Below are positions 1-64,000 of a stretch of DNA of 64,000 nucleotides, one piece after another. Location of the stretch: IMG/VR virus record IMGVR_UViG_3300036715_003363; one strand, given 5' to 3'. The stretch is from a virus. Position numbers and translations under genes: made by a program. Under the pieces are notes generated by a model that did no database searches, had not been told where the DNA came from, and saw nothing but the letters and a program-made list of their open reading frames with translations. How positions within the stretch are numbered: the first letter of the stretch is position 1; each line of letters starts with the position of its first letter.

Positions 1-49
1 ATCTGACAGAGCTTTATCTTATCGATGTATGCAGAGATGAAGATTCTAA

Positions 50-78
50 TTGCCGTTCCATGGAAGCCTATCCATAAT
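50..78 (+). promoter_or_regulatory. Sigma70-like promoter, leaderless (ATG at 85)
   Basis: TTGCCG-N17-CATAAT-N6-ATG. Confidence 0.7.
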
Positions 79-84
79 AAAATC

Positions 85-306
85 ATGAAGATTAAAACAA
101 TCATCCATACTGATACTACTGCGGCGGTCATTGACGCTATCATTGCTGAGAGTATTGATGATCCTGCAGGTACCGTAGCCATTAATGCTTTAAACCGCTG
201 TACAGAGATCTTTCAAGGCACTGCGACGATCTCAGAGGTTAAGCAGTTCTTCCTTAATAGGTATACGTTCATGGCACTGCCCAATGCCGGTAAATTCTTA
301 TGCTAG
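85..306 (+). pseudogene. MKIKT family copy 1, frameshift-truncated
   Basis: Start moved to MKIKT (85); lacks the 8-bp GATTCTTA present in copies 2 and 4, stops at 304-306; out-of-frame homology continues to ~383. Confidence 0.75.
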
Positions 307-383
307 TAATCTAAAAGATGTTGAACTGCATATTGCATTCTAGGTCTCCTTATATTGTCTCTGGCATATATTTGAATTACTAA

Positions 384-412
384 TTGCCGTTCCATGGAAG
401 CCTATCCATAAT
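384..412 (+). promoter_or_regulatory. Sigma70-like promoter, leaderless (ATG at 419)
   Basis: TTGCCG-N17-CATAAT-N6-ATG, identical to 50-84. Confidence 0.7.
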
Positions 413-418
413 AAAATC

Positions 419-787
419 ATGAAGATTAAAACAGCCACTACAATCATCTATACTAATACTACTGAGATCTATAGGAACTTTACTGAGGTGATCATTGATG
501 ATATCATTACTGAGAGTATTGATGATCCTGCAGGTACCGTAGCCATTAATGCTTTAAACTGCTGTACAAGGATCTTTCAAGGCACTGCGACGATCTCAGA
601 GGTTTATCAGTTCTTTCACGATGGGTATACGCTCATGGCACTGCCTAATGCCGATAAATTCTTAGATTCTTATACCGGTTCTCTAGATGATGTTGAACTG
701 CATATTGCATTCCCAGAATCTCGCTCTAGAGATCCTTATATCGTCCCTGGCAGATATTTGAATGGTCGTACTATAACAATAGCATGA
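419..787 (+). CDS. MKIKT family copy 2, hypothetical protein
   Basis: Intact 122-aa ORF, paralog of copies 4 and 5. Confidence 0.85.
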   Translation: MKIKTATTIIYTNTTEIYRNFTEVIIDDIITESIDDPAGTVAINALNCCTRIFQGTATISEVYQFFHDGYTLMALPNADKFLDSYTGSLDDVELHIAFPESRSRDPYIVPGRYLNGRTITIA

Positions 788-1038
788 AGATTAAAACAGT
801 CATCTATACTAATACTACTGAGATCTATAGGAACTTTACTGCGGCGGTCATTGATGCTATCATTGCTGAGAGTATTGATGATCCTGCAGGGACAGAGTTC
901 ATCGATGCTTTAAACCGCTGTACAGAGATCTTACGAGGTGTTGCAACGGACTCAGAGGTTTATCAGTTCTTCCTTAATAGGTATACGCTCATGGCACTGC
1001 CCAATGCCGGTAAATTCTTATACCGGTTCTCTAGATGA
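784..1038 (+). pseudogene. MKIKT family copy 3, frameshift-truncated
   Basis: AAATTCTTA-TACCGG versus AAATTCTTAGATTCTTATACCGG in copy 2: 8-bp deletion between ATTCTTA direct repeats; homology continues out of frame to ~1117. Confidence 0.8.
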
Positions 1039-1117
1039 TATTGAACTGCATATTACATTCCCGGCAGCTCATAATAAAACTCCTTATATCGTCCCTGGCA
1101 GATATTTGAATTACTAA

Positions 1118-1146
1118 TTGCCGTTCCTTTTAATCCGCACCATAAT
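1118..1146 (+). promoter_or_regulatory. Sigma70-like promoter, leaderless (ATG at 1153)
   Basis: TTGCCG-N17-CATAAT-N6-ATG. Confidence 0.7.
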
Positions 1147-1152
1147 AATAGT

Positions 1153-1506
1153 ATGAAAATTAAAACAACTACAAAGGCCGTTACAAAGACTATCATTGAA
1201 GTTGCTTCTGAGGAGTTCTATATGAACTTTACTGAGGCGGTCGTTGCTGAGAGTATTGATGATCAAACAGGTGCAAAGTTCGTTGATGCTTTAATTACAT
1301 GCTCAAAGATCGTTCAAGGCGACGCGACGAGCTCAGAGGTTAAGCAGTTCTTCCTTAATAGGTATACGTTCATGGCACTGCCCAATGTTGGTGGTTTCTT
1401 AGATTCTTATACCGGTTCTCTAGATGATGTTGAACTGCATATTACATTCTCAGAAGCTCACAAGCGAGGTTCTTATATCATCCCTGGCAGATATTTGAAA
1501 TTCTAA
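1153..1506 (+). CDS. MKIKT family copy 4, hypothetical protein
   Basis: Intact 117-aa paralog. Confidence 0.85.
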   Translation: MKIKTTTKAVTKTIIEVASEEFYMNFTEAVVAESIDDQTGAKFVDALITCSKIVQGDATSSEVKQFFLNRYTFMALPNVGGFLDSYTGSLDDVELHITFSEAHKRGSYIIPGRYLKF

Positions 1507-1535
1507 TTGTCGTTCCTTTTAATCCGCACCATAAT
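1507..1535 (+). promoter_or_regulatory. Sigma70-like promoter, leaderless (ATG at 1542)
   Basis: TTGTCG-N17-CATAAT-N6-ATG. Confidence 0.7.
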
Positions 1536-1541
1536 AATAGT

Positions 1542-1907
1542 ATGAAAATTAAAACAGCCAAGACGACAATCACGAAGACGATCATTGAAGTTACTTCAGC
1601 TGAGTTCTTTATGGACTTTACTGAAGCTATCGTCTATCGTGCCGTTGCTGATAATATTGATGATCGAATGAGTTTCGTAGCCATTGATGCTTTAAACCGC
1701 GGCACAAGTATCTTTCAAGGAACTGCCACGCCGACGGAGGTGAATCGATTCTTCCGCGATGGGTATACACTCATGGCAATACCTGGTGCAACTGAGTTCT
1801 TTAATAACTATACTGGTAATCTAGAGAATGTTGAAATGCATATTACATTCCCGGCGTCTCACAAGCGAGAACCTTATATTGTCTCTGGCATATATTCAAA
1901 CTACTAA
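1542..1907 (+). CDS. MKIKT family copy 5, hypothetical protein
   Basis: Intact 121-aa, most divergent paralog. Confidence 0.85.
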   Translation: MKIKTAKTTITKTIIEVTSAEFFMDFTEAIVYRAVADNIDDRMSFVAIDALNRGTSIFQGTATPTEVNRFFRDGYTLMAIPGATEFFNNYTGNLENVEMHITFPASHKREPYIVSGIYSNY

Positions 1908-1964
1908 TCAACCTGATGCTGATATATTTACAGTTTAAGACTCACTGAAACCCACTCTTTTAAT

Positions 1965-2069
1965 ATGGAATACAACAAACACGAATCAGAATCAGATCAT
2001 TTTGTCCTTGGACTAATCATCGGCGCGAGCATTGCTAACGTTATTGCATATATCATTATAATACTATAA
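1965..2069 (+). CDS. Small single-pass membrane peptide (34 aa)
   Basis: Hand translation MEYNKHESESDHFVLGLIIGASIANVIAYIIIIL; below ORF-track cutoff. Confidence 0.5.
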   Translation: MEYNKHESESDHFVLGLIIGASIANVIAYIIIIL

Positions 2070-2077
2070 CCTATTTT

Positions 2078-2215
2078 ATGATTCTTTATATACTAACTAT
2101 TATCTGCGCTACTATCATAAGTTTCTTTCTGATAACCAGTGGCTCGGCTGTACTAACTTTTGCAATGCTAGCTTTCTGCATTGCTGTCATGATCTTTCTG
2201 ATAAATGATTTATAG
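2078..2215 (+). CDS. Small two-helix membrane peptide (45 aa)
   Basis: Hand translation MILYILTIICATIISFFLITSGSAVLTFAMLAFCIAVMIFLINDL; stop overlaps next ATG at 2205. Confidence 0.55.
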   Translation: MILYILTIICATIISFFLITSGSAVLTFAMLAFCIAVMIFLINDL

Positions 2216-2648
2216 CAATAAAAACGCGGTTGAATACTACGAGAAGTTCAACAAGCTTCCACACCCGAAGATCAAATGCTCGCTGTGTAGCGCAATGACA
2301 ACATGCTTTGGCGATAATCTCCGTAGTCGCATTAAGCTTGCCGGGGGATTGCTTGAGCTCTTAGATAGCTTCAAGTGCCGGCGTTGTCGCACCGGAGCGT
2401 CGCCGATGAAGCCCGTAAAGGCTGCCCGGGTGACGAAGGCTACCAATAAGATAAAGGACTGTGACATTCCTAAGATGAGGCCCTTTGTACCGCTCAATAT
2501 GTATTTGCGTGATTTACCTGATCTAGCTTCCTCGATATCTACCACATCATGCCTGGCACCGCAACTCTATCTGAATAACGGTAGGAATTGTCGAGGATGT
2601 ACGTTTCATTCAATGTGTAATAACCCTCTTCGTAAACAAGTAGCATAA
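2205..2648 (+). CDS. Cys-rich putative zinc-binding protein, paralog of 13662-14321 and 4462-4821
   Basis: CSLC, CRRC and C-terminal SC..P.L.LNNG.NC.GC....C motif. Confidence 0.75.
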   Translation: MIYSNKNAVEYYEKFNKLPHPKIKCSLCSAMTTCFGDNLRSRIKLAGGLLELLDSFKCRRCRTGASPMKPVKAARVTKATNKIKDCDIPKMRPFVPLNMYLRDLPDLASSISTTSCLAPQLYLNNGRNCRGCTFHSMCNNPLRKQVA

Positions 2649-2753
2649 CCGCAGAAAACCCCGGGACCCCTAAAGCTCCCAAGCGCATACATACAATGAA
2701 TCGCAATATACAACCCAGTAAATCAGATAGTCCGAGCTATGGAAACTTTCTTA

Positions 2754-2782
2754 TTGATTGTGCCTTGAGAATCTCTTATACT
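2754..2782 (+). promoter_or_regulatory. Sigma70-like promoter ahead of a 13-codon mini-ORF (MKIKNKTVQHNAI, 2789-2830)
   Basis: TTGATT-N17-TATACT-N6-ATG. Confidence 0.55.
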
Positions 2783-2859
2783 GATCGTATGAAAATTAAG
2801 AACAAAACAGTACAGCACAACGCAATCTAACCCAGGTATTCCTACAACACTGATATATT

Positions 2860-3105
2860 ATGTATAAAAATATGATTAACTTCTACGACCAAATCCTATC
2901 GCTGCCAATTGATACGCGCACGGAGTGCTTTAAAATTGCTGAGCGTGCCATGTCTGATATGTACCCAGTGTACAGTACTGATGATGTCTGGCAGTATATT
3001 TTCTACCGATGCTACAATCTTCATCCAGATGACTTCCTTAGCTGGGCAGGACTTCTTCAAGACCACAATCTCTTTGATCAGAGTCTTCTAAAAATACAAG
3101 ATTGA
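2860..3105 (+). CDS. Hypothetical protein
   Basis: 81-aa ORF in gene-dense plus-strand run. Confidence 0.6.
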   Translation: MYKNMINFYDQILSLPIDTRTECFKIAERAMSDMYPVYSTDDVWQYIFYRCYNLHPDDFLSWAGLLQDHNLFDQSLLKIQD

Positions 3106-3139
3106 CTTTCCTCAAGAATCAAGATACCATCTATAGATA

Positions 3140-3301
3140 ATGAAATACCTTTTAAGACTATTAGGATACGAAATCGTAGAGCATAAGCCCATCTCTATTC
3201 TAGCTCATATGCACAGAACTACTCATCAGAGCTGGTTGAAGTCCTTGCAGAACTCAAATCGAATAAGAGACTATCAGGTTAACCTTTATATCAATGAATA
3301 A
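3140..3301 (+). CDS. Hypothetical 53-aa protein
   Basis: Hand translation MKYLLRLLGYEIVEHK...NLYINE; preceded by TTGACT-N17-TACCAT (3102-3130). Confidence 0.45.
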   Translation: MKYLLRLLGYEIVEHKPISILAHMHRTTHQSWLKSLQNSNRIRDYQVNLYINE

Positions 3302-3436
3302 ACGAATAGTTATTATTTGTCTAGTATGCTGTATAATCGCAAGTATACCTCATATTATTAACCATTGTCGTAATTCTTTTACTGATCGATATTCTTTATA
3401 TGTCAGCTTAGATTAGCACTCTCCCAACCTCAAATA

Positions 3437-4162
3437 ATGAAAACACAACATAGAAAACAAACCGAGGGCTTTTCCCTCATTGAGGTCGTTATTGGCCTCG
3501 TCGTCGCTGCCGTCTGCGTATTCTTTCTCCAGCGATTGCTTCCCAGCAGCCTGAGAGTTTCCGCGAATGCCACTGATCAGACAGCTGCCAGTAGTATGAT
3601 GACGGCAATTGCACAGGATCTCCGCAATACGCCTGCTGGCTCCTCCATCTCGCCGGGATTTGGAATCACGCTCCCAGTGAATACTACAAACTCCTCAGCA
3701 CTCATCTCCACCAACCTCTACCTTTCGACAGATGGTCTAGGTGTTTTGTCACCTTCGCAGGCACGATATGCGGCAACGATATGGATGAGCAATGCCGCCT
3801 CAGCAACGGTCACCTCGCTCACCACAGCACGGATTAGGGTTACTTGGCCTGCAAGTGCATATGCGAGCAACGCTCTAGGTTCCGTGGAGACCATCACCTC
3901 GTTTAATCGACAGTTGCAGCTTAACGGAGCGTATGTATCAAGTAAAGGAGCCGGGGCTTCTCCTATGAGGACGGGCAGTGACATTGATGGTCATGACAAT
4001 GGGAAGGGTAATAACTATCAAAATGAAGGAGTAGGTAATGGTGGAAGTACTGCTGGGTGCAATATGTGCAGTGGCTGCGGCGGTGGGTGTGGCGGCAATT
4101 GCAGTAGCCATTGTCCTCAAGGTATGGTAACAAGAGATCATGGCAATGGACAGGACAGATAA
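3437..4162 (+). CDS. Type IV pilin/pseudopilin-like protein (Verru_Chthon cassette B-like) with Gly/Cys-rich tail
   Basis: Class III signal G|FSLIEVV plus hydrophobic helix; LLP.SL....A..QTAA...IA.DLR.TP and RVTWPA motifs resemble verrucomicrobial cassette protein B. Confidence 0.8.
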   Translation: MKTQHRKQTEGFSLIEVVIGLVVAAVCVFFLQRLLPSSLRVSANATDQTAASSMMTAIAQDLRNTPAGSSISPGFGITLPVNTTNSSALISTNLYLSTDGLGVLSPSQARYAATIWMSNAASATVTSLTTARIRVTWPASAYASNALGSVETITSFNRQLQLNGAYVSSKGAGASPMRTGSDIDGHDNGKGNNYQNEGVGNGGSTAGCNMCSGCGGGCGGNCSSHCPQGMVTRDHGNGQDR

Positions 4163-4367
4163 AAGAGATAGCAGATCAAGGAGTATAAGCAGAGTTACTC
4201 TGATCGAACTGCTCGTAGTGGCTCTCTTGGTGATTTTGCTGAGCCAGATTATCAATCAGGCTTCTCAGACTAGTTCGCTCACTCCAGAACAGCAGGAGCA
4301 GGAGCTTCTTAATACTATCTATTATGATATGGTAACAAACGCTTGCAGCTCTTATAGACATCAATGA
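4140..4367 (+). CDS. Truncated pseudopilin-like protein
   Basis: R-VTLIELLVV..LL.ILL.QII.QAS resembles a prepilin N-terminal helix but lacks the G|F cleavage site; no globular domain. Confidence 0.55.
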   Translation: MAMDRTDKRDSRSRSISRVTLIELLVVALLVILLSQIINQASQTSSLTPEQQEQELLNTIYYDMVTNACSSYRHQ

Positions 4368-4375
4368 GAATGTTC

Positions 4376-4404
4376 TTGCGTTCCTTTCATTGAGGAGCCA
4401 TAAT
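4376..4404 (+). promoter_or_regulatory. Sigma70-like promoter followed by 5' hairpin and A-rich leader
   Basis: TTGCGT-N17-CATAAT; GAACAATC-GAAG-GATTGTTC hairpin from 4409; A/C-rich run to ATG 4462. Confidence 0.6.
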
Positions 4405-4461
4405 TTATGAACAATCGAAGGATTGTTCTAAACAAAATAAACAAAAACAAAACAAAATACA

Positions 4462-4821
4462 ATGAAATCAGTAATCCCACAAGAAGTCACTCAATATCAG
4501 GCTGCCTACTTTGAGACCTTTGGTACTCTCCCTACTCCAGTCATTGAGTGTAATATCACTGGCCAGGCAGTTACTTGCTTTGGCACGAACCTCGCCAAAA
4601 AGGTCGAAATGGCTGGCTCCATTGAGAAGCTCTTGGAGACGTTCGTCGGCCGCGGCAACGCTCCGATGCTTGCAAAGCCAGCGAAGCCAGCGAAGACTCC
4701 AGCGAAGCCAGTGAAGGCTCCATCAAAGGCTCCATCAAAGCCAGCGAAGAAGACTCCAAAGGGTAAAGTAGTGGCGACTCTCTCAGAGGCTAAGGTCGGA
4801 GATCTGGTCACACTTGAGTAG
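4462..4821 (+). CDS. Putative DNA-binding protein with Pro/Ala/Lys-rich histone H1-like tail
   Basis: N-domain similar to 2205-2648 (TCFG.NL..K...AG....LL..F); tail AKPAKPAKTPAKPVKAPSKAPSKPAKK from CCAGCGAAG and GGCTCCATCAAA repeats. Confidence 0.75.
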   Translation: MKSVIPQEVTQYQAAYFETFGTLPTPVIECNITGQAVTCFGTNLAKKVEMAGSIEKLLETFVGRGNAPMLAKPAKPAKTPAKPVKAPSKAPSKPAKKTPKGKVVATLSEAKVGDLVTLE

Positions 4822-4826
4822 GTTCT

Positions 4827-4910
4827 CCAATCGGGCTCTAATCCTGCCGCTCATCCAAGAAGACAATGAAGTTTGAGCAACTAGAGGAAAGCAGGATTAG
4901 AGCTGATTGG
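4827..4910 (+). other. Long imperfect stem-loop, candidate structured RNA or terminator
   Basis: GCTCTAATCCTGC (4835-4847) pairs perfectly with GCAGGATTAGAGC (4891-4903); extended by CCAATCG/TGATTGG; inner GCTCA/TGAGC stem. Confidence 0.6.
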
Positions 4911-5028
4911 TTCTGTGTTCATGACGATGCGATGATGTGCAGTTGTCCTTGAGAGACGCGGTTGTCCCGGGTGATTCGCAGAGTATTGAGTGGATAATGC
5001 GAAAGTTAGAGTAAGAAGCGGATTTTAG

Positions 5029-5056
5029 TTGACTTCCAGGCCCGGCACTCTATTAT
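5029..5056 (+). promoter_or_regulatory. Sigma70-like promoter, leaderless (ATG at 5063)
   Basis: TTGACT-N16-TATTAT-N6-ATG. Confidence 0.6.
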
Positions 5057-5062
5057 TAATAT

Positions 5063-5440
5063 ATGAGCCTTTACATATACCTTATGGGAGAATCTGTAAC
5101 AACAGATTGCGAATGTATTGATTGCGGGCATAAGCATTCAAGAACATCCAGAGAGAAGTTGTTCCGAGCAAACATTACTCATAACTTATCATTAATGGCC
5201 TCAGAGGCTGGATTATATCTTCCTCTTTGGCATCCAGAGAATCTCATGAGCCAGAAGGCAAAGGATTTAATCCCAGAGGTTGAGAAAGGACTTCAAAGTT
5301 TACTACTCTCTCCGGAGTTCTATAAAACATTTAACGATGAAAACGGCTGGGGAGTGTACGAACACTTTGTTTCTTTTGTTGAGAGATGCCTAGAGGCTTT
5401 TAAAGAATTCCCAGAGGCAACTGTGGAGACATCAACTTAA
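5063..5440 (+). CDS. Conserved phage hypothetical protein
   Basis: ANITHNL..MA.EAG.Y..LW.PE and NGWG.YE.FV.FV motifs recalled from a widespread phage family. Confidence 0.75.
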   Translation: MSLYIYLMGESVTTDCECIDCGHKHSRTSREKLFRANITHNLSLMASEAGLYLPLWHPENLMSQKAKDLIPEVEKGLQSLLLSPEFYKTFNDENGWGVYEHFVSFVERCLEAFKEFPEATVETST

Positions 5441-5444
5441 TAAT

Positions 5445-5759
5445 ATGAGTGTATATCATACTCTAACACCCAAGGAGGTCCAACTACTCTCTTCTTTTTC
5501 ATATAAGAAGAGTGATTCACTTACACATTTCGAAGATGTTAAGCGGAACGAAGTGTTGGACGAAGAGTTGAGTGAGCGGTGTATGATCTGCAACAAGGAG
5601 AAAGGGCAGCATCGCGCCGGTGTCCCTCATTCTTGTCCTCTACCAAGTTTTAACAGTGTTTGGAGTGGCTGGTCATCAGAAAATGAATTTGTATCTTTGC
5701 TGAGTACTCTAAAGAAAGAGACTGCGGAAACGTTTAAAGATATTGTCAATGACTTATAA
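5445..5759 (+). CDS. Hypothetical protein with CxxC and C-terminal TFxDIxxL tag
   Basis: CMIC..H..C; ends TAETFKDIVNDL. Confidence 0.75.
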   Translation: MSVYHTLTPKEVQLLSSFSYKKSDSLTHFEDVKRNEVLDEELSERCMICNKEKGQHRAGVPHSCPLPSFNSVWSGWSSENEFVSLLSTLKKETAETFKDIVNDL

Positions 5760-5794
5760 ATTGAAAATACTATTGAACTATGATAATTAATGAT

Positions 5795-6016
5795 ATGGCT
5801 AAACCAACAGAAACAGAACTACTCATTGCTGAGATTGAAAGATTAACTAAAAACAGATCAGAACTGATCGCTGCATATGAAGATCTTGTAAGTCTTCTCG
5901 GCGCTGAGATTCAAGAAACTGCTCCTCTTGCTTTTCAGGCAATGAACGGCAAATGGAAGTCTCGCAGAGTACATGCCGGTTTTGCGGCGCGCGAGAGAGT
6001 TGATAGACTCAAGTAA
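5795..6016 (+). CDS. Hypothetical coiled-coil protein
   Basis: Probable start MAKP; TAATG coupling to next gene. Confidence 0.65.
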   Translation: MAKPTETELLIAEIERLTKNRSELIAAYEDLVSLLGAEIQETAPLAFQAMNGKWKSRRVHAGFAARERVDRLK

Positions 6017-6249
6017 TGACTGATTCTAAACAAATTTGTATGGGGTGCGGACATGAAAGAGATATGCACTACGTAGTGCACTGCACTGTGCACAGTAATA
6101 TGAACGGCACAGATTATACAATTGTATGTCCAAGTGAGAGGGGAGCACTCAAAGCGTTATTTGATACAAGGAACGGCACATTCACACCACGACCAGTTCT
6201 TTCAGACGAGGCAGAGGAAACATTTGGAGATATAATCGATGAGCTCTAA
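6016..6249 (+). CDS. Hypothetical protein with CxxC and C-terminal tag
   Basis: CMGC.H...H; ends LSDEAEETFGDIIDEL. Confidence 0.75.
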   Translation: MTDSKQICMGCGHERDMHYVVHCTVHSNMNGTDYTIVCPSERGALKALFDTRNGTFTPRPVLSDEAEETFGDIIDEL

Positions 6250-6559
6250 CGAATATATTAACGATGAGGAATATAATAAGAGGCTCGATCACTGGAGAGA
6301 CTCTTTAATGGTAGGTGATCGAGTAATTTTTCAGACCAGATACGGACTCAAAGAGGGTACTATACATGACAGTCGAGCTACTCGCTATAAAAATATTAAA
6401 GCTGACCAAAGATATTCTTGGATTAGTATTGATGAGAGTAATTGTGGTTCACCGCCGTTTGTGGCATTTAATTGCTATCCAACAAAGCATGATGAGGTAA
6501 CTCTTAGACTCTCTGCAGGCGCACTAAAAACATTTGGAGATATAATCAATGAACTTTAA
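6239..6559 (+). CDS. Hypothetical protein (possible SH3/KOW-like fold) with C-terminal tag
   Basis: L.VGDRV.F...G...G.I; ends LSAGALKTFGDIINEL. Confidence 0.7.
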   Translation: MSSNEYINDEEYNKRLDHWRDSLMVGDRVIFQTRYGLKEGTIHDSRATRYKNIKADQRYSWISIDESNCGSPPFVAFNCYPTKHDEVTLRLSAGALKTFGDIINEL

Positions 6560-6758
6560 AGTTTTTTTTACTGCACTCATAAAGGACAAGCCGCCCGAAA
6601 AGAATTCGAAGGCTGATGCAGGCTATGTTCCTGTATGTTTAAATGAACAATACTGCAAGGACTGTACAATGTGGAGAGAGCCGAATCAATGCACTGCAGT
6701 TCGCGGATTAATTGAAAGAGAGGCATCTTGCAATTGGTGGAGAAAAGGAGATATATAA
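6549..6758 (+). CDS. HiPIP-like (high-potential iron-sulfur) protein
   Basis: SK.DAGY...QYCKDCTMW..PNQCTAVRG.I...ASCNWW matches HiPIP Y..CxxC..F/W..C..V.G.I...C..W. Confidence 0.65.
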   Translation: MNFKVFFTALIKDKPPEKNSKADAGYVPVCLNEQYCKDCTMWREPNQCTAVRGLIEREASCNWWRKGDI

Positions 6759-6798
6759 TTTTATTGCCGTTCCGTAATAAATATAATATAACCATTAT

Positions 6799-7134
6799 AT
6801 GAAATCAAAAGATCAAACTCTACTCGAAGAAGCATACAAGCGCATTTATGAATCCGCCGGCGAAGTTACATCTGGAGATGGAGGAGAGTATGAAGATTCT
6901 CCTGATATGAGCGCAAAGCGTGATGAACATCTTGAAAAAGCTGAAAACTACATTCACGTTCTTAGAAGCCGCGGATGGAAACAAGCATCAGCTCCCGCAG
7001 AAGGAAAATCAGGTCTTTATAAGTATACAAAAGGTAAGAACGTTGTTTCAATTGAAAAGACTCTTGACGGTAGAGTCTCCGTTGTTATCAATGGAGAGCC
7101 ATTTACCGGTAAAATTAATAAATTAAAAGCCTAA
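6799..7134 (+). CDS. Hypothetical late protein with LLEEAY leader
   Basis: MKSKDQTLLEEAYKRIYE; TAAATA at 6778-6783. Confidence 0.75.
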   Translation: MKSKDQTLLEEAYKRIYESAGEVTSGDGGEYEDSPDMSAKRDEHLEKAENYIHVLRSRGWKQASAPAEGKSGLYKYTKGKNVVSIEKTLDGRVSVVINGEPFTGKINKLKA

Positions 7135-7219
7135 CAATCGTTACGCTTAAACCGGCAGTATTAACATCTATTATGATAATAGATGAATTATAAGAGCACT
7201 TCATTAAATAATATATTCA

Positions 7220-7954
7220 ATGCATCTTCTCCAGGAAATTAATAACATCTACGATATCTACAGATCAATGATATTATTTGAGACAGAGTCGGGTAATAAT
7301 ATCAATGGAATTGATCCAAAGACTTGGGCGAAACTTGAGCTCACCATTCGTCGCTGTAAGTACGCGCTCATGAGGAAGAGTGTCTTTATTGGTAATGTTC
7401 TTGCACGACTTAAGATTTGTTTTACGAATGATATTGATACAATGGCTGTTGATGATTACGGAAACATTTATATTAGCCCGAAGTTTGCTCTTTCAATCTC
7501 TGAGGACGAAGTTACTGCAGTCTTAGCTCATGAAGCGTTCCACATTATTAATATGACTTTCTTTAGAAAGCGTGGAAGAGATCATGAGCTTTGGAACATC
7601 GCAACAGATTATTTGATGAACATGTATCTCCTTCAGGATGGATTTAAACTTCCTGAATGTGGTTGTAACCCAGTTAAAAAAGGTGATCGCTGGGTAATTC
7701 CAGTACTCAGAGGAACGAAAGAGATTAAGGATACGGATATCACAGAACTTTCTGCTGATGATTTATATAATATCTTATATAGTATTGCTGTACCTCGGAA
7801 TAAAGGAGGAGGCGACAGTTCAATTAATGTTGGGGATGTTGTTTACGATGAAACCACTAAAAAATATGGTGTTGTAACGAGCATCAATCCAAAGACTAAC
7901 AAAGTTCAATCACGTGAAATACCTGAATCAGAAGTGGAGAGACATTTAAAATAA
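7220..7954 (+). CDS. Putative metallopeptidase (N-terminal half of DUF2201-like VWA partner)
   Basis: TMAVD.YG.IY, VLAHEAFH (HExxH), WNIATDY.MN. Confidence 0.85.
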   Translation: MHLLQEINNIYDIYRSMILFETESGNNINGIDPKTWAKLELTIRRCKYALMRKSVFIGNVLARLKICFTNDIDTMAVDDYGNIYISPKFALSISEDEVTAVLAHEAFHIINMTFFRKRGRDHELWNIATDYLMNMYLLQDGFKLPECGCNPVKKGDRWVIPVLRGTKEIKDTDITELSADDLYNILYSIAVPRNKGGGDSSINVGDVVYDETTKKYGVVTSINPKTNKVQSREIPESEVERHLK

Positions 7955-8898
7955 TGGAATCAAATTTAACAGATCTTAAGAAAGTTGTTCGAGTCGACGC
8001 CGGCGGTGGCGGTAGAGTAGCTCCAGATAACGTTAAGCCTTGGGGAAAGTCGAGCTCGCCACCGCAGCCCGGTGAGAAGAAGATTACAAAGGGCGGTGAT
8101 ACTCTTGACGATCACTTAGAGGGCGGTGATAAGAAACCAGATGTCCTTGATACTCCGGATGACTCTGATGAATTTAAACCTAGCGACGGCAGTGAAAAAA
8201 CCGAGCAAGAAAAAATTGCAGATATGAAGGAAAAGATTACAGGTGCTCTTCAGGAGGCTGAAAAGGCAAGGGGTAGCGGAGGAGGAGCTCCTCGTTGGTT
8301 TGATAAGAAAATTTTTGCTCCGAAAACAAACTGGAAGAAAGTTCTTCGCGATTATATCACAAAGAGTTCAAAGCATGCTTATGATTGGGGTCGCCCAAAT
8401 AAAAGAGCACTAGCTGCTGGCTATTACGCTCCAAAGAATACAACTTTAAAGAGTGATTTGGAGGCTGTGATTGCCATTGACACTTCTGGGTCCATGACAC
8501 AGCCAGTACTTACAACGTTTGTGAGTGAAATCGTTGGAATTGTTCGCTCAGTTAAAAACGCCAAGCTCACAATTCTTTTGTGGCATGATGAGGTTTACAG
8601 GCAATTCGAAATTGATTCTAGTAAAACTGATTCGGGAATGATTCCATCTGTAATTAACGCCGCCAATCCACAATCCGGCGGCACCAAATTAAGTTGTATT
8701 GATCAATACTTTAAAAAGAACGCAATTAAGACTGATAAATTAAACTTACTAATCCTCACTGACGGACAAGTTGAATCAAATCCAATTCTCCCAAGAACAC
8801 AAAAGAGACCTATTTTCCTTATTAACAGCGACTCCGGAACGGATGAAATGTTAAAGGGAAGGGGTGAAATATACTTTGTAGACATAGGACATAAATAA
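7954..8898 (+). CDS. VWA-domain protein (C-terminal half of DUF2201-like)
   Basis: W.RPN.R, AIDTSGSM (MIDAS DxSxS), GGT, ILTDG. Confidence 0.9.
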   Translation: MESNLTDLKKVVRVDAGGGGRVAPDNVKPWGKSSSPPQPGEKKITKGGDTLDDHLEGGDKKPDVLDTPDDSDEFKPSDGSEKTEQEKIADMKEKITGALQEAEKARGSGGGAPRWFDKKIFAPKTNWKKVLRDYITKSSKHAYDWGRPNKRALAAGYYAPKNTTLKSDLEAVIAIDTSGSMTQPVLTTFVSEIVGIVRSVKNAKLTILLWHDEVYRQFEIDSSKTDSGMIPSVINAANPQSGGTKLSCIDQYFKKNAIKTDKLNLLILTDGQVESNPILPRTQKRPIFLINSDSGTDEMLKGRGEIYFVDIGHK

Positions 8899-8918
8899 AA
8901 TAAATAAACAAACAAACA

Positions 8919-10601
8919 ATGTCAAAGAACAAATCAGAACTTAGAGGTCTTCAGTCCGCGTACTCGCGCGTTAACGAAGCAGACGAATCGTCAAACCCGG
9001 CAATTACCGCAGCTGCTCAACAGATTGCAGGAAAAGTTGAGGCGGGATTAAAGTCAAAGTCAAAGGCTCCCGTCGGACCAGCTAATCCGGAGAAAAAGAA
9101 GATTGGATATTTTGATGTTAAGAATCCTGGATCATGGTCTGCTGTGGAGACTCCTCCCGGTGATGAAGGATTTAACATTGGTACTTGGAACGGCTATAAG
9201 ACACTTGTCATTGACTTAGTTCGCGCCTATCACGCAGATCCAAAAGAGAATCTTCTCGTTTATGGTGATGCAGGTATCGGTAAGAGTGCAACTGTTCTTC
9301 AGGTTTGTAGAAGAATGGCTGAAGAAGAAGGCAAAGAGTTTGCAAATTGGGGTAAGTCTTCTTCTGAAAAGAAGATGGATATGATGAACCATCCTGAGAA
9401 ATATTTTGCATTAGTTGATATTCGTACTGCGGGTCTTGAGCCATCAGATATCGTTGGTATACCAAATATCAATTCAGCAAAGGATTACCTTGAAGTAAAG
9501 CAAGGTCCGTGGATCTATTTTATCTCGCGTCCTGAAGCTTCAGGATTTATTTTCTTTGATGAAATTAACCAGGGATCTGAGCAAGTTCTTAAGGCCTTCT
9601 TTGAGGTTGTGTACGATAAGTCCGCTGCTGGAACTCCGATTTCAGATCGCATGTCTATTGTTGCCGCTGGTAACCTTGGAGGCATTTATAACAATGCCGA
9701 TCTTCCTCCAGCTTTAACAGATCGCTTTACTGCTGGGTTCCTTATTGTTGATAGTCATGCATGGCTTCGTTGGGCTGAGGGAAGCGATGATGGCGATGAT
9801 GATGTTGATTCTCTCGTTGCAAGTACTTCACGACTTGCAACGGTTGCAAAAAATCCTGGATTAAAAGCTCCTCGACTTGATCCTCTTATTCTTGGATTTG
9901 TAAAATCTAATCCAACTGAAAACTTTAACTTTAAGCCAGTTCATGGGCAACCTTCAAACAAGCTTCCAACCCCTCGTAGTATGACTGCGCTTACAAGGTC
10001 TCTACACAAGATTTATCAGGACTACTATCACGTTGAAAACACTGAGGATTTTGCTCATTTTAATGCTGAACCAATGATGCAGGCCATGGCCAGAAAAGCA
10101 GCTCATATCTGCGGCCCTCACTGGGGTAATGCATTTATGGCCTTTGTTGAGCATATGTGGAAACTCACTCTAGAAAAAGTTCTCGGTCACGCTGAGCGTG
10201 GTGAGCTTGGAGCAAAATCTAAAGCATATGTTGGTGCTGGGATGACTCACGCAATCATGCGTTGGCTTACTGAGAAGATTCGTGTAACAGTTGAGAGCAT
10301 TAAGGCTGGAAACCCTGCTAATGCTGAAGATGAAAAGATTCTTACTGCAGTAGCTATTATTTCAAACCATCTTGCAAAAACTGCTCCGGAGTGGCTTGCA
10401 ACTCTCTGGTCAACGTTTAAATATGAAATGCCGGATGAATGGGCTGTGATTCTGGAGTATCTAGAAAGCGGCAAATATGATGATAAAATCAAAAAAGAAT
10501 TTAAGACTACAACACTCAATAAGCTAAAACTTTCAATTACTGATATTAGTAACATTACCTATGACTCAAACGGCCAGCCACAGCTTAAACCTAAAAAATA
10601 A
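8919..10601 (+). CDS. MoxR-like AAA+ ATPase
   Basis: Walker A GDAGIGKS, Walker B IFFDEINQ, AAGN, PPAL.DRF, PTPRS. Confidence 0.9.
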   Translation: MSKNKSELRGLQSAYSRVNEADESSNPAITAAAQQIAGKVEAGLKSKSKAPVGPANPEKKKIGYFDVKNPGSWSAVETPPGDEGFNIGTWNGYKTLVIDLVRAYHADPKENLLVYGDAGIGKSATVLQVCRRMAEEEGKEFANWGKSSSEKKMDMMNHPEKYFALVDIRTAGLEPSDIVGIPNINSAKDYLEVKQGPWIYFISRPEASGFIFFDEINQGSEQVLKAFFEVVYDKSAAGTPISDRMSIVAAGNLGGIYNNADLPPALTDRFTAGFLIVDSHAWLRWAEGSDDGDDDVDSLVASTSRLATVAKNPGLKAPRLDPLILGFVKSNPTENFNFKPVHGQPSNKLPTPRSMTALTRSLHKIYQDYYHVENTEDFAHFNAEPMMQAMARKAAHICGPHWGNAFMAFVEHMWKLTLEKVLGHAERGELGAKSKAYVGAGMTHAIMRWLTEKIRVTVESIKAGNPANAEDEKILTAVAIISNHLAKTAPEWLATLWSTFKYEMPDEWAVILEYLESGKYDDKIKKEFKTTTLNKLKLSITDISNITYDSNGQPQLKPKK

Positions 10602-10604
10602 TCA

Positions 10605-11072
10605 ATGAACAAAAAAGAATTAAAACATTTAGCAGAAGCTCACTACTTCACAGGTCAGAAACTATCTGACGAACAGTATAATGAATTAAGAGAATCAGAG
10701 TATTCTCATGTCATTGCAATTCGTTCAAAATTTGACGAACTTCTTCAAGAAGCTCTTCCGGAAGAAGTCTCTCATAAATTACCTGATGCGTATGCAAAAA
10801 GAAAACATTCTGGGTTTCATGTTGGAGTTGATAAAAATGCCGCTGATCATCTTATTGATACTGTTGAGGATCATTTCAATCTTGGTATTACCAACACATC
10901 AACTCGCAAGTATTTATCTGTTAACATCGAAGAGCTAAAGAGCTTTATTCTTAATCATATCGACGATGAAGGAGTAGATAAAGTTACGAGCGAACATGCT
11001 CATAATATTGTTGATAAGCAGGGTGCTGATGTATATGATGTTATGAAGGGATTGTATTCTCTCGGCTCGTAA
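10605..11072 (+). CDS. Hypothetical protein
   Basis: 155-aa ORF continuing the operon; LAEAHY leader. Confidence 0.7.
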   Translation: MNKKELKHLAEAHYFTGQKLSDEQYNELRESEYSHVIAIRSKFDELLQEALPEEVSHKLPDAYAKRKHSGFHVGVDKNAADHLIDTVEDHFNLGITNTSTRKYLSVNIEELKSFILNHIDDEGVDKVTSEHAHNIVDKQGADVYDVMKGLYSLGS

Positions 11073-11092
11073 TTGATTAAGCGCGAATACTG

Positions 11093-12091
11093 CTAGCGAG
11101 ATTTAAACTTAACTTCAGCATCAAGTCCTTTAAAGGAGTTCTTAACAAAGAACGAGTATGGTATTTCATCTGTTGATAAATGACAACAAATTTCATTTAC
11201 ATCTTTAAACTTACTCATCTTCTTAGGCCATATTAGTACGCGCCCACCGCGCTTAATTGTTTTAATAACTTGAGATTCCATCTCTTCGTTGTTTTTATCA
11301 TTATCAAAAACATATATAACTTCATGTCCAATACATGTTTCTAAAAATTGATTCTGTCTATCTGTTCTTTTTGCTCCGCCAACAGCAACTCCATTTTTGC
11401 AAAACATGGCGTCAATCGGCCCCTCAAAAACGAAAATGTATGGAATGTCTTCTGATATTGTGTTTTCGCCGTATAGACACTTTTCTCCATACTTTGTAAG
11501 ATATTTTGCGTCATTAGTATCAAGTAATAATCTTGATTGATAGCTTCCAATTTTTCCAGTGTTTGAGTAAAACGGAATAATAAGTCTATCCTTATGCACA
11601 AAGTCATCAAAGGAGAGATATAATGATTTTGGTCTATTAACAGCAGTATCTAATCTCCTATCTTTAATGTAGTTCATAGCTCTCAGAACAATATCTCTAT
11701 GAAAGCTTTCAATATAATAACTGACTTGTTTCTCATCAAATAGATTTACGGAGTCTTCTGGAATTGCTGGAACTATTTTTTTCGGAGTTCTGTCTTCCTC
11801 TCTAAGCATTTCCGAGGTGGTGTCGTAGCTTTCAGATTCGCGACATATTTCACTAAAGCTCTTTTGTGTTACTTCTTTTAGCCATTCAATTTCATTCCAA
11901 GAGCGAGTGCAGTTAAAACAATAAAAGAATCTATCTCTAGGATAGTAGAATAGTCTTCTCTTTCGTCCTGCTGAGGAGCCCTCATTGCATACACAGCATT
12001 CCGCGTTGTAATCGCCTTGATACTTTTTGTATGTAGGTCTCTTACAGTACGTATAAAACGCTTGTATAACGTAGCTTTGAGGTAGTTCCAC
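11093..12091 (-). CDS. DNA primase (T4 gp61-like)
   Basis: N-terminal Zn knuckle CCVC...CFNC; LIIPF, KYL, TOPRIM VFEGPIDAMF and FDND; GTG start. Confidence 0.92.
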   Translation of the reverse strand: MELPQSYVIQAFYTYCKRPTYKKYQGDYNAECCVCNEGSSAGRKRRLFYYPRDRFFYCFNCTRSWNEIEWLKEVTQKSFSEICRESESYDTTSEMLREEDRTPKKIVPAIPEDSVNLFDEKQVSYYIESFHRDIVLRAMNYIKDRRLDTAVNRPKSLYLSFDDFVHKDRLIIPFYSNTGKIGSYQSRLLLDTNDAKYLTKYGEKCLYGENTISEDIPYIFVFEGPIDAMFCKNGVAVGGAKRTDRQNQFLETCIGHEVIYVFDNDKNNEEMESQVIKTIKRGGRVLIWPKKMSKFKDVNEICCHLSTDEIPYSFFVKNSFKGLDAEVKFKSR

Positions 12092-12121
12092 ACCTCATTA
12101 TAATCTCAAATTAGATTAATT

Positions 12122-12547
12122 CTAGCGAAAAGCTCTCTGAGAGGTTGACTGATTGATATTACCTGCTACAATATCGCGCTTGCGCTTCGAAGAATTAATA
12201 ATAAAGCCCTTCAGTGTTTCAGATAGAGAGCGAACTGATTCGGCGATGCTGATAATGTCAGAGGATGTCTCGCGCGAGATTCCTTGAAATACACTTCCAG
12301 CGACGTCAATATCATTTACATACTGCTGTAGAGATCCGCCTTCAGTACTATTTAGTTCATCAGCAAATGTCTCAAGCTTTTCAATATACTCTTCAATTGA
12401 AGTTCCGCCTTCATGTGATGGTGATGTTGGAACTGGAGCAGGCTCAACATCGTATCCGTCTGGCACTGGTTCGTCGTCATTGTGTACCTCTGGAAGTTCT
12501 AGATCTTTAGATTCGAACAGATAATTGTATAGTGCATTAAACTTCAT
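12122..12547 (-). CDS. Hypothetical late protein with MKFNALYNYLFES leader
   Basis: Probable start 12547; TAAGTA upstream. Confidence 0.75.
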   Translation of the reverse strand: MKFNALYNYLFESKDLELPEVHNDDEPVPDGYDVEPAPVPTSPSHEGGTSIEEYIEKLETFADELNSTEGGSLQQYVNDIDVAGSVFQGISRETSSDIISIAESVRSLSETLKGFIINSSKRKRDIVAGNINQSTSQRAFR

Positions 12548-12568
12548 AATAGCTAAGTATATATACTT

Positions 12569-12925
12569 ATGCATCTATGGGATAAGATCATTATAAATTC
12601 TCTCTCAATTACTAGTTTATTAATAATTTGGTTTAAAACTGACGCGTTTGTTAGTTACTGTCAGCTCTTTAATTGGTTGAATCCAATCAAAGACTATATT
12701 GCGAATCCAACAGAATTAAGTTATCCTCAGTTTTTATACATTAACAAAGACCTTTTAGCTAAAAATAAAACAAACTTGTTTCTCATTAAGCTCATCAGTT
12801 GTCCCTTGTGTGTAACGCTCTGGCTGAGTCTTGCTATATGTACTATAACAGGAGTACCCTTTCTTTTTTTGGCTGTATACTGCGCTGCTCTTATAGTATA
12901 TCAATTAACATCTAGGATAATTTGA
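12569..12925 (+). CDS. Small membrane protein with CxxC (DUF1360-like)
   Basis: Hydrophobic helices flanking LISCPLCVTLWLS. Confidence 0.6.
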   Translation: MHLWDKIIINSLSITSLLIIWFKTDAFVSYCQLFNWLNPIKDYIANPTELSYPQFLYINKDLLAKNKTNLFLIKLISCPLCVTLWLSLAICTITGVPFLFLAVYCAALIVYQLTSRII

Positions 12926-13696
12926 TAAAATAGCTGCGCACTCGTCTTGTAGATCGTTAGTATCAATTACTTTATAACTGTCATTATCGGAATTGAACCA
13001 AACAACTGAATGTTTTGCAATTTTTACGCATGTATACTTTTCAATAAAATGCTTATACAATGAAAGCTGAAGACTGTATGTATTAAATTCACAGCTATCA
13101 AGATAAGAAACTGGATCTAATAATTTTTCACCCCATGGATTAACAGTCTTAATGTTTTTATTAGTTTTAATATCCAACAGCTCAAACGTATCATTTTCAA
13201 TGTTATACATTAGTAAGTCTAACATGCCACAAATTTTTGTATTATCAATATCACCAACAATAAATTCATTCTTAATTGGCATCAATACACTTTTTGTATC
13301 ATTAAAAAAAGTGTAGAACTGCTTAATGAGATATGGAATTTCGCTTCGTAGCTCTGCGTGCAAATTAACACCAAGCTCTCTTTCAACTTTTCCTTTATCG
13401 TAAGGAACAAATTTATTTGAGTAGTAATTCTCAATGTAATTATGAATTATTGATCCCTTTGTTGTTGAATACAAATTTCCAATTCTCCAAATTTCCTTTT
13501 GCTCTTCAGGAGTAATTCCAGCTTTTTTAGCTGAAATTTCAGCCCATTTATCAAGCTCAAAGACAGGTTTACATCTTTCGAGTACACCAGTAACAGATTT
13601 GTTAGCTGATGGTTTTCCGTCTACTAAGTAAATATGTGTACCGCTTTTAAAAGTTACACGGTCAAATACTCGTAGACTTATTAGTTCTTTTTTCAT
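12905..13696 (-). CDS. PD-(D/E)XK exonuclease
   Basis: SVT, G..IHNYIE, CGMLDLL, LLDIKT, Y.LQLSLY. Confidence 0.88.
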   Translation of the reverse strand: MKKELISLRVFDRVTFKSGTHIYLVDGKPSANKSVTGVLERCKPVFELDKWAEISAKKAGITPEEQKEIWRIGNLYSTTKGSIIHNYIENYYSNKFVPYDKGKVERELGVNLHAELRSEIPYLIKQFYTFFNDTKSVLMPIKNEFIVGDIDNTKICGMLDLLMYNIENDTFELLDIKTNKNIKTVNPWGEKLLDPVSYLDSCEFNTYSLQLSLYKHFIEKYTCVKIAKHSVVWFNSDNDSYKVIDTNDLQDECAAILSNYPRC

Positions 13697-14321
13697 TTAT
13701 TTTTTTAATTGGGCATTTACAAAGCTTAAAAATACTGCAACCTTCACAGTTCTTGCCGTTGTTAAGAAAGATGTGTGGTCTGTGACATGAAGAGTGAGTT
13801 AGTGATTCAACATCTTTTGCATTTTTCATATTGAGAAACGTTGGTACTTTATCTCTGTTAACTGCATACTTTGCTCTTACTGCAGAATCCGACATAAAAT
13901 CTTCTATAAAAGAGTTTGTAAGTTTTTTCTCTTTGCGCCTCTTAACTTTTTCGCGATCTTTAATTTTAGGAGCGTAGCACCTTAAAAATTTTAAAGGTAG
14001 GTCTGTTTTATCCTTACAGTTAAATTTGTTTCTTATTTCGTATTCAGTGTAGCCTTCTTTAAGAAGTTTTATTGCTTCTTTACAGACGTAATATTGAACG
14101 TAGTCCGAAGAGGAGGGAAACTTAAGTTTAAGCGATCGAGCTTCAAGCTGCGCTTTTGAAATTTTAAAAGTTTGCCCAGTTAAAATACAAACACATACTG
14201 GTCGAAGAGGTTTCTTTACAACTTTTAGTTTCTTTACAACTTTCTTAGACGAAAGTTTTCTTAGTGACTTTTTTTTGATTAAGACTTTTTTCTTATTAAC
14301 TGGTTTCTTCTTTGTAGCCAT
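13662..14321 (-). CDS. Lys-rich putative zinc-binding protein, paralog of 2205-2648
   Basis: Basic N-terminus; CILTG; C-terminal SC.RP.IFLNNGKNCEGC..FKLC.CP. Confidence 0.8.
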   Translation of the reverse strand: MATKKKPVNKKKVLIKKKSLRKLSSKKVVKKLKVVKKPLRPVCVCILTGQTFKISKAQLEARSLKLKFPSSSDYVQYYVCKEAIKLLKEGYTEYEIRNKFNCKDKTDLPLKFLRCYAPKIKDREKVKRRKEKKLTNSFIEDFMSDSAVRAKYAVNRDKVPTFLNMKNAKDVESLTHSSCHRPHIFLNNGKNCEGCSIFKLCKCPIKKINEKRTNKSTSI

Positions 14322-14346
14322 TGTATTATATGTGCTCCGCGGAGGA

Positions 14347-14374
14347 AAAGGGCCCTCCCGGAGAAGGGCCCTTT
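14347..14374 (-). terminator. GC-rich hairpin, probable intrinsic terminator of 14378-14602
   Basis: AAAGGGCCCT-cccggaga-AGGGCCCTTT 10-bp stem 4 nt past the stop; short U tract. Confidence 0.6.
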
Positions 14375-14377
14375 CGA

Positions 14378-14602
14378 TTAACGACTCTCCTTAACGCGTG
14401 CAAAGCGACCATTATTGTCACGAACGTTGTAATAACGCTCCTGAAGAACGACGGTGTTGGTGCGATCGATGAAGCCAATGAATTCATACTTCGAGGTATC
14501 AAGATAATGGTCAACGATGCTCTCTTTAACGTAACGAGGTGCAATGGAGTCAATATTAAATCCAGCGATTTCACTAAGGTTCTTTGTGGTCATGTTGTTC
14601 AT
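14378..14602 (-). CDS. Hypothetical 74-aa protein
   Basis: Fills gap between minus-strand genes; CATAAT 5 nt upstream; followed by hairpin. Confidence 0.65.
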   Translation of the reverse strand: MNNMTTKNLSEIAGFNIDSIAPRYVKESIVDHYLDTSKYEFIGFIDRTNTVVLQERYYNVRDNNGRFARVKESR

Positions 14603-14634
14603 GAAGTATTATGTTATATGCTTATAAGTGAATA

Positions 14635-15801
14635 TCAACGGAACCCCATGCGCTTTTCTTCTTTAATTAAAGGAGTTGAGGTGTTTTCAACGTTTAGGTT
14701 GAAAATATCTGCTAGTGAAAGAGGTTCTTTTACAACATAGTCTCCACCAATTTCTTCAATGAGTTTCTTTGCCGTTGGCACGCTGAGTTTTTCAAACGCG
14801 TACTCTTTTTTGAGTCTGCCTTTGCGGAGAAGAGCAGCATCAAGCTCGTGGCGCGGATTGTTATAGGTCGCAATGATTGATACGTTAAAGATGTCTCCCA
14901 TAATTCCGTCTGTAAGGTTTAAGATGGTTGATACGAGTGATGAGCTGTCTCCTGCGTCTCTTTGTAATAGAGCCTTTTCAGCATCTTCGATAACAATAAC
15001 GCAGTGTTTTTTGTTTAGAAGTGCAGGGATAAATGCAGGGTCAGTAATTGCATCAATGAAGTTCGTTGGAACATAAATTACATTTCTGCTAATGACAGAG
15101 GAAAGATACTTAATGTATGTTGTTTTTCCTGTCCCTGGAGGGCCGTGAAGAAGGTATAGACCGCTTTTATTTTTGCTTAGACTACTTACGATTTGTTTAC
15201 TAATTTCAGCAAACTCTGGTTCATAGTGAGTGTTAATATTATAACTATCAGGAAGAGATACTTCAAAGGGTTCAAACGCAAAACCCTTTGAAGTTTTAAT
15301 AATTGTGTAGATTACGGACTTGAAGTCTGGTGTATATATAAACTGTTCAAAATCTTCAATTGGTGCCTTAGTGCCTGGGCAGTGAAAGATTGTAATTGAT
15401 AGTTTAAGAGATTCATCCTTTAACGACTTTGATTTTTTTGTTACGATTTCAATGATGCAATCTTTATAGGAAAATCTCGCGATGTAATCATTACCAGCTA
15501 CATCCCAGTCGGTTAGAAAGCAATCGTCACTATCGTATCTTTCTCTCGCGGGCATTTTATTTTTTGTTGGAGTAGCGGAAAGAAAGTCAGAGATAAGCTC
15601 GCCGTTATCTCTGAGATAACTTAAAGCTTCAAGAGAATAATCATCACCGGAATAAAGAGTGCATGGAATCATTCCATGCTTATGCTGAAACAGAATTCCG
15701 ATAGCAAGGTCTTGTGTACCGTGTCTTGTACTAAACATTTCGATAGTCTTGCTAACTTTAAACGGCTTTCCTACTCCAGTTTGAAGAATATTGTTGTTCA
15801 T
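14635..15801 (-). CDS. AAA ATPase (BCS1/AAA-like)
   Basis: GPPGTGKT, IVIEDAE, LN.TDG, LD.ALLRKGRL. Confidence 0.9.
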   Translation of the reverse strand: MNNNILQTGVGKPFKVSKTIEMFSTRHGTQDLAIGILFQHKHGMIPCTLYSGDDYSLEALSYLRDNGELISDFLSATPTKNKMPARERYDSDDCFLTDWDVAGNDYIARFSYKDCIIEIVTKKSKSLKDESLKLSITIFHCPGTKAPIEDFEQFIYTPDFKSVIYTIIKTSKGFAFEPFEVSLPDSYNINTHYEPEFAEISKQIVSSLSKNKSGLYLLHGPPGTGKTTYIKYLSSVISRNVIYVPTNFIDAITDPAFIPALLNKKHCVIVIEDAEKALLQRDAGDSSSLVSTILNLTDGIMGDIFNVSIIATYNNPRHELDAALLRKGRLKKEYAFEKLSVPTAKKLIEEIGGDYVVKEPLSLADIFNLNVENTSTPLIKEEKRMGFR

Positions 15802-15802
15802 A

Positions 15803-16873
15803 TTATTTCATGAAAGGATTTGGAGGAACCTCTCTAAGCTCAGGGCCTTTAAAAAAGAGTTCGGAGGCAAAGCGGTTAATTTCAAGTCGAGCTCTTGAAT
15901 CCTTTTCGCCTAGTTTGTGTGACGCAACAAACGTGAGAGCATTGAACAGATCATAGCTGTTAACGTTTGATGTTGCACTACTCTTCCAACGAGCGTTTTT
16001 ACTTGCAAGATTTACTCCAGCACCAGCATATGCATTAACAATTGAAGTGTCGTCGAAGATACCTCCTTGATCAAGAGCGTTATCAAAGCCTTTTGCGAGT
16101 TTTTGCGCAATAAAATACTCTCTAAGAGAGGCTGCACTCTCAAGAAGTCTCTTTCCATTTTTTATTACATCCTTTGTTCCTTCCGCACCAGATGCATACG
16201 GCGCAATTTGACGGTTAAATGTTCGTTGTGTTAAATCTTTTGAGATAACAAAGCGTTGTGTCATTTGGTGTACAGCCTTCATTCCGTTTGCACAGATGAG
16301 ACGGATATAGAATGGATACGTCTGAAACTTATTTAACCCTGCGGTTGTTCCAAAGCCTCCTTCCCAAATATCTTTTCCGTCTCCAAATACATCGATTGAA
16401 AAACTCGGTGAACGAAAATCAGTATGAACTGAAAGATCGACCGGATTAAAATACATTGAAGATAGAGTAAGATCTTCAGTATGTGTTTTTAGAAAATTTT
16501 CCGTGTATTGAAGACTTTTTGAAAGATCAATAAACCCGTCATTTTCTTCTCGATAAGAAACGATTTGCGAGACCTCTTTACACTTTGTGTTGATAACTGC
16601 AGTAACCTTTATATCTTCTTTAATACAAGCAAGTGCTTCATGAAGAGGCTCCCATTGCTCTGCATCATCTTTAATGTCATCAACAAGACTCTTCTTAACG
16701 CCAAGAAGGCTTAGAAGGCCCTCAATTGACTGTTCAGTAAACTTATTTCCGTTAACAATAAATGTGTCTTTATTTTTCTGAATATCCGAAACACTTAAAT
16801 GAACTAAACGATATTCATCGATAGTGCTTTGAACTTTTTCTTTTGCGGCGACGTACCTGTCAATTGTTTTCAT
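15803..16873 (-). CDS. DUF932/DUF945-like protein
   Basis: IRLICANGM and SYDLFNALT motifs. Confidence 0.55.
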   Translation of the reverse strand: MKTIDRYVAAKEKVQSTIDEYRLVHLSVSDIQKNKDTFIVNGNKFTEQSIEGLLSLLGVKKSLVDDIKDDAEQWEPLHEALACIKEDIKVTAVINTKCKEVSQIVSYREENDGFIDLSKSLQYTENFLKTHTEDLTLSSMYFNPVDLSVHTDFRSPSFSIDVFGDGKDIWEGGFGTTAGLNKFQTYPFYIRLICANGMKAVHQMTQRFVISKDLTQRTFNRQIAPYASGAEGTKDVIKNGKRLLESAASLREYFIAQKLAKGFDNALDQGGIFDDTSIVNAYAGAGVNLASKNARWKSSATSNVNSYDLFNALTFVASHKLGEKDSRARLEINRFASELFFKGPELREVPPNPFMK

Positions 16874-16927
16874 GCCCCCATTATAGGGGAGTATGAATTA
16901 AGCTCCAGCTTTTTTTTGTAGAGTTTT

Positions 16928-17125
16928 TTACTTTGTACTCTTTTTCTCTTTACGGGAATTTTTTTCCTCTTGGATGTTTTTTCTCTCTTCTCTTCCGTAT
17001 TTGATAATATCCTGAAGAACTTTTCTTGCACGAGCACCTGCTGCATTATTTCCACTATAAAATTTTTCAGCTTCAATAGCAAAATTAGAGGCTAGTTCTG
17101 TTAGACTTGTTGATGTGTTGGGCAT
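16928..17125 (-). CDS. Small basic histone H1-like (Hc1-type) nucleoprotein
   Basis: Probable start MPNT; EAEKF..GN.AAG.RARK.L..I.K...E.RK.IQE.KN. Confidence 0.7.
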   Translation of the reverse strand: MPNTSTSLTELASNFAIEAEKFYSGNNAAGARARKVLQDIIKYGREERKNIQEEKNSRKEKKSTK

Positions 17126-17163
17126 AGTACAGTACTTAATATTACATAAATATAAAATCAACA

Positions 17164-17340
17164 ATGAAATCGTTTAAATATTTTTTTGAATCAAAAGCAT
17201 TTAAAGTGTCACCTGAGAGAGTCGAGGATAATATCATTGATATCTCTCATGTAAAAGAGAGAAAACGCTTTGCACCTCCTACAAAAAAGTTTAAAAATAA
17301 GACAAAATACTCAAGGAGTAAGGTCAAAAACGAGGTGTAA
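17164..17340 (+). CDS. Small basic protein (58 aa) with MKSFKYFFE leader
   Basis: Hand translation ends RKRFAPPTKKFKNKTKYSRSKVKNEV; TAAATA at 17146-17151. Confidence 0.6.
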   Translation: MKSFKYFFESKAFKVSPERVEDNIIDISHVKERKRFAPPTKKFKNKTKYSRSKVKNEV

Positions 17341-17388
17341 CTTCAATTACATCTATTGTAAACGAATTAAGTATCCACTTTAACTGTT

Positions 17389-17688
17389 TTACCAATCAAC
17401 AAGCCCGAACACTTCTTTAGGCTCAGACGACTGTTGCCACTGATCTTCACTAACCAGTTTTTTCCCCATTATATACTCAAGGGTTGATTGAAGCTCCTTT
17501 TGACTCGTTACTTCATAACTAAGATATGTGCCGTCTGGCAATGTGTGAACAATTTCTGCGGAATCTAAATCTGTGCTCAACTCAACCACAATTTCTCCTA
17601 CTTTTTCATCTTTAAATGAATATGTGAAGAATCTTTCATCTTGTACTCCATTAAATTCAAAGTTGATATTATCAATATACTTTTTCAT
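17389..17688 (-). CDS. Hypothetical protein
   Basis: 99-aa acidic ORF. Confidence 0.7.
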   Translation of the reverse strand: MKKYIDNINFEFNGVQDERFFTYSFKDEKVGEIVVELSTDLDSAEIVHTLPDGTYLSYEVTSQKELQSTLEYIMGKKLVSEDQWQQSSEPKEVFGLVDW

Positions 17689-17747
17689 GCATTTTTTTTG
17701 GTGTTTACTGTTGTCATTTTATGTGGGTTATAAATTATTGCAACTGC

Positions 17748-18425
17748 TTATATATCAATTTCATTATCGTCGAGATATATCTCTAGATTGTGTTGAAGTT
17801 CTTGTACAACGTTACAAAAATCAGATCCTTCTTCTATATCAATTTCGAAAACATCAGGAGTTGTTGAAAGATATGCCTGAATTTCATCCTTAATGACCTC
17901 TTGACAATACCCCATATCCTTAAGGAACTTTGTCATCTTTTGTTCTTGAGAGGCGGAAATTGAATCAACTAGTTCATCAACTGTTTCTCTGTAAGATGAA
18001 TCCGTGTAATAGAGTCCATGGCACACTTCGTGTCTTACTGTTCCCCATGCGTTCTCTGTTGCGCCAATGAGGTAGTATTTGTAGTTTGTAATTGCTGGAA
18101 CATCTTGATTATGAATTTTTAAAATAACATTGTCGTATAGATTTAGATCAGGAATGCTTTGACTATATAGACTTTCAATTGCAATAGACGGAACGTTAAA
18201 CCCAAACCAATCTGTAGGATATGTAAATGACTTTTCACCTCTTTCATGGGTGTAGAGTCTTTGATACTCTGCTATACTGAATACTTTGCCACGAATTTCT
18301 TTATATGGCGATTCGTAGTATTCCTGCACCCTACAAAACGTCATAGCAAGATCATAAGGATCCTTCATTGCACATAAAAATACAGACGGAGCAACCTCCT
18401 TGAGTTTATATTTAACTGGCTTCAT
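17748..18425 (-). CDS. Conserved hypothetical protein with HExxH
   Basis: F.RVQEYYESP; VRHEVCHGLYY; TTGCAT-N17-TATAAT-N7-ATG. Confidence 0.75.
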   Translation of the reverse strand: MKPVKYKLKEVAPSVFLCAMKDPYDLAMTFCRVQEYYESPYKEIRGKVFSIAEYQRLYTHERGEKSFTYPTDWFGFNVPSIAIESLYSQSIPDLNLYDNVILKIHNQDVPAITNYKYYLIGATENAWGTVRHEVCHGLYYTDSSYRETVDELVDSISASQEQKMTKFLKDMGYCQEVIKDEIQAYLSTTPDVFEIDIEEGSDFCNVVQELQHNLEIYLDDNEIDI

Positions 18426-18466
18426 TGCGACTATTATAGTCTCCGACTATCAACGATGCAACTATA

Positions 18467-18835
18467 TTATGATTTATATGCGATAACTGCACCTGGCGCG
18501 ATGCTAAATCCCTGTATTTGTCCTGATATTGTGAAGTTTGCAGGAAGAGAGTAATTTGCAATGTTTCCAATGGATGTATCTGTCGCCGTTAATCCAGTAA
18601 GTCTTGTCGCTGAGAGTGTAATAAGCGATGAAAACGATCCCTGAATTGAAGAAGTTCCGTCGACAAAGGTAAATCCTTTTGATGTTACAATATCATTAAC
18701 GCCATAAACTGCTCTTGCAAACATGGGTCTGTTTTGATCGTTAGTTACAGGAATCCATGAATATGTCTCCGCTATTCCGAGATTATATGTTGGTATACCG
18801 TTTCCGCCTGTTAGTACTGAAGTAAGAGTCGCCAT
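18467..18835 (-). CDS. Hypothetical late, possibly virion, protein
   Basis: Thr/Gly/Ser-rich; TAAATA 5 nt upstream. Confidence 0.7.
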   Translation of the reverse strand: MATLTSVLTGGNGIPTYNLGIAETYSWIPVTNDQNRPMFARAVYGVNDIVTSKGFTFVDGTSSIQGSFSSLITLSATRLTGLTATDTSIGNIANYSLPANFTISGQIQGFSIAPGAVIAYKS

Positions 18836-18846
18836 TGTATTATTTA

Positions 18847-19206
18847 TTAAGATTCGTTAGCCTTCTGATTGATAAGCATTTGAACCTCTTGGTCGTTGTT
18901 AAGAGCATCAAGTTCTTCGTCCGTAAGAGGTGTTCCGTCTTCATATGAAGCAGAATAGATAGAAGCGTCAGCAAAATCAGGCTTATCTTCCGGATCTACT
19001 CCATCAAGTTTAATTGAGCTGAGATCTACAGATTTACCGTTAATTTCAACACTCGCTTTTGCTTCGTTGTGACATTCCTCAGCATCAACTTCAAGAGGCT
19101 TAGTATAATCTGGGCCTGAATACGCTGGTTTTGACATCTGGATTGGCTCGCGAGGCACTGTGTCGTAAGCTTCTGAAATTAGCTTATCTGTGTTTTTATT
19201 AATCAT
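18847..19206 (-). CDS. Hypothetical acidic protein with LISEAY leader
   Basis: Probable start MINKNTDKLISEAY, coupled to stop of 19199-19339. Confidence 0.7.
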   Translation of the reverse strand: MINKNTDKLISEAYDTVPREPIQMSKPAYSGPDYTKPLEVDAEECHNEAKASVEINGKSVDLSSIKLDGVDPEDKPDFADASIYSASYEDGTPLTDEELDALNNDQEVQMLINQKANES

Positions 19207-19339
19207 AGCAAGGATCTTCAGTTTTATTTGTTTGACGCTCTTTATCACCATTACACTTACAATCAGGGCATCCATCACACTTACATCCCTTCTTTGCGTA
19301 TTCGCATTTAATTTTGTCAGATTTAATCGGAACGTTCAT
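19199..19339 (-). CDS. Metallothionein-like Cys-rich peptide (46 aa)
   Basis: Hand translation MNVPIKSDKIKCEYAKKGCKCDGCPDCKCNGDKERQTNKTEDPCYD; TAAATA 6 nt upstream; stop overlaps next ATG. Confidence 0.65.
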   Translation of the reverse strand: MNVPIKSDKIKCEYAKKGCKCDGCPDCKCNGDKERQTNKTEDPCYD

Positions 19340-19352
19340 ATTGTTTATTTAA

Positions 19353-19823
19353 TCACAGCTCATCTATTATCTCTTCAAAAGTGTTTTTTGCTCTTGATGA
19401 GAGATTGTCCTTCATTGCCTCTTGCTTTAGATACTGTACTCTTTTATTGAAATCCCACTCTCTTCTAATATATTTTATCGCTAAATCTCTGAGCTCTCCG
19501 TGAATAATATACTCCCCATTTGGCTTAGCATCCGGCCCCATAATAATTATTCCGGACTGAAGATTTACCGTTTCAAACACACTTAGTGTAATATCAGCGT
19601 CATTGCCAGTGCTATTCTTTATTGGATTACCTGTGACTTCATCTATATAATTTACTTGCAGTGTAAATGTATCAGTAATAACATCTTCTTCTGACTGAGT
19701 GTTTACTCTTTCAAGTTTTATAAATTTTACAGTTGCAGGTTTTCCGTGAATATAGCCTTCCCACGGTTTAAAAAAAGAAGGAGTATTCTCTAATAGTATT
19801 TTGTAGCGCTCTTTAAAGTTCAT
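19353..19823 (-). CDS. Hypothetical protein with N-terminal leader and C-terminal tag
   Basis: Starts MNFKERYKILLE; ends LSSRAKNTFEEIIDEL. Confidence 0.75.
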   Translation of the reverse strand: MNFKERYKILLENTPSFFKPWEGYIHGKPATVKFIKLERVNTQSEEDVITDTFTLQVNYIDEVTGNPIKNSTGNDADITLSVFETVNLQSGIIIMGPDAKPNGEYIIHGELRDLAIKYIRREWDFNKRVQYLKQEAMKDNLSSRAKNTFEEIIDEL

Positions 19824-19925
19824 CTATATTATCTTCAAATGTATTTCATCTTTCTTAAGATTGTGTCTCCATATCCAGAGATTTTTAATCGATAACATAA
19901 CAATATCTTACTTGTAAGTTATTAA

Positions 19926-20174
19926 TTAAAGAGCGCTGACATGAAAATTTAACGCTTTAAGAAACTTATCTCTATAATTTTTGATTGGTGCTGGTTGAGG
20001 TGTATTCTCCTCAACTTCCGCTTCCGTAACCGTCTGAAGACGAGCATATTCAGCATTTAAGGCTGTGAGAAACTCTTCACTAAATTGAATCTGTTTCGGG
20101 TATCTTACACGCTTAACAGTTTTCATTGTTGTAGGAAAAAAGTTTTCGTATAGTTCGTTAAAGCGTTCGCTCAT
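19926..20174 (-). CDS. Hypothetical late protein
   Basis: MSERFNELYE leader; TAAATA 5 nt upstream. Confidence 0.7.
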   Translation of the reverse strand: MSERFNELYENFFPTTMKTVKRVRYPKQIQFSEEFLTALNAEYARLQTVTEAEVEENTPQPAPIKNYRDKFLKALNFHVSAL

Positions 20175-20182
20175 ATTATTAT

Positions 20183-20794
20183 TTAAACAGTTCTAATGCT
20201 ACCTCCCAGTTTATTTACAGCTCCCATAAGAGACTCTCCACCTTTCTTTATATTTGTTGTCCACTTATTCTCTTTTTTAAAATGCTCTAATCGCGGACTC
20301 GCATAATCTGTATATTCGGCAATATTATGAAGACCTAAAAAGCGATTTATATCTTCAACCAATTCACTCTCATCTATAAATACTATATGTTCTCTGGCTT
20401 GAAAAAAACTCTTAAACGCAACAAATCGATTTGTTGCGCTAATATTATAGAGAGCTCTATACGCAGTGTCATAGATAGGGAAATATTTTGTATTGTTGTT
20501 TAATTCTTCATCCGACATATATGGTCTTCCGCCTTCAGTTGCTCTGCATGCATTAATAACAAATTCATCTTTATAGGCATCCCTTCCGTACAATTTTTTT
20601 ATTTGTTCTGCTATAAGCGTCACTACCTTTGTAGGCGTACTAATATCGTTCACGCTAATTACACCTTTTTTTGCTTCTTCACGTGTAGTGCCTGGATATT
20701 TTATCTTACTTGAAGGATCAGCGGGCACTCCGTCTTTTCCGATGAAATTATCCTCGCTCAATACCTCTGTAACAATAAAATTAAAATCGATCAT
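20183..20794 (-). CDS. Hypothetical late protein
   Basis: MIDFNFIVTEVLSE leader; TAAATA 6 nt upstream. Confidence 0.75.
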   Translation of the reverse strand: MIDFNFIVTEVLSEDNFIGKDGVPADPSSKIKYPGTTREEAKKGVISVNDISTPTKVVTLIAEQIKKLYGRDAYKDEFVINACRATEGGRPYMSDEELNNNTKYFPIYDTAYRALYNISATNRFVAFKSFFQAREHIVFIDESELVEDINRFLGLHNIAEYTDYASPRLEHFKKENKWTTNIKKGGESLMGAVNKLGGSIRTV

Positions 20795-20895
20795 ATCTGT
20801 TATTTAATCGACGTAGAACTCTTAATCATCTCTTTACGCTTCTTAGCGTTAGTAGGATTTACCTAAAAGCTTCTAAGCTGACAGTCACTCTATAT

Positions 20896-21522
20896 TTAAG
20901 AGTAAATTAATGAAGGATCTTCTTCTGTATACGGATTTCCGGTGTCTTTAATGTAGAGCTGAATCTGATCACAGCGAAGATCCGCAGGGCCCTCCAGCGC
21001 AATAACTGCAGGACAATCGCGTAGAGGAAGGAAAATACCCGAGTTCTTTTCGTATGATGTGACTATCGCCCTAAAGATATTGTCAATCTCTTCTCTGTAT
21101 TCTGGAGAGTTGTCTCTGTGCTTTCTTTTGACGAGCGGAATTTCTTTATCGAGAGGTAGATAAAAAATAATATCAAATAATTTAACTGTCTCCGCCATGA
21201 GATATTTGCAATCCATTACAAATTCATCTGAAACTTTCTTATTTGCATTAAGCCAGAGAGTGTACGCAATGTTATCAACAACGCAACGATCGAAAATAAT
21301 ATCTGTTTTATCTGACCCTGCAGCTGCTTGAGCTTCGTCAATGAGAGCGTTTAGAATGAGTCGCTGAGATTTTTCATCTCCCTTTCTATTGAGTTTTACT
21401 TTTGCATCGAGAAAGTCTCTATATGTCTTCTCAGGTTTAGAGTACATTGGCCACCTCTTAAGGAATTCTTCGATGAGAGTCGTTTTGCCGTTCGAGTGTG
21501 TACCAATAATACCGATTTTCAT
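20896..21522 (-). CDS. P-loop nucleotide kinase-like ATPase (AAA_28/NadR type)
   Basis: GTHSNGKTT, IFDRC..D...Y, FD.IFYLP. Confidence 0.8.
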   Translation of the reverse strand: MKIGIIGTHSNGKTTLIEEFLKRWPMYSKPEKTYRDFLDAKVKLNRKGDEKSQRLILNALIDEAQAAAGSDKTDIIFDRCVVDNIAYTLWLNANKKVSDEFVMDCKYLMAETVKLFDIIFYLPLDKEIPLVKRKHRDNSPEYREEIDNIFRAIVTSYEKNSGIFLPLRDCPAVIALEGPADLRCDQIQLYIKDTGNPYTEEDPSLIYS

Positions 21523-21554
21523 ATATGTTTAATTATACTACTCTGAGCTCTTTA

Positions 21555-22310
21555 TCAAACACGTAGGGCTTTGTTCCAAATCAAAAGTTGTAATCTCGGA
21601 CTAAAATTAACACCCATTGCTTTTGCAAACTCTGCAACGGCTGGAGATTTATCAATAAGTTCCTGTCTTGATCCGCAGCAAGGCATAAACCAAATACGAT
21701 TTAAGGGCACATGAATATCTTCCTTATCATCGACATATTTTTTCCAAATCTCCTCAATATCTCTATCTGAAGTGATGACAAATTTAAAGCCTGAATTTTG
21801 CTCTACATGCCAACGAAGAACATCTGGTTTATATGTTTTACTCTCTGGATCTCCATTTGTTGTTAATTTAGGAGAGGTGGTAAATGTTGCACCAACTTCG
21901 TGTTCAACCCATCCTCTATCGGGAGTTATTGTTGCATTTGTCTCGAAATCAATACGCGGCTGAAACTCGTATTTTTTTATAAATTCTTTCACAAAGGGTA
22001 AAAGCTTCTTCTGCTGTTGAAGCGGTTCACCGCCAGTTAGCTTCCAGATAGCACCGTTTTTAAGATTGTCAATAAGAAGATTATCTTTATAAAACTTAAA
22101 AATGTCCTTAAAGGAAGTTTTATTTTTAATTGACCAGGAGATAAAGGAATCACATCCATGAGGAGAATCAGGCGAAGCGAAGCTCTTGCAGGTCAAATTG
22201 CATCCCGCTAAACGAAAAAATACACTAGGTCTACCTATATGTTCACCCTCTCCCTCCAAAGTATAAAATCCGGGGCCATCATCACTTACTAACAAAAAGT
22301 CATTGCTCAT
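21555..22310 (-). CDS. queE: 7-carboxy-7-deazaguanine synthase, radical SAM
   Basis: FYTLEGEG..G.PSVF.RLAGCN, LTGGEP, ETN, SPKL, FKFV, MP, SPRLQ..IW. Confidence 0.9.
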   Translation of the reverse strand: MSNDFLLVSDDGPGFYTLEGEGEHIGRPSVFFRLAGCNLTCKSFASPDSPHGCDSFISWSIKNKTSFKDIFKFYKDNLLIDNLKNGAIWKLTGGEPLQQQKKLLPFVKEFIKKYEFQPRIDFETNATITPDRGWVEHEVGATFTTSPKLTTNGDPESKTYKPDVLRWHVEQNSGFKFVITSDRDIEEIWKKYVDDKEDIHVPLNRIWFMPCCGSRQELIDKSPAVAEFAKAMGVNFSPRLQLLIWNKALRV

Positions 22311-22333
22311 GTTTTGATTATAATCTCCTTATT

Positions 22334-22561
22334 TTAAGATTCCAGTTCTTTTTGCTTTCCTACACTTTCCATAATCGGTGTAGATGTTGTCACTGTTTTA
22401 ATAATCCTAAATTGCCATGATGGAGGATATGACTCTAATATGTTTAGAAATTGATCCTTAATGCTATCAATTGATTCTACATCCCTTTTGAATCCGTAAT
22501 CGCACCATCTATTTGATAATTTAGATGTAATCTGAATTTTGTAAGTTGTTACCTCCTCCAT
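22334..22561 (-). CDS. Hypothetical protein
   Basis: 75-aa ORF in minus-strand run. Confidence 0.6.
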   Translation of the reverse strand: MEEVTTYKIQITSKLSNRWCDYGFKRDVESIDSIKDQFLNILESYPPSWQFRIIKTVTTSTPIMESVGKQKELES

Positions 22562-22564
22562 TTT

Positions 22565-22888
22565 TTACGCTTGATTAAGATCAAGAACGCTGATATTGTC
22601 ACCAAAGCTCTTCTTAATGTCTCCAGCCCATTGATCTTCGTATCCCTTAAGTCTATCTTCTTCTGATTCATAAAATACAATGTTTTTTAATTTTGTATTT
22701 TCTCTCCTGAGTTTTTTGGCGATTTCAACTATATCTGTAATATCTTCTTCTTGCCAATAACCTCCAACGTTTACGGACGACGAAAAGAGTAGAGACTCAA
22801 TGATGAGGTTATTTTCTCTATCTGTTAGAGTTTGATTAAGAATGATTGCATCAATCTCCTCCGAGTGCTGTGAATCTGTGATGTTCAT
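22565..22888 (-). CDS. Hypothetical protein
   Basis: 107-aa ORF with leaderless promoter at 22895-22922. Confidence 0.7.
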   Translation of the reverse strand: MNITDSQHSEEIDAIILNQTLTDRENNLIIESLLFSSSVNVGGYWQEEDITDIVEIAKKLRRENTKLKNIVFYESEEDRLKGYEDQWAGDIKKSFGDNISVLDLNQA

Positions 22889-22894
22889 GTTGTA

Positions 22895-22922
22895 AGTATA
22901 ATAACTTACACACTAAGTTCAA
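22895..22922 (-). promoter_or_regulatory. Sigma70-like promoter, leaderless
   Basis: TTGAAC-N16-TATACT-N6-ATG. Confidence 0.6.
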
Positions 22923-23605
22923 GTAATTAGTTTACTATTAAACAGTTTATATATATTTTCACTGAATTTGCCATACAGGTCAATAATGATTTGCTTTCTT
23001 TGTTGATCACTTCCTACTTTATACATTTCTCTAATTTCAGAAGCGCTTATTACAGTCTTACCTTGTACTTTGAATTGCTCAACACATTCAACTGTTATAT
23101 ATCCATGTCTCGCAAAGGGATCAAGAAGATGATTACTGCCATTAACATCTTCATATCGTTTTAGATACGCAGCAGATCCGTCTTTCTTTTTTCCGTAGCT
23201 AAAGCGATCAGAGTCTTTCTGAGATAGTGCGAATATTAAAGAAGTAGAATCTGGATTATACTTTTTTGTAATTTCTATAGCTTTGTATGGATCAGAAACT
23301 TGAACTACTCTATGTCCTGGAATTCCAAAGAACTCGATAATACTAAGCTTCTCTTTAAAGCTGAATGGAGATTTTTCATTTACAACATTTGATGTAGCAA
23401 TAAATACTTCACCTTGTGTAAATCTCTTACACAGTGAGTTATAAGTTTTTGCATGCCCCTTATGAAAGGGCTGAAAGCGGCCAGGAAATATAACCAGAAG
23501 TTTATGCTCTAATTCTGTGTTAGATATTCGAGGAGCGGTAACATCGCGAACTCCAAGACGAGGGTCGCTTGTTTCCTTTAGAAAGAATGAACGAAAGTCT
23601 ATCAC
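22919..23605 (-). CDS. Cytidylyltransferase-like (HIGH superfamily) nucleotidyltransferase
   Basis: FPGRFQPFHKGH, SPF.F.EK, ISASEIRE. Confidence 0.85.
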   Translation of the reverse strand: MIDFRSFFLKETSDPRLGVRDVTAPRISNTELEHKLLVIFPGRFQPFHKGHAKTYNSLCKRFTQGEVFIATSNVVNEKSPFSFKEKLSIIEFFGIPGHRVVQVSDPYKAIEITKKYNPDSTSLIFALSQKDSDRFSYGKKKDGSAAYLKRYEDVNGSNHLLDPFARHGYITVECVEQFKVQGKTVISASEIREMYKVGSDQQRKQIIIDLYGKFSENIYKLFNSKLIT

Positions 23606-23654
23606 TTAAATTTTTCTCCTTGTAGTGGTATAATACCTTCAATTTCAGGTGATA

Positions 23655-24791
23655 TTACTTCCATGTTTTTGGTTGTGTTAGGTTGGCGCGCGAAAATTCC
23701 AAACGGTTTATTATTTTTACAGCATTTCCTATGTGATCAACTGCAACATATCCCTCAGGATCAGTAGCAACGAGATCACCATTTTCGCTTGAAATAAATT
23801 GCTTTGTTTTTACTGCTGCATTGTATTTGTTTACAAAAACCATCTTTAGTCGTTCAAGTACTTTTGTAATATGAAAAATATTCAAATAAGTTATTTTATG
23901 CTCGTTAATATCGTCAATAATTTTATTGCGTAATTCTTCTTTTTTTTGCTTACTTGAAACAGTCTTAAGTTTTTTAATATCTTTATTTGTTCTTTCCAAA
24001 TACCACTTAATAAAATCAGTAAGAGATTCTTCCGGATCATCAATAAACTTTTGCTGTCTAATTAATGTGTTGCAAAAAATACTAATTAAAGCGTAGATAT
24101 TATCAGGAATTGCATTCCACTCTGTAAGGCTTGCTGCTGATTTTATAGTGCTTGTAAGGTGTCTGACATTATTAGATTCTTCGTCTGTAAGAAGAACGTT
24201 ACCAGACACATCTTTAAAATTTGCATCCTCCATCCATATATTATCATCTTTAGGAAAGCTTGATACTGATGCACCAAATGTTTTTTTAAGCTGTGTGAGA
24301 GACGGGCCAGTATATTGTGTGTGAATAACCGCGCCGACTTTTGCGCGAAGTACCTTTTGACCTTCAGGGGAGTCTTTTGGAATTGCGTATATAATCGTAT
24401 TAGGCTTAAAGGTAATATACGTCACTGCATCACTTATAAGCTCGCCGAGTGATTTATGATCAAACATAAAGTCTCCCTGATATATTCCGTTTTTAATAAT
24501 AGTCGGAAAATACTGAAGTCCTAATTTAAGCTTGTCAACTAGGCCGGGAGCATTGCCGTGATTGCGTTGAATATCCTCTGCTGTATAATTTATCTTAGGC
24601 TCAACGTTGCCAAGACTTTTTGTTGATATGAAAAACTTTCTATTTTCAGGATTAATACCACATATGAATGCCGGAGAATTATGTATGAGAAAGGATGTTA
24701 CTCCTGTATGCACATAAAAATTTTCCGTTAGTGTAGTGATATCACATTCAGGGTATTTTTCAGTTAAAATTTTAACGCTTTTAATTCTCAT
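23655..24791 (-). CDS. C-terminal fragment of KxDG ligase-like protein (DUF6267-like) with split-intein IntC
   Basis: MRIKSVKI...ENFYV...LIHN|SPAFICG; then FF.STKS, GIYQGD, F.PNTI.Y, PEGYVAVD. Confidence 0.85.
   Translation of the reverse strand: MRIKSVKILTEKYPECDITTLTENFYVHTGVTSFLIHNSPAFICGINPENRKFFISTKSLGNVEPKINYTAEDIQRNHGNAPGLVDKLKLGLQYFPTIIKNGIYQGDFMFDHKSLGELISDAVTYITFKPNTIIYAIPKDSPEGQKVLRAKVGAVIHTQYTGPSLTQLKKTFGASVSSFPKDDNIWMEDANFKDVSGNVLLTDEESNNVRHLTSTIKSAASLTEWNAIPDNIYALISIFCNTLIRQQKFIDDPEESLTDFIKWYLERTNKDIKKLKTVSSKQKKEELRNKIIDDINEHKITYLNIFHITKVLERLKMVFVNKYNAAVKTKQFISSENGDLVATDPEGYVAVDHIGNAVKIINRLEFSRANLTQPKTWK
24678..24791 (-). mobile_element. Split intein C-part (38 aa)
   Basis: Block F/G ending HN followed by Ser+1. 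Confidence 0.85.
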
Positions 24792-25179
24792 TAAGTGTAC
24801 TTATTAAATCTTTACAGTATGTCTTTATAAAGTAATCACTATCCATATTACCTTTTATATTATTAACATACTTTAAACCAAAAGAAATGTTGCTTCTTCC
24901 TCCGGCAATACCAGGTTCAATGTTTGTCAAAAAACATTTTAAAATGCTGATTTTATGATCAACAGATCTTTTGTACCAGTCATTTGGATTAGCTTTTCCT
25001 CGTACGTCAGCAAATTCTATTCCTGTATATTCACAACGCGAAGGAACCTCACCTTTCTTAATTATTTCTTTAATAGTTTCTTTGGTAACCCCTTCAACTT
25101 TTTGTCTATAAACACTAAACGCTGCAGCAAACTTAGGTTTTACATTCTCTACACTCCGTTCTTTATTTATGGTATCCAT
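24781..25179 (-). mobile_element. Free-standing HNH-like homing endonuclease between split-intein halves
   Basis: CEYTG, SVDHKIS, N...KGN; overlaps IntC start. Confidence 0.7.
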
Positions 25180-25185
25180 CAGATG

Positions 25186-25485
25186 TTATGGATGTATTTC
25201 TTTTAAAATATCTATAGATGTTAAGAATTGTGCCTCAACCCATCCTCTATTTTCAGTATATACCCTATGATCTGCGGTACATTTAAATGTTGAATCATCT
25301 TCTAAAGTTATTTCAACCCACTTTTTTTCATTATTATTAATTCTTGGAAATTCAGCAACATTCCATTCGTCTAAACCGGTACTAAAATTATGAGACAAGA
25401 CTTTAATATTTTCTTTTGAATTAATAATTTTTTCGATCTCAATATGACCTCTATCTGTAATAAGCTTAGATTCGGGATGAATACA
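25186..25485 (-). mobile_element. Split intein N-part (99 aa)
   Basis: Starts Cys after KYDG; block B TxDH; ends at stop. Confidence 0.85.
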
Positions 25486-25710
25486 TCCGTCATATTTAGT
25501 TGTGACTAAAATTTTTGCATCATTATGACCTACAAAGACCTTATAAAGCTGCTCAATAATATGTAGAGCAATTTTTAGACCCTCCTCTTTTCTTGTAAGA
25601 ATTAATTCTTCAAGATGAGTAAGATGCTTTAAGACACCTTCAGATTCCTCAACGATTAAGCAGCCTCTGTAGGTATCTTTATAAAATTGTGTAAAGGCTT
25701 GAGGAAGCAT
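25186..25710 (-). CDS. N-terminal fragment of KxDG ligase-like protein with split-intein IntN
   Basis: LKHL.HLEE..., TTKYDG|CIHPESKLIT..G...IE.I; block B CT.DH.VYT..RGW. Confidence 0.88.
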   Translation of the reverse strand: MLPQAFTQFYKDTYRGCLIVEESEGVLKHLTHLEELILTRKEEGLKIALHIIEQLYKVFVGHNDAKILVTTKYDGCIHPESKLITDRGHIEIEKIINSKENIKVLSHNFSTGLDEWNVAEFPRINNNEKKWVEITLEDDSTFKCTADHRVYTENRGWVEAQFLTSIDILKEIHP

Positions 25711-25717
25711 CCATTAT

Positions 25718-25972
25718 TTAAGCAGTAGCTGATGGTGCTGGAGCTGAAATTTGTCCAGGATAAGTGTGAGTGGTATCAGGACCTGTGAGAGCTTTAAACA
25801 GATCTTCTGGATGAACTCCAAGTGCTTGAGCTGCTTGCTTTACTTTCGGATCATTAGTTCCTTGTAGAGTTGGCTTCGGAGTATTTGCTTGAGGAGCTGC
25901 CTGCGCAATAGGAGCCTGAGGAGCAGCTATATCCTCTACAATTTGCTGGTATAGTTCTTGAAAGCGTGACAT
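25718..25972 (-). CDS. Hypothetical Ala/Pro/Gln-rich late protein
   Basis: MSRFQELYQQIVED leader; TAAATA upstream. Confidence 0.7.
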   Translation of the reverse strand: MSRFQELYQQIVEDIAAPQAPIAQAAPQANTPKPTLQGTNDPKVKQAAQALGVHPEDLFKALTGPDTTHTYPGQISAPAPSATA

Positions 25973-25986
25973 GATAGTATGTTTAT

Positions 25987-26499
25987 TTAATGTAATTGAT
26001 CAACTATCTCTTCATTTGATTCAATGGATCCAGTTGGAAACGCTTTGAATCTCTTACTTCTCTTCAGAAAACTAATAAGTTCATGAGTCTTTGCAAATTT
26101 ATTAAGTTTTTGTGTATTAGGCTTTTGTGTTGAAAGTCTACCAAGAGCTGCAATTACAGTATCCGGACTATCAAAGCTTTTACATTTACACCAAGGAATC
26201 GGAAGAACTTTTAATACTCTTTCAAGACCATTGCTTGTAAATGTTTGAAGAGGACCTCTTCCAGGCTTTGGATAGATAACTAATACTTTTGGATACTTTG
26301 ATTGACACTTTGTATATCCTCCAATGAATCGTTCTAAGCAATAATGATAGAATAGCTTTGTAAAGTCCTTTGAATTACTTCTGGTCGTTTGTATGTTATG
26401 TTTCTTACAGAGCAGTAAAAGATCTTTTAGGGCACCTTCAAGTAATGGATAGTAGTCGATTGTACAAATTCTCTGTTCTGTATAATCTCTTTTACTCAT
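25987..26499 (-). CDS. Hypothetical protein
   Basis: 170-aa ORF; TTGATT-N17-TATAAT-N6-ATG. Confidence 0.75.
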   Translation of the reverse strand: MSKRDYTEQRICTIDYYPLLEGALKDLLLLCKKHNIQTTRSNSKDFTKLFYHYCLERFIGGYTKCQSKYPKVLVIYPKPGRGPLQTFTSNGLERVLKVLPIPWCKCKSFDSPDTVIAALGRLSTQKPNTQKLNKFAKTHELISFLKRSKRFKAFPTGSIESNEEIVDQLH

Positions 26500-26505
26500 A
26501 AATAG

Positions 26506-26534
26506 ATTATAGGCTGAATTTATTTACGAATCAA
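26506..26534 (-). promoter_or_regulatory. Sigma70-like promoter, leaderless
   Basis: TTGATT-N17-TATAAT-N6-ATG. Confidence 0.7.
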
Positions 26535-27104
26535 GGCCTCAATTTGCTCAAAAGAAAGTCCATTGGAGTAAGCTTCCTGGATTGTTTCATGCATTTGACT
26601 AAAAATATGCTCAAATTTATTCTCATACTCAAGGAGAGTTACGTACTTCTTACTTGAATACTGTACTCCAATCTCTTTTTCGAGGAGAGTTGATTGCTCG
26701 AGAAGTTCTGTTTTCGGTCCAAGATATCTTTTAATCCTAATCAAAGTTCTCATGACAGGAGTATAAGCTGAAAGTTCCTGTTCAGTAACCGGAGTTTTAA
26801 TCCTTTCTCCTCTAATGTTAATAATCCCGAGCTTATAAGCCGGAAGACTAGAGATAGGTTTAAGTAGCTCGTTCATATAGAATCCGTTTATAAGTGACTC
26901 CTTGAACATTGTGTTAAACATTATTCCGTGAATATGCGTCTTACCTGCAGGATTAACTTTGCATCCAGTTCCGTAATTGGATGATCCGCAATAAGAGCAA
27001 TGTTTTGGATCATCTGGATGAAAATGAACTCCTCCTGGAGCGTAGCGACAACCTTTGCCATAACTAGTACTTTGGCAGAACATACAACGATTTAACTGTT
27101 TCAT
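26520..27104 (-). CDS. Hypothetical protein with two tandem CxxC...C...H.H repeats
   Basis: CMFCQSTSYGKGC...HFH / CSYCGSSNYGTGC...HIH; TAAATA 6 nt upstream. Confidence 0.75.
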   Translation of the reverse strand: MKQLNRCMFCQSTSYGKGCRYAPGGVHFHPDDPKHCSYCGSSNYGTGCKVNPAGKTHIHGIMFNTMFKESLINGFYMNELLKPISSLPAYKLGIINIRGERIKTPVTEQELSAYTPVMRTLIRIKRYLGPKTELLEQSTLLEKEIGVQYSSKKYVTLLEYENKFEHIFSQMHETIQEAYSNGLSFEQIEALIRK

Positions 27105-27212
27105 TTCGGTTATTTAATCAGTTTCTATTAAAGTGATCGAAGACTGTCATAAAAACTCTCTCAAAGTTCTTCGGATAAAACCTGTTCTTTGCCGGCTGCA
27201 CCTTTTCTACAC

Positions 27213-27668
27213 TTATGCCCACCGACCTGATATGGCAACTAACTTTTTGGAAATACTTTTATCACGTGCATTTTTAGGTGCTTTTCCGAGCTTTGGACCA
27301 ACAAAGCCATTATAGTATGTGTCATCGAAGAGAACATTCCTTGCCAACTGTTCGACAAGCTCGTAGTAGGACAACTCCCATTTTGATGTACAAGTCTGTA
27401 AAATCTCGAACGTAAAATTGTCCTTACCGATCTTCTCAATATCAGCGTTTAGATCACTTGAAGATCCAGTATAGGACTTCCAATCCGATTCCCTTGTGTC
27501 CTTTCTTTTATTCTTTCTTCCCTTTAAAGGCTTTCTCTTAAAGTTTGATATACACTGCTTCTTTCCAACATACATTCTCTTCGTAACATTGTTAGTTATA
27601 AGATATATGAATCCATATGAATCAGTCAGATCAACACTCTCCTTAAGTAGCCAGTGCCCAGTATCCAT
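27213..27668 (-). CDS. GIY-YIG (Seg-like) endonuclease
   Basis: YGFIYLITN......YVGKK; W..Y.GSS; F.FEIL; YYNG. Confidence 0.85.
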   Translation of the reverse strand: MDTGHWLLKESVDLTDSYGFIYLITNNVTKRMYVGKKQCISNFKRKPLKGRKNKRKDTRESDWKSYTGSSSDLNADIEKIGKDNFTFEILQTCTSKWELSYYELVEQLARNVLFDDTYYNGFVGPKLGKAPKNARDKSISKKLVAISGRWA

Positions 27669-27913
27669 TACTTCTTCTTCTTCTTTTTCTTCTTCCCCTT
27701 AGGACAACCCTTAAAGGTCGAGTTTGTAGGTGTATTACGGCGAATCACTTTACCCCCGAGAGCCTTAGGGGTCCGTGCATCGCCCTTAGCGTAATTATCA
27801 CCGCTGAATGCAGTCTCAGTTGATGTAGTGCCAGACCCGAATGCACTTCCAGATCCACCTGCAACGACGTCCTCATTTAGAACATCCTCAATTATTTTTT
27901 TAAATTTATACAT
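27668..27913 (-). CDS. Hypothetical Gly/Ser-rich protein with poly-Lys tail
   Basis: MYKFKKIIEDVLNE leader; ends KGKKKKKKKK; coupled to next gene. Confidence 0.7.
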   Translation of the reverse strand: MYKFKKIIEDVLNEDVVAGGSGSAFGSGTTSTETAFSGDNYAKGDARTPKALGGKVIRRNTPTNSTFKGCPKGKKKKKKKK

Positions 27914-27957
27914 AACAGTTGTCTTTTAATAAAACTATACTACACTATTTATTACTT

Positions 27958-28371
27958 ATGAGTGACGAAGGAGATATCTCTCTACTTGAAAAATATCACG
28001 AACAGATTAAAGAGGTTGTAACCCTTTCAGAATTTAATATGAAAGAGGTTCAACTGAATCTTCCTGCCCACAGACATTATTGGGTTGGTAGACTTATGTT
28101 TCATAAAAGGGAGCTTAGGAAGCTTCAATCAATTAAAACACAAGCTCGCCCTAAGATTGCTCAAAAGATGATTGAAGATATTCCGGTCGGCATTAATCAA
28201 AGGACATCTGACTCAGTTATTGGAACACATCCAATTATGATAAAAATTGACGAGCAGATTGCAGAACAAGAGTTGCTTATTGATTATCTAACAAAGATTG
28301 AAGCTAACTTCAGATCGATGGGGTTTGACATTAAGAATCTCACAGAGATTATCAAATTAGAGACAAGTTAA
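27958..28371 (+). CDS. uvsY: Recombination mediator UvsY-like protein
   Basis: Helical protein ending GFDIKN..EI.KLE directly upstream of uvsW, T4-like gene order. Confidence 0.6.
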   Translation: MSDEGDISLLEKYHEQIKEVVTLSEFNMKEVQLNLPAHRHYWVGRLMFHKRELRKLQSIKTQARPKIAQKMIEDIPVGINQRTSDSVIGTHPIMIKIDEQIAEQELLIDYLTKIEANFRSMGFDIKNLTEIIKLETS

Positions 28372-28431
28372 TAGTAATGAAACTACAAGTTGAACTTTTA
28401 GAACTCACATATATAATCGGATATTACATAA

Positions 28432-29520
28432 ATGATAAAGGTAGTTTTCGATTATGATCAATCAAGGAAGAAGGGAATTATTATTTCTGATTATCTTCCA
28501 AACATTAGAGAGTATTTCTCTGTAGAGGATAAAAATAACTTCTTTAAAAGACGCTTTGCAGTTGGATATCGCCCAGCAACGAGAGTATATTCCGTTACCC
28601 CTCAAGGAAGATTTAATGTTAATCTATTTGAAGAGATTGTAGGCCATCTCAATACACTTGAGAGTGCTCTCGATATAAGTGTAACTGATTTATTCAAGAG
28701 TGCCTTTATTAAGCCTGCACTCAAAAAAGACGCATATAAACTTCCAGCAAAATTTCTACCTAGAGACTATCAACAGGAAGCTGTTGAGACTGCTCTTGAA
28801 AAAGGACAAGGCGTATTTGAATTAGCTACCTCTGCAGGAAAAACATTTGTTGCAGCAACACTCTGTAAATCGATTCAAAGAAATTTACATAAAAGAGATA
28901 AAATTTTAATTATTGTGCCTGATACTGGCCTTGTAAGACAGACGTACGGTGACTTCTTAGACTACGGCCTCACACCAGCTGACGTCACAAAATGGTCCGG
29001 CACTGAAGAATCAATTTCAGACGCTCAAATTATTATTGCTAATATTCAGATTCTAATGTCAAAAAAACAGGATCTAACAATTTTAAAAAAGGTTAAATTG
29101 CTCATAGTTGACGAATGTATAAGAAGAAATACACTAATTTGTCTCAAAAACGGAAAAATAAAGCCCATACAGGATATTAAAATAGGAGATATGGTTAAAT
29201 CTTATAACACTACAAGTAAAAAAATAGAATATAAGAAGGTGTTAAATACATGGAAGAATTTACAAAAAAGCAATAGCTGCAGTTATTTTATAGAAATTAA
29301 ACTTGAAGACAACTCTATAATACATCTCACACCGAATCATAAGGTATACACTCAGAGAGGATATATTAGAGCAGATAAAGTGCGAGAAACAGATGATGTG
29401 TACATTGCAGACTCGAACTTTACGAGCCTCTGGTATAGATACCAGTATGCAAAAACGTATATTAGAGCACAGCTGTGCAATTTGTTCAAAAAAACAAAAA
29501 TATCTCGGAAGACATCTTAA
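28432..29520 (+). CDS. uvsW: UvsW-like SF2 helicase, N-terminal fragment with IntN
   Basis: PRDYQ, LATSAGKT, IIVP, LLIVDE|CIRRNT; block B LTPNHKVYT.RGY. Confidence 0.9.
   Translation: MIKVVFDYDQSRKKGIIISDYLPNIREYFSVEDKNNFFKRRFAVGYRPATRVYSVTPQGRFNVNLFEEIVGHLNTLESALDISVTDLFKSAFIKPALKKDAYKLPAKFLPRDYQQEAVETALEKGQGVFELATSAGKTFVAATLCKSIQRNLHKRDKILIIVPDTGLVRQTYGDFLDYGLTPADVTKWSGTEESISDAQIIIANIQILMSKKQDLTILKKVKLLIVDECIRRNTLICLKNGKIKPIQDIKIGDMVKSYNTTSKKIEYKKVLNTWKNLQKSNSCSYFIEIKLEDNSIIHLTPNHKVYTQRGYIRADKVRETDDVYIADSNFTSLWYRYQYAKTYIRAQLCNLFKKTKISRKTS
29116..29520 (+). mobile_element. Split intein N-part in UvsW motif II
   Basis: Cys1 after DE; TxxH block B; frame ends before any block G. Confidence 0.85.
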
Positions 29521-29581
29521 AAATATGCATCAAATCGATATCAAAAAATATTATGATACATACCTCAAAACAATTTTTAAA

Positions 29582-29689
29582 ATGAAAGTAAAGTGTATTG
29601 GTAGAGTTAACAGAAATAATGAAGATGTCTTTAATTTAGAGGTTGAAGGTAATAATAATTACTTTGCTAATAATATTTTAGTAAGTAAC
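29582..29689 (+). mobile_element. Split intein C-part (36 aa)
   Basis: Block F VFNLEV, block G ending SN, Cys+1 restores DECH. Confidence 0.8.
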
Positions 29690-30472
29690 TGTCACAAAGT
29701 TCTTAGTAAGAACAAAGTTAATAAAGTAATTAACACAATTCCTGCAGTATATAAATACGGAATGACAGGAACACTTCCTGACAATAAGACAGATCGATGG
29801 AATATCATTGGTCACTTCGGAAGCGTCATAATTAATAAGACGTCAAAGGAACTCAGAGATGAGGGTTATATTAGTGATGTAGTTATCGCAATTATAAAGC
29901 TAGTATATTCAAACCTGCCAAGGTTTAAAAAGCCTTCAGCATCTGAACCAACGGCGGCGTATGAAGAAGAATTACAATTCCTGCAAACAAACAAATTCCG
30001 AAATGAGACTATTTGTAAGCTCGTTAATAAGATGGATAAGAATGTTCTTATTATGGTTGATAGATTAGCCCACGGTGAACATCTATTAGAGATCTTAAAG
30101 AAAAATACAGATAAACAGATACATTGGATCTGTGGAGAAGTTGAAATTGACGCTCGCGAAAATGTTAGAAAGATAATGGAAGAAGATAATAATGTTGTGT
30201 GTATCGCAATATCAAAGATATTCTCTACTGGTATTAATATTAAAAACCTCCACTATATTATTTTTGCCTCAATCGGCAAAGCAAGAATTAAACTTATTCA
30301 AACAATTGGAAGAAGTCTCAGATTGCATGCATCAAAAGAGCGCGCAGTAATTATCGATCTTGCAGATAATCTTCGATACGGAAGAGTTCACGTTGAGCAG
30401 CGCATTGAAATTTATAAGAGAGAGAGTATTAACTACACTATTAAAGAGATAACCGAACCCTTAAACACATGA
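29582..30472 (+). CDS. uvsW: UvsW-like helicase, C-terminal fragment with IntC (alternative start 29447)
   Basis: MKVK...VFNLEVEGNNNYFANNILVSN|CHK; GMTGT, FSTGINI, QTIGRSLR. Confidence 0.85.
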   Translation: MKVKCIGRVNRNNEDVFNLEVEGNNNYFANNILVSNCHKVLSKNKVNKVINTIPAVYKYGMTGTLPDNKTDRWNIIGHFGSVIINKTSKELRDEGYISDVVIAIIKLVYSNLPRFKKPSASEPTAAYEEELQFLQTNKFRNETICKLVNKMDKNVLIMVDRLAHGEHLLEILKKNTDKQIHWICGEVEIDARENVRKIMEEDNNVVCIAISKIFSTGINIKNLHYIIFASIGKARIKLIQTIGRSLRLHASKERAVIIDLADNLRYGRVHVEQRIEIYKRESINYTIKEITEPLNT

Positions 30473-31800
30473 TAACAAAAACAAAACAAAGAGATGTCGA
30501 TGATATTAATTCAAGCTTAGATGAAATTCTAAGTGATAAGCAGTTATACGCACGTAAAAAAAGAGTGCGTCGAACAAAGGAAGAACTAAAGCCTAACTAC
30601 GTTGACCCAATTGAAATGGAGAGACTTATTAAGAGCTACTATGTAACCGGAGAGCTATATTCAGAACTTGCTGATATGATTCAAAAGATAGGAACAAGAC
30701 TTGGTTATGCTCAGAACTTCATCAACTATTGTGTCGATGAGCAAACAGAGGCACTCACTATGAGAGGGTGGCTCAAGCATAACGAAATTAATGAAGGTGA
30801 CATAATTCTTTCATATAATATTCAAACAAGAGCATTGGCGTGGAGCAAAGTGAAAGGAATTTATCGCGCTCCTTATGAAGGATTAATGCATCATCTTAAA
30901 TGTGAAGGATTAGATGCGCTTGTGACGCCAGGTCATAAGTTTGTTACATCAGAAGACGGACTGAAGACAGTTGAGAATATTAAATGTACAGATTATGTTG
31001 TATTAAACGGTCTTCCAGTTGAAGATAATACTGCAGTACACAGTGATGAATTTGTTGCTGATCTTGCACCATGTAGAGTAATGTTAACGCACGAATTTGT
31101 ATTATCGTTGACACAATCACAGAGAATTAAACTCATTCATACAATGGCAAAGAGTGATGAACAAAATACATCATGGTCATACAACAATGAAGATAAAGAT
31201 CTTGTTGATAGTTTTTTAATGCTATGCACACTTGCTGGATTAACAACATCAACAGAACTTGTGCAAAATGTGTCAGAGCTTAGTAGTAATAATTACTATG
31301 TTGTTAATATTTACAATACACAAAAAACACACTGTCTCGGAGAGTGTATTGATTTTCATGGAGGCAGCCCTGGTCCTGAAGAGGATAATAAATCTAATCC
31401 AACGGTGCATTATTCCGGAACTGTGTGGTGTCCAGAAACAGAATACGGTACATGGGTGTGTAGAAGAGGTAGCGCAATATACACGACAGGAAATTCCTAC
31501 AAGGAGGAAATGATTGGAGATGCAATTATTAAAATGATGACTGCGCTTACAAGACATAGATTTAAATGTGATCTAGGCTTTAATCCATTCTCATATTTTA
31601 CAAAAGTTGCTTATCGTGCTTTTCAAAATAGAATTAAGAAAGAGAAGAAAGAGCACGACACAATTCACAGATACCAAGAAGAAGTATACGAACTCTTAAC
31701 TGAAAGCGGCCAAATTCCGCATCAGAAAAACACTCACGCAGAAGACGACGGAAGCGATCACTACAATGAGGAGCTTTCAACGGTTTATAGAGATGAGTAA
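30469..31800 (+). CDS. Late-transcription sigma factor (T4 gp55-like) with intein
   Basis: NYVD, NFINY|...|SYKEEMIGDA, NPFSYFT..AY.AF..RIKKEK; upstream of gp47. Confidence 0.9.
   Translation: MITKTKQRDVDDINSSLDEILSDKQLYARKKRVRRTKEELKPNYVDPIEMERLIKSYYVTGELYSELADMIQKIGTRLGYAQNFINYCVDEQTEALTMRGWLKHNEINEGDIILSYNIQTRALAWSKVKGIYRAPYEGLMHHLKCEGLDALVTPGHKFVTSEDGLKTVENIKCTDYVVLNGLPVEDNTAVHSDEFVADLAPCRVMLTHEFVLSLTQSQRIKLIHTMAKSDEQNTSWSYNNEDKDLVDSFLMLCTLAGLTTSTELVQNVSELSSNNYYVVNIYNTQKTHCLGECIDFHGGSPGPEEDNKSNPTVHYSGTVWCPETEYGTWVCRRGSAIYTTGNSYKEEMIGDAIIKMMTALTRHRFKCDLGFNPFSYFTKVAYRAFQNRIKKEKKEHDTIHRYQEEVYELLTESGQIPHQKNTHAEDDGSDHYNEELSTVYRDE
30730..31494 (+). mobile_element. Contiguous intein (255 aa) with eroded endonuclease
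   Basis: CVDEQTEALT..GW; VTPGHKF; VWCPETEYGTW..RR.......TGN|S. Confidence 0.88.
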
Positions 31801-32845
31801 AATTACAGGTCCGAGAGTTGCATTTATTAGCGACATCCATCTCGGAGTTCATCAGAATTCCCAGACATGGCACGATATTGCTATTAACTATGCGTATTGG
31901 TTAAAGGATCAGCTCCACGACCAAGGAATTAAAGATCTTATAATTGCGGGAGATATTTTTCATAATAGACATGAAATCGGGGTTAATACTCTTCACGTTG
32001 CGTACAGGTTCTTTAAAATTCTAGAAGATTTTAACATTGTAGCGATTAGCGGCAATCATGATGCATATAGAAAGAATACATCTGATATTAACTCAATCTC
32101 AATTCTTAACGGTAAGAATATAACAATCTACGACAGCCTTCATCAAGAGATAATTAACGGCAAAAAAATTACATTTTGTCCGTGGGGAACGGAATTAACA
32201 GATATTCCGACCTGTGATATTATTATTGGACACTTTGAAATTATAAACTTTAGAATGAATCAAATCCGTGTTTGTGATCACGGATTACAGACTGACGGAC
32301 TACTTGATAAGGCGGATATGATCATTACTGGTCACTTTCACTATAGAGAGCACAGAAAATATGAGAACGGAAAGAGTATTATATATCTCGGCTCTCCTCA
32401 CGAGCTAGACTTCGGAGATCGCGATCAAGTTAAAGGAATTACAATTATTGATACAAACACTCTTAATGTTGAGTTTATTGAAAATACAGTTTCACCAAAA
32501 CATAAAAATATTAGTGTTTCAAAACTATCTGAGTCAACTCCAGAAGAAATTGAAAAACTTGTATCAAATAATATTATCAGTCTTCATGTTGATACAAAAA
32601 CATCCCCTCAGAACGTTGATTTGATTTTATCAAAATTCGGAGGATATAAACCTCTGCAGATGAGAACAGAGTTTAGCACATTTGAAGAGAATTATGTCAA
32701 CGCAGAAGATCTTGAAAGTCTAAGCTTCGACATTGAAACAGCCATTCATGAATTTGTTAATTTGCTTACTGCAGATGTAAGCAAGAAAGATATTCTTGAT
32801 AAATGCATTGAAGTATATAAACTTAGTCAAACATCACATGAGTAA
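31793..32845 (+). CDS. Mre11/SbcD-like nuclease (T4 gp47-like)
   Basis: SDIHLG, AGDIFH, GNHD, GHFE, GHFH, YLGSP. Confidence 0.93.
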   Translation: MSKITGPRVAFISDIHLGVHQNSQTWHDIAINYAYWLKDQLHDQGIKDLIIAGDIFHNRHEIGVNTLHVAYRFFKILEDFNIVAISGNHDAYRKNTSDINSISILNGKNITIYDSLHQEIINGKKITFCPWGTELTDIPTCDIIIGHFEIINFRMNQIRVCDHGLQTDGLLDKADMIITGHFHYREHRKYENGKSIIYLGSPHELDFGDRDQVKGITIIDTNTLNVEFIENTVSPKHKNISVSKLSESTPEEIEKLVSNNIISLHVDTKTSPQNVDLILSKFGGYKPLQMRTEFSTFEENYVNAEDLESLSFDIETAIHEFVNLLTADVSKKDILDKCIEVYKLSQTSHE

Positions 32846-33527
32846 AAAAATTGCAATCGGGTATCTTAGTTCAAGAGGCACTATTTCATCAAACATAACA
32901 GAGCTTCCAATTATTGCTAAAAACATTAGCATCAACATAACAGCTGACAAAAACTCACTTCTTAGAAGCTTTATGCATACAGAATTTGCATTTAGTGACG
33001 GAATTCATAAAGCGGATTACTTTATTTTGTATAATACAAAAAGTGAACTTAAACAATTATCATATGATGAGATTATTAATCTTTCAAAAAAATATGTCAA
33101 CGCAATTGAAGAGACAGGTATTCAATATTTTACAGGCTATCTTGAAAGTAAATATATAATTGATTATGGTAATACTCAAATTAATGTAAGTCACGGAGAA
33201 GAACAAAAAGTTATTCTAGAGGTATTGTCTCGAAAAGCAGTTGAATCAGTTGGATACCTCGATGTAAGATTTCAAGATACATTATGTTCAATGGATTATG
33301 CAATTAGATTGGGAGGCACAAAATACTACCCATCAAGAACATTTAAAGCGCAGCCGTGGCTTATTGATATTGTTCAAGGCGACTCAAAGATAGCTAAGCA
33401 AGTAATTGACACGCATATGGCCGGATGGTACAAGTACAAGCATGAGTCTCTACCTTGGGAACAGCAGGGAGGTAATTTAGTTAACCTTAAAAAGGAGCTA
33501 AAGGAAATTAAGAATGATACAAAATAA
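32838..33527 (+). CDS. Hypothetical, possibly degenerate glycosyltransferase
   Basis: First gene of island; weak GT-A-like layout. Confidence 0.55.
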   Translation: MSKKIAIGYLSSRGTISSNITELPIIAKNISINITADKNSLLRSFMHTEFAFSDGIHKADYFILYNTKSELKQLSYDEIINLSKKYVNAIEETGIQYFTGYLESKYIIDYGNTQINVSHGEEQKVILEVLSRKAVESVGYLDVRFQDTLCSMDYAIRLGGTKYYPSRTFKAQPWLIDIVQGDSKIAKQVIDTHMAGWYKYKHESLPWEQQGGNLVNLKKELKEIKNDTK

Positions 33528-34314
33528 AATCGGTGTTGCTCTTATAACATGTGATCGCCCAGCAATGCTTGGTGAATCGCTACAGTCAATTATTATCACT
33601 AAAGATAATTACGATGAATTTATTGTTGTCAATGATGGAAAAAGCGCGATAGAATTCGATAGCATTAACAACGATCCTCCTTATCAAGGTGTAGGAGTAT
33701 CAAAGAGTAAAGCTCTACGGTATCTGTATGAAAAAGACTGTGAGCATATTTTTCTCATAGAGGATGATATTACAATTGATGCTGGTGTGTTTCAAGCCTA
33801 TATTAATGCATCTAAAGCAACAGGAATTAAGCATCTTAACTTCGGATTGCATGGCAATCACAATAAAGACGCCCGAGGTAATCCAGTTATTAGAAAAACT
33901 GTAGAGTATCCGGACGGTACAAAAATAGACCTTTACAATAATGTACTCGGAGCATTTAGCTACTATCATCGATATGTAATTGAAGATTGTGGATTTATGA
34001 ATGAGTTATACTTTAACGGATTAGAGCATGTATCTCATACATTAGAAATTGCTGAAAAGGGGTACACTTCTCCTTTTCGCTGGTTTGCAGATATTCACGA
34101 TTCAGAAAAATATATAAAAGATATTGATAAGAATCACGAAGGATCAAAAATTAGAAACGAAAAAGATTTTCATGAGCAGTTTAAAAAGAATCTGGACATA
34201 TTCATTACACAGCATGGATTCTCTGTTGTAGGAGGATACGGTCCACCTGAAAAATTTTATACTGAGGAAGAAACAATCAAACAGTTAAAACAAATTTACA
34301 ATGAATCAAGATAA
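33514..34314 (+). CDS. GT2-like glycosyltransferase
   Basis: IGVALITCDR, VVNDG, FLIEDD, LEHV.H. Confidence 0.85.
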   Translation: MIQNKIGVALITCDRPAMLGESLQSIIITKDNYDEFIVVNDGKSAIEFDSINNDPPYQGVGVSKSKALRYLYEKDCEHIFLIEDDITIDAGVFQAYINASKATGIKHLNFGLHGNHNKDARGNPVIRKTVEYPDGTKIDLYNNVLGAFSYYHRYVIEDCGFMNELYFNGLEHVSHTLEIAEKGYTSPFRWFADIHDSEKYIKDIDKNHEGSKIRNEKDFHEQFKKNLDIFITQHGFSVVGGYGPPEKFYTEEETIKQLKQIYNESR

Positions 34315-35089
34315 AATAGGTGTAGGAGTAATCACGTATAATTCAGAAGACTATTTTAAGAAGTTGTGGCATTCAATACCTCGTCATCTCGTACAGGAAT
34401 TAGTAGTCGTTAACGGAGGGGACCCTTATAAAGGAGATTATAAAGGAGCCCGTTGGATTCAACACACTGAAAATAAATATCCTGCAGTTTGCAGAAACGA
34501 AGCAGTCCAGCATCTCCTAGATACTAATTGTACTCACCTGTTTCTTATTGAAGATGATATGATTATTAGGACATCTGGAATATTTAACGCATATATTAAA
34601 GCATCAGAAATTAGCGGACTAAAGTATTTTTCGTTTGCAAGCACATCCTGGGAAAGCGGAACCCCGGAAAGAAGAACACCACAATTTACAGTATCGTATC
34701 CAGACGGAATAAATGTTTCGCTTTATAAAAATATGTGTAACGAGTTTACATATCATCACAGATCATGCTTTGAAAAGACTGGTATGTACGATACTCAATT
34801 TCGTGATCCGTTTGATATTGACATGGCATATAGAGAGTCTCAACAAGATTACTGCGCACCGTTTTGGTACTTTGCAGACATTGCGAACGCAGATGTGTTT
34901 ATACAAAATAATCCAGTTGCAGTCAGCAGACTTCAAGCAGAAGGAAGACCAGACGGATCCCGCGAACAGAGAATTCAAGAGCAGTGGAATCTCTTCATTA
35001 AAAAACATGGATTAATGGTTAATCAGATTCCGGATATTGGTGCTATAGAAGCACTCAACAAATTAAGATCTATTGCTCAACCATCATGA
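34301..35089 (+). CDS. GT2-like glycosyltransferase, paralog of preceding gene
   Basis: IGVGVITYN, VVVNGG, RN, FLIEDD, PFWYFADI. Confidence 0.85.
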   Translation: MNQDKIGVGVITYNSEDYFKKLWHSIPRHLVQELVVVNGGDPYKGDYKGARWIQHTENKYPAVCRNEAVQHLLDTNCTHLFLIEDDMIIRTSGIFNAYIKASEISGLKYFSFASTSWESGTPERRTPQFTVSYPDGINVSLYKNMCNEFTYHHRSCFEKTGMYDTQFRDPFDIDMAYRESQQDYCAPFWYFADIANADVFIQNNPVAVSRLQAEGRPDGSREQRIQEQWNLFIKKHGLMVNQIPDIGAIEALNKLRSIAQPS

Positions 35090-35874
35090 AAATTGTAATC
35101 GGAGTAAACACATATAAAGAAGAGACATCTTTTAATAACAGAGAGCAGATGTGTGTTGACTCATTGCGTGTAATTAAACAAAAACACAATATTGAATTAT
35201 ATAGCTTTACGTTCTTCGATGAACAATTTGAAATTAATGACTTTAATAACTGTCATAATCTTCAAGATATTCCAAATGTAACAAATAGAAAGGTTCCGTT
35301 TGTTAATGAAATATTTGATAAATTATCCGACATTGATTGCGACTATTTTATATTTGTTAATAATGATGTAGCAGTCTCAAATAGATTTATTAAAGAAATT
35401 GAAAGAAATAATGTAGACTGTCTTCCGGCAAGTAAACTTCATTTTACAAAATTAGATTCAATTAATGACAAAGAAAGCATTCCTCAGTCATTAAGTGTAC
35501 ACGGTTTTGATGGATTCGCAATCAGGTCATATTGGTGGAAAGAAAACAGAATAAAATTTAAGCCGATGCTTCTCGGATGTGCATATTGGGACACATATTT
35601 TTATTCTAAGTGTCAGTTATACGGAGAATGCATAACCTTAAATAAGCCACCTGCAGTTATATTTCACCTTGATCATCAAAGCACATCTATGGAAGCTGAG
35701 CCTGGAAATGCATTTAACGAAAAGAATTTTGTTGAAGACGAAGATAATATTAACACAAGGTGGTTTAGTTACGTACAAAACGTCTTGCTTAAAAGACCTA
35801 CTCACAATAATATATTATGGTACACTCCGTTTACGAACGAAGCCGAACTAGAAAAACAATACTTTACAAAATGA
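35086..35874 (+). CDS. GT-A fold glycosyltransferase-like protein
   Basis: P.VNEIF, YFIFVNND, G.AYWD, HLDH. Confidence 0.7.
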   Translation: MKIVIGVNTYKEETSFNNREQMCVDSLRVIKQKHNIELYSFTFFDEQFEINDFNNCHNLQDIPNVTNRKVPFVNEIFDKLSDIDCDYFIFVNNDVAVSNRFIKEIERNNVDCLPASKLHFTKLDSINDKESIPQSLSVHGFDGFAIRSYWWKENRIKFKPMLLGCAYWDTYFYSKCQLYGECITLNKPPAVIFHLDHQSTSMEAEPGNAFNEKNFVEDEDNINTRWFSYVQNVLLKRPTHNNILWYTPFTNEAELEKQYFTK

Positions 35875-36662
35875 ACATCTCAGTAGCTCTTGCAATAAAC
35901 TATACAAAAACAAACATATCACCATTTCTTAAGAGCTATGAAAAATACGCTTCAGGTATTCTATACATTCTCACAGATAAGATGGATCAGTATGAAGGAT
36001 TTAAAAATATTGTAGCAGTAAATGTAATTGATATTATTCAAAAATATAGAATTGACACTACAAAACTAACTCCGTACAATCTTAAGCCAATTGTTTACTA
36101 TCTATTTTTAAAGGATTTTGATCAACCAGTCGAAAATGTGTTTCTTACAGACGTTGATGTTGTATTTCAGTCAGATCCGTTTGCAATTCTCAATGAAATA
36201 AAAACAGACACATTTATAATATGCGAAGAAAAGAAACTCTACAGTGAGTGCGATACGAATACAACCTGGTACAACATGGGTTATAGAGATTCATATGACA
36301 AGGTTATCAATGAAAAAATTCTTAATTGCGGCATCACTCTCGGAACAAAAGCATCTGTTCAGGACTACCAAAAGCAAGTTGCAAAAGAACTTGAAGTTGT
36401 CATGGCAAGACAGCCGTACTTTGCGTATGATCAAGTAATCCTTAATGTCCTATACTATACAACTAAAACCGTGAATCCCACAATTCTCCCGCACGGAAAC
36501 AACTATATAGTACACCTGGCTCACGTTGATGATAGTGAGTTAAATGATAAGAATGTCGTTAATAATCAACTTCTTAATAATGACGGTGTTCCCTATCCAA
36601 TTGTTCATCAATTTAATGAGCGCCTCTCTCTAAATGAAATGTTTATAAAACTTTACGAATAA
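35871..36662 (+). CDS. Nucleotide-diphospho-sugar transferase-like protein
   Basis: FLTDVDVVFQSDPF, ILNCG...G, DQ.ILN, IVHQFNE. Confidence 0.8.
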   Translation: MNISVALAINYTKTNISPFLKSYEKYASGILYILTDKMDQYEGFKNIVAVNVIDIIQKYRIDTTKLTPYNLKPIVYYLFLKDFDQPVENVFLTDVDVVFQSDPFAILNEIKTDTFIICEEKKLYSECDTNTTWYNMGYRDSYDKVINEKILNCGITLGTKASVQDYQKQVAKELEVVMARQPYFAYDQVILNVLYYTTKTVNPTILPHGNNYIVHLAHVDDSELNDKNVVNNQLLNNDGVPYPIVHQFNERLSLNEMFIKLYE

Positions 36663-37609
36663 TGTCAACTTTAATCTACGTCTTCATTAATAACAACTTT
36701 AAGGCTACGTCTGAGAGCTTTAAGAGTAGTTATAGTTATAGTGAAATTCCTGATTACTATCTTGACACTCTTAAGTTTAATAGCAAAAAGTTTACAAACA
36801 CATATCTACTTACACAAAAAGAAGAAATTGAAAGACTTAGAACTATCGTTCCGAGTAATGTTGAGCTCATTGATGTCGAAGAAGTCGTATGTACCACTCC
36901 GGAATTTATTGAAGCCCAAAAAATAATTGACACAAAATGGGCAAGATACAAGAACGATACGTTTTGGTACACGACATTTATACGAGTAATTCTTTTAAGC
37001 TTGTTTGTAAAGGTAAAAGGATGTACAAACAATATTCATGTCGAAGCTGATAATATTATTTATGAAAACGACTTTACTCAGATCAACAATCTTTTTGGTA
37101 GCGGTGAATTTGGATTTACGAGCGAAGCACCAAATTCATCCGCGCCATCTTTAATATATCTTAAAGACGAAAAATCTGGAGAGAATCTTTTTAATCTTCA
37201 TTTAAAGCTCCTTAAAAAAGGAGACGATGTGCTTGCTCCTTATGTAGGACACTTTGGAACATGGATTACAGATATGGCTTTTCTCGATCTAATTCGAATT
37301 AAAGGAGACAATTTTAAAATGCTCCCATGTCTTCCATCCGGGCCTTTTTCTGAAAATTTTGATAAGCTTCATGCAGTATTTGATCCAACTTCATACGGAC
37401 AATATATCAGCGGAACAAATAATGGACATGATGAAGGGTACCATGAAGCAAGACATTATGTTGGCAACGAAATTGTAAAAGGAACACTAACAATTAATTC
37501 AAGCCCTATTCCGAGTATCAGATTTAACGATATTCCTTATCCGATCTTTAATTTACACGTTCATAATAAGAAAAAAATAAAGGAACTAATACGCAATGCT
37601 GGACAATAG
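36662..37609 (+). CDS. Glycosyltransferase-like hypothetical protein
   Basis: IHVEADN, DMAFL, FD..SYGQY..G, NLHVH. Confidence 0.6.
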   Translation: MSTLIYVFINNNFKATSESFKSSYSYSEIPDYYLDTLKFNSKKFTNTYLLTQKEEIERLRTIVPSNVELIDVEEVVCTTPEFIEAQKIIDTKWARYKNDTFWYTTFIRVILLSLFVKVKGCTNNIHVEADNIIYENDFTQINNLFGSGEFGFTSEAPNSSAPSLIYLKDEKSGENLFNLHLKLLKKGDDVLAPYVGHFGTWITDMAFLDLIRIKGDNFKMLPCLPSGPFSENFDKLHAVFDPTSYGQYISGTNNGHDEGYHEARHYVGNEIVKGTLTINSSPIPSIRFNDIPYPIFNLHVHNKKKIKELIRNAGQ

Positions 37610-38399
37610 TTTCATAATTACTCCAGACCGATTTCAAGAGCTTGCAACAAATCTTATTGCTCGTCACGAAACAAAACTCACGTTTAATCCGAGTGATAAC
37701 ATAATATTTCTTCACGGAGATAATATGAGATTATTCATGACAGACGTCCTTCCGAAAATTACATACAAGTTTATTCTCATCACTCATGATGCAGACGCTC
37801 CAGTTACAGAAGACTATTTAGATATTTTAAACAATCAATATTTAGTAAAATGGTTTGGAATGAACTGTCACATTCTTCACGATAAGCTCTTTCCAATTCC
37901 AATTGGAATGGCAAACGAGATCTGGCCTCACGGAAATAAAGAAGTAATGACGAGGATTATCAGTGAAAGAAATATAAAAACAAACCTAGTATATTGTAAT
38001 TTTGCTATTAGTACAAACGCAACTGAAAGATATTCCGCATATCAAGAACTTCAAAGTAAATACTTTATTGACTTTGAAACTCAAAAACTAACTTTTGAGG
38101 AATATGTTCGAAAGTTGAGCACATATAAGTATGTAATTTCTCCTCCAGGCAACAGTGTTGATTGTCATCGCATTTGGGAATCAATGTATGTTTACACAAT
38201 TCCAATATGCAAAAAAAGTATTCCTCTCGTGTCATTTAAAGACTGCCCAATAATGTTTATCAATAGCTGGAGAGAAGTTACATCTGAATATCTGGAAGAA
38301 AAATATGATACAATAATTGCAAAAGATTCAACAAAGTCAGATTTTAATTATTATAAGAACGTAATACTCGAACTTGCAAGCTCTATTAACAATATATAA
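37596..38399 (+). CDS. Exostosin/GT47-like protein
   Basis: LITHDAD, PIPIG, YKYVISPPGNSVDCHRIWES. Confidence 0.8.
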   Translation: MLDNSFIITPDRFQELATNLIARHETKLTFNPSDNIIFLHGDNMRLFMTDVLPKITYKFILITHDADAPVTEDYLDILNNQYLVKWFGMNCHILHDKLFPIPIGMANEIWPHGNKEVMTRIISERNIKTNLVYCNFAISTNATERYSAYQELQSKYFIDFETQKLTFEEYVRKLSTYKYVISPPGNSVDCHRIWESMYVYTIPICKKSIPLVSFKDCPIMFINSWREVTSEYLEEKYDTIIAKDSTKSDFNYYKNVILELASSINNI

Positions 38400-38408
38400 T
38401 TAGAACAC

Positions 38409-39218
38409 ATGAAGAAAGTATTTTTATCAATGCCATTATATAATGACTGGAAGTATCAGGCCTTTAGGGAGTATATGACCCCACAAAATAAAAAGTATTG
38501 TGAGATTCATGGATACGAATATCTCGAAACACCAAGAGAGGTTAATGTTACTCAAGTGTTTAATAACATACATGAAAGAGACAATATTATGTTTTTTAGA
38601 TGGAAAGTTCTTAAAGATGTTGTTGATGCAGGACACCTAAAAGATGGGGATATTGTAAATATGTTTGATTGCGATGTGTTTATCGTTCAACCAGAAAAAT
38701 TATTTGAAACTAAAAAGAGCTTTACATACGCAATCGATTCTGGCAACACTCATTGCATGGGAATTTTTTCATTAAAAGTAAATGAGTTTACAAGAAAACT
38801 TATTAATGCAATTGTCAGTCAGGAAAGATATGATGCACTTAAAGATTTTTTAGTGTATAAGGAAGATGTAAAACAGAATGTTCCTTTCTATGCATGCGAC
38901 CAGCATGCATTTTATCATGTTATTGGAGCAAAGCCTCACAGCTGGGTGTCTTTTCTTGATATGCCAGATTACGGATGGCATTCAAATAGAACAGAGCATA
39001 CTCTCTTTACATTAAAAGAACTTCATGAAAATATTGATGTGCTTGGACCTGAGTGGAATACAACACACCTTTTAGAAGAAACTGGTGACAACGGAAAGAG
39101 AAACTACTACGATATCGTGCACACAACAAAAGACAAAGTTATTAACAGACACTTTGCTGGCGGCCAGCCATGGCTCTGTAAGGAGTGGAAGGAGTACAGT
39201 AAAATGTATGAAAATTGA
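38409..39218 (+). CDS. GT34-like glycosyltransferase
   Basis: YC..HGYEY, FDCD, CDQ.AF, WN, RHFAG. Confidence 0.65.
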   Translation: MKKVFLSMPLYNDWKYQAFREYMTPQNKKYCEIHGYEYLETPREVNVTQVFNNIHERDNIMFFRWKVLKDVVDAGHLKDGDIVNMFDCDVFIVQPEKLFETKKSFTYAIDSGNTHCMGIFSLKVNEFTRKLINAIVSQERYDALKDFLVYKEDVKQNVPFYACDQHAFYHVIGAKPHSWVSFLDMPDYGWHSNRTEHTLFTLKELHENIDVLGPEWNTTHLLEETGDNGKRNYYDIVHTTKDKVINRHFAGGQPWLCKEWKEYSKMYEN

Positions 39219-39909
39219 TAAAATTTATATTATCCATTATTATAAAGAAAAAGAGCGAAGAGAGTACATTGAAAATTATCTCACGAATAGAGCAACTCCT
39301 TTTGAATTTAGATCTCTCTACAATAGAGATAGTGTAGAAGTATATAACGAGGAGTACTTCGATCAATCTGAAGAAAATAAAGAAAGAAGAAACAGAGTTA
39401 TTGCAGTTCATGGCAAGGTCATGGAAACAGGAATGCCTCTTGAGTGGGGCGAAAGATCTAGAGCTTATAGGGCATGCACTCTTGAACACTTTAAAACATA
39501 CGAGCATATACTGCTTAATACAAACTATAATAATATACTCATTCTTGAAGATGATGCAATGTTTAAAGATGACTTTGATGATGGAATACAAAAGATATTA
39601 GAAGCGCTTACTGATACATACGATGTCTGCTATATTGGATCCGGATGCGATATGCACCTTCCATACGCCACTGATAAAGTCGTAGATCTACATTATCAAT
39701 ATTATAGCCGATGCAGCGATTCATATATCATTAGTAGAAAGGCTCTTCAAAAAATAGTTGATACAGCTCTTCCGTTCTTCTCTGCAATTGACTGGGAGCT
39801 AAATTATTTACAGGCGCTTAACGAACTAAACGTGTATTGGGCAACGTCGCCTATAACATATCAAGGATCACAACACGGAAAATATAACAGCACATTTAAC
39901 ATTATATGA
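39208..39909 (+). CDS. GT25-like glycosyltransferase
   Basis: IYIIH...ERR, ACTLEH, LILEDD, Y.ISRK...K, IDW.LN. Confidence 0.85.
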   Translation: MKIDKIYIIHYYKEKERREYIENYLTNRATPFEFRSLYNRDSVEVYNEEYFDQSEENKERRNRVIAVHGKVMETGMPLEWGERSRAYRACTLEHFKTYEHILLNTNYNNILILEDDAMFKDDFDDGIQKILEALTDTYDVCYIGSGCDMHLPYATDKVVDLHYQYYSRCSDSYIISRKALQKIVDTALPFFSAIDWELNYLQALNELNVYWATSPITYQGSQHGKYNSTFNII

Positions 39910-40823
39910 GAAAAATTCTATTCTTTAACAACTATCATATTGGTGATGTATTTTTACCTGTAAGCTTTATCAAGAATATTGTTGCGAGCAATCCAGATGT
40001 AGATTTTTATTATTGGTGTCACGAAGGACACAACTTTTTTAAAGATATTAATATTAAGTTTGCAGTAGATATAACTCACGACATATTGAAACCAGTTGAA
40101 GAAATTGTTGAGTCACGTCACGAAGACTACGAATTAATCAATACATGGATTGTAGGATTCTGGAAAGACAAAAAGTATAAAGATATTCCAGTGCAGGAAT
40201 GCGATTTGTGGTATCTTTACGAAGATTTTAAGCGCGTCTGTGAACTAAACAATTTAAATTTTACTCTTAATAAAAAAGATTTATTTTTTACAATGCCAAA
40301 AGTAGATTTACGAGACGTTTTACCTTGGTTTTTTGCAAATAAAAACAAGAAAAAAATATTTTATTTTAATTACCTTGCAAGAAGCTGTCAGCCTCAAGCA
40401 ATTGAGAGTATGTCAGATCATGAAAACGTAATTAACTCTCTTGCTAATCACTACCCAGATAGAATCGTAATTGTTCCTGACGGAATATCATCACCTCTCC
40501 CAAACGTAATTAACTGTCAAGAAGCATTTGGAATAACACGCTCACCAAGCTCTGAGCATTTAATTAAACTTCATGCAATATCTAATATGTGCAATCACGT
40601 TGTGTACTTTGATACTGGCGGATGCTTTTTGTTTATGAATGAAGAGTCTCTCAATACCCCTAATACAAAAATTCTCTTAACAAGAGAGCCTAGCGTTAAG
40701 TACGGTATTGAGCTAAATAAGACGTCTATGCTTGTAAATAATAGAAATTGTATGGAGCTGGTAAACTGTATGGGCGCTCAACAATCATTTGAAAGTATAA
40801 TCAATATTATATCTAATGAGTAA
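39906..40823 (+). CDS. Hypothetical, GT-B-like island protein
   Basis: FFNNYHIGD, DTGG. Confidence 0.55.
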   Translation: MRKILFFNNYHIGDVFLPVSFIKNIVASNPDVDFYYWCHEGHNFFKDINIKFAVDITHDILKPVEEIVESRHEDYELINTWIVGFWKDKKYKDIPVQECDLWYLYEDFKRVCELNNLNFTLNKKDLFFTMPKVDLRDVLPWFFANKNKKKIFYFNYLARSCQPQAIESMSDHENVINSLANHYPDRIVIVPDGISSPLPNVINCQEAFGITRSPSSEHLIKLHAISNMCNHVVYFDTGGCFLFMNEESLNTPNTKILLTREPSVKYGIELNKTSMLVNNRNCMELVNCMGAQQSFESIINIISNE

Positions 40824-41802
40824 AAGAGCACTAGTTACAGGCATTAACGGAATGGATGGAAGCCATTTAGCTGATTTTCTTCTTGAAAAAAATTACGAAG
40901 TTTTTGGAATGGAGAGAAAAAAAGACACAGAGGACAGATTAAACACATCTCATCTTGTTGGTAAAGTTACATTTCTTAAAGGAGATCTTGCTGATAAAGA
41001 TTCACTTGTAAAATGTATTAGAGACTCAAAACCAGACGAAGTATATAATCTCGCATCACGATCACTAGTTGAAGACAGTTGGGACACTCCGGAAAATATT
41101 GCTAATACTACAGGAGTTGGAGTATTAAGAATGTTAGAAGCAATAAAAGAATATGGCTCCGATAATATAAGATTTTATCAGGCATCATCATCTGAGATAT
41201 TTGGCAGGATGGTTGAAGATCCCTCAACAGAAACATCTCCCTTTTATCCAAGATCTCCGTATGGAGTTGCAAAGCAATACGGCCACTGGATATGTAGAAA
41301 TTATAGAGAGTCTTATGGAATGTTTAATTGTAGCGGAATTCTTTTTAATCACGAAAGTGAAAGAAGAGGTAAGCAGTTTGTCACAAGAAAAATAACTCAC
41401 GGCATTGCCAAGATATATTTAGGGCTTAATAAAACTTTAGCTCTAGGTAATCTCGAATCAATTAGAGATTGGGGATACGCTCCAGACTATGTTGAAGGAA
41501 TGTGGTCAATGTTACAACAATCAGAGCCAGATGATTATGTTCTTGCAACGGGAGTGTATAATAGCATTAGACATCTACTGGATATTGCTTTTAATCAAAT
41601 CGGAATTACTGACTGGAAAGACTATGTTATCAAGGATGAAAAATTCTCTAGGCCAGCAGAAGTCGATGTACTGAGAGGTGATGCATCAAACGCTCTCAAT
41701 AAATTAGGATGGGCACCAAAAACATCATTTGAAGAAATGATAAGAAGAATGGTTCAAAATGATATCAAACTTCTTGAACGCGAAATACTTGTAAATAAAT
41801 GA
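40816..41802 (+). CDS. gmd: GDP-mannose 4,6-dehydratase
   Basis: ALVTGINGMDG, YQASSSE.FG, FYPRSPYGVAK, GILFNHES.RRG..FVTRKI, RDWG.A.DYV. Confidence 0.93.
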   Translation: MSKRALVTGINGMDGSHLADFLLEKNYEVFGMERKKDTEDRLNTSHLVGKVTFLKGDLADKDSLVKCIRDSKPDEVYNLASRSLVEDSWDTPENIANTTGVGVLRMLEAIKEYGSDNIRFYQASSSEIFGRMVEDPSTETSPFYPRSPYGVAKQYGHWICRNYRESYGMFNCSGILFNHESERRGKQFVTRKITHGIAKIYLGLNKTLALGNLESIRDWGYAPDYVEGMWSMLQQSEPDDYVLATGVYNSIRHLLDIAFNQIGITDWKDYVIKDEKFSRPAEVDVLRGDASNALNKLGWAPKTSFEEMIRRMVQNDIKLLEREILVNK

Positions 41803-42707
41803 AAAAAGTGCTATTTGTAAATAGTAGTGTTAAAGAATGTGGCGTATATCAATACGGTCTCCGCCTCGGAAATATAATTACACGCTCAACAGAACATGAA
41901 GTTAGATACGCTGAAGTTTTTGATCTTGAAGGTTTTAGGTCTCTTGATATTAGTGATATTGATGTAATACTCTTTAACTACATTGAAGTTGGTCCAGGCG
42001 GCCCGTTTGGATGGGTTGAGCCCGGATTATGCAATGAATTAAAACAAAAATATAAAATAGGAACAATACTACACACTGCATGGCAGGGAGTTGAATTTGA
42101 TTTTAAAATTGATCAAGACCCGGATGGTCCTTTAGGTATTCCGAGACCACTGCCTCTATGCAGCGAGCTAAGTACTACCGTTAATGATATTGTAACAGTT
42201 GGAAGTTTTGGTTTTCAGGGAGACAGAAAAGGATTTGAAGATATATTGACTGTAGTAAGTGACCAATTTGAGCAAGCAAATATTAATCTACATATTACAA
42301 GTAACTTTTACGGAGATTCAACAGCTTCATGTAGAGATCTTCAAGTACAAAATATTAGAAATATTTCTCTTAAAGAAGGCATTAAGCTAACAGTTACAAC
42401 AGAGTTTATTAATGATAATGAAACAATAAATTTCTTATCAAAAAATGACATTAATCTTTTTCCGTATAAGGGCGGAGAAGATATTTCATCAGTAATCGAT
42501 TATGCAATTGCATCATGTAAGCCGTTTGGAGTAACAACTGCAAGATGCTTTAGGCATGTATATGATAAAAATATTGATATAAAAGAGACGAGCATAAAAG
42601 ATATGATTGAGTTTAGCAATTCAACAAATTATGTTCAAAATATAAAAAAATCTTGGTCACCTGAAAAGCTAATTGAGACATTCAACATAATAATAAACAA
42701 CATATAA
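41799..42707 (+). CDS. GT4-like glycosyltransferase
   Basis: CGVYQYG, GSFGF...KG, FPY, SSVIDYA. Confidence 0.65.
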   Translation: MKKVLFVNSSVKECGVYQYGLRLGNIITRSTEHEVRYAEVFDLEGFRSLDISDIDVILFNYIEVGPGGPFGWVEPGLCNELKQKYKIGTILHTAWQGVEFDFKIDQDPDGPLGIPRPLPLCSELSTTVNDIVTVGSFGFQGDRKGFEDILTVVSDQFEQANINLHITSNFYGDSTASCRDLQVQNIRNISLKEGIKLTVTTEFINDNETINFLSKNDINLFPYKGGEDISSVIDYAIASCKPFGVTTARCFRHVYDKNIDIKETSIKDMIEFSNSTNYVQNIKKSWSPEKLIETFNIIINNI

Positions 42708-43312
42708 TGCACTCACAGATTCTTCAAGATGAATTCGTTCATAAACTAATAGGCGACAGCGGCTTCTTTGTAGACATTGGAGCAGGTTGGGTAGAGCCTC
42801 AACTTAACAGCAATTCACTGCTACTTGAGGAAAAGGGATGGAGTGGGATATGCATTGATGGCGATAAACAGTCGGCAGAAAACAGAAAAAATAAAGCTAT
42901 AAGAGCAAATGTATTAAATGTAATGATTCCTGATACTACAATTATTAGCATACTAAAAGATTATAATGCTCCAAGTATTATTGACTATGTGTCAATTGAT
43001 ATCGAGCCATCTTCTCTGACAGGTCTTATTAATTTTCCTCTTGATGAATATGAGTTTAAAGTTTTAACATTTGAGCACGACAGTTATAGAACTGGACTAA
43101 ACGATAAGAACACTTCACACGAAATTTTAAAATCAAAAGGATATATCTGCCTATGTGAAGATTTATGCGTTCCTCGCGAATTCAGTCTGACAGGATACTT
43201 TGAAGATTGGTGGGTAAATCCAAAATACTTTAATCCTGAGTATATTAATGTAAACACATTTCACGGAGTCACTGGCCAGTTCGTAGTAGAAAATATCAAA
43301 TCACCTATTTAA
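42707..43312 (+). CDS. FkbM-like SAM methyltransferase
   Basis: FFVDIGAG, W.GICID, DYVSIDIE, TFEHD, EDWWV. Confidence 0.85.
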   Translation: MHSQILQDEFVHKLIGDSGFFVDIGAGWVEPQLNSNSLLLEEKGWSGICIDGDKQSAENRKNKAIRANVLNVMIPDTTIISILKDYNAPSIIDYVSIDIEPSSLTGLINFPLDEYEFKVLTFEHDSYRTGLNDKNTSHEILKSKGYICLCEDLCVPREFSLTGYFEDWWVNPKYFNPEYINVNTFHGVTGQFVVENIKSPI

Positions 43313-43319
43313 ATACCTC

Positions 43320-44540
43320 ATGGAAATAGTCACAAGCCTCGGTAAACATTTTATTTCTGATTTCATTAGTGAGTCTGATGTCACAAAGAGAGAAAAATAC
43401 AGATTGGATCTTTTTATAGATCAGACATTTGGTGCTGTTAAACTTACAGAAATTGCTCCTGCAGATAAAATGTGGGGAAAATACTGGTACCGCTCCGGAA
43501 TAAATGCAACAATGACAAGAGAGCTTGGCAGCATTGTCGATGAAATTGCAAGTAGAGTAGAATCATCTCCGGGAGATATCTGGTTAGATATTGCATGCAA
43601 TGACGGAACACTCCTAAAACAAGTCCCGAATAAATTTAATAGGATCGGAATTGATCCAGCAGAAGATTCTTTTTTTGAAGAGTCATCAAAAGTTGCAACC
43701 GTGGTACAGGATTATTTTAATTATGACTCATATAAGAGAACAGGATTCGGAGACAGAAAAGCAAAAATCATAACAACAATTGCAATGTTTTATGATCTTG
43801 ATGATCCGCATTCGTTTATTATTGACATTAATAAAGTACTTGATGATAACGGCGTCTGGGTACTACAGATGTCATATACTCCTCTAATGATTAAGCAGCT
43901 CGCATTTGATAATATTTGCCACGAGCATGCATATTACTATTCATTAAAAACATTTAAATCTCTTGTTGAAATGCACGGAATGAAGATTGTTGATTGCTCA
44001 TTAAACGATGTTAACGGAGGAAGCTTTAGAGTTTACGTGCAAAAAGAAACTGCTAAAATAGATTCTTTTGCGACAAGTCCTCTCAGAGATGTTTGTAATT
44101 TTAGAATTGATTCATTAATCAATTTTGAAGAGCAACACTATGATATTAGTAAAAAGGAAGTGTGGCATAAATTCAGCAAAGATATCGATGAGCTTAAAAG
44201 AGTAACAACAAACTTTATTAAAAAAGAAAAAGCTGCCGGAAAGATAATCTGTGGGTATGGAGCATCAACAAAAGGTAATACACTCCTTCAATACTTTGAA
44301 TTGGATAATACTCTTATTGATGCCATTGCTGAAAGAAGTCCGTATAAGTTTGGTCTTAAAACGGTTAGCACAAACATTCCAATTAAGTCAGAAGAAGAAG
44401 TCCGATTAATGAAGCCAGACTATATGCTTGTTCTTCCTTGGCATTTTATAAATGAATTTGTAAAAAGAGAGGACGAGTTTCTTTCAAACGGTGGAAAATT
44501 TATCGTACCTTGCCCGAGATTCGAAATAATTGGTAAATAA
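43320..44540 (+). CDS. NDP-sugar C-methyltransferase
   Basis: YWYRSG.N.TM, LDIACNDG.LL, MFYDL, CHEH..YY, GYGA..KGNTLLQ, VLPWHF..E, FI.PCP. Confidence 0.88.
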   Translation: MEIVTSLGKHFISDFISESDVTKREKYRLDLFIDQTFGAVKLTEIAPADKMWGKYWYRSGINATMTRELGSIVDEIASRVESSPGDIWLDIACNDGTLLKQVPNKFNRIGIDPAEDSFFEESSKVATVVQDYFNYDSYKRTGFGDRKAKIITTIAMFYDLDDPHSFIIDINKVLDDNGVWVLQMSYTPLMIKQLAFDNICHEHAYYYSLKTFKSLVEMHGMKIVDCSLNDVNGGSFRVYVQKETAKIDSFATSPLRDVCNFRIDSLINFEEQHYDISKKEVWHKFSKDIDELKRVTTNFIKKEKAAGKIICGYGASTKGNTLLQYFELDNTLIDAIAERSPYKFGLKTVSTNIPIKSEEEVRLMKPDYMLVLPWHFINEFVKREDEFLSNGGKFIVPCPRFEIIGK

Positions 44541-44792
44541 ATGGACACAATAGGAAATCTAATCGACAAGCTGACTATTACAAACATTCGCATTTGGATG
44601 GCTGAAGATAAAAAAAGAGATTCAAATGCGACAGATAAACAGATTGCAGATGCGACGAGGGTTACTAACGTTGCAAATTCTTTTAGAACAGATCTTATTC
44701 AGGAAATTGATGAAAGTTTAAACGCAATGGTTGAGACAGGAAAGCTTCAAAAGTTATATAAGCAAGGCTCAACTAAAATGTACGGTAAGTAA
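44541..44792 (+). CDS. DUF4254-like small protein
   Basis: T.G.LIDKL.I.NIRIW..ED....N..R..LI.EID. Confidence 0.65.
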   Translation: MDTIGNLIDKLTITNIRIWMAEDKKRDSNATDKQIADATRVTNVANSFRTDLIQEIDESLNAMVETGKLQKLYKQGSTKMYGK

Positions 44793-44800
44793 GTAATGTA

Positions 44801-44828
44801 TTGAAAAATAAATTAATGGTACTATACT
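44801..44828 (+). promoter_or_regulatory. Sigma70-like promoter, leaderless (GTG at 44835)
   Basis: TTGAAA-N16-TATACT-N6-GTG. Confidence 0.65.
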
Positions 44829-44834
44829 TATATA

Positions 44835-46637
44835 GTGCGCCACATTCAGTTTAAAAGTATCTCTGTAAAGAACTTCCTTTCAATCGGTAGAAACCCGGTT
44901 ATTGTTGATTTTAAGCAAGGCGTAAATCTCATAACCGGCCTTAATCACGATAAGGAAGATTCAAAAAATGGTGTTGGTAAGAGCTCAGTACTTGATGGTT
45001 TATACTTTGCTCTTTTCGGTTCAACGATTAGAGACATTAGTAAAGATCTCATTGTAAACTCAACTAATAAAGAAAAGTGCGAAGTTATTCTTAATCTACA
45101 AATTACATGTAGCAGCGGCACAAACACATATGTAATTACAAGAACTATTCAGCCAAATAAGTGTACAATTACAAAAGATGGAGTTGATGTTACAAGGTCA
45201 ACATTACCAAAAACCAACGAATATATTCAACAACTAATAAATTCTACAGGTAAAATTTTTCAAAATTCAGTTGTAATGTCAATTAATAGTACTGTTCCTT
45301 TTATGGCTCAGACAAAAGTTGATAAAAGAAAGTTTATTGAGAGTGTCTTAAAGCTTGAAGTATTTTCAGAAATGCTTGTAAAAGTCAGAGAGGAGCATAG
45401 TGAACTAAAAAGAGATTATGAAGTAATGTATGCAAGGCTTCAATCTACAGAAAAGAGCCTACAGACTAATAAGCAACAGTTAGATTTATTTGAAATTACA
45501 AAGCAGTCAAGAATTGCTGACAGCGATAGAAGAATACAAGATGCTCAAAAAAATATTGAAGCACTACGAAAACAAATTGTGTCAATTCCGAGTGACATTG
45601 AAACAAAAATTCACGAAAAAGAGCTTGAATTAGATACAGAGCTTGACAATGCAGAAGACAAATATAACAAGATAAATTCAGATGTAATTGGATTAAATGC
45701 TGAGTTAAATTTAGTTAACTCGGAAATTAAAGATATTGAAAAAGTTGGCGCAGTTTGTAATTCTTGCAAAAGACCATACCCTGAAAATGACACAAAACAC
45801 AGAGAAGAAAGTAAAAAAACACTTCAATTAAAACACAATAAAATTAATACAAAGTTGCTAACACTTAGAAAAACTCTTGAGGAAGCACTAAAAAATAGAA
45901 ACGACGTAAAAGATAAAATTAAAAAGCTTTCATCTAAAAAAGAAGGTATTGTTGTGTATATGGAGAAGAACAGAGACTCAACAAATAAGATCAGCTTTAT
46001 TCAAGTAAACATTAAACAGCACGAAGATGATAAAACAAAAATTGCAGCTGAATGTAATAGTCTTCTCGAAAAAACCGTTACAGATCTAACAGGAGATTTT
46101 ACAACCCAATCAGAATCATTGAATACAATTGACAGTAAATTAAGTGTTCTTGAATGTGTTAAATTTGTTGTTTCTGAAGAAGGTGTTAAATCATATATTG
46201 TTAAAAAGATTTTAAAAATTCTAAACACAAGACTTGCGTACTATCTTGATGAGCTTCAAGCAAATTGCATATGCCAGTTTGACGAATTTTTCGATGAAAA
46301 AATTACAGATGAAAAAAATGAAGAAAAGTCATACTTTAATTTTTCAGGCGGTGAAAGAAAAAGAATCGATCTTGCATGTCTGTTTGCATTTCTAGATATA
46401 AGAAGAATGCAGGGCGATATTAATTTTAGTACAATTTTTTACGATGAGCTTTTAGATTCATCTCTTGATGATAAGGGAGTTGAGCTCGTAGTGAAAGTAC
46501 TTCGTGAAAGACAAATAAAACATAATGAAAGCTGTTATATTATTACTCACAGAAGTAACGCTCTAAATAGTAAGGTTGACAGCACCTTAACACTGGAAAA
46601 ACGAAACGGATTTACTTACATATTGAGTAATGAGTAA
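44835..46637 (+). CDS. Rad50/SbcC-like ATPase (T4 gp46-like)
   Basis: NGVGKS, CNSC hook, FSGGE, YDELLDSSLD, ITH. Confidence 0.95.
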   Translation: MRHIQFKSISVKNFLSIGRNPVIVDFKQGVNLITGLNHDKEDSKNGVGKSSVLDGLYFALFGSTIRDISKDLIVNSTNKEKCEVILNLQITCSSGTNTYVITRTIQPNKCTITKDGVDVTRSTLPKTNEYIQQLINSTGKIFQNSVVMSINSTVPFMAQTKVDKRKFIESVLKLEVFSEMLVKVREEHSELKRDYEVMYARLQSTEKSLQTNKQQLDLFEITKQSRIADSDRRIQDAQKNIEALRKQIVSIPSDIETKIHEKELELDTELDNAEDKYNKINSDVIGLNAELNLVNSEIKDIEKVGAVCNSCKRPYPENDTKHREESKKTLQLKHNKINTKLLTLRKTLEEALKNRNDVKDKIKKLSSKKEGIVVYMEKNRDSTNKISFIQVNIKQHEDDKTKIAAECNSLLEKTVTDLTGDFTTQSESLNTIDSKLSVLECVKFVVSEEGVKSYIVKKILKILNTRLAYYLDELQANCICQFDEFFDEKITDEKNEEKSYFNFSGGERKRIDLACLFAFLDIRRMQGDINFSTIFYDELLDSSLDDKGVELVVKVLRERQIKHNESCYIITHRSNALNSKVDSTLTLEKRNGFTYILSNE

Positions 46638-49014
46638 TTATAGTGTTTCGCGATCCGGAATTGATACAGTAATAGGCGCACCCTTCGGTGTTCCGGTTGG
46701 TGTTCCATCTACATACTACGCAACACTTGTTCATGAACAAGTACCACTACCACCTCCTGATATTCCAGGTCAGGGTCTTCCTCGAGCAGTAAACTACCTC
46801 GCAGATTACGGAGGATGTAGCTTTTATAGATGTATGGCTCCGAATAACATGCTCAATCTTTATAATAAAGCAGTTATTCAAGATCTTACAACGATGGTTC
46901 TTGATCCAAGATTTTATCAGGGAATAAAAGCAGTAAAGATTCAAAGACAAGCAACACCAGTTCAGAGAGAGTTTGTAAAGATGCTTAAGCAACTTTCAAT
47001 ACAAGAGGGATTTAAACTTATCTATGAAATTGATGATATTGTTTTCAGAGAAGATATTCCTGATTATAATAGAAACAAAGACGCGTTTGTAAGCGATGAA
47101 ATTAGAAACTCAATTCTTGATATTATGAGAATGTGTGACGAAGTTACAGTTACATGTGATCATATGAGAGATTATTTTATTGAAAAAACAGGAAATAAAA
47201 ACACAACAGTCATTCCTAATTATCTTCTTAAATGGTGGTTTGATCGATACTATAACTTAGGAGATTTGATCAAAAAGTACGAAAAAAATAAAAAGAAGCC
47301 TGTTATATCAATTTTTGCCTCTGGTACTCATACAGATACTGTTAATAGAGTTAACCAAAATGACGACTTTGCTGCTATTGTTAGTGCTGTAATGAAAACA
47401 AGAAAAGATTTTCAGTGGCAATTCTATGGATGCTTTCCACTTACTTTGAAACCTTTTGTTGATTCAGGAGAAGTTATCTATAAACAATGGGTGCAGCTTC
47501 CAGACTTTCCAGCTGCAATGGCAGAATCTGGCTCACAATTAACATTTGCGGCTCTACAGAATAATAACTTTAATCGCAGTAAGTGCGTAACAGGAGACAC
47601 AATTATTCAAATAAAAGATGAAGGATTCATTAAAATTAAAGATTTTTGTGAAAGTAAATACACTACACAAAAAGATGTAAGAGTTAATAACACATTTAAA
47701 AAAATAGACGGAATATATATATCTCCCGAAAAGGAAAAAATTATTAAAATTGTAACTAATAAGGGATATGAGCTTAAAGGAACAGAAACACATAGAGTAA
47801 AGATTAATAATAAATGGGTAGAAATGAAAGATATAAAAGTAGGTGATGTAGTTAATATTGAAAAATATGATATTCAAGAGAATCTACCTTATCAAGAATT
47901 GAAAATGCCTTTTTGGCAAACACAAAAAATTAGTACGGATGACTTTATTACTATACAAGACAAGAATATTTCACCTTATATTAAAGTAAATGAAGAATTT
48001 GCTAGATTATTCGGATATATTCTAAGTGATGGTCATCTTTCATCTGGTAATTATGTGAGTATTACATGCTGTAAGAGAGACAAGGAGGTTATTGATGATG
48101 TAACAAATCTAATTACGCAAATGGGAATAACACCAAAAATACACAAATCTTCATATGATGATTCGATTGAGTGTTCTATAATTTCATGTAATTCAAAAAC
48201 ATTAAGACAAATGTTCGAATGGATGGGTTTCACAACAAAGAGTAAAAGTAAGGATTTATCTATCCCGAATTTTATATGGAAATCTAAAAGAAGTGTAGTG
48301 GCCAATTTTATACAGGGTCTTTTTGAGTTAGATGGTACTGTATCAACAGAAGTGAGCTTTTGTACAAAGTCAGAGAAATTTGCAAAGGATATACAAATTA
48401 TTTTATTAGGATTTGGAATATTTACAACACACACAAGAGAAAAATCGTCTTATACTAAAGGTCGTGAGAAAGTAGTTACAGGAGAGCATTCAGTTATAAG
48501 ATTGACTAGAGAAAGTTGTGATATATTTCAAAAAGAGATAGGATTTGTTTCAAATTTTAAAAAAGATAAGCTTAAAAATGTATGTGAAAAAAAGCATATC
48601 AATGAATATAATCAGACTGACGAAGTAGTTAGTGTTGAATATACTGAAAATGAAATTGTGTATGACATTAGTGTACCTGGATTAAGGAGCTATTGTGCAA
48701 ATGGCATATTATCACACAATAGTAATATTAAGCTTATCGAAGCTGGATCAATGGGCGTTCCATGCATATGCCCCGATATGTGCACATATCAAGATGCATT
48801 GCTAAAGTATAAGACTGGTGATGAATTTATTGATCAGATTCGTTACGCTCTTAAGGACCAGACAAGATATGCAGATCTTTGCAAGAAGTCTCGATTACAT
48901 GCAGAAGACTATTGGCTCGAGGACGAAAAAAATCTCGGAAAACATTACGAGGCATATTTCACACCTTTTGATTCATCTGATAGGAAGTGGCTTTTAGAGT
49001 CAAATCCAGTATAA
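46630..49014 (+). CDS. GT-B glycosyltransferase-like protein with intein
   Basis: D..GC.FYR, YEIDD, FNRSK|intein|SNIKLIEAG.MG.P. Confidence 0.85.
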   Translation: MSNYSVSRSGIDTVIGAPFGVPVGVPSTYYATLVHEQVPLPPPDIPGQGLPRAVNYLADYGGCSFYRCMAPNNMLNLYNKAVIQDLTTMVLDPRFYQGIKAVKIQRQATPVQREFVKMLKQLSIQEGFKLIYEIDDIVFREDIPDYNRNKDAFVSDEIRNSILDIMRMCDEVTVTCDHMRDYFIEKTGNKNTTVIPNYLLKWWFDRYYNLGDLIKKYEKNKKKPVISIFASGTHTDTVNRVNQNDDFAAIVSAVMKTRKDFQWQFYGCFPLTLKPFVDSGEVIYKQWVQLPDFPAAMAESGSQLTFAALQNNNFNRSKCVTGDTIIQIKDEGFIKIKDFCESKYTTQKDVRVNNTFKKIDGIYISPEKEKIIKIVTNKGYELKGTETHRVKINNKWVEMKDIKVGDVVNIEKYDIQENLPYQELKMPFWQTQKISTDDFITIQDKNISPYIKVNEEFARLFGYILSDGHLSSGNYVSITCCKRDKEVIDDVTNLITQMGITPKIHKSSYDDSIECSIISCNSKTLRQMFEWMGFTTKSKSKDLSIPNFIWKSKRSVVANFIQGLFELDGTVSTEVSFCTKSEKFAKDIQIILLGFGIFTTHTREKSSYTKGREKVVTGEHSVIRLTRESCDIFQKEIGFVSNFKKDKLKNVCEKKHINEYNQTDEVVSVEYTENEIVYDISVPGLRSYCANGILSHNSNIKLIEAGSMGVPCICPDMCTYQDALLKYKTGDEFIDQIRYALKDQTRYADLCKKSRLHAEDYWLEDEKNLGKHYEAYFTPFDSSDRKWLLESNPV
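47584..48720 (+). mobile_element. Contiguous intein (379 aa) with LAGLIDADG endonuclease
   Basis: CVTGDT; GTETH; FGYILSDG and FIQGLFELDG; VYDISV...SY.ANGILSHN|S. Confidence 0.93.
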
Positions 49015-49024
49015 TTGATAGTGA

Positions 49025-49429
49025 ATGTATAGAAACGTATATTATAACTCACGAGAAGGAACTGCTTTTTTAAGAACTTGGTCTGAAGAGGGTGTTAGAA
49101 TTGACACTGAGATACCCTTTGGTCCATATCTTTATACAGAAGATAGTAGAGGTGTTGATGGAGTGTCTATTTATAAAACACCACTTAAGAAACACGCATT
49201 TTCAAATAATTTTGAGCGATCAAAGTTTGTAAAGTCAACATCAAACAAAAGAATATTCGGCAATCTAAGCACTGACCAACAATTTTTATTTGAAACATTT
49301 AAAGATCAAATTGATAATGAGGATTTTAGTAAGTTTCCTCTGAAGGTATATTCTTTGGATATTGAAACGGGATCAAACGGATACAGTAGTGATCATAAAA
49401 TTAGAGTTAGAAAGAAGAAAAGAGGTTGA
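49025..49429 (+). CDS. Family B DNA polymerase, N-terminal fragment
   Basis: PYLY, ends just after ExoI SLDIET; followed by stop. Confidence 0.88.
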   Translation: MYRNVYYNSREGTAFLRTWSEEGVRIDTEIPFGPYLYTEDSRGVDGVSIYKTPLKKHAFSNNFERSKFVKSTSNKRIFGNLSTDQQFLFETFKDQIDNEDFSKFPLKVYSLDIETGSNGYSSDHKIRVRKKKRG

Positions 49430-49460
49430 TATTGAGACTTAAAAGCGCATATATGATTAT

Positions 49461-49766
49461 ATGAATTTTATAAAGATTTATAACAGTTTGTGCGACAGAG
49501 GACAAAACAGAATTAAAAATTTAAGCGAAGACGATAAGAAAAAAAGATTGAGTAAAAATCTTCATAGCGACAAAGTTGATCATATCGCTAGAGGAAAAGC
49601 TATATCAAAGAGTAAAAAAGAAAAAACGAACCAGTCTAATATAACTTCTGAGAGATTAGGAAAAATGAATGATGTAGAATTTACAAAATATCTAGAATCG
49701 ATATCACACAGAATGCATACAAGAGCTATAAACTTTAGAAATAAATGGAAGAATATATCACAATAA
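49461..49766 (+). mobile_element. Degenerate free-standing homing endonuclease-like ORF inside polB
   Basis: MNFIKIYNSLCDRGQNR resembles HNH endonuclease N-termini, but no HNH core remains. Confidence 0.5.
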
Positions 49767-52057
49767 AAGATTTTAAAAAAATCCAACACACAGATGAATA
49801 TGAAGTATGGGATGAAAAAAAGAAAGAGTGGCTATCTTTTGATCAAACTGTTTATAGCGGAGATACGTCATTCCCTAATGTTTTAAATCCAAAACATCCA
49901 GTACTACTTATAACCATACACAATTCTCTTACAGATGAATATGACACATGGGGCCTTGTAAAGAATTACACTCCAAAGCTTCCAAACGTTAGATACCATA
50001 AATGCAAAGATGAAGGAGAATTATTTGAGAAGTTTATGCGTTTTTGGAAAGCTGATCCTCCCGATATTTTATGTGGTTGGAACTCAGAGCAGTTTGATAT
50101 TCCGTATATTATTAATAGAGCAAAAAAACTTTTCAGTGAAGAATTCATTAATCAGTTGTCACCAGTTGGTAATCTTTATTACAGAGAGACTCATAATAGA
50201 TTCGGACAAGATTCTGGTAGATGGATTATTGGAGGAATTAGCTGTTTAGATTATCTTGATGTATATAAAGCTTTTTCTAAAGGGAGTAGAGAATCATATT
50301 CCTTAAATTATATTGCAGAGTATGAGCTAGATGAAGGTAAGCTTGCGTTTAATGCAGTAGGACTCGCGGCCCTAGCAGATAATGACTGGGACACATTTGT
50401 TGATTACAATATTCAGGACGTAACTCTGTTGAAGAGACTGGATGACAAACTAAAATATTTGAGTATTGTAAGACTTCTTGCATATAAAGGATGTACAAAT
50501 TTTGAAGCAGCACTTGGAAAAGTTTCAATTGTTACAGGAGCGATGGCCTTACAAGCTAATAAAATGGGATTAGTAATTCCAACATTTAAAACAGAACATG
50601 ATGTTGAAACATTTGCAGGAGGATATGTAAGAGAACCTGAAAAAGGAATTAAAGATTCAATTGTAAGTTTTGACGTTAATTCGCTGTACCCAAATACAAT
50701 TATTACTTTGAATATTTCTGCAGAAACAAAAATGGGTAAAATTGTAACAGGAGATATTGATAAGGATGATGAGATTCAAATCAAGCTTGTCAATGGAAAG
50801 CTTGCAACAGTTAAAGTTAAAAACTTTAAAACATTCATTAAAAATGAAAATATTTCAGTATCAAAGGCAGGAGTATTATACACTCAAAAATACAAGGGTG
50901 TTTGTCCTTTACTAATTGACGGCCTCTATAAAGAGCGCATTGCAGTGAGAAATAAAATGAATGATCTTAAAAAGACGAAGAAAAAAGATGAGGAAACATT
51001 GTCACAGATTACAAGATTAGATAATATGCAGCAAGCGGTTAAGGTATTTTTGAATTCGATTTACGGAACGCTCGCAAATAAACATTCTCCTTTCGTCGAT
51101 ATTGATAGCGCTTCATCAGTTACACTCACTGGACAAGCAGTTGCAAAACAAGGTGCAATTATTATTGATAATTTTGCAAAGGAGAAGTGGGGAGTTGAAG
51201 AGTCGCTTACATTAGCTTCAGATACAGACAGCTGTTATATAACGATCCAGCCTATATTAGATAAATTAGGGATAAAACTTGTTGATGAACAAGGAGTTGT
51301 CACTGCAGAAGCACATAAAATTGTTAATGCAATTGGAAAAATTGTAAATACTGGAGTAATTGAGTGGGCAAAATTAGAACTCAATTCAATTGATCCGAGA
51401 TTTGAATTTAAGAGAGAAGCGATTGCTGATGTAGGAGTATTTACAACGAAGAAAAGATATATTCTTCATATTCTAGATGATGAGGGAGTATCAACAAGTA
51501 AATTTAAGTATGTCGGTGTTGAATTAGCTCGTTCAACAACTCCAAAACCAGTAAAGGCTCTTTTAAAGAAAACAATTGATACTGCTCTTCTATCAAAAGA
51601 TATTAAGAAGACAAATGAAGTTTTTAGAGAGGCTTACGATGAGTTTAAGAGAATGCCAATTGAAGATATATCTTTCAGAAGAGCAGTAAATAATATTTCA
51701 AAGTTTTCAAGTGGTGCATCATTAACAAAGTTTGTAAGTCGAACTCCAGGTCATGTAAAAGCAGCATTGGCTCACAATTTACTTCTTGATAAGTTTGGCA
51801 TTAAAAACAAATATGAAGTTGTAAATTCAGGACAAAAAATTAAGTGGTTCTATGCGGAAAAAAATCAATATGGAGTTGAATCAGTTGGGTTTATTAGCCA
51901 ATATCCAACAGAATTCGCAGCAATAAAAATTGACTATGATAAGATGTTCGGCAAGATTGTTGTTCCTCCAATTGAGGCAATTTATGATGCAATTGGATGG
52001 CATATTCCACAGATAGGAAAAGAGACTGTAACTGATTTATCTGATTTATTCAGTTGA
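49745..52057 (+). CDS. Family B DNA polymerase, C-terminal fragment (T4 gp43-like)
   Basis: GWNSEQFDIPY, YNIQDV, SFDVNSLYP, K..LNSIYG, DTDS, KKRY; C-terminal DLSDLF. Confidence 0.95.
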   Translation: MEEYITIKDFKKIQHTDEYEVWDEKKKEWLSFDQTVYSGDTSFPNVLNPKHPVLLITIHNSLTDEYDTWGLVKNYTPKLPNVRYHKCKDEGELFEKFMRFWKADPPDILCGWNSEQFDIPYIINRAKKLFSEEFINQLSPVGNLYYRETHNRFGQDSGRWIIGGISCLDYLDVYKAFSKGSRESYSLNYIAEYELDEGKLAFNAVGLAALADNDWDTFVDYNIQDVTLLKRLDDKLKYLSIVRLLAYKGCTNFEAALGKVSIVTGAMALQANKMGLVIPTFKTEHDVETFAGGYVREPEKGIKDSIVSFDVNSLYPNTIITLNISAETKMGKIVTGDIDKDDEIQIKLVNGKLATVKVKNFKTFIKNENISVSKAGVLYTQKYKGVCPLLIDGLYKERIAVRNKMNDLKKTKKKDEETLSQITRLDNMQQAVKVFLNSIYGTLANKHSPFVDIDSASSVTLTGQAVAKQGAIIIDNFAKEKWGVEESLTLASDTDSCYITIQPILDKLGIKLVDEQGVVTAEAHKIVNAIGKIVNTGVIEWAKLELNSIDPRFEFKREAIADVGVFTTKKRYILHILDDEGVSTSKFKYVGVELARSTTPKPVKALLKKTIDTALLSKDIKKTNEVFREAYDEFKRMPIEDISFRRAVNNISKFSSGASLTKFVSRTPGHVKAALAHNLLLDKFGIKNKYEVVNSGQKIKWFYAEKNQYGVESVGFISQYPTEFAAIKIDYDKMFGKIVVPPIEAIYDAIGWHIPQIGKETVTDLSDLFS

Positions 52058-52081
52058 AAATCAATACAATGATAGTAGAAT
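52054..52081 (+). promoter_or_regulatory. Sigma70-like promoter, leaderless (ATG at 52088)
   Basis: TTGAAA-N16-TAGAAT-N6-ATG. Confidence 0.65.
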
Positions 52082-52087
52082 ATTAAG

Positions 52088-52933
52088 ATGCTTATTTCAC
52101 ATGAGTGTCCTATTAGTTTACTAGAAACATCTAGATCGTTTAATGATTACGATTATAGTTTAGTTCACCTCCTGAGTGATCCTACATATTACAAGTTTTA
52201 CGAAGACTCAGTAAAGATGGGAAGAAAAGTTATTCTTGATAATAGCCTGTTTGAACTTGAAACTCCATTTGATGCAGATGAATTTGGAGCATGGGTTAAG
52301 AAACTAAAACCGACGGAATACATTATTCCTGACGCCCTAGAAGATCTTAATCTTACAATTTCTAACTTTTATAACTTCAAAGAAAAGTTTCAGGGTGGAC
52401 TTCCAGGTAAATCGATCGGAGTTGTTCAAGGAAAAACTTATGAAGAAATTGTTGAGTGTTATAAGTTTATGGATAAGCATGCAGACATTGTTGCAATATC
52501 TTTTGATTACAGCTTTTATTTAAATGAATGGCCAACAATAGAAGCAATTACAGATGAATTATTTATAGTTCCACAGAAATGGCTTTATGCACCATTTAAT
52601 AAATGGGTAAGATACGCGCTTGGAAGACAATGTCTTCTTTCTCGTCTTATGAGACGCGGTGTTATCAATACAGAAAAAGATCATCACCTTCTCGGCTGTG
52701 CAATTCCAGGAGAGTTTTCAGCATATAAAACACTCAACTGGATTAAATCTGTTGATACATCAAATCCAGTTGTTGCAGGAATTATAGGAAAAAAATATAC
52801 AAGTGAAATTGGTTTAGATGAAAAATGGTCTGTGAAGCTTGTTGATCTCATACATGCAGATCTCGATAAGCAGCAAATGGAATATATAATGTATAATACA
52901 AATATGTTTAGGAGATTTTGTAATGATAAATAA
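52088..52933 (+). CDS. dpdA: 7-deazaguanine DNA transglycosylase (TGT-like)
   Basis: ILDNS.FE, Y..PD, GVVQG, HHLLG, SVDTSNP; next to queF. Confidence 0.75.
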   Translation: MLISHECPISLLETSRSFNDYDYSLVHLLSDPTYYKFYEDSVKMGRKVILDNSLFELETPFDADEFGAWVKKLKPTEYIIPDALEDLNLTISNFYNFKEKFQGGLPGKSIGVVQGKTYEEIVECYKFMDKHADIVAISFDYSFYLNEWPTIEAITDELFIVPQKWLYAPFNKWVRYALGRQCLLSRLMRRGVINTEKDHHLLGCAIPGEFSAYKTLNWIKSVDTSNPVVAGIIGKKYTSEIGLDEKWSVKLVDLIHADLDKQQMEYIMYNTNMFRRFCNDK

Positions 52934-53477
52934 AAAGATTTGGGTCGCAATGTTTAGTCAATCTGGTCTAGAAATTGCAAATGTTTCTAAGAGGCTTGGA
53001 AGAATTCCTGATGTAGTTCTCACAAATAAAGACATTGAGGATATGGATACTATTAATACTCTTCTTACAAAAAGTTGTGCTGAAGTATTAACACTTTTTA
53101 GTACAAGAAAGCCATCAGTTGATAGTTATATTACAGCAATTCCGGAAAAAGCAATTGTAACAATGCACGGATATCTTCGAATTATTCCTGCAGAAGTCTG
53201 CGAAAAAAGAACAATTTATAATCTTCATCCTGCTAATCTTATAATGCACCCTCAGTTAAAAGGACTTGATCCTCAGAAAAAAGCATTTAAAATGAAATTA
53301 GGTCTTTCAGGTAATACAATTCATGAGTGCACGGCAGAATTAGATTCAGGTAAAATCATAACATCAAGTGTTGTAGATATTGCAGGTTTAAAACTTAATG
53401 GCATTATTGACGCACTTCATTCAGACGCTGAAAACCTATGGGTACAATTTTTAAAGGACAAATTAAATGAGTATTAA
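52923..53477 (+). CDS. PurN-like formyltransferase, probable preQ1 formyltransferase (DpdN-like)
   Basis: A.FSQSG, G.LRIIP, YNLHP, G.T.H.CTAELD.G. Confidence 0.75.
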   Translation: MINKKIWVAMFSQSGLEIANVSKRLGRIPDVVLTNKDIEDMDTINTLLTKSCAEVLTLFSTRKPSVDSYITAIPEKAIVTMHGYLRIIPAEVCEKRTIYNLHPANLIMHPQLKGLDPQKKAFKMKLGLSGNTIHECTAELDSGKIITSSVVDIAGLKLNGIIDALHSDAENLWVQFLKDKLNEY

Positions 53478-54021
53478 AATTGCAATTAGTGGCGCGCATA
53501 GCCAAGGCAAGACTACTCTTGTAAATGCTCTAAAAGAATCAGATATATTTAAAGGCTGGGACTTTATGACAAGTATGACAAGATCACTAGAAGCTGCAGG
53601 TTTTGTTATAAATGAGGGAGCAACAGATCTCACACAACTAAACATAATGCTAAAACACTATGAGAGAGCTCTTACAGACAATAATACAGTGCTTGATCGT
53701 TGCGCATTAGACGGATTAGTTTATAGCAGTTATCTCTTCGAAAAGAATCAAATATCATGTGAGGCATACAACATTACTCGAAGTATGTTTACAAATACAA
53801 TACATAAATATAAACAAATTTTTTATATTAAGCCTGAACTGCCTTTAATTAATGACGGACAAAGATCAGTAAACGCTGAATTCTATGATGGTGTTAAACA
53901 ATGGTTTGATCGAATAATTTCTAAACACCTCGTACCAATTACAGTAATTTCAGGCTCAGTTGAAGAGCGAGTTGCAACAATAACAGAGTTTGCAAAAGCA
54001 TCAATTTTACCATTTTTATGA
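53467..54021 (+). CDS. P-loop nucleotide kinase-like ATPase (AAA_28 type)
   Basis: GAHSQGKTT, LDRC..D..VY, R...I. Confidence 0.8.
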   Translation: MSIKIAISGAHSQGKTTLVNALKESDIFKGWDFMTSMTRSLEAAGFVINEGATDLTQLNIMLKHYERALTDNNTVLDRCALDGLVYSSYLFEKNQISCEAYNITRSMFTNTIHKYKQIFYIKPELPLINDGQRSVNAEFYDGVKQWFDRIISKHLVPITVISGSVEERVATITEFAKASILPFL

Positions 54022-54935
54022 TAGACAACACAAACGTAAGTAAGGTATTAGGACAGCGAGTTGACGCTCCTTCTTTATACGACAAATCAATTCTTGTAAG
54101 AGAACCAAGACAGAGTAATAGAACATATCTTAATATCAACGACAATCATCTTCCTTTTGAAGGAGTTGATGTTTGGAATAATTGGGAAATAAGCGCTCTC
54201 ACAGACGGAGGATTGCCTGTTACAGGAATTGCAAAAATAATTTATCCGTGTAACAGTAAGTACATTGTTGAATCTAAGTCTGCAAAGCTGTATTTTAACT
54301 CATATAATATGACTAAGATTGCATGCAATCCTAAATCTGTTTTTTTAAAAATTGAAGAAATGTCAAGCAGAGACTTATCAGAGTATCTTGAAACGAATGT
54401 GCAAGTAAAGATCTTTCCTGCGATTGAAGAGTCAGTTAAGAATACATTCTACAGACACTCACTGAATGAGAGCTACCTTAATTCATTTATGACTATAGAT
54501 ACACTGTATCCAAACCTCGTAACTGATACATACAACGAGGACGACACACTACTAAAAGAAGATACTAGTAAACTTCACGTTGCAACAAATCAAAAATTTC
54601 GCAGCAGCTTACTTAGATCTAATTGTCGTGTGACACATCAACCTGATGCAGGATATGTATATATCGATATTACATCAACAAAAACTATTGACACTGAAAG
54701 TCTATTAAAGTATATCATTAGTTTTAGAAATGAGTGTCATTTTCACGAAGAAATTTGTGAATGCATTTATACAAAAATAGATAAAATCTTTCAGCCAAGC
54801 GAATTACTTGTTGCATGCTTCTATGTTCGTCGCGGTTCTCTTGATATTAATCCAGTGAGATGTTCAGATATTAAAATGGTTCCAGAATTTCTTACGGATA
54901 TTAATACACCTTGGGTAAAAAGTCTCAGACAATAG
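54018..54935 (+). CDS. queF: NADPH-dependent preQ0 reductase (two-domain type)
   Basis: VESKS.KLYFNS, LLRSNC.VT.QPD, FHEE.CE.I, Y.RRG.LDINP.R. Confidence 0.9.
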   Translation: MIDNTNVSKVLGQRVDAPSLYDKSILVREPRQSNRTYLNINDNHLPFEGVDVWNNWEISALTDGGLPVTGIAKIIYPCNSKYIVESKSAKLYFNSYNMTKIACNPKSVFLKIEEMSSRDLSEYLETNVQVKIFPAIEESVKNTFYRHSLNESYLNSFMTIDTLYPNLVTDTYNEDDTLLKEDTSKLHVATNQKFRSSLLRSNCRVTHQPDAGYVYIDITSTKTIDTESLLKYIISFRNECHFHEEICECIYTKIDKIFQPSELLVACFYVRRGSLDINPVRCSDIKMVPEFLTDINTPWVKSLRQ

Positions 54936-54972
54936 TTGAAAAGTTTTTAGTGCACACATAAATTATAACAAT

Positions 54973-55335
54973 ATGAGCGAAAACCAAGTTATTACATTTT
55001 TTGACACCATCGGCCGCACCATTCTCGGCAAACAAGTTGACTCAAATGAACAAACAATCACAGTTGAAAATCCAGCTGTAGTACAGATTACACCAAATCA
55101 GTCAAACGGTCAACTTACTCTTCAAATTCTCCCTATATTTTTTAGAGAATTTCTTGCAGATCCTAACGCGGCAATTCAGGTTATTTATAATCGCAGTACA
55201 ATTAATGAAATTAAAAATCTAACACTCAGCTTTAGAGTTAAAGCTCAATATGAGCAGAACTTTTTGCCTCAAGGCGCAGCACCCGCTCAACCCGTTGCAC
55301 CTAAAGCGGATGTAATAAAATTATTCGAAGATTAA
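54973..55335 (+). CDS. Hypothetical (Sm-like beta) protein
   Basis: 120-aa ORF upstream of uvsX. Confidence 0.7.
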   Translation: MSENQVITFFDTIGRTILGKQVDSNEQTITVENPAVVQITPNQSNGQLTLQILPIFFREFLADPNAAIQVIYNRSTINEIKNLTLSFRVKAQYEQNFLPQGAAPAQPVAPKADVIKLFED

Positions 55336-55338
55336 TGA

Positions 55339-55366
55339 TTGAAAATTATTAGTCTTAAGGTATAAT
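55339..55366 (+). promoter_or_regulatory. Sigma70-like promoter, leaderless (ATG at 55373)
   Basis: TTGAAA-N16-TATAAT-N6-ATG. Confidence 0.75.
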
Positions 55367-55372
55367 AAATAC

Positions 55373-56476
55373 ATGGCTAAGAAAAAAGACGAACTCGCGC
55401 ACCTAAAAGACATTTTTGCATCAGTTGATAAATTAAATCCTGATGCAGCAGTATTAGATGAATCAACTTTATCATCTGCAGACGATTGGATTGACACAGG
55501 ATCATACGCACTAAATGCAATTATCTCTGGTTCCCTATATAAAGGAATCCCAGGAGGACGAATCACTGGTTTTGCAGGTCCTTCTATGGCAGGAAAAACA
55601 CTTATTATCAATAAGTGCTTGGCTAATGCACAGAAAAAAGGTTATATTCCAGTAATTTGGGATTCAGAAGTTGCAGTCAATAAGAAAAGTGCACAAGGCG
55701 CTGGGATGGACACAACAAGAGTTAAGTATTATCCCGTTGAAACCATTGAAGACTGTAGAAACCAAATGTGTGTGTTTCTTGATAACGTAATTAAAGCCGA
55801 TAATCCTGACTATAAATTTATTATTGCAATTGATTCACTTGGAAATCTTGCAAGCGCAAAAGAAATTAAGGATGCTACCACCGGAAAAGAAGCAGCTGAC
55901 GTCGGTCAAAGAGCAAAAGCTATTAAGTCCATGATGAGAACGCTAACTTATAAAGCTGCAAAGGCTAGAGTGCCAGTTCTCTTTAGTAATCACATTTATG
56001 AAGGTATGGAAATGTTTCCAACGCTTGTAAAATCGCAGTCCGGAGGTAAAGGACCGGTCTATCTTGCATCAGTTCTCGTTCAGCTTTCAACACGAAACGA
56101 AAAAAACAGTGAAAATCCTGATGAAGCATCAGTTGCACTATCGCATAATATTTCTGGTGTAACTCTTGGCGCCCTAACAGTTAAGAATCGATTTGTTCCG
56201 GCATATCTTAAGACTGAATTGTATCTAAATTTTAAAACAGGTCTTGATAAACATACTGGTCTTGTTGAAATTGCAGAAGCAATGGGAGTTCTCGAAAAAC
56301 CAGGTCGCACTTATATCTTTAACGGCGAAAGTGTCGGCTATCGAAAAGATTTTGAAAAAGATCTTAAGTTTTGGGAAAGGATTTTACCGTCTCTTGAGAC
56401 AGCTTTACAAGAAAAGCTTTGTTACGGTACATCAGCATCAGTTGAATTACAAGAAGAAGTCGATAATATCGAATAA
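55373..56476 (+). CDS. uvsX: RecA-like recombinase
   Basis: IDTGSYALN..ISG, G.SMAGKT, DSE, IDSLGNL, SNH.Y, GG. Confidence 0.92.
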   Translation: MAKKKDELAHLKDIFASVDKLNPDAAVLDESTLSSADDWIDTGSYALNAIISGSLYKGIPGGRITGFAGPSMAGKTLIINKCLANAQKKGYIPVIWDSEVAVNKKSAQGAGMDTTRVKYYPVETIEDCRNQMCVFLDNVIKADNPDYKFIIAIDSLGNLASAKEIKDATTGKEAADVGQRAKAIKSMMRTLTYKAAKARVPVLFSNHIYEGMEMFPTLVKSQSGGKGPVYLASVLVQLSTRNEKNSENPDEASVALSHNISGVTLGALTVKNRFVPAYLKTELYLNFKTGLDKHTGLVEIAEAMGVLEKPGRTYIFNGESVGYRKDFEKDLKFWERILPSLETALQEKLCYGTSASVELQEEVDNIE

Positions 56477-57807
56477 TGTCTACTAGTAAGTTAGATCTCG
56501 ATTACTACGAGAATATTATACTCTTCAATGCTCTTATTAGTCAGGAGTATCTTGCAACTATTATTGAGTATATAGATTATAACTACTTTGTTGATAAGAA
56601 TATTTCAACAGTTTTCAGAGTAGCCGCTGAGTTTTTCAGTGAGCGTGGTGCAGTTCCAAACTATACAGAAATTAAATCTCGGCTTATTACTGCTGAAGAC
56701 AAAAAGGCATTTAATGAAGTTGCTGCAAAACTTAAAAATATTGATAACAACTTTAATAGAGAAGAGCTTATTGCAAACACAGAACACTTTTTAAAGGAAA
56801 GATGTCTATATAAGACAATTGTTGAAACATCGGAGCAATTTTCAAAAGGTAAAGCTGATACGGAAGAAATTCTTAAGAATTTTGAAAAAGCATATAACAT
56901 TAATTTAACAGAAGATTTAGGTCATTGGTATTTTGAAGAGATTGATGAACATATTCGCGGACTTACAGTGTCATGCAATCCAATGGCAACAGGATGGAAA
57001 TTTCTTGATGACAGAATTGAGGGCGGACTGTTTCCGAAGTCTTTATACTGCTTAGTTGGTCAAGTTAACGTCGGCAAAAGTATTTTTCTTGGAAATATTG
57101 CAACAAACTTCGCACTGAAAAATAAAAATGTGCTGCTTATTTCACTAGAAATGTCAGAGCACATGTATGCAAAGAGAATTAGCTCACAGATATCACAAAT
57201 TCCGCATGGAGATTTAAAAGTATTTTCTGTAGAGCTTAAAGAACAGGTTGAGCATATTAAAAAACAACTTGACAGTAAACTCATTATTAAAGAATATCCT
57301 CCGAAGACTATTACAGTTAGACAGATAGATGGATTTATATCGAAATTGCAACATCAAGGATTTAAGCCGGATGTTGTCGTAATTGATTATGTAAATCTTA
57401 TTAAACCGACAACAAAGAATGTAAATTCTTATGAATCAGTTAAAGAAGTTTGTGAGCAGCTCAGAGCACTAACTTTCAAATATGGAATACCGTTTGTAAC
57501 CGCGAGTCAGCTGAATAGATGTTTGAGTTTAGATGCAAAAGTAGTAACTAAGAGCGGCTCAATTGAAATTAAAGATCTTAAAGTCGGTGATACAATTAGA
57601 GGAAAAGATGAATGGGTAGAGGTGAGACATATTTACCCTGTTGAGAAATCTAAAACATATACAATTACAACTGAATCAGGTAAGAAGGTGCGAGTGTCAA
57701 GTGCACATTTATTTCCTACATCAAATGGATTTAAGTCGATAGATAGCGGTCTTTCTAACGGTGACTCACTATACTCATTAAATGATCCGCCAGGAGAACA
57801 AATATAA
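56476..57807 (+). CDS. Replicative helicase (T4 gp41-like), N-terminal fragment with IntN
   Basis: GQVNVGKS, SLEMSE, IDYVNL, TASQLNR|CLSLDAKV. Confidence 0.92.
   Translation: MSTSKLDLDYYENIILFNALISQEYLATIIEYIDYNYFVDKNISTVFRVAAEFFSERGAVPNYTEIKSRLITAEDKKAFNEVAAKLKNIDNNFNREELIANTEHFLKERCLYKTIVETSEQFSKGKADTEEILKNFEKAYNINLTEDLGHWYFEEIDEHIRGLTVSCNPMATGWKFLDDRIEGGLFPKSLYCLVGQVNVGKSIFLGNIATNFALKNKNVLLISLEMSEHMYAKRISSQISQIPHGDLKVFSVELKEQVEHIKKQLDSKLIIKEYPPKTITVRQIDGFISKLQHQGFKPDVVVIDYVNLIKPTTKNVNSYESVKEVCEQLRALTFKYGIPFVTASQLNRCLSLDAKVVTKSGSIEIKDLKVGDTIRGKDEWVEVRHIYPVEKSKTYTITTESGKKVRVSSAHLFPTSNGFKSIDSGLSNGDSLYSLNDPPGEQI
57520..57807 (+). mobile_element. Split intein N-part (95 aa), gp41-1-like
   Basis: CLSLDAKV.T..G..EIKDL.VGD; SSAH.FPT. 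Confidence 0.88.
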
Positions 57808-57906
57808 AAGATTACTAAATCCATATTTGAAAGAAAAGGTTTAAACTTAATGATAGTGCGGGAAAAGACTGTAGAAAATCACCAGAAATTATTATACAAT
57901 TAGCGT

Positions 57907-58026
57907 ATGAATTTATATCTAGATAAAATAGTAAGCATAGAAGAGAGTGAGGAATACGAAGAGGTGTTGGATATATCAGTTTCTCATGATAATTTGTTTA
58001 TTGCAAATGATATTCTTACTCATAAC
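57907..58026 (+). mobile_element. Split intein C-part (40 aa), gp41-1-like
   Basis: KIVSIEE...VLDISVS..NLFIANDILTHN. Confidence 0.9.
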
Positions 58027-58329
58027 TGCTCATTTAATACTGCAAGTCCTGGAATGGAAGGCATTTCAGAATCAATTGGACTTGCCGCAACTTGTGATGT
58101 AATTTGCTCTCTGTGGCAAGATGATGAAGATAAAGAACTCGGAGTCATCCGAATGGGTCTAATCAAGAACAGATTTGGACCAAATTATGGCAATTGCGCT
58201 TATAAGATCAAATATGAGACTCTAACACTTACGGAAACTAATCCAGACTATTTTACTGCCGATAATCCTGAAAAAACCGTATCCGACGCTGAAGATGCAT
58301 TATCGAAATTAGAAGAGAAGCTAGCTTAA
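57907..58329 (+). CDS. Replicative helicase C-terminal fragment with IntC
   Basis: ...DILTHN|CSF; ISES.GL.ATCD, KNRFG. Confidence 0.92.
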   Translation: MNLYLDKIVSIEESEEYEEVLDISVSHDNLFIANDILTHNCSFNTASPGMEGISESIGLAATCDVICSLWQDDEDKELGVIRMGLIKNRFGPNYGNCAYKIKYETLTLTETNPDYFTADNPEKTVSDAEDALSKLEEKLA

Positions 58330-58483
58330 ATAATAACGAAATGATTAGTATTGTTACTAGTGAAGATAAAGATTGTGCGGAGTGCGTGGGAATATGGCCT
58401 GAAGCTGACATATTCCCTATAAACAGAAACATTATAAACAGACTTAAGTAGTAATACTGTGCACCCTTTTAAGTATATAATCG

Positions 58484-58948
58484 ATGAGCTTTAATAAACA
58501 AAAATGGCTTAAAACTGTTAAGCACACAATTCACTCAGATGGAAGTATTTCTGTACAAGGAGATGTTAATCTATATGATAAAAAACTGACAGAGTTACCC
58601 TTTAAGTTTCGTAAAGTAACTGGAAACTTTGACTGTTCTCGCAACCAATTAACATCTCTAAATGATTGTCCGGCTTCAGTTGATAGAAACTTTTACTGTT
58701 CTCACAACCAATTAACATCTCTAAATGGCGGTCCGTCTTCAGTTGGTGGAAACTTCTACTGTATTCACAACAAATTAACATCTCTAAATGGTTGTCCATC
58801 TTCAGTTGGTGGAAGTTTTAACTGTTATTACAACCTAAAAGATTTTACTAAACTGGATATTGAAAACGCAATGAGAGCTAGTAGAACTAAAAATAGTTTG
58901 AGCTCTCAAGCCTTGGAGACTTTCAGTGATATAATCGATGAACTATGA
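58484..58948 (+). CDS. LRR array gene 1 (3 full modules)
   Basis: N-cap, xxxFxCxxNxLTSLNGCPSSV repeats, DIIDEL tail. Confidence 0.9.
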   Translation: MSFNKQKWLKTVKHTIHSDGSISVQGDVNLYDKKLTELPFKFRKVTGNFDCSRNQLTSLNDCPASVDRNFYCSHNQLTSLNGGPSSVGGNFYCIHNKLTSLNGCPSSVGGSFNCYYNLKDFTKLDIENAMRASRTKNSLSSQALETFSDIIDEL

Positions 58949-58958
58949 GCTATAAATT

Positions 58959-59675
58959 ATGAACTTTAATGCACAACAATGGCTTAAAACTGTTAAGCAC
59001 ACAATTCACACAGATGGAAGTATCTCCGTACAAGGAGATGTTAATCTATATGATAAAAAACTGACAGAGTTACCCTTTAAGTTTCGTAAAGTATCTGGAG
59101 ACTTTAACTGTTATAACAACAAATTAACATCTCTAAATGGTTGTCCTTCTTCAGTTGGCAGAGACTTTAACTGTGGTGACAACCAATTAACATCTCTAAG
59201 TGGTTGTCCGTCTTCAGTTGATGGAGACTTTAACTGTACTCACAACAGATTAACATCTCTAAATGGTTGTCCTTCTTCAGTTGATGGAAACTTTAACTGT
59301 ACTCTCAACCAATTAACATCTTTAAACGGTGGTCCGTCTTCAGTTAGTGGATACTTTTACTGTGATAACAACAAATTAACATCTCTAAATGGTTGTCCGT
59401 CTTCAGTTAGTGGAGGCTTTGACTGCTCTTACAACAGATTAACATCTCTAAGTGGTTGTCCGTCTTCAGTTGGTGGAGACTTTTACTGTTCTCACAACCA
59501 ATTAACATCTCTAAATGGCGGTCCGTCTTCAGTTGGTGGAAGTTTTAACTGTTATTACAACCTAAAAGATTTTACTAAACTGGATGTTGAAAACGCAATG
59601 AGAGTTAGTAGAATTAAAAGTAGTTTGAGCTCTCAAACCTTGGATACTTTCAGTGATATAATCGATGAACTATGA
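58959..59675 (+). CDS. LRR array gene 2 (7 modules)
   Basis: Same architecture, 238 aa. Confidence 0.9.
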   Translation: MNFNAQQWLKTVKHTIHTDGSISVQGDVNLYDKKLTELPFKFRKVSGDFNCYNNKLTSLNGCPSSVGRDFNCGDNQLTSLSGCPSSVDGDFNCTHNRLTSLNGCPSSVDGNFNCTLNQLTSLNGGPSSVSGYFYCDNNKLTSLNGCPSSVSGGFDCSYNRLTSLSGCPSSVGGDFYCSHNQLTSLNGGPSSVGGSFNCYYNLKDFTKLDVENAMRVSRIKSSLSSQTLDTFSDIIDEL

Positions 59676-60325
59676 ACTTTAATGCACAACAATGGCTTAA
59701 AACTGTTAATCACACAGTTCACTCAGATGGAAGTATCTCTGTACAAGGAGATGTTGATCTACGTAATAAAAACCTGACAGAGATACCCTTTAAGTTTCGT
59801 AAAGTATCTGGAAGATTTGACTGTTCTCACAACCAATTAACATCTCTAAATGGTTGTCCGTCTTCAGTTGATGGAAACTTTGACTGTTATTTCAACCAAT
59901 TAACATCTCTAAATGGCTGTCCAGCTTCAGTTGATGGAAACTTTAACTGTTATAACAACAAATTAACATCTCTAAATGGTTGTCCATCTTCAGTTGGTGG
60001 GGACTTTAGCTGTTCTAACAACCAATTAACATCTCTAAATGGTTGTCCGTCTTCAGTTAGTGGAGGATTTTACTGTTCTAACAACCAATTAACATCTTTA
60101 AACGGTGGTCCTTCTTCAGTTGGCAGAGACTTTCACTGTTCTAACAACAAATTAACATCTCTAAATGGTTGTCCGTCTTCAGTTGGTGGAAGTTTTAACT
60201 GTTATTACAACCTAAAAGATTTTACTGAACTGGATATTGAAAACGCAATGAGAGCTAGTAAAATTGAAAGTAGTTTGAGTTCTCAAACCTTAGATACTTT
60301 CAGTGATATAATCGATGAACTTTAA
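59672..60325 (+). CDS. LRR array gene 3 (6 modules)
   Basis: Same architecture, 217 aa. Confidence 0.9.
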   Translation: MNFNAQQWLKTVNHTVHSDGSISVQGDVDLRNKNLTEIPFKFRKVSGRFDCSHNQLTSLNGCPSSVDGNFDCYFNQLTSLNGCPASVDGNFNCYNNKLTSLNGCPSSVGGDFSCSNNQLTSLNGCPSSVSGGFYCSNNQLTSLNGGPSSVGRDFHCSNNKLTSLNGCPSSVGGSFNCYYNLKDFTELDIENAMRASKIESSLSSQTLDTFSDIIDEL

Positions 60326-61094
60326 TAAACAACAATGGCTTAAAACTGTTAAGCACACAGTTCACTCAGATGGAAGTATCTCTGTACAAGGAGATGTTGA
60401 TCTATATGATAAAAAACTGACAAAGATACCCTTTAAGTTTCGTAAAGTAACTGGAGACTTTAACTGTGCTCACAACAATTTAACATCTCTAAATGGTTGT
60501 CCGTCTTCAGTTAGTGGAGGCTTTGACTGCTCTTACAATAAATTAAAGTCTCTAAATGGCTGTCCATCTTCAGTTGATGGAAGATTTGACTGTTATGGCA
60601 ACCAATTAACATCTCTAAATGGTTGTCCGGCTTCAGTTAGTGGAGACTTTCACTGTGGTAACAACCAATTAACATCTCTAAGTGGTTGTCCGTCTTCAGT
60701 TAGGGGAGACTTTTACTGTCACAACAACCAATTAACATCTCTAAATGGTTGTCCGTCTTCAGTTAGTGGAGGCTTTTACTGTTTTAACAACAAATTAACA
60801 TCTCTAAATGGTTGTCCGTCTTCAATTGGTAAAGACTTCTACTGTAATAACAACAAATTAACATCTCTAAATGGTTGTCCGTCTTCAATTGGTAAAGACT
60901 TCTACTGTAATAACAACAAATTAACATCTCTAAATGGTTGTCCGGCTTCAGTTGGTGGAAGTTTTAACTGTTATTACAACCTAAAAGTTTTTACAAAACT
61001 GGATATTGAAAACGCAATGAGAGCTAGTAGAATTAAAAGGAATTTGAGCTCTCAAGCCTTGGATACTTTCAGTGATATAATCGATGAACTATAA
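60315..61094 (+). CDS. LRR array gene 4 (8 modules)
   Basis: Same architecture, 259 aa. Confidence 0.9.
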   Translation: MNFNKQQWLKTVKHTVHSDGSISVQGDVDLYDKKLTKIPFKFRKVTGDFNCAHNNLTSLNGCPSSVSGGFDCSYNKLKSLNGCPSSVDGRFDCYGNQLTSLNGCPASVSGDFHCGNNQLTSLSGCPSSVRGDFYCHNNQLTSLNGCPSSVSGGFYCFNNKLTSLNGCPSSIGKDFYCNNNKLTSLNGCPSSIGKDFYCNNNKLTSLNGCPASVGGSFNCYYNLKVFTKLDIENAMRASRIKRNLSSQALDTFSDIIDEL

Positions 61095-61097
61095 ATT

Positions 61098-61625
61098 ATG
61101 AGCTTTAATAAACACCAATGGCTTAAAACTGTTAAGCACACAATTCACTCAGACGGAAGTATCTCCGTACAAGGAGATGTTAATCTATGTAATAAAAAAC
61201 TGACAAAGATACCCTTTAAGTTTCGTAAAGTAACTGGAAACTTTGACTGTTCTCGCAACCAATTAACATCTCTAAATGGTTGTCCAGCTTCAGTTGATAG
61301 AAACTTTTACTGTAATAACAACCAATTAACATCTCTAAATGGTTGTCCGTCTTCAGTTGGCGGAAACTTTTACTGTCACTGCAACAAATTAACATCTCTA
61401 AATGGTTGTCCGGCTTCAGTTAGTGGAGACTTTCACTGTGGTAACAACCAATTAACATCTCTAAATGGTTGTCCGTCTTCAGTTAGTGGAGGCTTTTACT
61501 GTTCTGACAACCTAAAAGATTTTACTGAACTGGATATTGAAAACGCAATGAGAGCTAGTAGACTAAAAAGTAGGTTGAGCTCTCAAACCTTGGATACTTT
61601 CAGTGATATAATCGATGAACTTTAA
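61098..61625 (+). CDS. LRR array gene 5 (4 modules)
   Basis: Same architecture, 175 aa. Confidence 0.9.
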   Translation: MSFNKHQWLKTVKHTIHSDGSISVQGDVNLCNKKLTKIPFKFRKVTGNFDCSRNQLTSLNGCPASVDRNFYCNNNQLTSLNGCPSSVGGNFYCHCNKLTSLNGCPASVSGDFHCGNNQLTSLNGCPSSVSGGFYCSDNLKDFTELDIENAMRASRLKSRLSSQTLDTFSDIIDEL

Positions 61626-62394
61626 TAAACAACAATGGCTTAAAACTGTTAAGCACACAGTTCACTCAGATGGAAGTATCTCCGTACAAGGAGATGTTAA
61701 TCTATATGATAAAAACCTGACAGAGATACCCTTTAAGTTTCGTAAAGTATCTGGAGACTTTAACTGTGCTCACAACAATTTAACATCTCTAAATGGTTGT
61801 CCGTCTTCAGTTAGTGGAAACTTTTACTGTTCTGACAACCAATTAACATCTCTAAATGGTTGTCCGTCTTCAGTTGATGGAAGATTTGACTGTTATGGCA
61901 ACCAATTAACATCTCTAAATGGTTGTCCGGCTTCAGTTAGTGGAGACTTTCACTGTGGTAACAACCAATTAACATCTCTAAGTGGTTGTCCGTCTTCAGT
62001 TAGTGGAGGCTTTTACTGTCACAACAACCAATTAACATCTCTAAATGGTTGTCCGTCTTCAGTTAGTGGAGGCTTTTACTGTAATAGCAATAAATTAACA
62101 TCTCTAAATGGTTGTCCGTCTTCAGTTGGTGAAGACTTTTACTGTAATAATAATAAATTAACATCTTTAAGTGGCTGTCCTTCTTCAGTTGATGGAGACT
62201 TTAACTGTAATAACAATAAATTAACATCTCTAAACGGTTGTCCGTCTTCAGTTGGCAGAGACTTTGACTGTTATGGCAACCTAAAAGTTTTTACAAAACT
62301 GGATGTTGAAAACGCAATGAGAGCTAATAGAATAAAAAGGAATTTGAGCTCTCAAGCCTTGGATACTTTCAGTGATATAATCGATGAACTATAA
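61615..62394 (+). CDS. LRR array gene 6 (8 modules)
   Basis: Same architecture, 259 aa. Confidence 0.9.
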   Translation: MNFNKQQWLKTVKHTVHSDGSISVQGDVNLYDKNLTEIPFKFRKVSGDFNCAHNNLTSLNGCPSSVSGNFYCSDNQLTSLNGCPSSVDGRFDCYGNQLTSLNGCPASVSGDFHCGNNQLTSLSGCPSSVSGGFYCHNNQLTSLNGCPSSVSGGFYCNSNKLTSLNGCPSSVGEDFYCNNNKLTSLSGCPSSVDGDFNCNNNKLTSLNGCPSSVGRDFDCYGNLKVFTKLDVENAMRANRIKRNLSSQALDTFSDIIDEL

Positions 62395-62397
62395 ATT

Positions 62398-63051
62398 ATG
62401 AGCTTTAATAAACAACAATGGCTTAAAACTGTTAAGCATACAGTTCACTCAGACGGAAGTATCTCCGTACAAGGAGATGTTAATCTATATGATAAAAAAC
62501 TGACAGAGATACCCTTTAAGTTTCGTAAAGTAACTGGAAACTTTGACTGTTCTCGCAACCAATTAACATCTCTAAGTGGTTGTCCGTCTTCAGTTAGTGG
62601 AAACTTTTACTGTTCTGACAACCAATTAACATCTCTAAATGGTTGTCCATCTTCAGTTGGTGGAAACTTTCACTGTCACTGCAACAAATTAACATCTCTA
62701 AATGGTTGTCCGGCTTCAGTTAGTGGAGACTTTAGCTGCTCTCACAACAGATTAACATCTCTAAATGGTTGTCCGGCTTCAGTTGGCAGAGACTTTCACT
62801 GTTATAACAACCAATTAACATCTCTAAACGGTTGTCCGGCTTCAGTTAGTGGAGGCTTTGACTGCTCTCACAACAAATTAACATCTCTAAATGGTTGTCC
62901 GTCTTCAGTTGGCAGAGACTTTGACTGTTATGGCAACCTAAAAGTTTTTACAAAACTGGATATTGAAAACGCAATGAGAGCTAGTAGAATTAAAAGTAGT
63001 TTGAGCTCTCAAACCTTGGATACTTTCAGTGATATAATCGATGAACTATAA
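62398..63051 (+). CDS. LRR array gene 7 (6 modules)
   Basis: Same architecture, 217 aa. Confidence 0.9.
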   Translation: MSFNKQQWLKTVKHTVHSDGSISVQGDVNLYDKKLTEIPFKFRKVTGNFDCSRNQLTSLSGCPSSVSGNFYCSDNQLTSLNGCPSSVGGNFHCHCNKLTSLNGCPASVSGDFSCSHNRLTSLNGCPASVGRDFHCYNNQLTSLNGCPASVSGGFDCSHNKLTSLNGCPSSVGRDFDCYGNLKVFTKLDIENAMRASRIKSSLSSQTLDTFSDIIDEL

Positions 63052-63054
63052 ATT

Positions 63055-63645
63055 ATGAGCTTTAATAAACAACAATGGCTTAAAACTGTTAAGCACACAA
63101 TTCACTCAGACGGAAGTATCTCTGTACAAGGAGATGTTGATATATGTGATAAAAACCTGACAAAGATACCCTTTAAGTTTCGTAAAGTAACTGGAGACTT
63201 TAACTGTATTCTCAACAAATTAACATCTCTAAATGGTTGTCCTTCTTCAGTTGGTGGAAATTTTTACTGTTTTAACAACCAATTAACATCTCTAAATGGT
63301 TGTCCGTCTTCAGTTGGTGGAAACTTTAGCTGCTCTCACAACAGATTAGCATCTCTAAATGGCTGTCCGTCTTCAGTTAGGGGAAACTTTAACTGTTATC
63401 ACAACCAATTAACATCTCTAAATGGTTGTCCGTCTTCAGTTGGTGAAGACTTTTACTGTAATAACAACCAATTAACATCTCTAAATGATTGTCCGGCTTC
63501 AGTTGGTGGAGACTTTCGCTGTTATGGCAACCTAAAAGATTTTACTGAACTAGATATTGAAAACGCAATGAGAGCTAGTAGACTAAAAAGTAGGTTGAGC
63601 TCTCAGACCTTGGATACTTTCAGTGATATAATCGATGAACTATAA
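63055..63645 (+). CDS. LRR array gene 8 (5 modules)
   Basis: Same architecture, 196 aa. Confidence 0.9.
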   Translation: MSFNKQQWLKTVKHTIHSDGSISVQGDVDICDKNLTKIPFKFRKVTGDFNCILNKLTSLNGCPSSVGGNFYCFNNQLTSLNGCPSSVGGNFSCSHNRLASLNGCPSSVRGNFNCYHNQLTSLNGCPSSVGEDFYCNNNQLTSLNDCPASVGGDFRCYGNLKDFTELDIENAMRASRLKSRLSSQTLDTFSDIIDEL

Positions 63646-63648
63646 ATT

Positions 63649-64000
63649 ATGAACTTTAATAAACAACAATGGCTTAAAACTGTTAAGCATACAGTTCACT
63701 CAGATGGAAGTATTTCTGTACAAGGAGATGTTAATCTATATGATAAAAAACTGACAAAGATACCCTTTAAGTTTCGTAAAGTAACTGGAAACTTTGACTG
63801 TGCTCACAACAATTTAACATCTCTAAATGGTTGTCCGTCTTCAGTTGATGGAAACTTTGACTGTTATTTCAACCAATTAACATCTCTAAATGGTTGTCCA
63901 GCTTCAGTTGATGGAAACTTTGACTGTTATAACAACAAATTAACATCTCTAAATGGCTGTCCGTCTTCAGTTGGCAGAGACTTTCACTGTTCTACCAACC
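63649..64000 (+). CDS. LRR array gene 9, runs off window end (at least 3 modules)
   Basis: Hand translation MNFNKQQWLKTVKH...TGNFDCAHNNLTSL...GRDFHCSTN; no stop before 64000. Confidence 0.9.
   Translation, partial: MNFNKQQWLKTVKHTVHSDGSISVQGDVNLYDKKLTKIPFKFRKVTGNFDCAHNNLTSLNGCPSSVDGNFDCYFNQLTSLNGCPASVDGNFDCYNNKLTSLNGCPSSVGRDFHCSTN

Follow-up and report, generated by a model that had tools for sequence, protein, structure and literature searches.

A minor-pilin gene captured by an uncultured T4-like phage from a Spartobacteria-type donor, and its candidate role as a pilus-tip mimic

Here, an uncultured T4-like phage is described which, judged from its DNA, carries a single captured piece of a Spartobacteria-type chromosome containing a whole minor-pilin gene, called B, and the beginning of the adjacent gene C. 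According to the comparisons given below, B has been kept intact and under constraint since its capture, while the co-captured stub of C decays. The reading preferred here, to which a probability of roughly 0.55 is given, is that B was taken from such a donor and serves as a mimic of a tip subunit, which by analogy to the prophage-encoded minor pilin P-FimU would give superinfection exclusion.

The sequence is the IMG/VR record IMGVR_UViG_3300036715_003363, and the whole stretch analysed, called the window, comprises 64,000 nt. It stems from a T4-like phage, as seen from a family B DNA polymerase that matches phrog_262 with E = 3e-179 and is ~34% identical to the gp43 proteins of cyanophages and pelagiphages.

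The intact gene B (plus strand, positions 3437-4162) encodes a protein of 241 amino acids and was delineated by its ORF, HMMs, an alignment, an AlphaFold2 model, structure matches and dN/dS. The protein starts with a basic leader (K2, R6, K7), which runs into TEG/FSLIEVV with G11 as Gly-1, F12 as Phe+1 and E16 as Glu+5, and a hydrophobic helix comes next. This is a class III (prepilin) signal. The leader covers residues 1-11 with the predicted cleavage after Gly11 (nt 3467-3469), the helix and a beta-sheet domain extend to about residue 160, and the tail (residues 164-241, nt 3926-4159) is disordered and rich in Gly, Asn and Cys. In a six-frame scan of the 64 kb with a relaxed class III motif just two sites were obtained, one in ORF 3437 and one in the following ORF 4140, separated by ~700 bp and equally oriented.

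On the level of protein families, B scores narrowly below the general prepilin models, with 19.7 bits for Pfam N_methyl (cut-off 21.2, E = 6e-4) and 16.2 bits for TIGR02532 (cut-off 16.3); its homologues P0002 and P0009 carry PF07963. The top NCBIfam family is TIGR02598, Verru_Chthon cassette protein B, with 27.6 bits (cut-off 51.4, E = 2.8e-6), followed by PilV with 23.9 bits (TIGR02523, cut-off 52.2). Proteins A to D of the Verru_Chthon cassette correspond to the NCBIfam families TIGR02600, TIGR02598, TIGR02599 and TIGR02596; a literature search for the term "Verru_Chthon cassette" returned no paper.

The AlphaFold2 model of B, calculated from alignment A1, has a core modeled with confidence, most of residues 11-160 reaching a pLDDT of ~75-88, followed by disorder over residues 164-241. 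An exhaustive structure alignment against 48,161 chains placed XcpV, GspI and EpsI on top, with Z-scores of 8.5, 7.9 and 7.8. These matches to GspI orthologues align 83-87 of 83-89 residues at an rmsd of 2.8-2.9 Å and a sequence identity of 7-10%, and the next-ranked structures, which are other pilins, reach Z-scores of 5.9 or less. A Foldseek search of B against the PDB gave nothing significant (the best match was a chain of the Xcp pseudopilus with E = 0.5), and nothing was found in a sequence profile search of the PDB. Since XcpV, GspI and EpsI rank first with full-length coverage, B is classed as GspI/PilV. Based on the modeling, B is predicted to be the core subunit of the tip complex, with C as its GspJ-class partner and D as the GspH-like protein. 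B resembles GspI, XcpV and EpsI (PDB 3ci0, 5bw0, 2ret) in that the fold is matched over the whole GspI chain, and the genes resemble gsp operons in that a GspJ-like gene follows directly after B, of which the phage keeps the first ~44 codons only. In contrast to these proteins, B comes from a phage gene, ends in a long disordered tail, and stays below the cut-offs of both the GspI and the PilV HMM at this low identity.

Among phages, no counterpart was found. B has no match in PHROGs, none in PADLOC and none in BFVD at E <= 0.001, and no second phage carrying B was found in INPHARED (searched with the region and the protein), IMG/VR or BFVD. The neighboring ATPase is likewise without a close relative in IMG/VR, so that a sibling phage was not found by this route either.

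The homologues of B are bacterial. A search of 5.8 billion proteins led to 15 of them (alignment A1), none of which lies on a phage-like contig, and scans of genomes and metagenomes led to 18 loci. All 18 fetched loci have a GC content of 0.47-0.56, and the B gene is the sole feature that they have in common with the window. Three loci are located in metagenome-assembled genomes of the class Spartobacteria (Verrucomicrobiota). The order D-B-C is present in loci L001, L003 and L004, with a giant gene without family match after C in L001 and L003. In full, L001 reads SecDF, kinase, GlgB, pilin, IlvB, D, B, C and the large protein, L003 reads pilin, D, B, C, a 1371-aa protein without family, GspF and IlvB, and L004 is a contig of 1942 bp with a partial D, B and a partial C. 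The giant gene (L003:3281-7396, 1371 aa; L001:10262-11983), which has no match in Pfam or NCBIfam, occupies the place expected for cassette protein A or a GspK-type cap.

The bacterial proteins also stay below the cut-offs of their best families. In L001, B reaches 44.3 bits for TIGR02598 (cut-off 51.4) and 21.6 bits for GspI (TIGR01707, cut-off 44.35). For the bacterial D and C proteins, the cassette families give 51.7 (D, cut-off 70) and 38.9 (C, cut-off 256.5). The bacterial gene after B matches both TIGR01711 (GspJ) and TIGR02599, and one of its products, P0027, is named "type II secretion system protein J" by JGI, which furthermore assigns the TIGR02598 family to the B homologues P0001, P0004, P0007 and P0015. 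The likeness to the Verru_Chthon cassette lies in B as the best curated match of the phage protein and in homologues found in Verrucomicrobiota in the order D-B-C, then the giant. It differs in scores that are all below cut-off, in a giant without family and in a low-complexity tail of 60-130 residues added by the subfamily. This tail is present in all members of the close B subfamily, is highly variable and rich in Asp, Gly, Tyr, Cys and His, and is overlapped by the upstream part of the C frame. In many B homologues Ala replaces Gly at position -1 (AF[ST]LVEV; P0003, P0007-P0011, P0014, P0015, and loci L002, L007-L009, L016 and L017).

Genomes of the same order contain a match in 56 of 201 cases, often several each, with more than 45% identity only in G001-G003 and G204. 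The small candidate host genomes (2.2-2.3 Mb) each have a single copy of the B subfamily. G001, G002, G003 and G204, the four host-clade candidates, all possess the prepilin peptidase (Peptidase_A24, above its cut-off).

The closest protein to the phage B is P0001 with 88% identity, and the closest DNA is L004 with ~80%. In the phylogenetic tree, the phage B is nested within the Spartobacteria clade as sister of P0001 (SH-aLRT 90), and this pair groups with L004 (100). P0021, a full-length C-type protein of 314 aa that is 86% identical to the C protein of L004, lies on a contig of 28,662 bp. P0001 and P0021 are placed together on the grounds that their contigs have this identical size, and P0001 would therefore belong to a complete bacterial cassette and represent the donor lineage. 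On these sequence comparisons, the donor lineage is taken to be the one represented by P0001/P0021 and L004. Every one of the closest relatives is either verrucomicrobial or a GC-rich metagenome contig, which upholds the host inference and makes a small-genome member of the Spartobacteria the likely host. An earlier note, made from the letters of this DNA, had proposed captured host-like pilin genes resembling the Verru_Chthon cassette as well as a verrucomicrobial host, and had named an HMM search and a phylogeny as checks. The resemblance is upheld by TIGR02598 as the best curated family and by the D-B-C-giant cassettes of Spartobacteria, although TIGR02598, N_methyl and TIGR02532 all remain below their cut-offs. 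The host assignment agrees with the closest relatives, and the tree places the phage B as the proposal would have it. Beyond the captured fragment, nothing in common was found between the first 20 kb of the window and the four host-clade genomes.

The captured block is marked by a sharp step in GC content. The GC content is 0.30-0.36 at positions 3275-3499, rises to 0.49-0.56 at 3425-4174 and drops to 0.31-0.34 at 4325-4549. The DNA alignment with L004, ~80% identical, runs from ~20 nt before the ATG of B through ~4272, with random similarity beyond both ends. Its left end is a ~20 nt piece of the bacterial D-B intergenic spacer (positions 3414-3436, plus strand), as judged from a blastn match to G001 that begins at 3414, from the alignment to L004 and from the rise in GC. 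Within the block, the overlap of 23 nt between the end of B and the start codon of C is identical in L004 and the phage. Taken together, the sequence argues for a single capture of ~860 bp (window ~3414-4272) from a Spartobacteria-type chromosome, comprising the spacer, the whole of B and ~44 codons of C. Repeats, a target-site duplication and marks of mobile elements were looked for at the junctions and none were seen; the capture is therefore ascribed to illegitimate recombination.

In GC3, the conserved domain of B lies between L004 and the core of the phage. GC3 is 0.52 for the conserved domain of B (codons 1-172) and 0.48 for the whole of B, in comparison to 0.62 in L004 and 0.27 in 15 core ORFs of the phage. 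At third positions, GC-to-AT changes relative to L004 number 36 and the opposite changes 19. This suggests a partial amelioration of the captured B, a reading that hinges on the GC3 of the donor.

The second ORF (positions 4140-4367, plus strand, 75 aa) reads SR-VTLIELLVV, a prepilin helix without Gly-1 and without an aromatic residue at +1, in which Glu+5 is kept. Relative to the bacterial C proteins, Gly-1 is replaced by Arg and Tyr/Phe+1 by Val, and 12 nt (4 codons) are deleted in the helix. The alignment to L004, the B/C overlap and alignments to nine bacterial C proteins identify this ORF as the first ~44 codons of gene C (positions 4140-4272, plus strand), and BLASTP against the C protein of L002 gives E = 2e-5. 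The remaining 31 codons are unrelated to C; this tail (positions 4273-4367, plus strand) reads through to the first stop in phage sequence, where the identity to L004 is random (pS 0.92, pN 0.66) and the GC content drops. A homologue of similar length (41-132 aa) was not found among 5.8 billion proteins. The stub is most likely a functionless by-product of the capture. Since its frame is open and the host start codon and a hydrophobic helix are retained, it may still give rise to a small membrane protein. What the earlier note had read directly from the letters, namely a class III signal G/FSLIEVV in ORF 3437, a degenerate and head-less prepilin helix in ORF 4140 and a GC content above that of the core genes, is in full agreement with the residues and GC values given above.

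Upstream of ORFs 3140, 3294 and 3437, a consensus scan located a sigma-70-like promoter match, TTGACT-17-TACCAT (positions 3102-3130, plus strand), as a candidate start of the transcription unit; the match is weak because the number of such matches equals the expectation from shuffled sequence. The same kind of scan located a terminator-like hairpin with a weak T-run after the stub ORF (positions 4380-4398, plus strand). A different motif, TTGCCGTTCC followed by a spacer and (C/T)ATAAT-like bases, is present at 380-418, 1114-1152, 1503-1541 and 6760-6798, where it precedes the MKIKT paralogues and ORF 6799. It resembles a phage-specific early promoter and is absent upstream of ORF 3437. A clear Shine-Dalgarno sequence is seen before none of the 24 start codons inspected on the plus strand at positions 1-9000, the spacers being A/T-rich, which may have to do with how translation works in the host.

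Several neighbors of the block were recorded as well. The small-gene block that bears the insert is flanked by two paralogous ORFs (2205-2648 and 4462-4821), which share 37% identity in a stretch of 71 residues (E = 3e-16), have a GC3 of ~0.5 in comparison to 0.27 for the core, and have no family match in Pfam, NCBIfam, PHROGs or PADLOC; the tail of ORF 4462 is rich in Lys, Pro and Ala, and no real host homologue was found for it. Two further ORFs in the co-directional block with the pilin, 2078-2215 (45 aa) and 3294-3416 (40 aa), are strongly hydrophobic and of AT-rich phage composition, and could encode small membrane proteins. Further downstream (7220-10601), two separate genes code for DUF2201 proteins, one metallopeptidase-like and the other of DUF2201/VWA type; in PHROGs the family goes under "HNH endonuclease". 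A MoxR/AAA_5-type ATPase of 560 aa comes next.

Whether selection keeps the phage copy of B was examined from the way it has changed. All 12 family-invariant columns of alignment A1 are kept in the phage B, and the processing site is kept as well. In comparison to L004, dN/dS of B is 0.147 at a dS of 0.74 (172 codons). The stub has an equal dS of 0.66-0.72 and a dN/dS of 0.40-0.46. Changes unique to the phage amount to 17 of 239 positions in B and 15 of 44 in the stub (Fisher p = 6e-6), so that the stub changes ~5 times faster, whereas on the L004 lineage the same regions changed at equal rates (22 of 239 and 4 of 44, odds ratio 0.99). Captured together with B and equal to it in dS, the stub is the better control. 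From this contrast in rates it follows that B is constrained in the phage, less than in bacteria, and that the stub is close to neutral.

The weaker constraint is seen in several ways. Unique changes number 17 in the phage B and 1 in P0001, or 11 and 1 within the conserved domain (p = 0.006), and near-invariant positions are among them (K40R, A42S and Y136T, the last within an otherwise invariant VYWP motif). A branch model, for which an own GY94-type implementation was used, gave an omega of 0.24 on the phage branch and 0.09 in the background, a 2.6-fold difference (LRT p = 0.039), but by this codon model alone an omega of 1 on the phage branch was not rejected (p = 0.07, with a wide profile interval of ~0.11-1.3). 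Partitioned branch lengths display an excess of change at codon positions 1 and 2 in the phage B. Polarisation of the synonymous sites by outgroups was mostly ambiguous because of saturation.

These numbers bear first on the possibility that the block is a neutral passenger, accidentally and recently captured and without any role, in which both ORFs decay and B has simply escaped a stop or frameshift so far. The acceleration of amino acid change by 17 to 1, the codon model that does not reject neutrality, a composition that is still foreign, the sloppy capture ending inside the next gene and the isolated position of B among the known phages searched would all fit. Against it, B changes ~5 times slower than the adjacent stub of the same history and dS, the invariant residues and the processing site are all retained, and an ORF of 241 codons is unbroken, including its fragile low-complexity tail. 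A passenger without role is therefore regarded as unlikely, albeit to be taken seriously.

The preferred reading, a mimic of the pilus tip, takes its mechanism from P-FimU. This FimU-like minor pilin is encoded by prophages, F10-like phages of P. aeruginosa, replaces FimU at the tip of the pilus and blocks tip-binding phages (Sztanko et al., Cell Rep 2026; PMC12952977). By analogy, B would be made in the infected cell and inserted into the inner membrane, and the prepilin peptidase of the host would cut it behind Gly11. It would then join the priming (tip) complex of the host pilus or pseudopilus, replacing or accompanying the B subunit of the host. Because the phage B differs from the host protein at ~11% of the positions including Y136T, the tip would be altered or its assembly disturbed, and phages that use the filament, possibly siblings of this phage, would be unable to adsorb. 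Peptidase_A24 in the four candidate hosts and GspF next to the bacterial cassette count in favor of a host machinery. The phage protein, unlike P-FimU, has gained no loops or extensions over that of the host, which counts against this mechanism, as do the accelerated change of the phage B relative to its bacterial sister, near-invariant positions included, and the lack of a second phage with B by which its conservation among phages could be judged.

The likeness to P-FimU consists in a phage-borne copy of a tip or priming minor pilin of the host, with an intact prepilin signal and diverged from the host protein, and in the proposed role of blocking pilus-dependent phages. In contrast to P-FimU, which is FimU/GspH-like, the phage B is of the GspI/PilV class, and the one GspH-like member of the host cassette, D, was left behind in the capture. 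Furthermore, the host belongs to the phylum Verrucomicrobiota, the carrier is T4-like and apparently virulent, no loops or extension were added, a stub of the neighboring gene was co-captured, and the role of the phage B is a predicted one.

A related possibility is that B acts as a poison of assembly. Here, the phage B would bind the GspJ-like or giant partners of the host and form dead-end priming complexes, so that no new filaments are made, and the uncleavable stub may contribute by occupying the peptidase or the platform, as in the model of the earlier note. Y136T in the invariant VYWP motif and the changes at further near-invariant positions are in line with this, and so is the stub, which retains the host ATG, the 23-nt overlap with B, Glu+5 and a hydrophobic helix. 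Over-expression of FimU has been reported to disrupt pilus assembly, and virulent phages carry PilA-like genes, one family of which is truncated to the N-terminal 60 residues (PMC12952977). On the contrary, the near-neutral evolution of the stub, the deletion of 4 codons in its helix, its random tail and the lack of a homologue of similar length speak against the part assigned to it, and for B the in silico data do not separate a poison from a replacement. As a whole, this explanation is held to be distinctly unlikely.

The earlier note had proposed captured pilin mimics that poison or remodel pilus or T2SS assembly and thereby give superinfection exclusion, with the short uncleavable copy acting dominant-negatively. 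Superinfection exclusion is plausible and now has an experimental precedent in P-FimU. A designed pair with a dominant-negative short copy finds no support: the short ORF is the stub of C cut at ~4272, has no homologue of similar length and changes ~5 times faster than B. A bolder variant, in which the uncleavable 75-aa stub was recruited as a small membrane protein that inhibits the processing of prepilins or their assembly, and B of the virulent phage re-fits the tip of a Verrucomicrobia-specific pseudopilus within one lytic cycle, would make a two-part receptor-masking module out of a single sloppy capture and is considered improbable.

T4-like phages of aquatic bacteria often bear auxiliary genes derived from their hosts, such as the photosystem genes of cyanophages. 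B might be a labile tip subunit supplied by the phage to keep pseudopilus-dependent secretion or uptake going after host shut-off. The single copy of B in candidate hosts with genomes of 2.2-2.3 Mb, the position of the cassette beside GspF and the purifying selection on B would suit such a role. However, only one cassette subunit of at least four was kept, faster change that includes conserved positions would not be expected if the gene were a like-for-like spare, and to our knowledge pilins have not been described before as auxiliary metabolic genes. This makes a host-sustaining role very improbable.

An assembly artefact, in which bacterial reads were misjoined into the phage contig, would account for the foreign GC and the matches to bacterial contigs, but was rejected as hardly credible, since the ~860 bp block is internal with phage sequence on either side, the nearest bacterial DNA is only ~80% identical, GC3 has shifted below that of L004 (0.52 vs. 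0.62) with the excess of GC-to-AT third-position changes (36 vs. 19), and lineage-specific indels are present as well as a stub frame that continues into phage sequence. A reading of B as a component of the virion was also considered and rejected.

The most useful practical result is that the captured fragment allows an uncultured large T4-like phage to be assigned, on the basis of sequence, to a concrete host group, the small-genome Spartobacteria. Among phages of Verrucomicrobiota, the literature search turned up a siphovirus as the sole isolate (PMC4642752). If B acts at the tip as preferred here, the phage-encoded pilus-tip strategy would be extended to a new subunit class, a new phylum and a lytic phage. 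The locus also represents a natural experiment, since an intact gene and a truncated neighbor stem from one event and selection on the phage copy can thereby be measured against an internal neutral control. The finding would also point to the Verru_Chthon-type cassette as a surface structure relevant to phages and likely a phage receptor.

What the first reader, a model, noticed from the sequence alone, without database searches (positions are those of the whole stretch)
5700..63645. Shared C-terminal tag LSxxAxxTFxDII(D/N)EL on unrelated proteins
Seen: the same terminal motif ends all eight complete LRR proteins (LSSQALETFSDIIDEL) and four proteins with unrelated bodies: 5445-5759 (TAETFKDIVNDL), 6016-6249 (LSDEAEETFGDIIDEL), 6239-6559 (LSAGALKTFGDIINEL) and, on the opposite strand, 19353-19823 (LSSRAKNTFEEIIDEL). 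Codons differ (GAT ATA ATC GAT GAA CTA versus GAG ATA ATA GAT GAG CTG), suggesting selection on the peptide. It always sits at the extreme C-terminus. Inference: a portable docking or sorting signal (acidic amphipathic helix) that loads diverse cargo, including the variable LRR binders, onto one partner such as a virion component, protease adaptor or replication clamp-like hub.
Basis: partly seen in the sequence, partly recalled or inferred. Interest (0 to 1): 0.85.

Follow-up and report, generated by a model that had tools for sequence, protein, structure and literature searches.

The report
Shared C-terminal tag on phage proteins
Twelve proteins of five unrelated kinds in this uncultured T4-like phage end in the same short acidic helix, which behaves like an address label whose tip changes on all carriers together between related phages, and which travels with one phage-encoded ATPase/adaptor/protease gene set that is its most likely, but unproven, reader.

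Summary
Twelve ORFs in the window (eight LRR proteins and four unrelated small proteins) end in ...TFx[DE]I[IV][DN][DE]L directly before the stop. No copy is internal. A tag profile scores these 12 at 39-48 bits and the next ORF at 6 bits. Synonymous codons differ, so selection acts on the peptide.

In a 1.84-billion-protein library the tag ends 64 further small proteins with diverse bodies. A related complete phage (G001) carries the same module on 22 ORFs but with another tip (...FGGLLDV[LI]). Fourteen of those have body homologues that carry the window-type tip, one 81% identical, so the tip changes in concert.

Five lineages, each with its own tag version, place tagged genes beside one operon: zincin peptidase, vWA (intact MIDAS), MoxR AAA+ ATPase. 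In the window this is 7220-11072, 660 bp from three tagged genes. One of these phages shares only 4 of 97 window ORFs with the window, and three of the four are this operon.

My best reading is a docking tag read by this MoxR-vWA-peptidase module. A host-encoded reader is not excluded.

This scan has noted similar lineage-specific C-terminal tags in other uncultured phages. I found no paper describing them.

The parts
5445..5759 (+). 104-aa small protein with a Cys/His-rich body; tag is the last 16 codons, 5709-5756 (most divergent copy, ends ...DIVNDL)
   Evidence: 39 bits; no Pfam or PHROG match
6016..6249 (+). 77-aa small Cys/His-rich protein; tag 6199-6246
   Evidence: 41 bits; body unrelated to the other carriers
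6239..6559 (+). 106-aa protein; tag 6509-6556 (ends ...DIINEL); its ATG lies inside the tag of the preceding gene
   Evidence: 41.6 bits
19353..19823 (-). 156-aa protein on the opposite strand; tag 19356-19403 (ends ...EIIDEL)
   Evidence: 42 bits; only self-hits among 5.8 billion proteins
58484..63645 (+). Tandem array of eight complete LRR genes (58484-58948, 58959-59675, 59672-60325, 60315-61094, 61098-61625, 61615-62394, 62398-63051, 63055-63645), each ending in the tag (last 16 codons before each stop)
   Evidence: 44-48 bits; Pfam LRR_4 30.6 bits against a cut-off of 27 for 60315-61094; AF2 pLDDT 93, solenoid plus two C-terminal helices 228-243 and 246-258
63649..63999 (+). Ninth LRR gene; it runs off the window, so its C-terminus is not seen
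7220..7954 (+). Zincin-type metallopeptidase (DUF2201_N, HExxH present). It is the N-terminal half of a vWA-peptidase that is a single protein in other phages
   Evidence: Pfam PF13203, E 2e-17; alignments A3 and A7
7954..8898 (+). vWA domain protein (DUF2201/VWA) with an intact MIDAS (D176, S178, S180, T244, D270). Candidate reader of the tag
   Evidence: Pfam; residues invariant in 40 homologues; profile hits integrin I domains, E 3.6e-5; the split form is conserved in P0071-P0080
8919..10601 (+). MoxR-type AAA+ ATPase (AAA_5)
   Evidence: Pfam AAA_5 25.8 bits against a cut-off of 22; PHROG ATPase; the G001 orthologue also hits bpMoxR
10605..11072 (+). 155-aa all-helical protein. It is the conserved fourth gene of the operon; function unknown
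   Evidence: orthologues sit after MoxR in G001, L199, L207, L208 and L209; AF2 pLDDT 73; no Foldseek PDB match

Best explanation
The tag is a portable C-terminal docking peptide. It is an acidic amphipathic helix preceded by a conserved L-S turn and, in many carriers, by a second helix. It marks a set of mostly small, fast-evolving early-region proteins, and the variable LRR binders, for one common partner. That partner most likely is the phage's own MoxR AAA+ / vWA / zincin-peptidase module (window 7220-11072). In this model the vWA MIDAS site or the peptidase groove grips the acidic helix and its free end. The ATPase then remodels the tagged protein, or the peptidase clips or degrades it or whatever it holds. 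Shown: the tag exists, is selected as a peptide, is strictly terminal, sits on many unrelated bodies, changes tip in concert between lineages, and is encoded next to this operon in five lineages. Inferred: that the operon reads it, which domain does so, and what happens to the cargo.
For: 1. The tag is real and under peptide-level selection.
2. It is portable. A profile search found 69 library representatives at E<=1e-3, and 64 of them end exactly in the tag, on 58-156-aa proteins with diverse bodies. There are 23 BLAST-unrelated body groups among 40 tagged ORFs.
3. It evolves in concert. G001 (complete, 218 kb) has 22 tagged ORFs of about 320 with the tip ...FGGLLDV[LI]. Fourteen have body homologues that carry the D[IL]IDEL tip, one with a body 81% identical.
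4. It is linked to the operon. Tagged genes lie within two genes of it in the window clade (window, L207, L208, L209), L226, G001, G006 (7 of 7 tagged ORFs within 20 kb downstream, none elsewhere in 140 kb) and G007 (22 in a 29-kb stretch around it, two of them between the MoxR and vWA genes). Each lineage has its own tag version.
5. G007 shares only 4 of 97 window ORFs with the window, and three of them are the operon.
6. In 71 polymerase-centred control loci the largest C-terminal cluster has at most 2 members.
7. The MIDAS and HExxH motifs are intact. The vWA profile matches integrin I domains, and MIDAS sites are described as binding extended peptides (PMC7159879).
8. The operon proteins are 29-42% identical between the window and G001, against a median of 49% for 37 shared proteins.
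Against: In G001 and in the window most tagged genes lie tens of kilobases from the operon. Clustering of small genes in plastic regions could produce some adjacency by chance. My rough estimate is about 0.1 per lineage, or about 1e-4 to 1e-5 over the lineages if they are independent. More distant versions of the operon show no clear tags within 10 kb: L227 (where it follows gp23), L201, L203, L205, L206, L166 and a cultured Vibrio jumbo phage. Concerted change of the tip is equally expected for a host-encoded reader. Faster evolution of the operon is only suggestive.
Confidence: 0.5

Rival explanations
1. The tag is read by a host protein, for example a protease or unfoldase adaptor, a chaperone or the host clamp. 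The lineage-specific tips would reflect different hosts, and the nearby MoxR-vWA operon would be coincidental.
For: Concerted tip change fits a host reader equally well. Most tagged genes in G001 lie far from the operon. Tagged genes sit in early-type regions of small ORFs typical of host-takeover genes.
Against: It does not explain why tagged genes flank the same operon in five lineages. It also does not explain why an otherwise unrelated phage shares only this operon with the window. The host is unknown, so nothing could be tested.
Confidence: 0.2
2. The tag is a virion or capsid targeting and assembly signal, analogous to the T4 capsid-targeting sequence but C-terminal. Tagged proteins are loaded into or onto particles, possibly with the MoxR-vWA-peptidase as assembly chaperone and processing enzyme.
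For: Iyer et al. 2021 (PMC7824862) propose a virion-assembly and processing role for this phage MoxR / vWA-metallopeptidase pair. In L227 the operon directly follows gp23. T4 internal proteins are likewise diverse cargo sharing one short peptide (my own knowledge).
Against: In the window the tagged genes lie among replication genes, co-oriented with gp41 and uvsX. The T4 late-promoter motif TATAAATA is not enriched (5 matches against 7.9 expected). Carrier counts of 7 to 22 or more per contig or genome, including a nucleotidase-like enzyme, are many for packaged cargo. No structural protein was seen to carry the tag.
Confidence: 0.12
3. The tag binds the phage sliding clamp (gp45), like the hydrophobic-acidic C-termini of T4 gp43, gp55 and gp33.
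For: The composition and the strictly C-terminal position resemble the T4 clamp-binding epitopes (PMC2988020). The window is a replication region.
Against: The window's polymerase ends in ...TDLSDLFS and its gp55 in an acidic, non-hydrophobic tail. Neither carries the tag. The polymerase tail is nearly the same in G001 (...TDLFDLLS), although the tags differ strongly. LRR binders and a nucleotidase-like enzyme are odd clamp clients. gp45 could not be identified in G001 with the Pfam models.
Confidence: 0.05
4. There is no separate reader. The terminal helix (or helix-turn-helix) is a self-association module that makes the carriers homo- or hetero-oligomers.
For: The hydrophobic spacing F, I, I, L (i, i+3, i+4, i+7) suits helix packing. 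AF2 gives a helical hairpin. Uniformity within a genome would permit mixed oligomers.
Against: It does not explain the linkage to the operon. The copies test could not be run.
Confidence: 0.08
5. The conservation is at DNA level. A gene-end cassette serves as a recombination or translational-coupling site, and the peptide is a by-product.
For: The next gene's ATG often lies inside the tag end (GATGAACTTTAA read as M-N-F-K/N). The Ile(-4) codon is ATC in 29 of 34 copies.
Against: Conserved residues outside the overlap use very different codons (Leu with TTR and CTN, Ser with AGY and TCN). Tags are kept where no gene follows or overlaps (6559, 19353). The tag always lies in one frame, at the end.
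Confidence: 0.03

Closest known systems
Clamp-binding C-terminal tails of T4 gp43, gp55 and gp33 (bind gp45)
   Same: A short hydrophobic and acidic peptide at the extreme C-terminus of unlike proteins, interchangeable between them, docking on one hub (PMC2988020).
   Different: Here the polymerase and gp55 lack the tag. There are dozens of carriers, mostly small proteins of unknown function plus LRR binders. The tip differs between phages whose polymerase tails stay alike. The linked genes are MoxR, vWA and a peptidase, not the clamp.
Capsid-targeting sequence (CTS) of T-even internal proteins
   Same: One short peptide shared by diverse, fast-evolving phage proteins and acting as an address label (my own knowledge; also named as closest known in earlier notes of this scan).
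   Different: The CTS is N-terminal and is removed by the prohead protease. This tag is C-terminal, is found in early-type regions, and has far more carriers.
MoxR AAA+ / vWA-metallopeptidase pair of T4-like jumbo phages (Iyer et al. 2021, PMC7824862)
   Same: The same gene pair: a MoxR ATPase next to a vWA protein fused to an N-terminal zincin peptidase, encoded by phages.
   Different: That paper proposes virion assembly and processing of structural proteins and mentions no shared C-terminal tag. Here the pair is linked to lineage-specific tags on non-structural-looking proteins, and the peptidase and vWA halves are separate ORFs.
vWA-MoxR ternary conflict systems and their peptide-processing modules (Kaur et al. 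2020, PMC7159879)
   Same: A MoxR-vWA core; the vWA MIDAS is proposed to hold an extended peptide; a repeat-protein third component; a zincin peptidase coupled to small, rapidly diverging proteins whose conserved part is the C-terminal peptide. The G001 MoxR hits Pfam bpMoxR.
   Different: Those systems are bacterial, with VMAP, iSTAND, beta-propeller or FtsH third components and one or a few precursor genes. Here the system is phage-encoded, the repeat protein is LRR, and 7 to 22 or more genes per contig or genome carry the peptide. Their motif types (FxSxx, RxD, acidic run) do not match.
C-terminal degrons such as the ssrA tag read by ClpXP/SspB
   Same: A terminal peptide with a free carboxylate that hands unlike proteins to an AAA+ machine (my own knowledge).
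   Different: The sequence is unlike ...LAA. The tag is genome-encoded on each gene. The candidate machine is of MoxR-vWA-zincin type, and degradation is not shown.

Membership tests
T4-type clamp-binding C-terminal epitope | Hydrophobic and acidic peptide at the extreme C-terminus | tested here: met
   All 12 copies end at the stop codon; composition F, I, I, L plus D/E
T4-type clamp-binding C-terminal epitope | Carried by the phage DNA polymerase and by gp55/gp33 | tested here: not met
   gp43 (49745-52057) ends ...TDLSDLFS; gp55 (30469-31800) ends in an acidic non-hydrophobic tail; neither matches the tag profile
T4-type clamp-binding C-terminal epitope | Binds the gp45 clamp | not testable with these tools
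T4 capsid-targeting sequence | N-terminal position, removed by the prohead protease | tested here: not met
   The tag is strictly C-terminal
Phage MoxR / vWA-metallopeptidase pair (Iyer 2021) | Adjacent genes for a MoxR-type AAA+ ATPase and a vWA protein with an N-terminal zincin domain | tested here: met
   7220-7954 DUF2201_N with HExxH; 7954-8898 DUF2201/VWA; 8919-10601 AAA_5. A single fused vWA-peptidase is found in G001, G006 and G007
vWA-MoxR ternary systems (Kaur 2020) | vWA with an intact MIDAS (DxSxS ... T ... D) | tested here: met
   D176, S178, S180 and D270 invariant and T244 nearly invariant (90% or more) in 40 homologues
vWA-MoxR ternary systems (Kaur 2020) | Third component of VMAP, iSTAND, beta-propeller or FtsH type | tested here: not met
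   The operon's further gene is a 155-aa helical protein with no family or fold match. The conserved neighbour is an LRR protein instead
Peptide-processing modules of vWA-MoxR systems (FxSxx-COOH and kin) | Zincin peptidase plus small rapidly diverging proteins with a conserved C-terminal peptide | tested here: inconclusive
   The architecture is analogous. The motif types differ, there are many more carriers, and no homology of peptidase or peptide to those modules was tested
Peptide-processing modules of vWA-MoxR systems (FxSxx-COOH and kin) | The peptidase cleaves the precursor to release the C-terminal peptide | not testable with these tools
   Needs biochemistry
Leucine-rich repeat proteins (bodies of eight carriers) | Tandem LRR units forming a solenoid | tested here: met
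   Pfam LRR_4 30.6 bits, above the cut-off, for 60315-61094; AF2 pLDDT 93 with a short strand pair recurring about every 21 residues

The most novel reading that the evidence does not exclude
The tag is the handle of a virus-encoded, programmable targeting system. Hypervariable LRR binders and dozens of small early proteins use it to plug into one MoxR-vWA-zincin machine. The phage can then deliver whatever these adaptors hold (for example host defence or housekeeping proteins), or the adaptors themselves on a timer, to ATP-driven remodelling or proteolysis. This would be a phage counterpart of substrate-receptor families such as F-box-LRR proteins. The tag-reader pair would co-evolve as a private code in each lineage.
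Probability: 0.15. Interest if true: 0.9.

Novelty: new variant of a known kind. Interest (0 to 1): 0.72.

Why it matters
Most small early genes of large phages have no known function. A shared, co-evolving address tag groups dozens of them, here together with a variable LRR binder repertoire, into one pathway. It also names a concrete candidate machine for that pathway: the MoxR / vWA / zincin operon, which is widespread in phages and has no demonstrated role. If the link holds, it gives that operon a function and a handle for pulling down the partners of many orphan phage proteins. It also offers a small portable peptide with lineage-specific orthogonal versions. The question becomes testable with a few recombinant proteins.

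Tried and rejected
- No whole genome is held for the window.
- Megablast and blastn against phage records found nothing. The nearest cultured polymerases are about 34% identical.
- The first regex scan of 80 polymerase-centred loci found no tag. That was too narrow, because relatives use other tips.
- The degenerate DNA pattern found only a chance hit in viral contigs. In metagenome contigs it gave 56 stretches. About 24 are expected by chance (my estimate). The single hits are short or internal ORFs and I treated them as chance, including L100, a bacterial-looking 350-aa enzyme.
- The 156-aa tagged protein has no homologue beyond its own copies.
- gp45 was not found in G001 with PF02916 or PF09116, nor by phmmer with the S-SM2 gp45. 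The 225-aa candidate (17748-18425) gave no PDB sequence match and only unnamed Atlas clusters.
- The 155-aa operon protein gave no fold match.
- A single-protein search for MoxR loci failed, and so did a four-sequence vWA alignment. Smaller alignments worked.
- The fragments G002-G005 have neither operon nor tag, but they are only about 50% complete, so this says nothing.
- The T4 late-promoter motif is not enriched.
- The S-SM2 cobS/'peptidase' pair is not detectably homologous to this operon, and no tag cluster was seen there.


Full report
**What the window is.** It is part of an uncultured T4-like phage; the longest contig carrying its proteins is 183.7 kb. It encodes a split family-B polymerase (49025-52057), gp46, gp47, UvsX, a gp41 helicase with a split intein, primase, UvsW, gp55 with an intein, 7-deazaguanine genes and a glycosyltransferase block. 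The nearest cultured polymerases are about 34% identical. No whole genome is held.

**The observation.** A six-frame scan finds the terminal motif 12 times, always as the last residues before a stop and never internally. A profile of the last 30 residues separates these 12 ORFs (39-48 bits) from everything else in 1245 six-frame ORFs (next best 6 bits). The carriers are eight LRR genes (58484-63645) and four small ORFs (5445-5759, 6016-6249, 6239-6559 and, on the minus strand, 19353-19823). The four small bodies have no mutual BLAST similarity and no Pfam or PHROG family. Codons differ at conserved residues, including Leu written with both TTR and CTN and Ser with both AGY and TCN. Selection therefore acts on the peptide, not the DNA.

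**Anatomy.** AF2 models an LRR carrier (60315-61094) at pLDDT 93. It is a solenoid followed by helix 228-243, a two-residue L-S break, and helix 246-258, which is the tag. Confidence falls to 73 at the very end. In the tag helix the residues F, I, I, L fall at i, i+3, i+4, i+7, with D/E between them, so the helix is acidic and amphipathic. In many small carriers from other contigs the conserved part extends to about 27-30 residues and includes the preceding helix.

**Spread.** A degenerate DNA pattern scanned over metagenome contigs found contigs with 3 to 18 tagged small ORFs in tandem (L092, L114, L134, L135/L136). It also found about 30 single hits that look like chance. A profile search of 1.84 billion representatives gave 69 proteins at E<=1e-3. 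Of these, 64 end exactly in the tag. They are 58-156 aa long with diverse bodies.

**Concerted change of the tip.** G001 is a complete 218-kb relative whose polymerase is 64% identical. It has 22 tagged ORFs out of about 320 with the same upstream module (L-S, T, then [ST]-F) but a different tip, mostly ...FGGLLDV[LI]. With tags trimmed, 14 of these 22 have body homologues among proteins carrying the D[IL]IDEL tip. One pair is 81% identical over 93 residues, yet its tails differ in the lineage-typical way. So the tag is ancestral, and its tip has shifted on many carriers together. That is what one common reader would produce. Gene conversion is unlikely because synonymous sites differ.

**Which reader? 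The clamp is unlikely.** T4 offers a precedent: the hydrophobic-acidic C-termini of gp43, gp55 and gp33 bind the clamp (PMC2988020). Here the polymerase and gp55 do not carry the tag. The polymerase tail is nearly constant between the window and G001, while the tags differ.

**Which reader? The operon next to the tagged genes.** About 660 bp downstream of the three tagged small genes lies an operon:
- 7220-7954: zincin peptidase (DUF2201_N, HExxH).
- 7954-8898: vWA protein with a complete MIDAS.
- 8919-10601: MoxR-type AAA+ ATPase.
- 10605-11072: a conserved 155-aa helical protein.

The vWA profile matches integrin I domains, and the peptidase part matches a minimal zincin, MJ1213.

The same operon is flanked by tagged genes in five lineages, each with its own tag version:
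- The window clade. In L207, L208 and L209 a convergent large LRR-tag gene and tagged small genes follow the 155-aa gene.
- L226, with [TH]FG[DE]I..[DE]L on five ORFs around the operon.
- G001, where a 662-aa LRR-tag gene lies directly downstream.
- G006, where seven proteins of 159-1188 aa end in ...G[IV].IDI. All lie within 20 kb downstream of the operon, and none lies elsewhere in 140 kb.
- G007, where 22 ORFs end in ...M[VI]E.L. All lie in a 29-kb stretch around the operon, and two lie between the MoxR and vWA genes.

G007 shares only 4 of 97 window ORFs with the window, and three of those are this operon. In 71 polymerase-centred control loci no C-terminal cluster exceeds two members. The operon proteins are also among the most diverged shared proteins between the window and G001: 29-42% identity against a median of 49%.

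**Limits.** Most tagged genes in G001, and the window's LRR array, lie far from the operon. Distant versions of the operon show no clear tags nearby. These include L227, where it follows gp23; L201, L203, L205, L206 and L166; and a cultured Vibrio jumbo phage, where it sits among tail genes. A host-encoded reader would also give concerted tip change. What happens to the cargo (clipping, degradation, remodelling, assembly or packaging) is unknown. The window's tagged genes lie in an early or middle context without T4 late-promoter motifs. This argues mildly against a structural role.

**Literature.** Iyer et al. 2021 (PMC7824862) noted the phage MoxR / vWA-metallopeptidase pair and proposed a role in virion assembly. 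They mention no tags. Kaur et al. 2020 (PMC7159879) describe bacterial vWA-MoxR systems in which the MIDAS is thought to hold an extended peptide, and peptide-processing modules with a zincin and small variable proteins that keep a conserved C-terminal peptide. Three searches found no paper on shared C-terminal tags of phage proteins linked to this operon.

**Earlier notes of this scan.** They report comparable lineage-specific C-terminal tags in other uncultured phages, some with the same operon as suspect. I treated them as leads. The linkage shown here was worked out on this window's own relatives.

**Verdict.** It is a genuine, peptide-selected, portable C-terminal tag that evolves in concert. 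I rate 'address label for one partner' at about 0.8 and 'the partner is the phage's MoxR-vWA-zincin module' at about 0.5.

Noticed in passing
window 6239, 60315, 61615; L135; G001 195-199 kb: The next gene's ATG often lies inside the tag end (GAT GAA CTT TAA read one base on as ATG AAC TTT AA.), which gives N-termini M-N-F-K/N. In G001 the D-V-L/I end gives M-Y-F or M-S-F-K. Many tagged proteins also share an N-terminal M-[NS]-F-[KN]-x-hydrophobic-hydrophobic-x-E motif even without an upstream tagged gene (for example 19353-19823).
   Followed up: partly
G001 194210-195088 (L163:14210-15088, minus strand): One 292-aa ORF contains three tag copies, two internal and one terminal. It is either three fused carriers or a small polyprotein.
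   Followed up: no
window 7220-8898: The vWA-peptidase gene is split into two ORFs at the point where G001 has a long Q/G-rich linker. The split form is conserved in ten database homologues 46-68% identical, so it is not an assembly error.
   Followed up: partly
L207 10472-11692, L208 7724-9640, L209 13141-14595, G001 37945-39933: The operon-adjacent large tagged proteins are homologous. They share a conserved N-terminal domain of unknown kind, followed by LRRs and the tag. The window's short LRR genes look like derivatives that lack this N-terminal domain.
   Followed up: partly
window 54973-55335 and G001 156137-156505: A 120-aa protein just upstream of uvsX ends in a conserved V-[IV]-K-L-F-E-D in both phages. 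This is a different C-terminal motif of unknown meaning.
   Followed up: no
window 5063-5440: The gene before the first tagged ORF contains an internal stretch resembling the first half of the tag (L-S-P-E-F-Y-K-T-F-N-D). It scores only 3 bits and may be chance or a relic.
   Followed up: no
window 17748-18425: A 225-aa protein has a confident Atlas model (pTM 0.83) and only unnamed viral relatives. Its G001 orthologue lies about 670 bp from the tagged nucleotidase-like gene and about 4 kb from the operon. It is the size of a sliding clamp but was not identified.
   Followed up: partly
window 14635-16873: A classic AAA (PF00004) ATPase of 388 aa, with a 200-residue N-terminal extension, and an adjacent 356-aa protein of no family are both conserved in G001 (54% and 48% identity). 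Their function is unknown.
   Followed up: no
L227 (219.6-kb freshwater contig): In this T4-like phage the vWA-peptidase / MoxR / small-protein operon sits directly after the portal, prohead-protease and gp23 genes, and no tags are seen within 10 kb.
   Followed up: no

What the first reader, a model, noticed from the sequence alone, without database searches (positions are those of the whole stretch)
49025..52057. DNA polymerase split next to the ExoI motif with no intein
Seen: polB stops after SLDIET-GSNGYSSDHKIRVRKKKRG and resumes as MEEYITIKDF...EYEVWDEKKKEWLSF...SFPN, with a decayed endonuclease-like ORF between. No intein N-terminal block or terminal HN is present. Established: T4-like phages have split gp43 genes and HEG-fractured genes whose halves assemble non-covalently. 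Inference: the extra basic (HKIRVRKK) and acidic/aromatic segments flanking the break may form a split adaptor that rejoins the exonuclease domain; RNA splicing or ribosomal bypass are alternatives.
Basis: partly seen in the sequence, partly recalled or inferred. Interest (0 to 1): 0.7.

Follow-up and report, generated by a model that had tools for sequence, protein, structure and literature searches.

The report
Endonuclease-split phage DNA polymerase gene
The DNA polymerase gene of this uncultured T4-like phage is cut in two just after its first proofreading motif by a selfish (now decayed) homing-endonuclease cassette, and that cassette adds two short, oppositely charged peptide ends that most likely clip the two protein pieces back together without any splicing, a trick already described for two other phage enzymes.

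Summary
polB (T4 gp43 type) is encoded as a 134-aa piece (49025-49429) and a 770-aa piece (49745-52057). Between them lies a 101-aa remnant of a Mob-family HNH homing endonuclease that has lost its catalytic domain. No intron, intein or read-through joins the pieces.

About 75 close relatives are unsplit and lack the 19-aa basic tail and the 36-aa acidic head. The same tail, head and break site recur in at least five diverged split lineages, three of them with an intact endonuclease behind a T4 late promoter.

The tail and head also occur fused, as one roughly 55-aa insert, in unsplit polymerases. Their codons vary synonymously, so the peptides themselves are under selection. AlphaFold2 predicts a small hairpin-helix-hairpin module with the break in the first hairpin loop.

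On the polymerase tree, presence of the cassette changes at least five times. A second, out-of-frame copy of the ExoI-coding words sits just after the tail.

Best reading: a mobile cassette with clasp-like tails, as in Aeh1 nrdA/mobE and T4 mobA. It is a new member of a known kind. The scan had already found this cassette in other phage genomes.

The parts
49025..49429 (+). polB N piece (134 aa): most of the N-terminal domain plus the first exonuclease strand with ExoI (Asp112, Glu114)
   Evidence: 60-70% identical to the N-termini of unsplit relatives, similar to the 58-66% of the C piece, so it is not decaying
49358..49369 (+). ExoI codons (DIET), functional copy
49370..49426 (+). C-terminal tail of the N piece (19 aa, net charge +6, pI 11.1); module strand 1 (KIRVRK)
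49428..49439 (+). second, out-of-frame copy of the ExoI-coding words, directly after the stop codon
   Evidence: only two matches to the 11-mer in the 64-kb window, 70 nt apart; the same relic is present in L040, L084 and L089
49461..49766 (+). remnant of a Mob-family HNH homing endonuclease gene (101 aa, catalytic domain deleted in frame; its late promoter has decayed)
49745..52057 (+). polB C piece (770 aa): rest of the exonuclease domain (ExoII, ExoIII), palm, fingers and thumb; its start overlaps the endonuclease remnant by 22 nt
49745..49852 (+). N-terminal head of the C piece (36 aa, net charge -4, pI 4.7); module strand 2, a short helix and the second hairpin (YEVWDEK...W)

Best explanation
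This is a gene in pieces made by a mobile element. A free-standing Mob-type HNH homing endonuclease cassette sits in the T4-type family B polymerase gene immediately after the ExoI motif. It splits the gene into two separately translated proteins. The cassette carries coding sequence for a basic C-terminal extension on the upstream piece and an acidic N-terminal extension on the downstream piece. Together these extensions form a small hairpin-helix-hairpin module whose first hairpin is completed across the two chains. The N piece is an integral part of the gp43 fold, so the halves probably reassemble by fold complementation, with the two extensions acting as a charge-matched clasp. In this phage the endonuclease has since decayed (catalytic domain and late promoter lost), but its 3' end is kept, probably because it carries the translation start region of the C piece. 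Shown: the split, the decayed endonuclease, the conservation and peptide-level selection of the extensions, their absence from the nearest relatives, their fused form elsewhere, and their patchy spread over the polymerase tree. Inferred: separate translation, non-covalent assembly, the clasp role, and an origin of the extensions in the cassette.
For: Split and gene identity. About 75 relatives in viral contigs are unsplit and equal N piece residues 1-119 plus C piece residues 42-770. The same break, tail and head occur in L040/L086-88, L084 and L089 (intact 268-271-aa endonuclease), in L081-83 (endonuclease almost gone), and in the short proteins P0005 and P0006. A profile of the head finds 59 cluster representatives among 1.84 billion: 48 at protein N-termini and 10 internal at about residue 135-190 of long polymerases. 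Tails and heads of split forms align colinearly with that contiguous insert. Synonymous codon differences in the conserved tail and head residues show peptide-level selection. Tails are basic (pI 9.5-11.1) and heads acidic (pI 4.3-4.9) in all five lineages. An AlphaFold2 model of the read-through fusion gives an RB69 gp43-like fold (Foldseek E 2e-27) with the tail strand and head at pLDDT 70-84 and the junk linker below 40. The insert folded alone has the same secondary structure. On the tree the window is nested in a module-less clade (100*) and L081 is sister to module-less L100 (95*). At least 5 state changes are forced, and AU tests reject one clade for the split rows (p 6e-4, 3e-3, 5e-5). 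The 12 residues just downstream of the cassette resemble split alleles more than the window's own clade. The endonuclease belongs to the Mob family (phrog_655 E 1e-37; 36-46% identity to mobE-type genes) and sits behind TATAAATA in the intact copies. Precedents: PMC3045599, bioRxiv 10.1101/2022.08.31.505936, PMC2988022.
Against: No experiment shows that the two proteins are made, bind each other or are active. The structure tool gives no coordinates, so tail-head pairing in the fused model is inferred from strand assignment and confidence only. The second model is of an unsplit relative. In the Aeh1 NrdA precedent the tails were not needed for heterodimer formation, only for higher-order assembly, so 'clasp' may be too simple. 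The direction of evolution is not settled: the cassette may have brought the module, or an older module may have been invaded. My sampling of module-bearing rows for the tree was biased, and the AU groups were named after I had seen the tree. Only 64 kb of a ~184-kb genome could be checked for a second polymerase.
Confidence: 0.72

Rival explanations
1. The ~55-aa module is an old structural insert of a subset of T4-like polymerases. The endonuclease merely invaded its first hairpin loop, so the flanking segments are not derived from the mobile element. Module-less relatives lost the insert or replaced it by recombination.
For: Contiguous module-bearing polymerases exist in several deep lineages and sit next to split forms on the tree. 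Overall parsimony on the first tree allowed three losses as well as four gains.
Against: The window and L081 are each nested inside module-less clades with two or three successive module-less outgroups. The out-of-frame ExoI relic abuts the endonuclease promoter and matches the module-less junction up to the Tyr codon. That is expected if the endonuclease first inserted into a module-less allele. No cultured phage among 50,697 records has the head.
Confidence: 0.2
2. The tail and head are the two halves of a miniaturised, splicing-dead, atypically split intein. The arrangement would then be a degenerate fractured gene of the split-intein type.
For: The module model's nearest solved structures include 16 intein or HINT chains among 47 VIA-align hits (best Z 3.9, rmsd 2.8, 53 aligned). 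Inteins also head the Foldseek list. The same phage has split-intein fractured genes (not tested here). Crona et al. raised this idea for the NrdA tails.
Against: All Z scores are below 4 and all Foldseek E values are at least 0.86. GYF/BRK, KOW and GINS hairpin domains score alike. There is no Cys/Ser1, no block B and no terminal His-Asn, and the ~55 aa compare with at least ~125 aa for a working HINT domain. hhalign against five phage intein N-termini gives 0.4% probability. A profile against PDB sequences finds only a Kelch-like hairpin motif. Pfam finds nothing.
Confidence: 0.12
3. One continuous polymerase is made after all, by a self-splicing intron, translational bypass, read-through or frameshifting across 49430-49744.
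For: In the window the N and C pieces are in the same frame, 720 nt apart. Mob-family cassettes are linked to the T4 gene 60 bypass. Two matched copies of the ExoI words lie 70 nt apart.
Against: No Rfam family matches, even at E 10. The folding energy of the gap is ordinary (z -0.83). Sixteen stop codons lie between the pieces. In L040, L084 and L081 the pieces are in different frames. The tail and head are conserved as peptides with synonymous changes, and each head starts at a conserved Met. Landing at the relic would hit a stop at once.
Confidence: 0.03
4. The split gene is a dead polymerase (pseudogene) or an assembly artefact, and replication relies on another polymerase.
For: The endonuclease is decayed. 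Only 64 kb of the genome could be searched, and no whole genome is held.
Against: Both pieces keep intact frames and all exonuclease and polymerase motifs, and both are as conserved as in their unsplit relatives. The split form is represented by 48 clusters at 50% identity. The identical N piece is on 6 contigs. No second polB lies in the window.
Confidence: 0.03

Closest known systems
Aeromonas phage Aeh1 nrdA-a / mobE / nrdA-b (Friedrich et al. 2007; Crona et al. 2011, PMC3045599)
   Same: A Mob-family HNH endonuclease gene sits inside an essential replication-related gene. There are two separately translated pieces and no intron or intein. The upstream piece has a basic C-terminal tail and the downstream piece an acidic N-terminal tail, both absent from unsplit homologues and attributed to the mobile element.
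   Different: The host gene and site differ (polB just after ExoI). Here the tails are conserved across many diverged lineages, are predicted to form one small folded module, and also exist fused in unsplit genes. No biochemistry exists here.
T4 mobA element splitting topoisomerase gene 39/60 (Manning and Atkins 2022, bioRxiv 10.1101/2022.08.31.505936)
   Same: A mobile cassette always found at one site, adding conserved C- and N-terminal extensions. It has a patchy distribution from repeated insertions, shows progressive loss of the endonuclease with retention of the split and tails, and shows occasional secondary fusion.
   Different: No bypass cassette is seen here. Instead, a translated 19-aa tail lies between two copies of the target words. 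The host gene is different.
Split gp43 (43A/43B) of Aeromonas phages 25, 31, 44RR (Petrov, Ratnayaka, Karam 2010, as reviewed in PMC2988022)
   Same: A T4-type polymerase encoded by two genes, in one case with a homing endonuclease gene between them. The pieces co-purify and are active.
   Different: The break there lies much further downstream. Here it is next to ExoI, leaving a 134-aa N piece. Cyanophages S-CREM2, S-H34 and ACG-2014f are also split at another site.
Fractured genes with split inteins and a free-standing endonuclease (Dassa et al. 2009, PMC2677866)
   Same: The layout of gene half, endonuclease gene, gene half in marine phage-like DNA. That paper also notes intein-less cases.
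   Different: No splicing-competent intein halves are present here, so the pieces must stay non-covalent.

Membership tests
Family B DNA polymerase, T4 gp43 type | Exonuclease motifs ExoI (DxE), ExoII and ExoIII | tested here: met
   ExoI lies in the N piece; ExoII and ExoIII lie in the C piece; PF03104 E 5e-19
Family B DNA polymerase, T4 gp43 type | Polymerase motifs A, B, C and overall sequence or fold match to gp43 | tested here: met
   PF00136 E 4e-28; phmmer to RB69 gp43 E 5e-65; phrog_262 E 3e-179; fused N-terminal model matches RB69 gp43 with Foldseek E 2e-27
Mob-type free-standing HNH homing endonuclease | HNH catalytic motif | tested here: not met
   The window ORF lacks the ~164 residues that hold the motif. 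The intact relatives L040 and L089 have it (PF13395, PF01844). The window copy is a remnant, not an active member.
Mob-type free-standing HNH homing endonuclease | Sequence relationship to mobE/mobA-type genes of T4-like phages | tested here: met
   Intact relatives: phrog_655 E 1e-37; tblastn 36-46% identity over the N-terminal half to genes annotated mobE or homing endonuclease next to nrdA
Endonuclease cassette with tail extensions (MobE/nrdA, MobA/topoisomerase kind) | Endonuclease gene between two halves of one gene, with extensions absent from unsplit homologues | tested here: met
Endonuclease cassette with tail extensions (MobE/nrdA, MobA/topoisomerase kind) | Extensions conserved among independent insertions and oppositely charged | tested here: met
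Endonuclease cassette with tail extensions (MobE/nrdA, MobA/topoisomerase kind) | Extensions required for assembly or activity of the split enzyme | not testable with these tools
   Needs co-expression and deletion mutants
Intein / split intein | N-terminal Cys/Ser, block B (TxxH), C-terminal His-Asn followed by a nucleophile | tested here: not met
   No conserved Cys/Ser at the start of the tail, no block B, no His-Asn; Pfam intein models are silent here but hit the neighbouring gene
Intein / split intein | HINT fold | tested here: inconclusive
   The module model's best structural neighbours include many inteins, but at Z 2.1-3.9 and Foldseek E of at least 0.86; other small hairpin domains score alike; hhalign probability 0.4%
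Group I or group II intron | Match to a covariance model or an unusually stable conserved RNA structure | tested here: not met
   Rfam scan at E up to 10 gives only two chance snoRNA rows; fold z-score -0.83; flanks are conserved as peptide, not RNA

The most novel reading that the evidence does not exclude
The cassette is more than an endonuclease with sticky ends. Its tail and head could be a miniaturised, splicing-dead descendant of an atypically split intein, reused as a non-covalent clasp. The out-of-frame second copy of the ExoI target words next to the late promoter could be a kept operator or decoy through which the endonuclease regulates itself or spares its own genome. That would be analogous to I-TevI autorepression (my own knowledge) and to the protective insert of MobA.
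Probability: 0.15. Interest if true: 0.65.

Novelty: new member of a known kind. Interest (0 to 1): 0.45.

Why it matters
The finding adds an essential replicative polymerase, cut inside its proofreading domain, to the two studied cases in which a Mob-type endonuclease splits a gene and supplies the peptide ends that neutralise the damage. The tails here are conserved across many lineages. They also occur fused in unsplit polymerases and are predicted to fold. That makes them a good natural system for asking how such tails work and where they come from, and a possible source of small non-covalent protein-joining tags. For annotation, 130-aa 'hypothetical' genes upstream of N-terminally short polB genes in marine and freshwater T4-like phages should be read as polymerase subunits.

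Tried and rejected
1. My first idea was that the head is a degenerate duplicate of the ExoI strand. It came from overlapping profile and BLAST ranges. I dropped it once unsplit forms with the contiguous insert were found.
2. The Rfam scan for introns found nothing, and RNA folding of the gap was ordinary.
3. Pfam on the module, tail and head gave no family.
4. A profile of the module against PDB sequences gave only a Kelch-like hairpin motif.
5. hhalign of the module against five phage intein N-termini gave no signal. That intein set was small and poorly aligned.
6. tblastn of the head against 50,697 cultured phage records gave no match.
7. The search for related loci with P0029 found no locus.
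8. I considered that a Met before strand 2 in unsplit forms is a relic start codon. I rejected this because the position differs from the start Met of split heads.
9. An 8-nt repeat at the cassette borders would not give an in-frame deletion, so it was not pursued.
11. No whole genome is held.
Full report
**The observation**

The window holds three ORFs on the + strand exactly as described.
- The N piece is 49025..49429 (134 aa). It ends with the ExoI motif DIET followed by 19 mostly basic residues.
- The middle ORF is 49461..49766 (101 aa), in another frame.
- The C piece is 49745..52057 (770 aa) and carries the family B exonuclease and polymerase domains.

The N piece matches positions 12-132 of the PHROG polymerase profile and the C piece matches positions 110-849. 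The C piece matches RB69 gp43 at E 5e-65.

Several results argue against an artefact or a joined product:
- Rfam finds no intron, even at E 10.
- Pfam finds no intein in either piece, though it does find a LAGLIDADG intein in the gene just upstream.
- The two pieces are in the same frame here, but 16 stop codons lie between them.
- The identical N piece is on record from six contigs, the longest 183.7 kb.

**What relatives show**

Eighty related loci came from viral contigs. In about 75 of them polB is one gene of about 847 aa. It equals N piece residues 1-119 joined directly to C piece residues 42-770. The nearest relatives (about 65% identity) therefore lack both the 19-aa tail and the first 36 residues of the C piece.

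Other, more distant loci are split at the same point.
- L040/L086-88, L084 and L089 have an N piece of 133-137 aa with a similar tail. They also have an intact 268-271-aa HNH endonuclease and a C piece of 780-786 aa with a similar head.
- L081-83 keep the split, tail and head, but only the last ~55 codons of the endonuclease.
- Two further short N pieces with the same tail are in the protein database.

The window's middle ORF matches these endonucleases over its first 17 and last ~85 residues. It lacks the ~164 residues between, which hold the HNH motif. The intact endonucleases belong to the Mob family of T4-like phages: phrog_655 at E 1e-37, and 36-46% identity to mobE-type genes. They are preceded by the T4 late promoter TATAAATA, which is decayed in the window. 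In every case the endonuclease 3' end overlaps the start of the C piece by 14-22 nt. That may explain why this part survives.

**The flanking segments**

Tails share the motif K-[IV]-[KR]-[IV]-R-K, and heads share [DE]-YEVWDEK-x3-W. The polymerases themselves are only 38-50% identical.

The conserved residues are encoded by different synonymous codons, and Arg uses both AGR and CGN. Selection therefore acts on the peptide, not on an RNA. Tails have pI 9.5-11.1 and heads pI 4.3-4.9 in all five lineages.

A profile of the head, searched against 1.84 billion cluster representatives, found 59 proteins.
- 48 carry the motif at their N-terminus and so are split C pieces.
- 10 carry it at about residue 135-190 of long polymerases. 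There the tail, a 5-9-residue loop and the head form one contiguous insert of about 55 aa after ExoI.

Loci L091-98 confirm this unsplit, module-bearing form. Tails and heads of split forms align colinearly with it, and the break falls in the loop between the first two strands.

**Structure prediction**

I folded the window's N piece, the 105 junk codons (stops read as Gly) and the first 330 residues of the C piece as one chain, with an alignment of relatives.
- The model has the RB69 gp43 N-terminal and exonuclease fold (Foldseek E 2e-27).
- The N piece has pLDDT near 90.
- The tail strand (residues 125-130) and the head (two strands, a short helix, two more strands) have pLDDT 70-84.
- The linker is below 40.

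The contiguous insert of L092 folded alone gives the same hairpin-helix-hairpin pattern, with core pLDDT 76-87. The tool returns no coordinates, so cross-chain pairing is inferred rather than measured.

The module's nearest solved structures are weak (Z at most 3.9; Foldseek E at least 0.86). They include many inteins, but also GYF/BRK, KOW and GINS hairpin domains. Sequence profiles give no intein signal. An intein origin is therefore a lead, not a finding.

**Distribution**

On trees built from the polymerase body with the module excluded:
- The window sits inside a clade of nine module-less sequences (100*).
- L088 is sister to a module-less clade.
- L081 is sister to module-less L100 (95*), inside a module-less group.
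- Split and unsplit module-bearing forms are interleaved.
- At least five changes of state are forced.
- AU tests reject holding the split rows together (p 6e-4, 3e-3, 5e-5).

There are caveats. I named the AU groups after seeing the tree. I removed near-duplicates. I left three long-branch rows out of the second tree. Module-bearing rows were sampled by their module.

The 12 residues just downstream of the cassette resemble split alleles more than the window's own clade, and further on the sequence is clade-typical. This patchiness, with a precise common site, is what a homing element gives.

**A relic of the target**

Directly after the N piece's stop codon lies a second copy of the ExoI-coding words. 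It is in another frame and 70 nt from the first copy. These are the only two matches to the 11-mer in the 64 kb.

The same relic is present in L040, L084 and L089. There it reads as the ExoI motif and runs straight into the late promoter. Its similarity to module-less alleles ends after the Tyr codon that follows ExoI.

I read this as the original left junction of the endonuclease with a module-less gene. On that reading the tail-coding 57 nt was added between two direct copies of the target words, which favours an origin of at least the tail within the cassette. Why the relic is kept is unexplained. It could be an operator, a decoy or just a scar.

**Comparison with known systems**

- Crona et al. 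showed that the mobE insertion in Aeh1 nrdA left a basic tail and an acidic tail, that both are essential for activity, and that such tails might be general.
- Manning and Atkins described mobA elements. These always add conserved extensions to the split topoisomerase, insert repeatedly at one site, lose the endonuclease stepwise, and sometimes re-fuse.
- Split gp43 genes are known at another site, and the pieces co-purify and are active.
- Fractured genes with split inteins are the spliced counterpart.

The present case fits this kind in every feature I could test, in a new host gene and at a new site. I found no paper describing it. Earlier reports of this scan describe the same cassette in other phage genomes and reach the same reading. 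They agree with what I derived here.

**Verdict**

Splicing, bypass, pseudogene and artefact are unlikely. This is a new member of a known kind, with moderate interest.

Noticed in passing
window 46630-49014 (+): The gene just upstream of polB is a glycosyltransferase-like protein of 794 aa. It carries a full intein with a LAGLIDADG endonuclease domain (PF14890, PF14528). The homologous genes in L040 and L073 are 407-416 aa and have no intein.
   Followed up: partly
window 49428-49439; L040 about 3182-3205; L084 about 2188-2210; L089 about 2160-2180: An out-of-frame second copy of the ExoI-coding words lies right after the N piece stop. In the intact cassettes it abuts the late promoter of the endonuclease. 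Its function is unknown; it could be an operator, a decoy or a scar.
   Followed up: partly
L073 3243-6305; L096 2501-6040; L095 2507-6361: These unsplit polB genes carry inteins elsewhere. There is a mini-intein at the DTD|S catalytic motif in L073 and L096, and a further intein after a conserved Asn-Cys junction in L095 and L096.
   Followed up: no
L081 2400-6206 (also L082, L083): polB is in three pieces here. Besides the ExoI break, a 305-aa ORF with a treble-clef zinc-finger domain (PF14311, PF05265) at 4153-5070 separates two further pieces.
   Followed up: no
L087 1593-3953; L075 about 4672; L037 about 5960: The polB C pieces are interrupted again (492 + 292 aa in L087) or change frame (L075, L037). 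These may be further splits, frameshifts or sequencing errors.
   Followed up: no
phage records S-CREM2, S-H34, S-N03, ACG-2014f: These cultured cyanophages have gp43 annotated as two genes with a hypothetical gene between them, at a different site from the one studied here.
   Followed up: no
window 49799-49831 (head, second hairpin): The most conserved part of the head resembles the hairpin signature of Kelch repeats (profile hit to a Kelch protein, E 3e-4, over 13 residues). This is probably convergence of a tight hairpin.
   Followed up: partly
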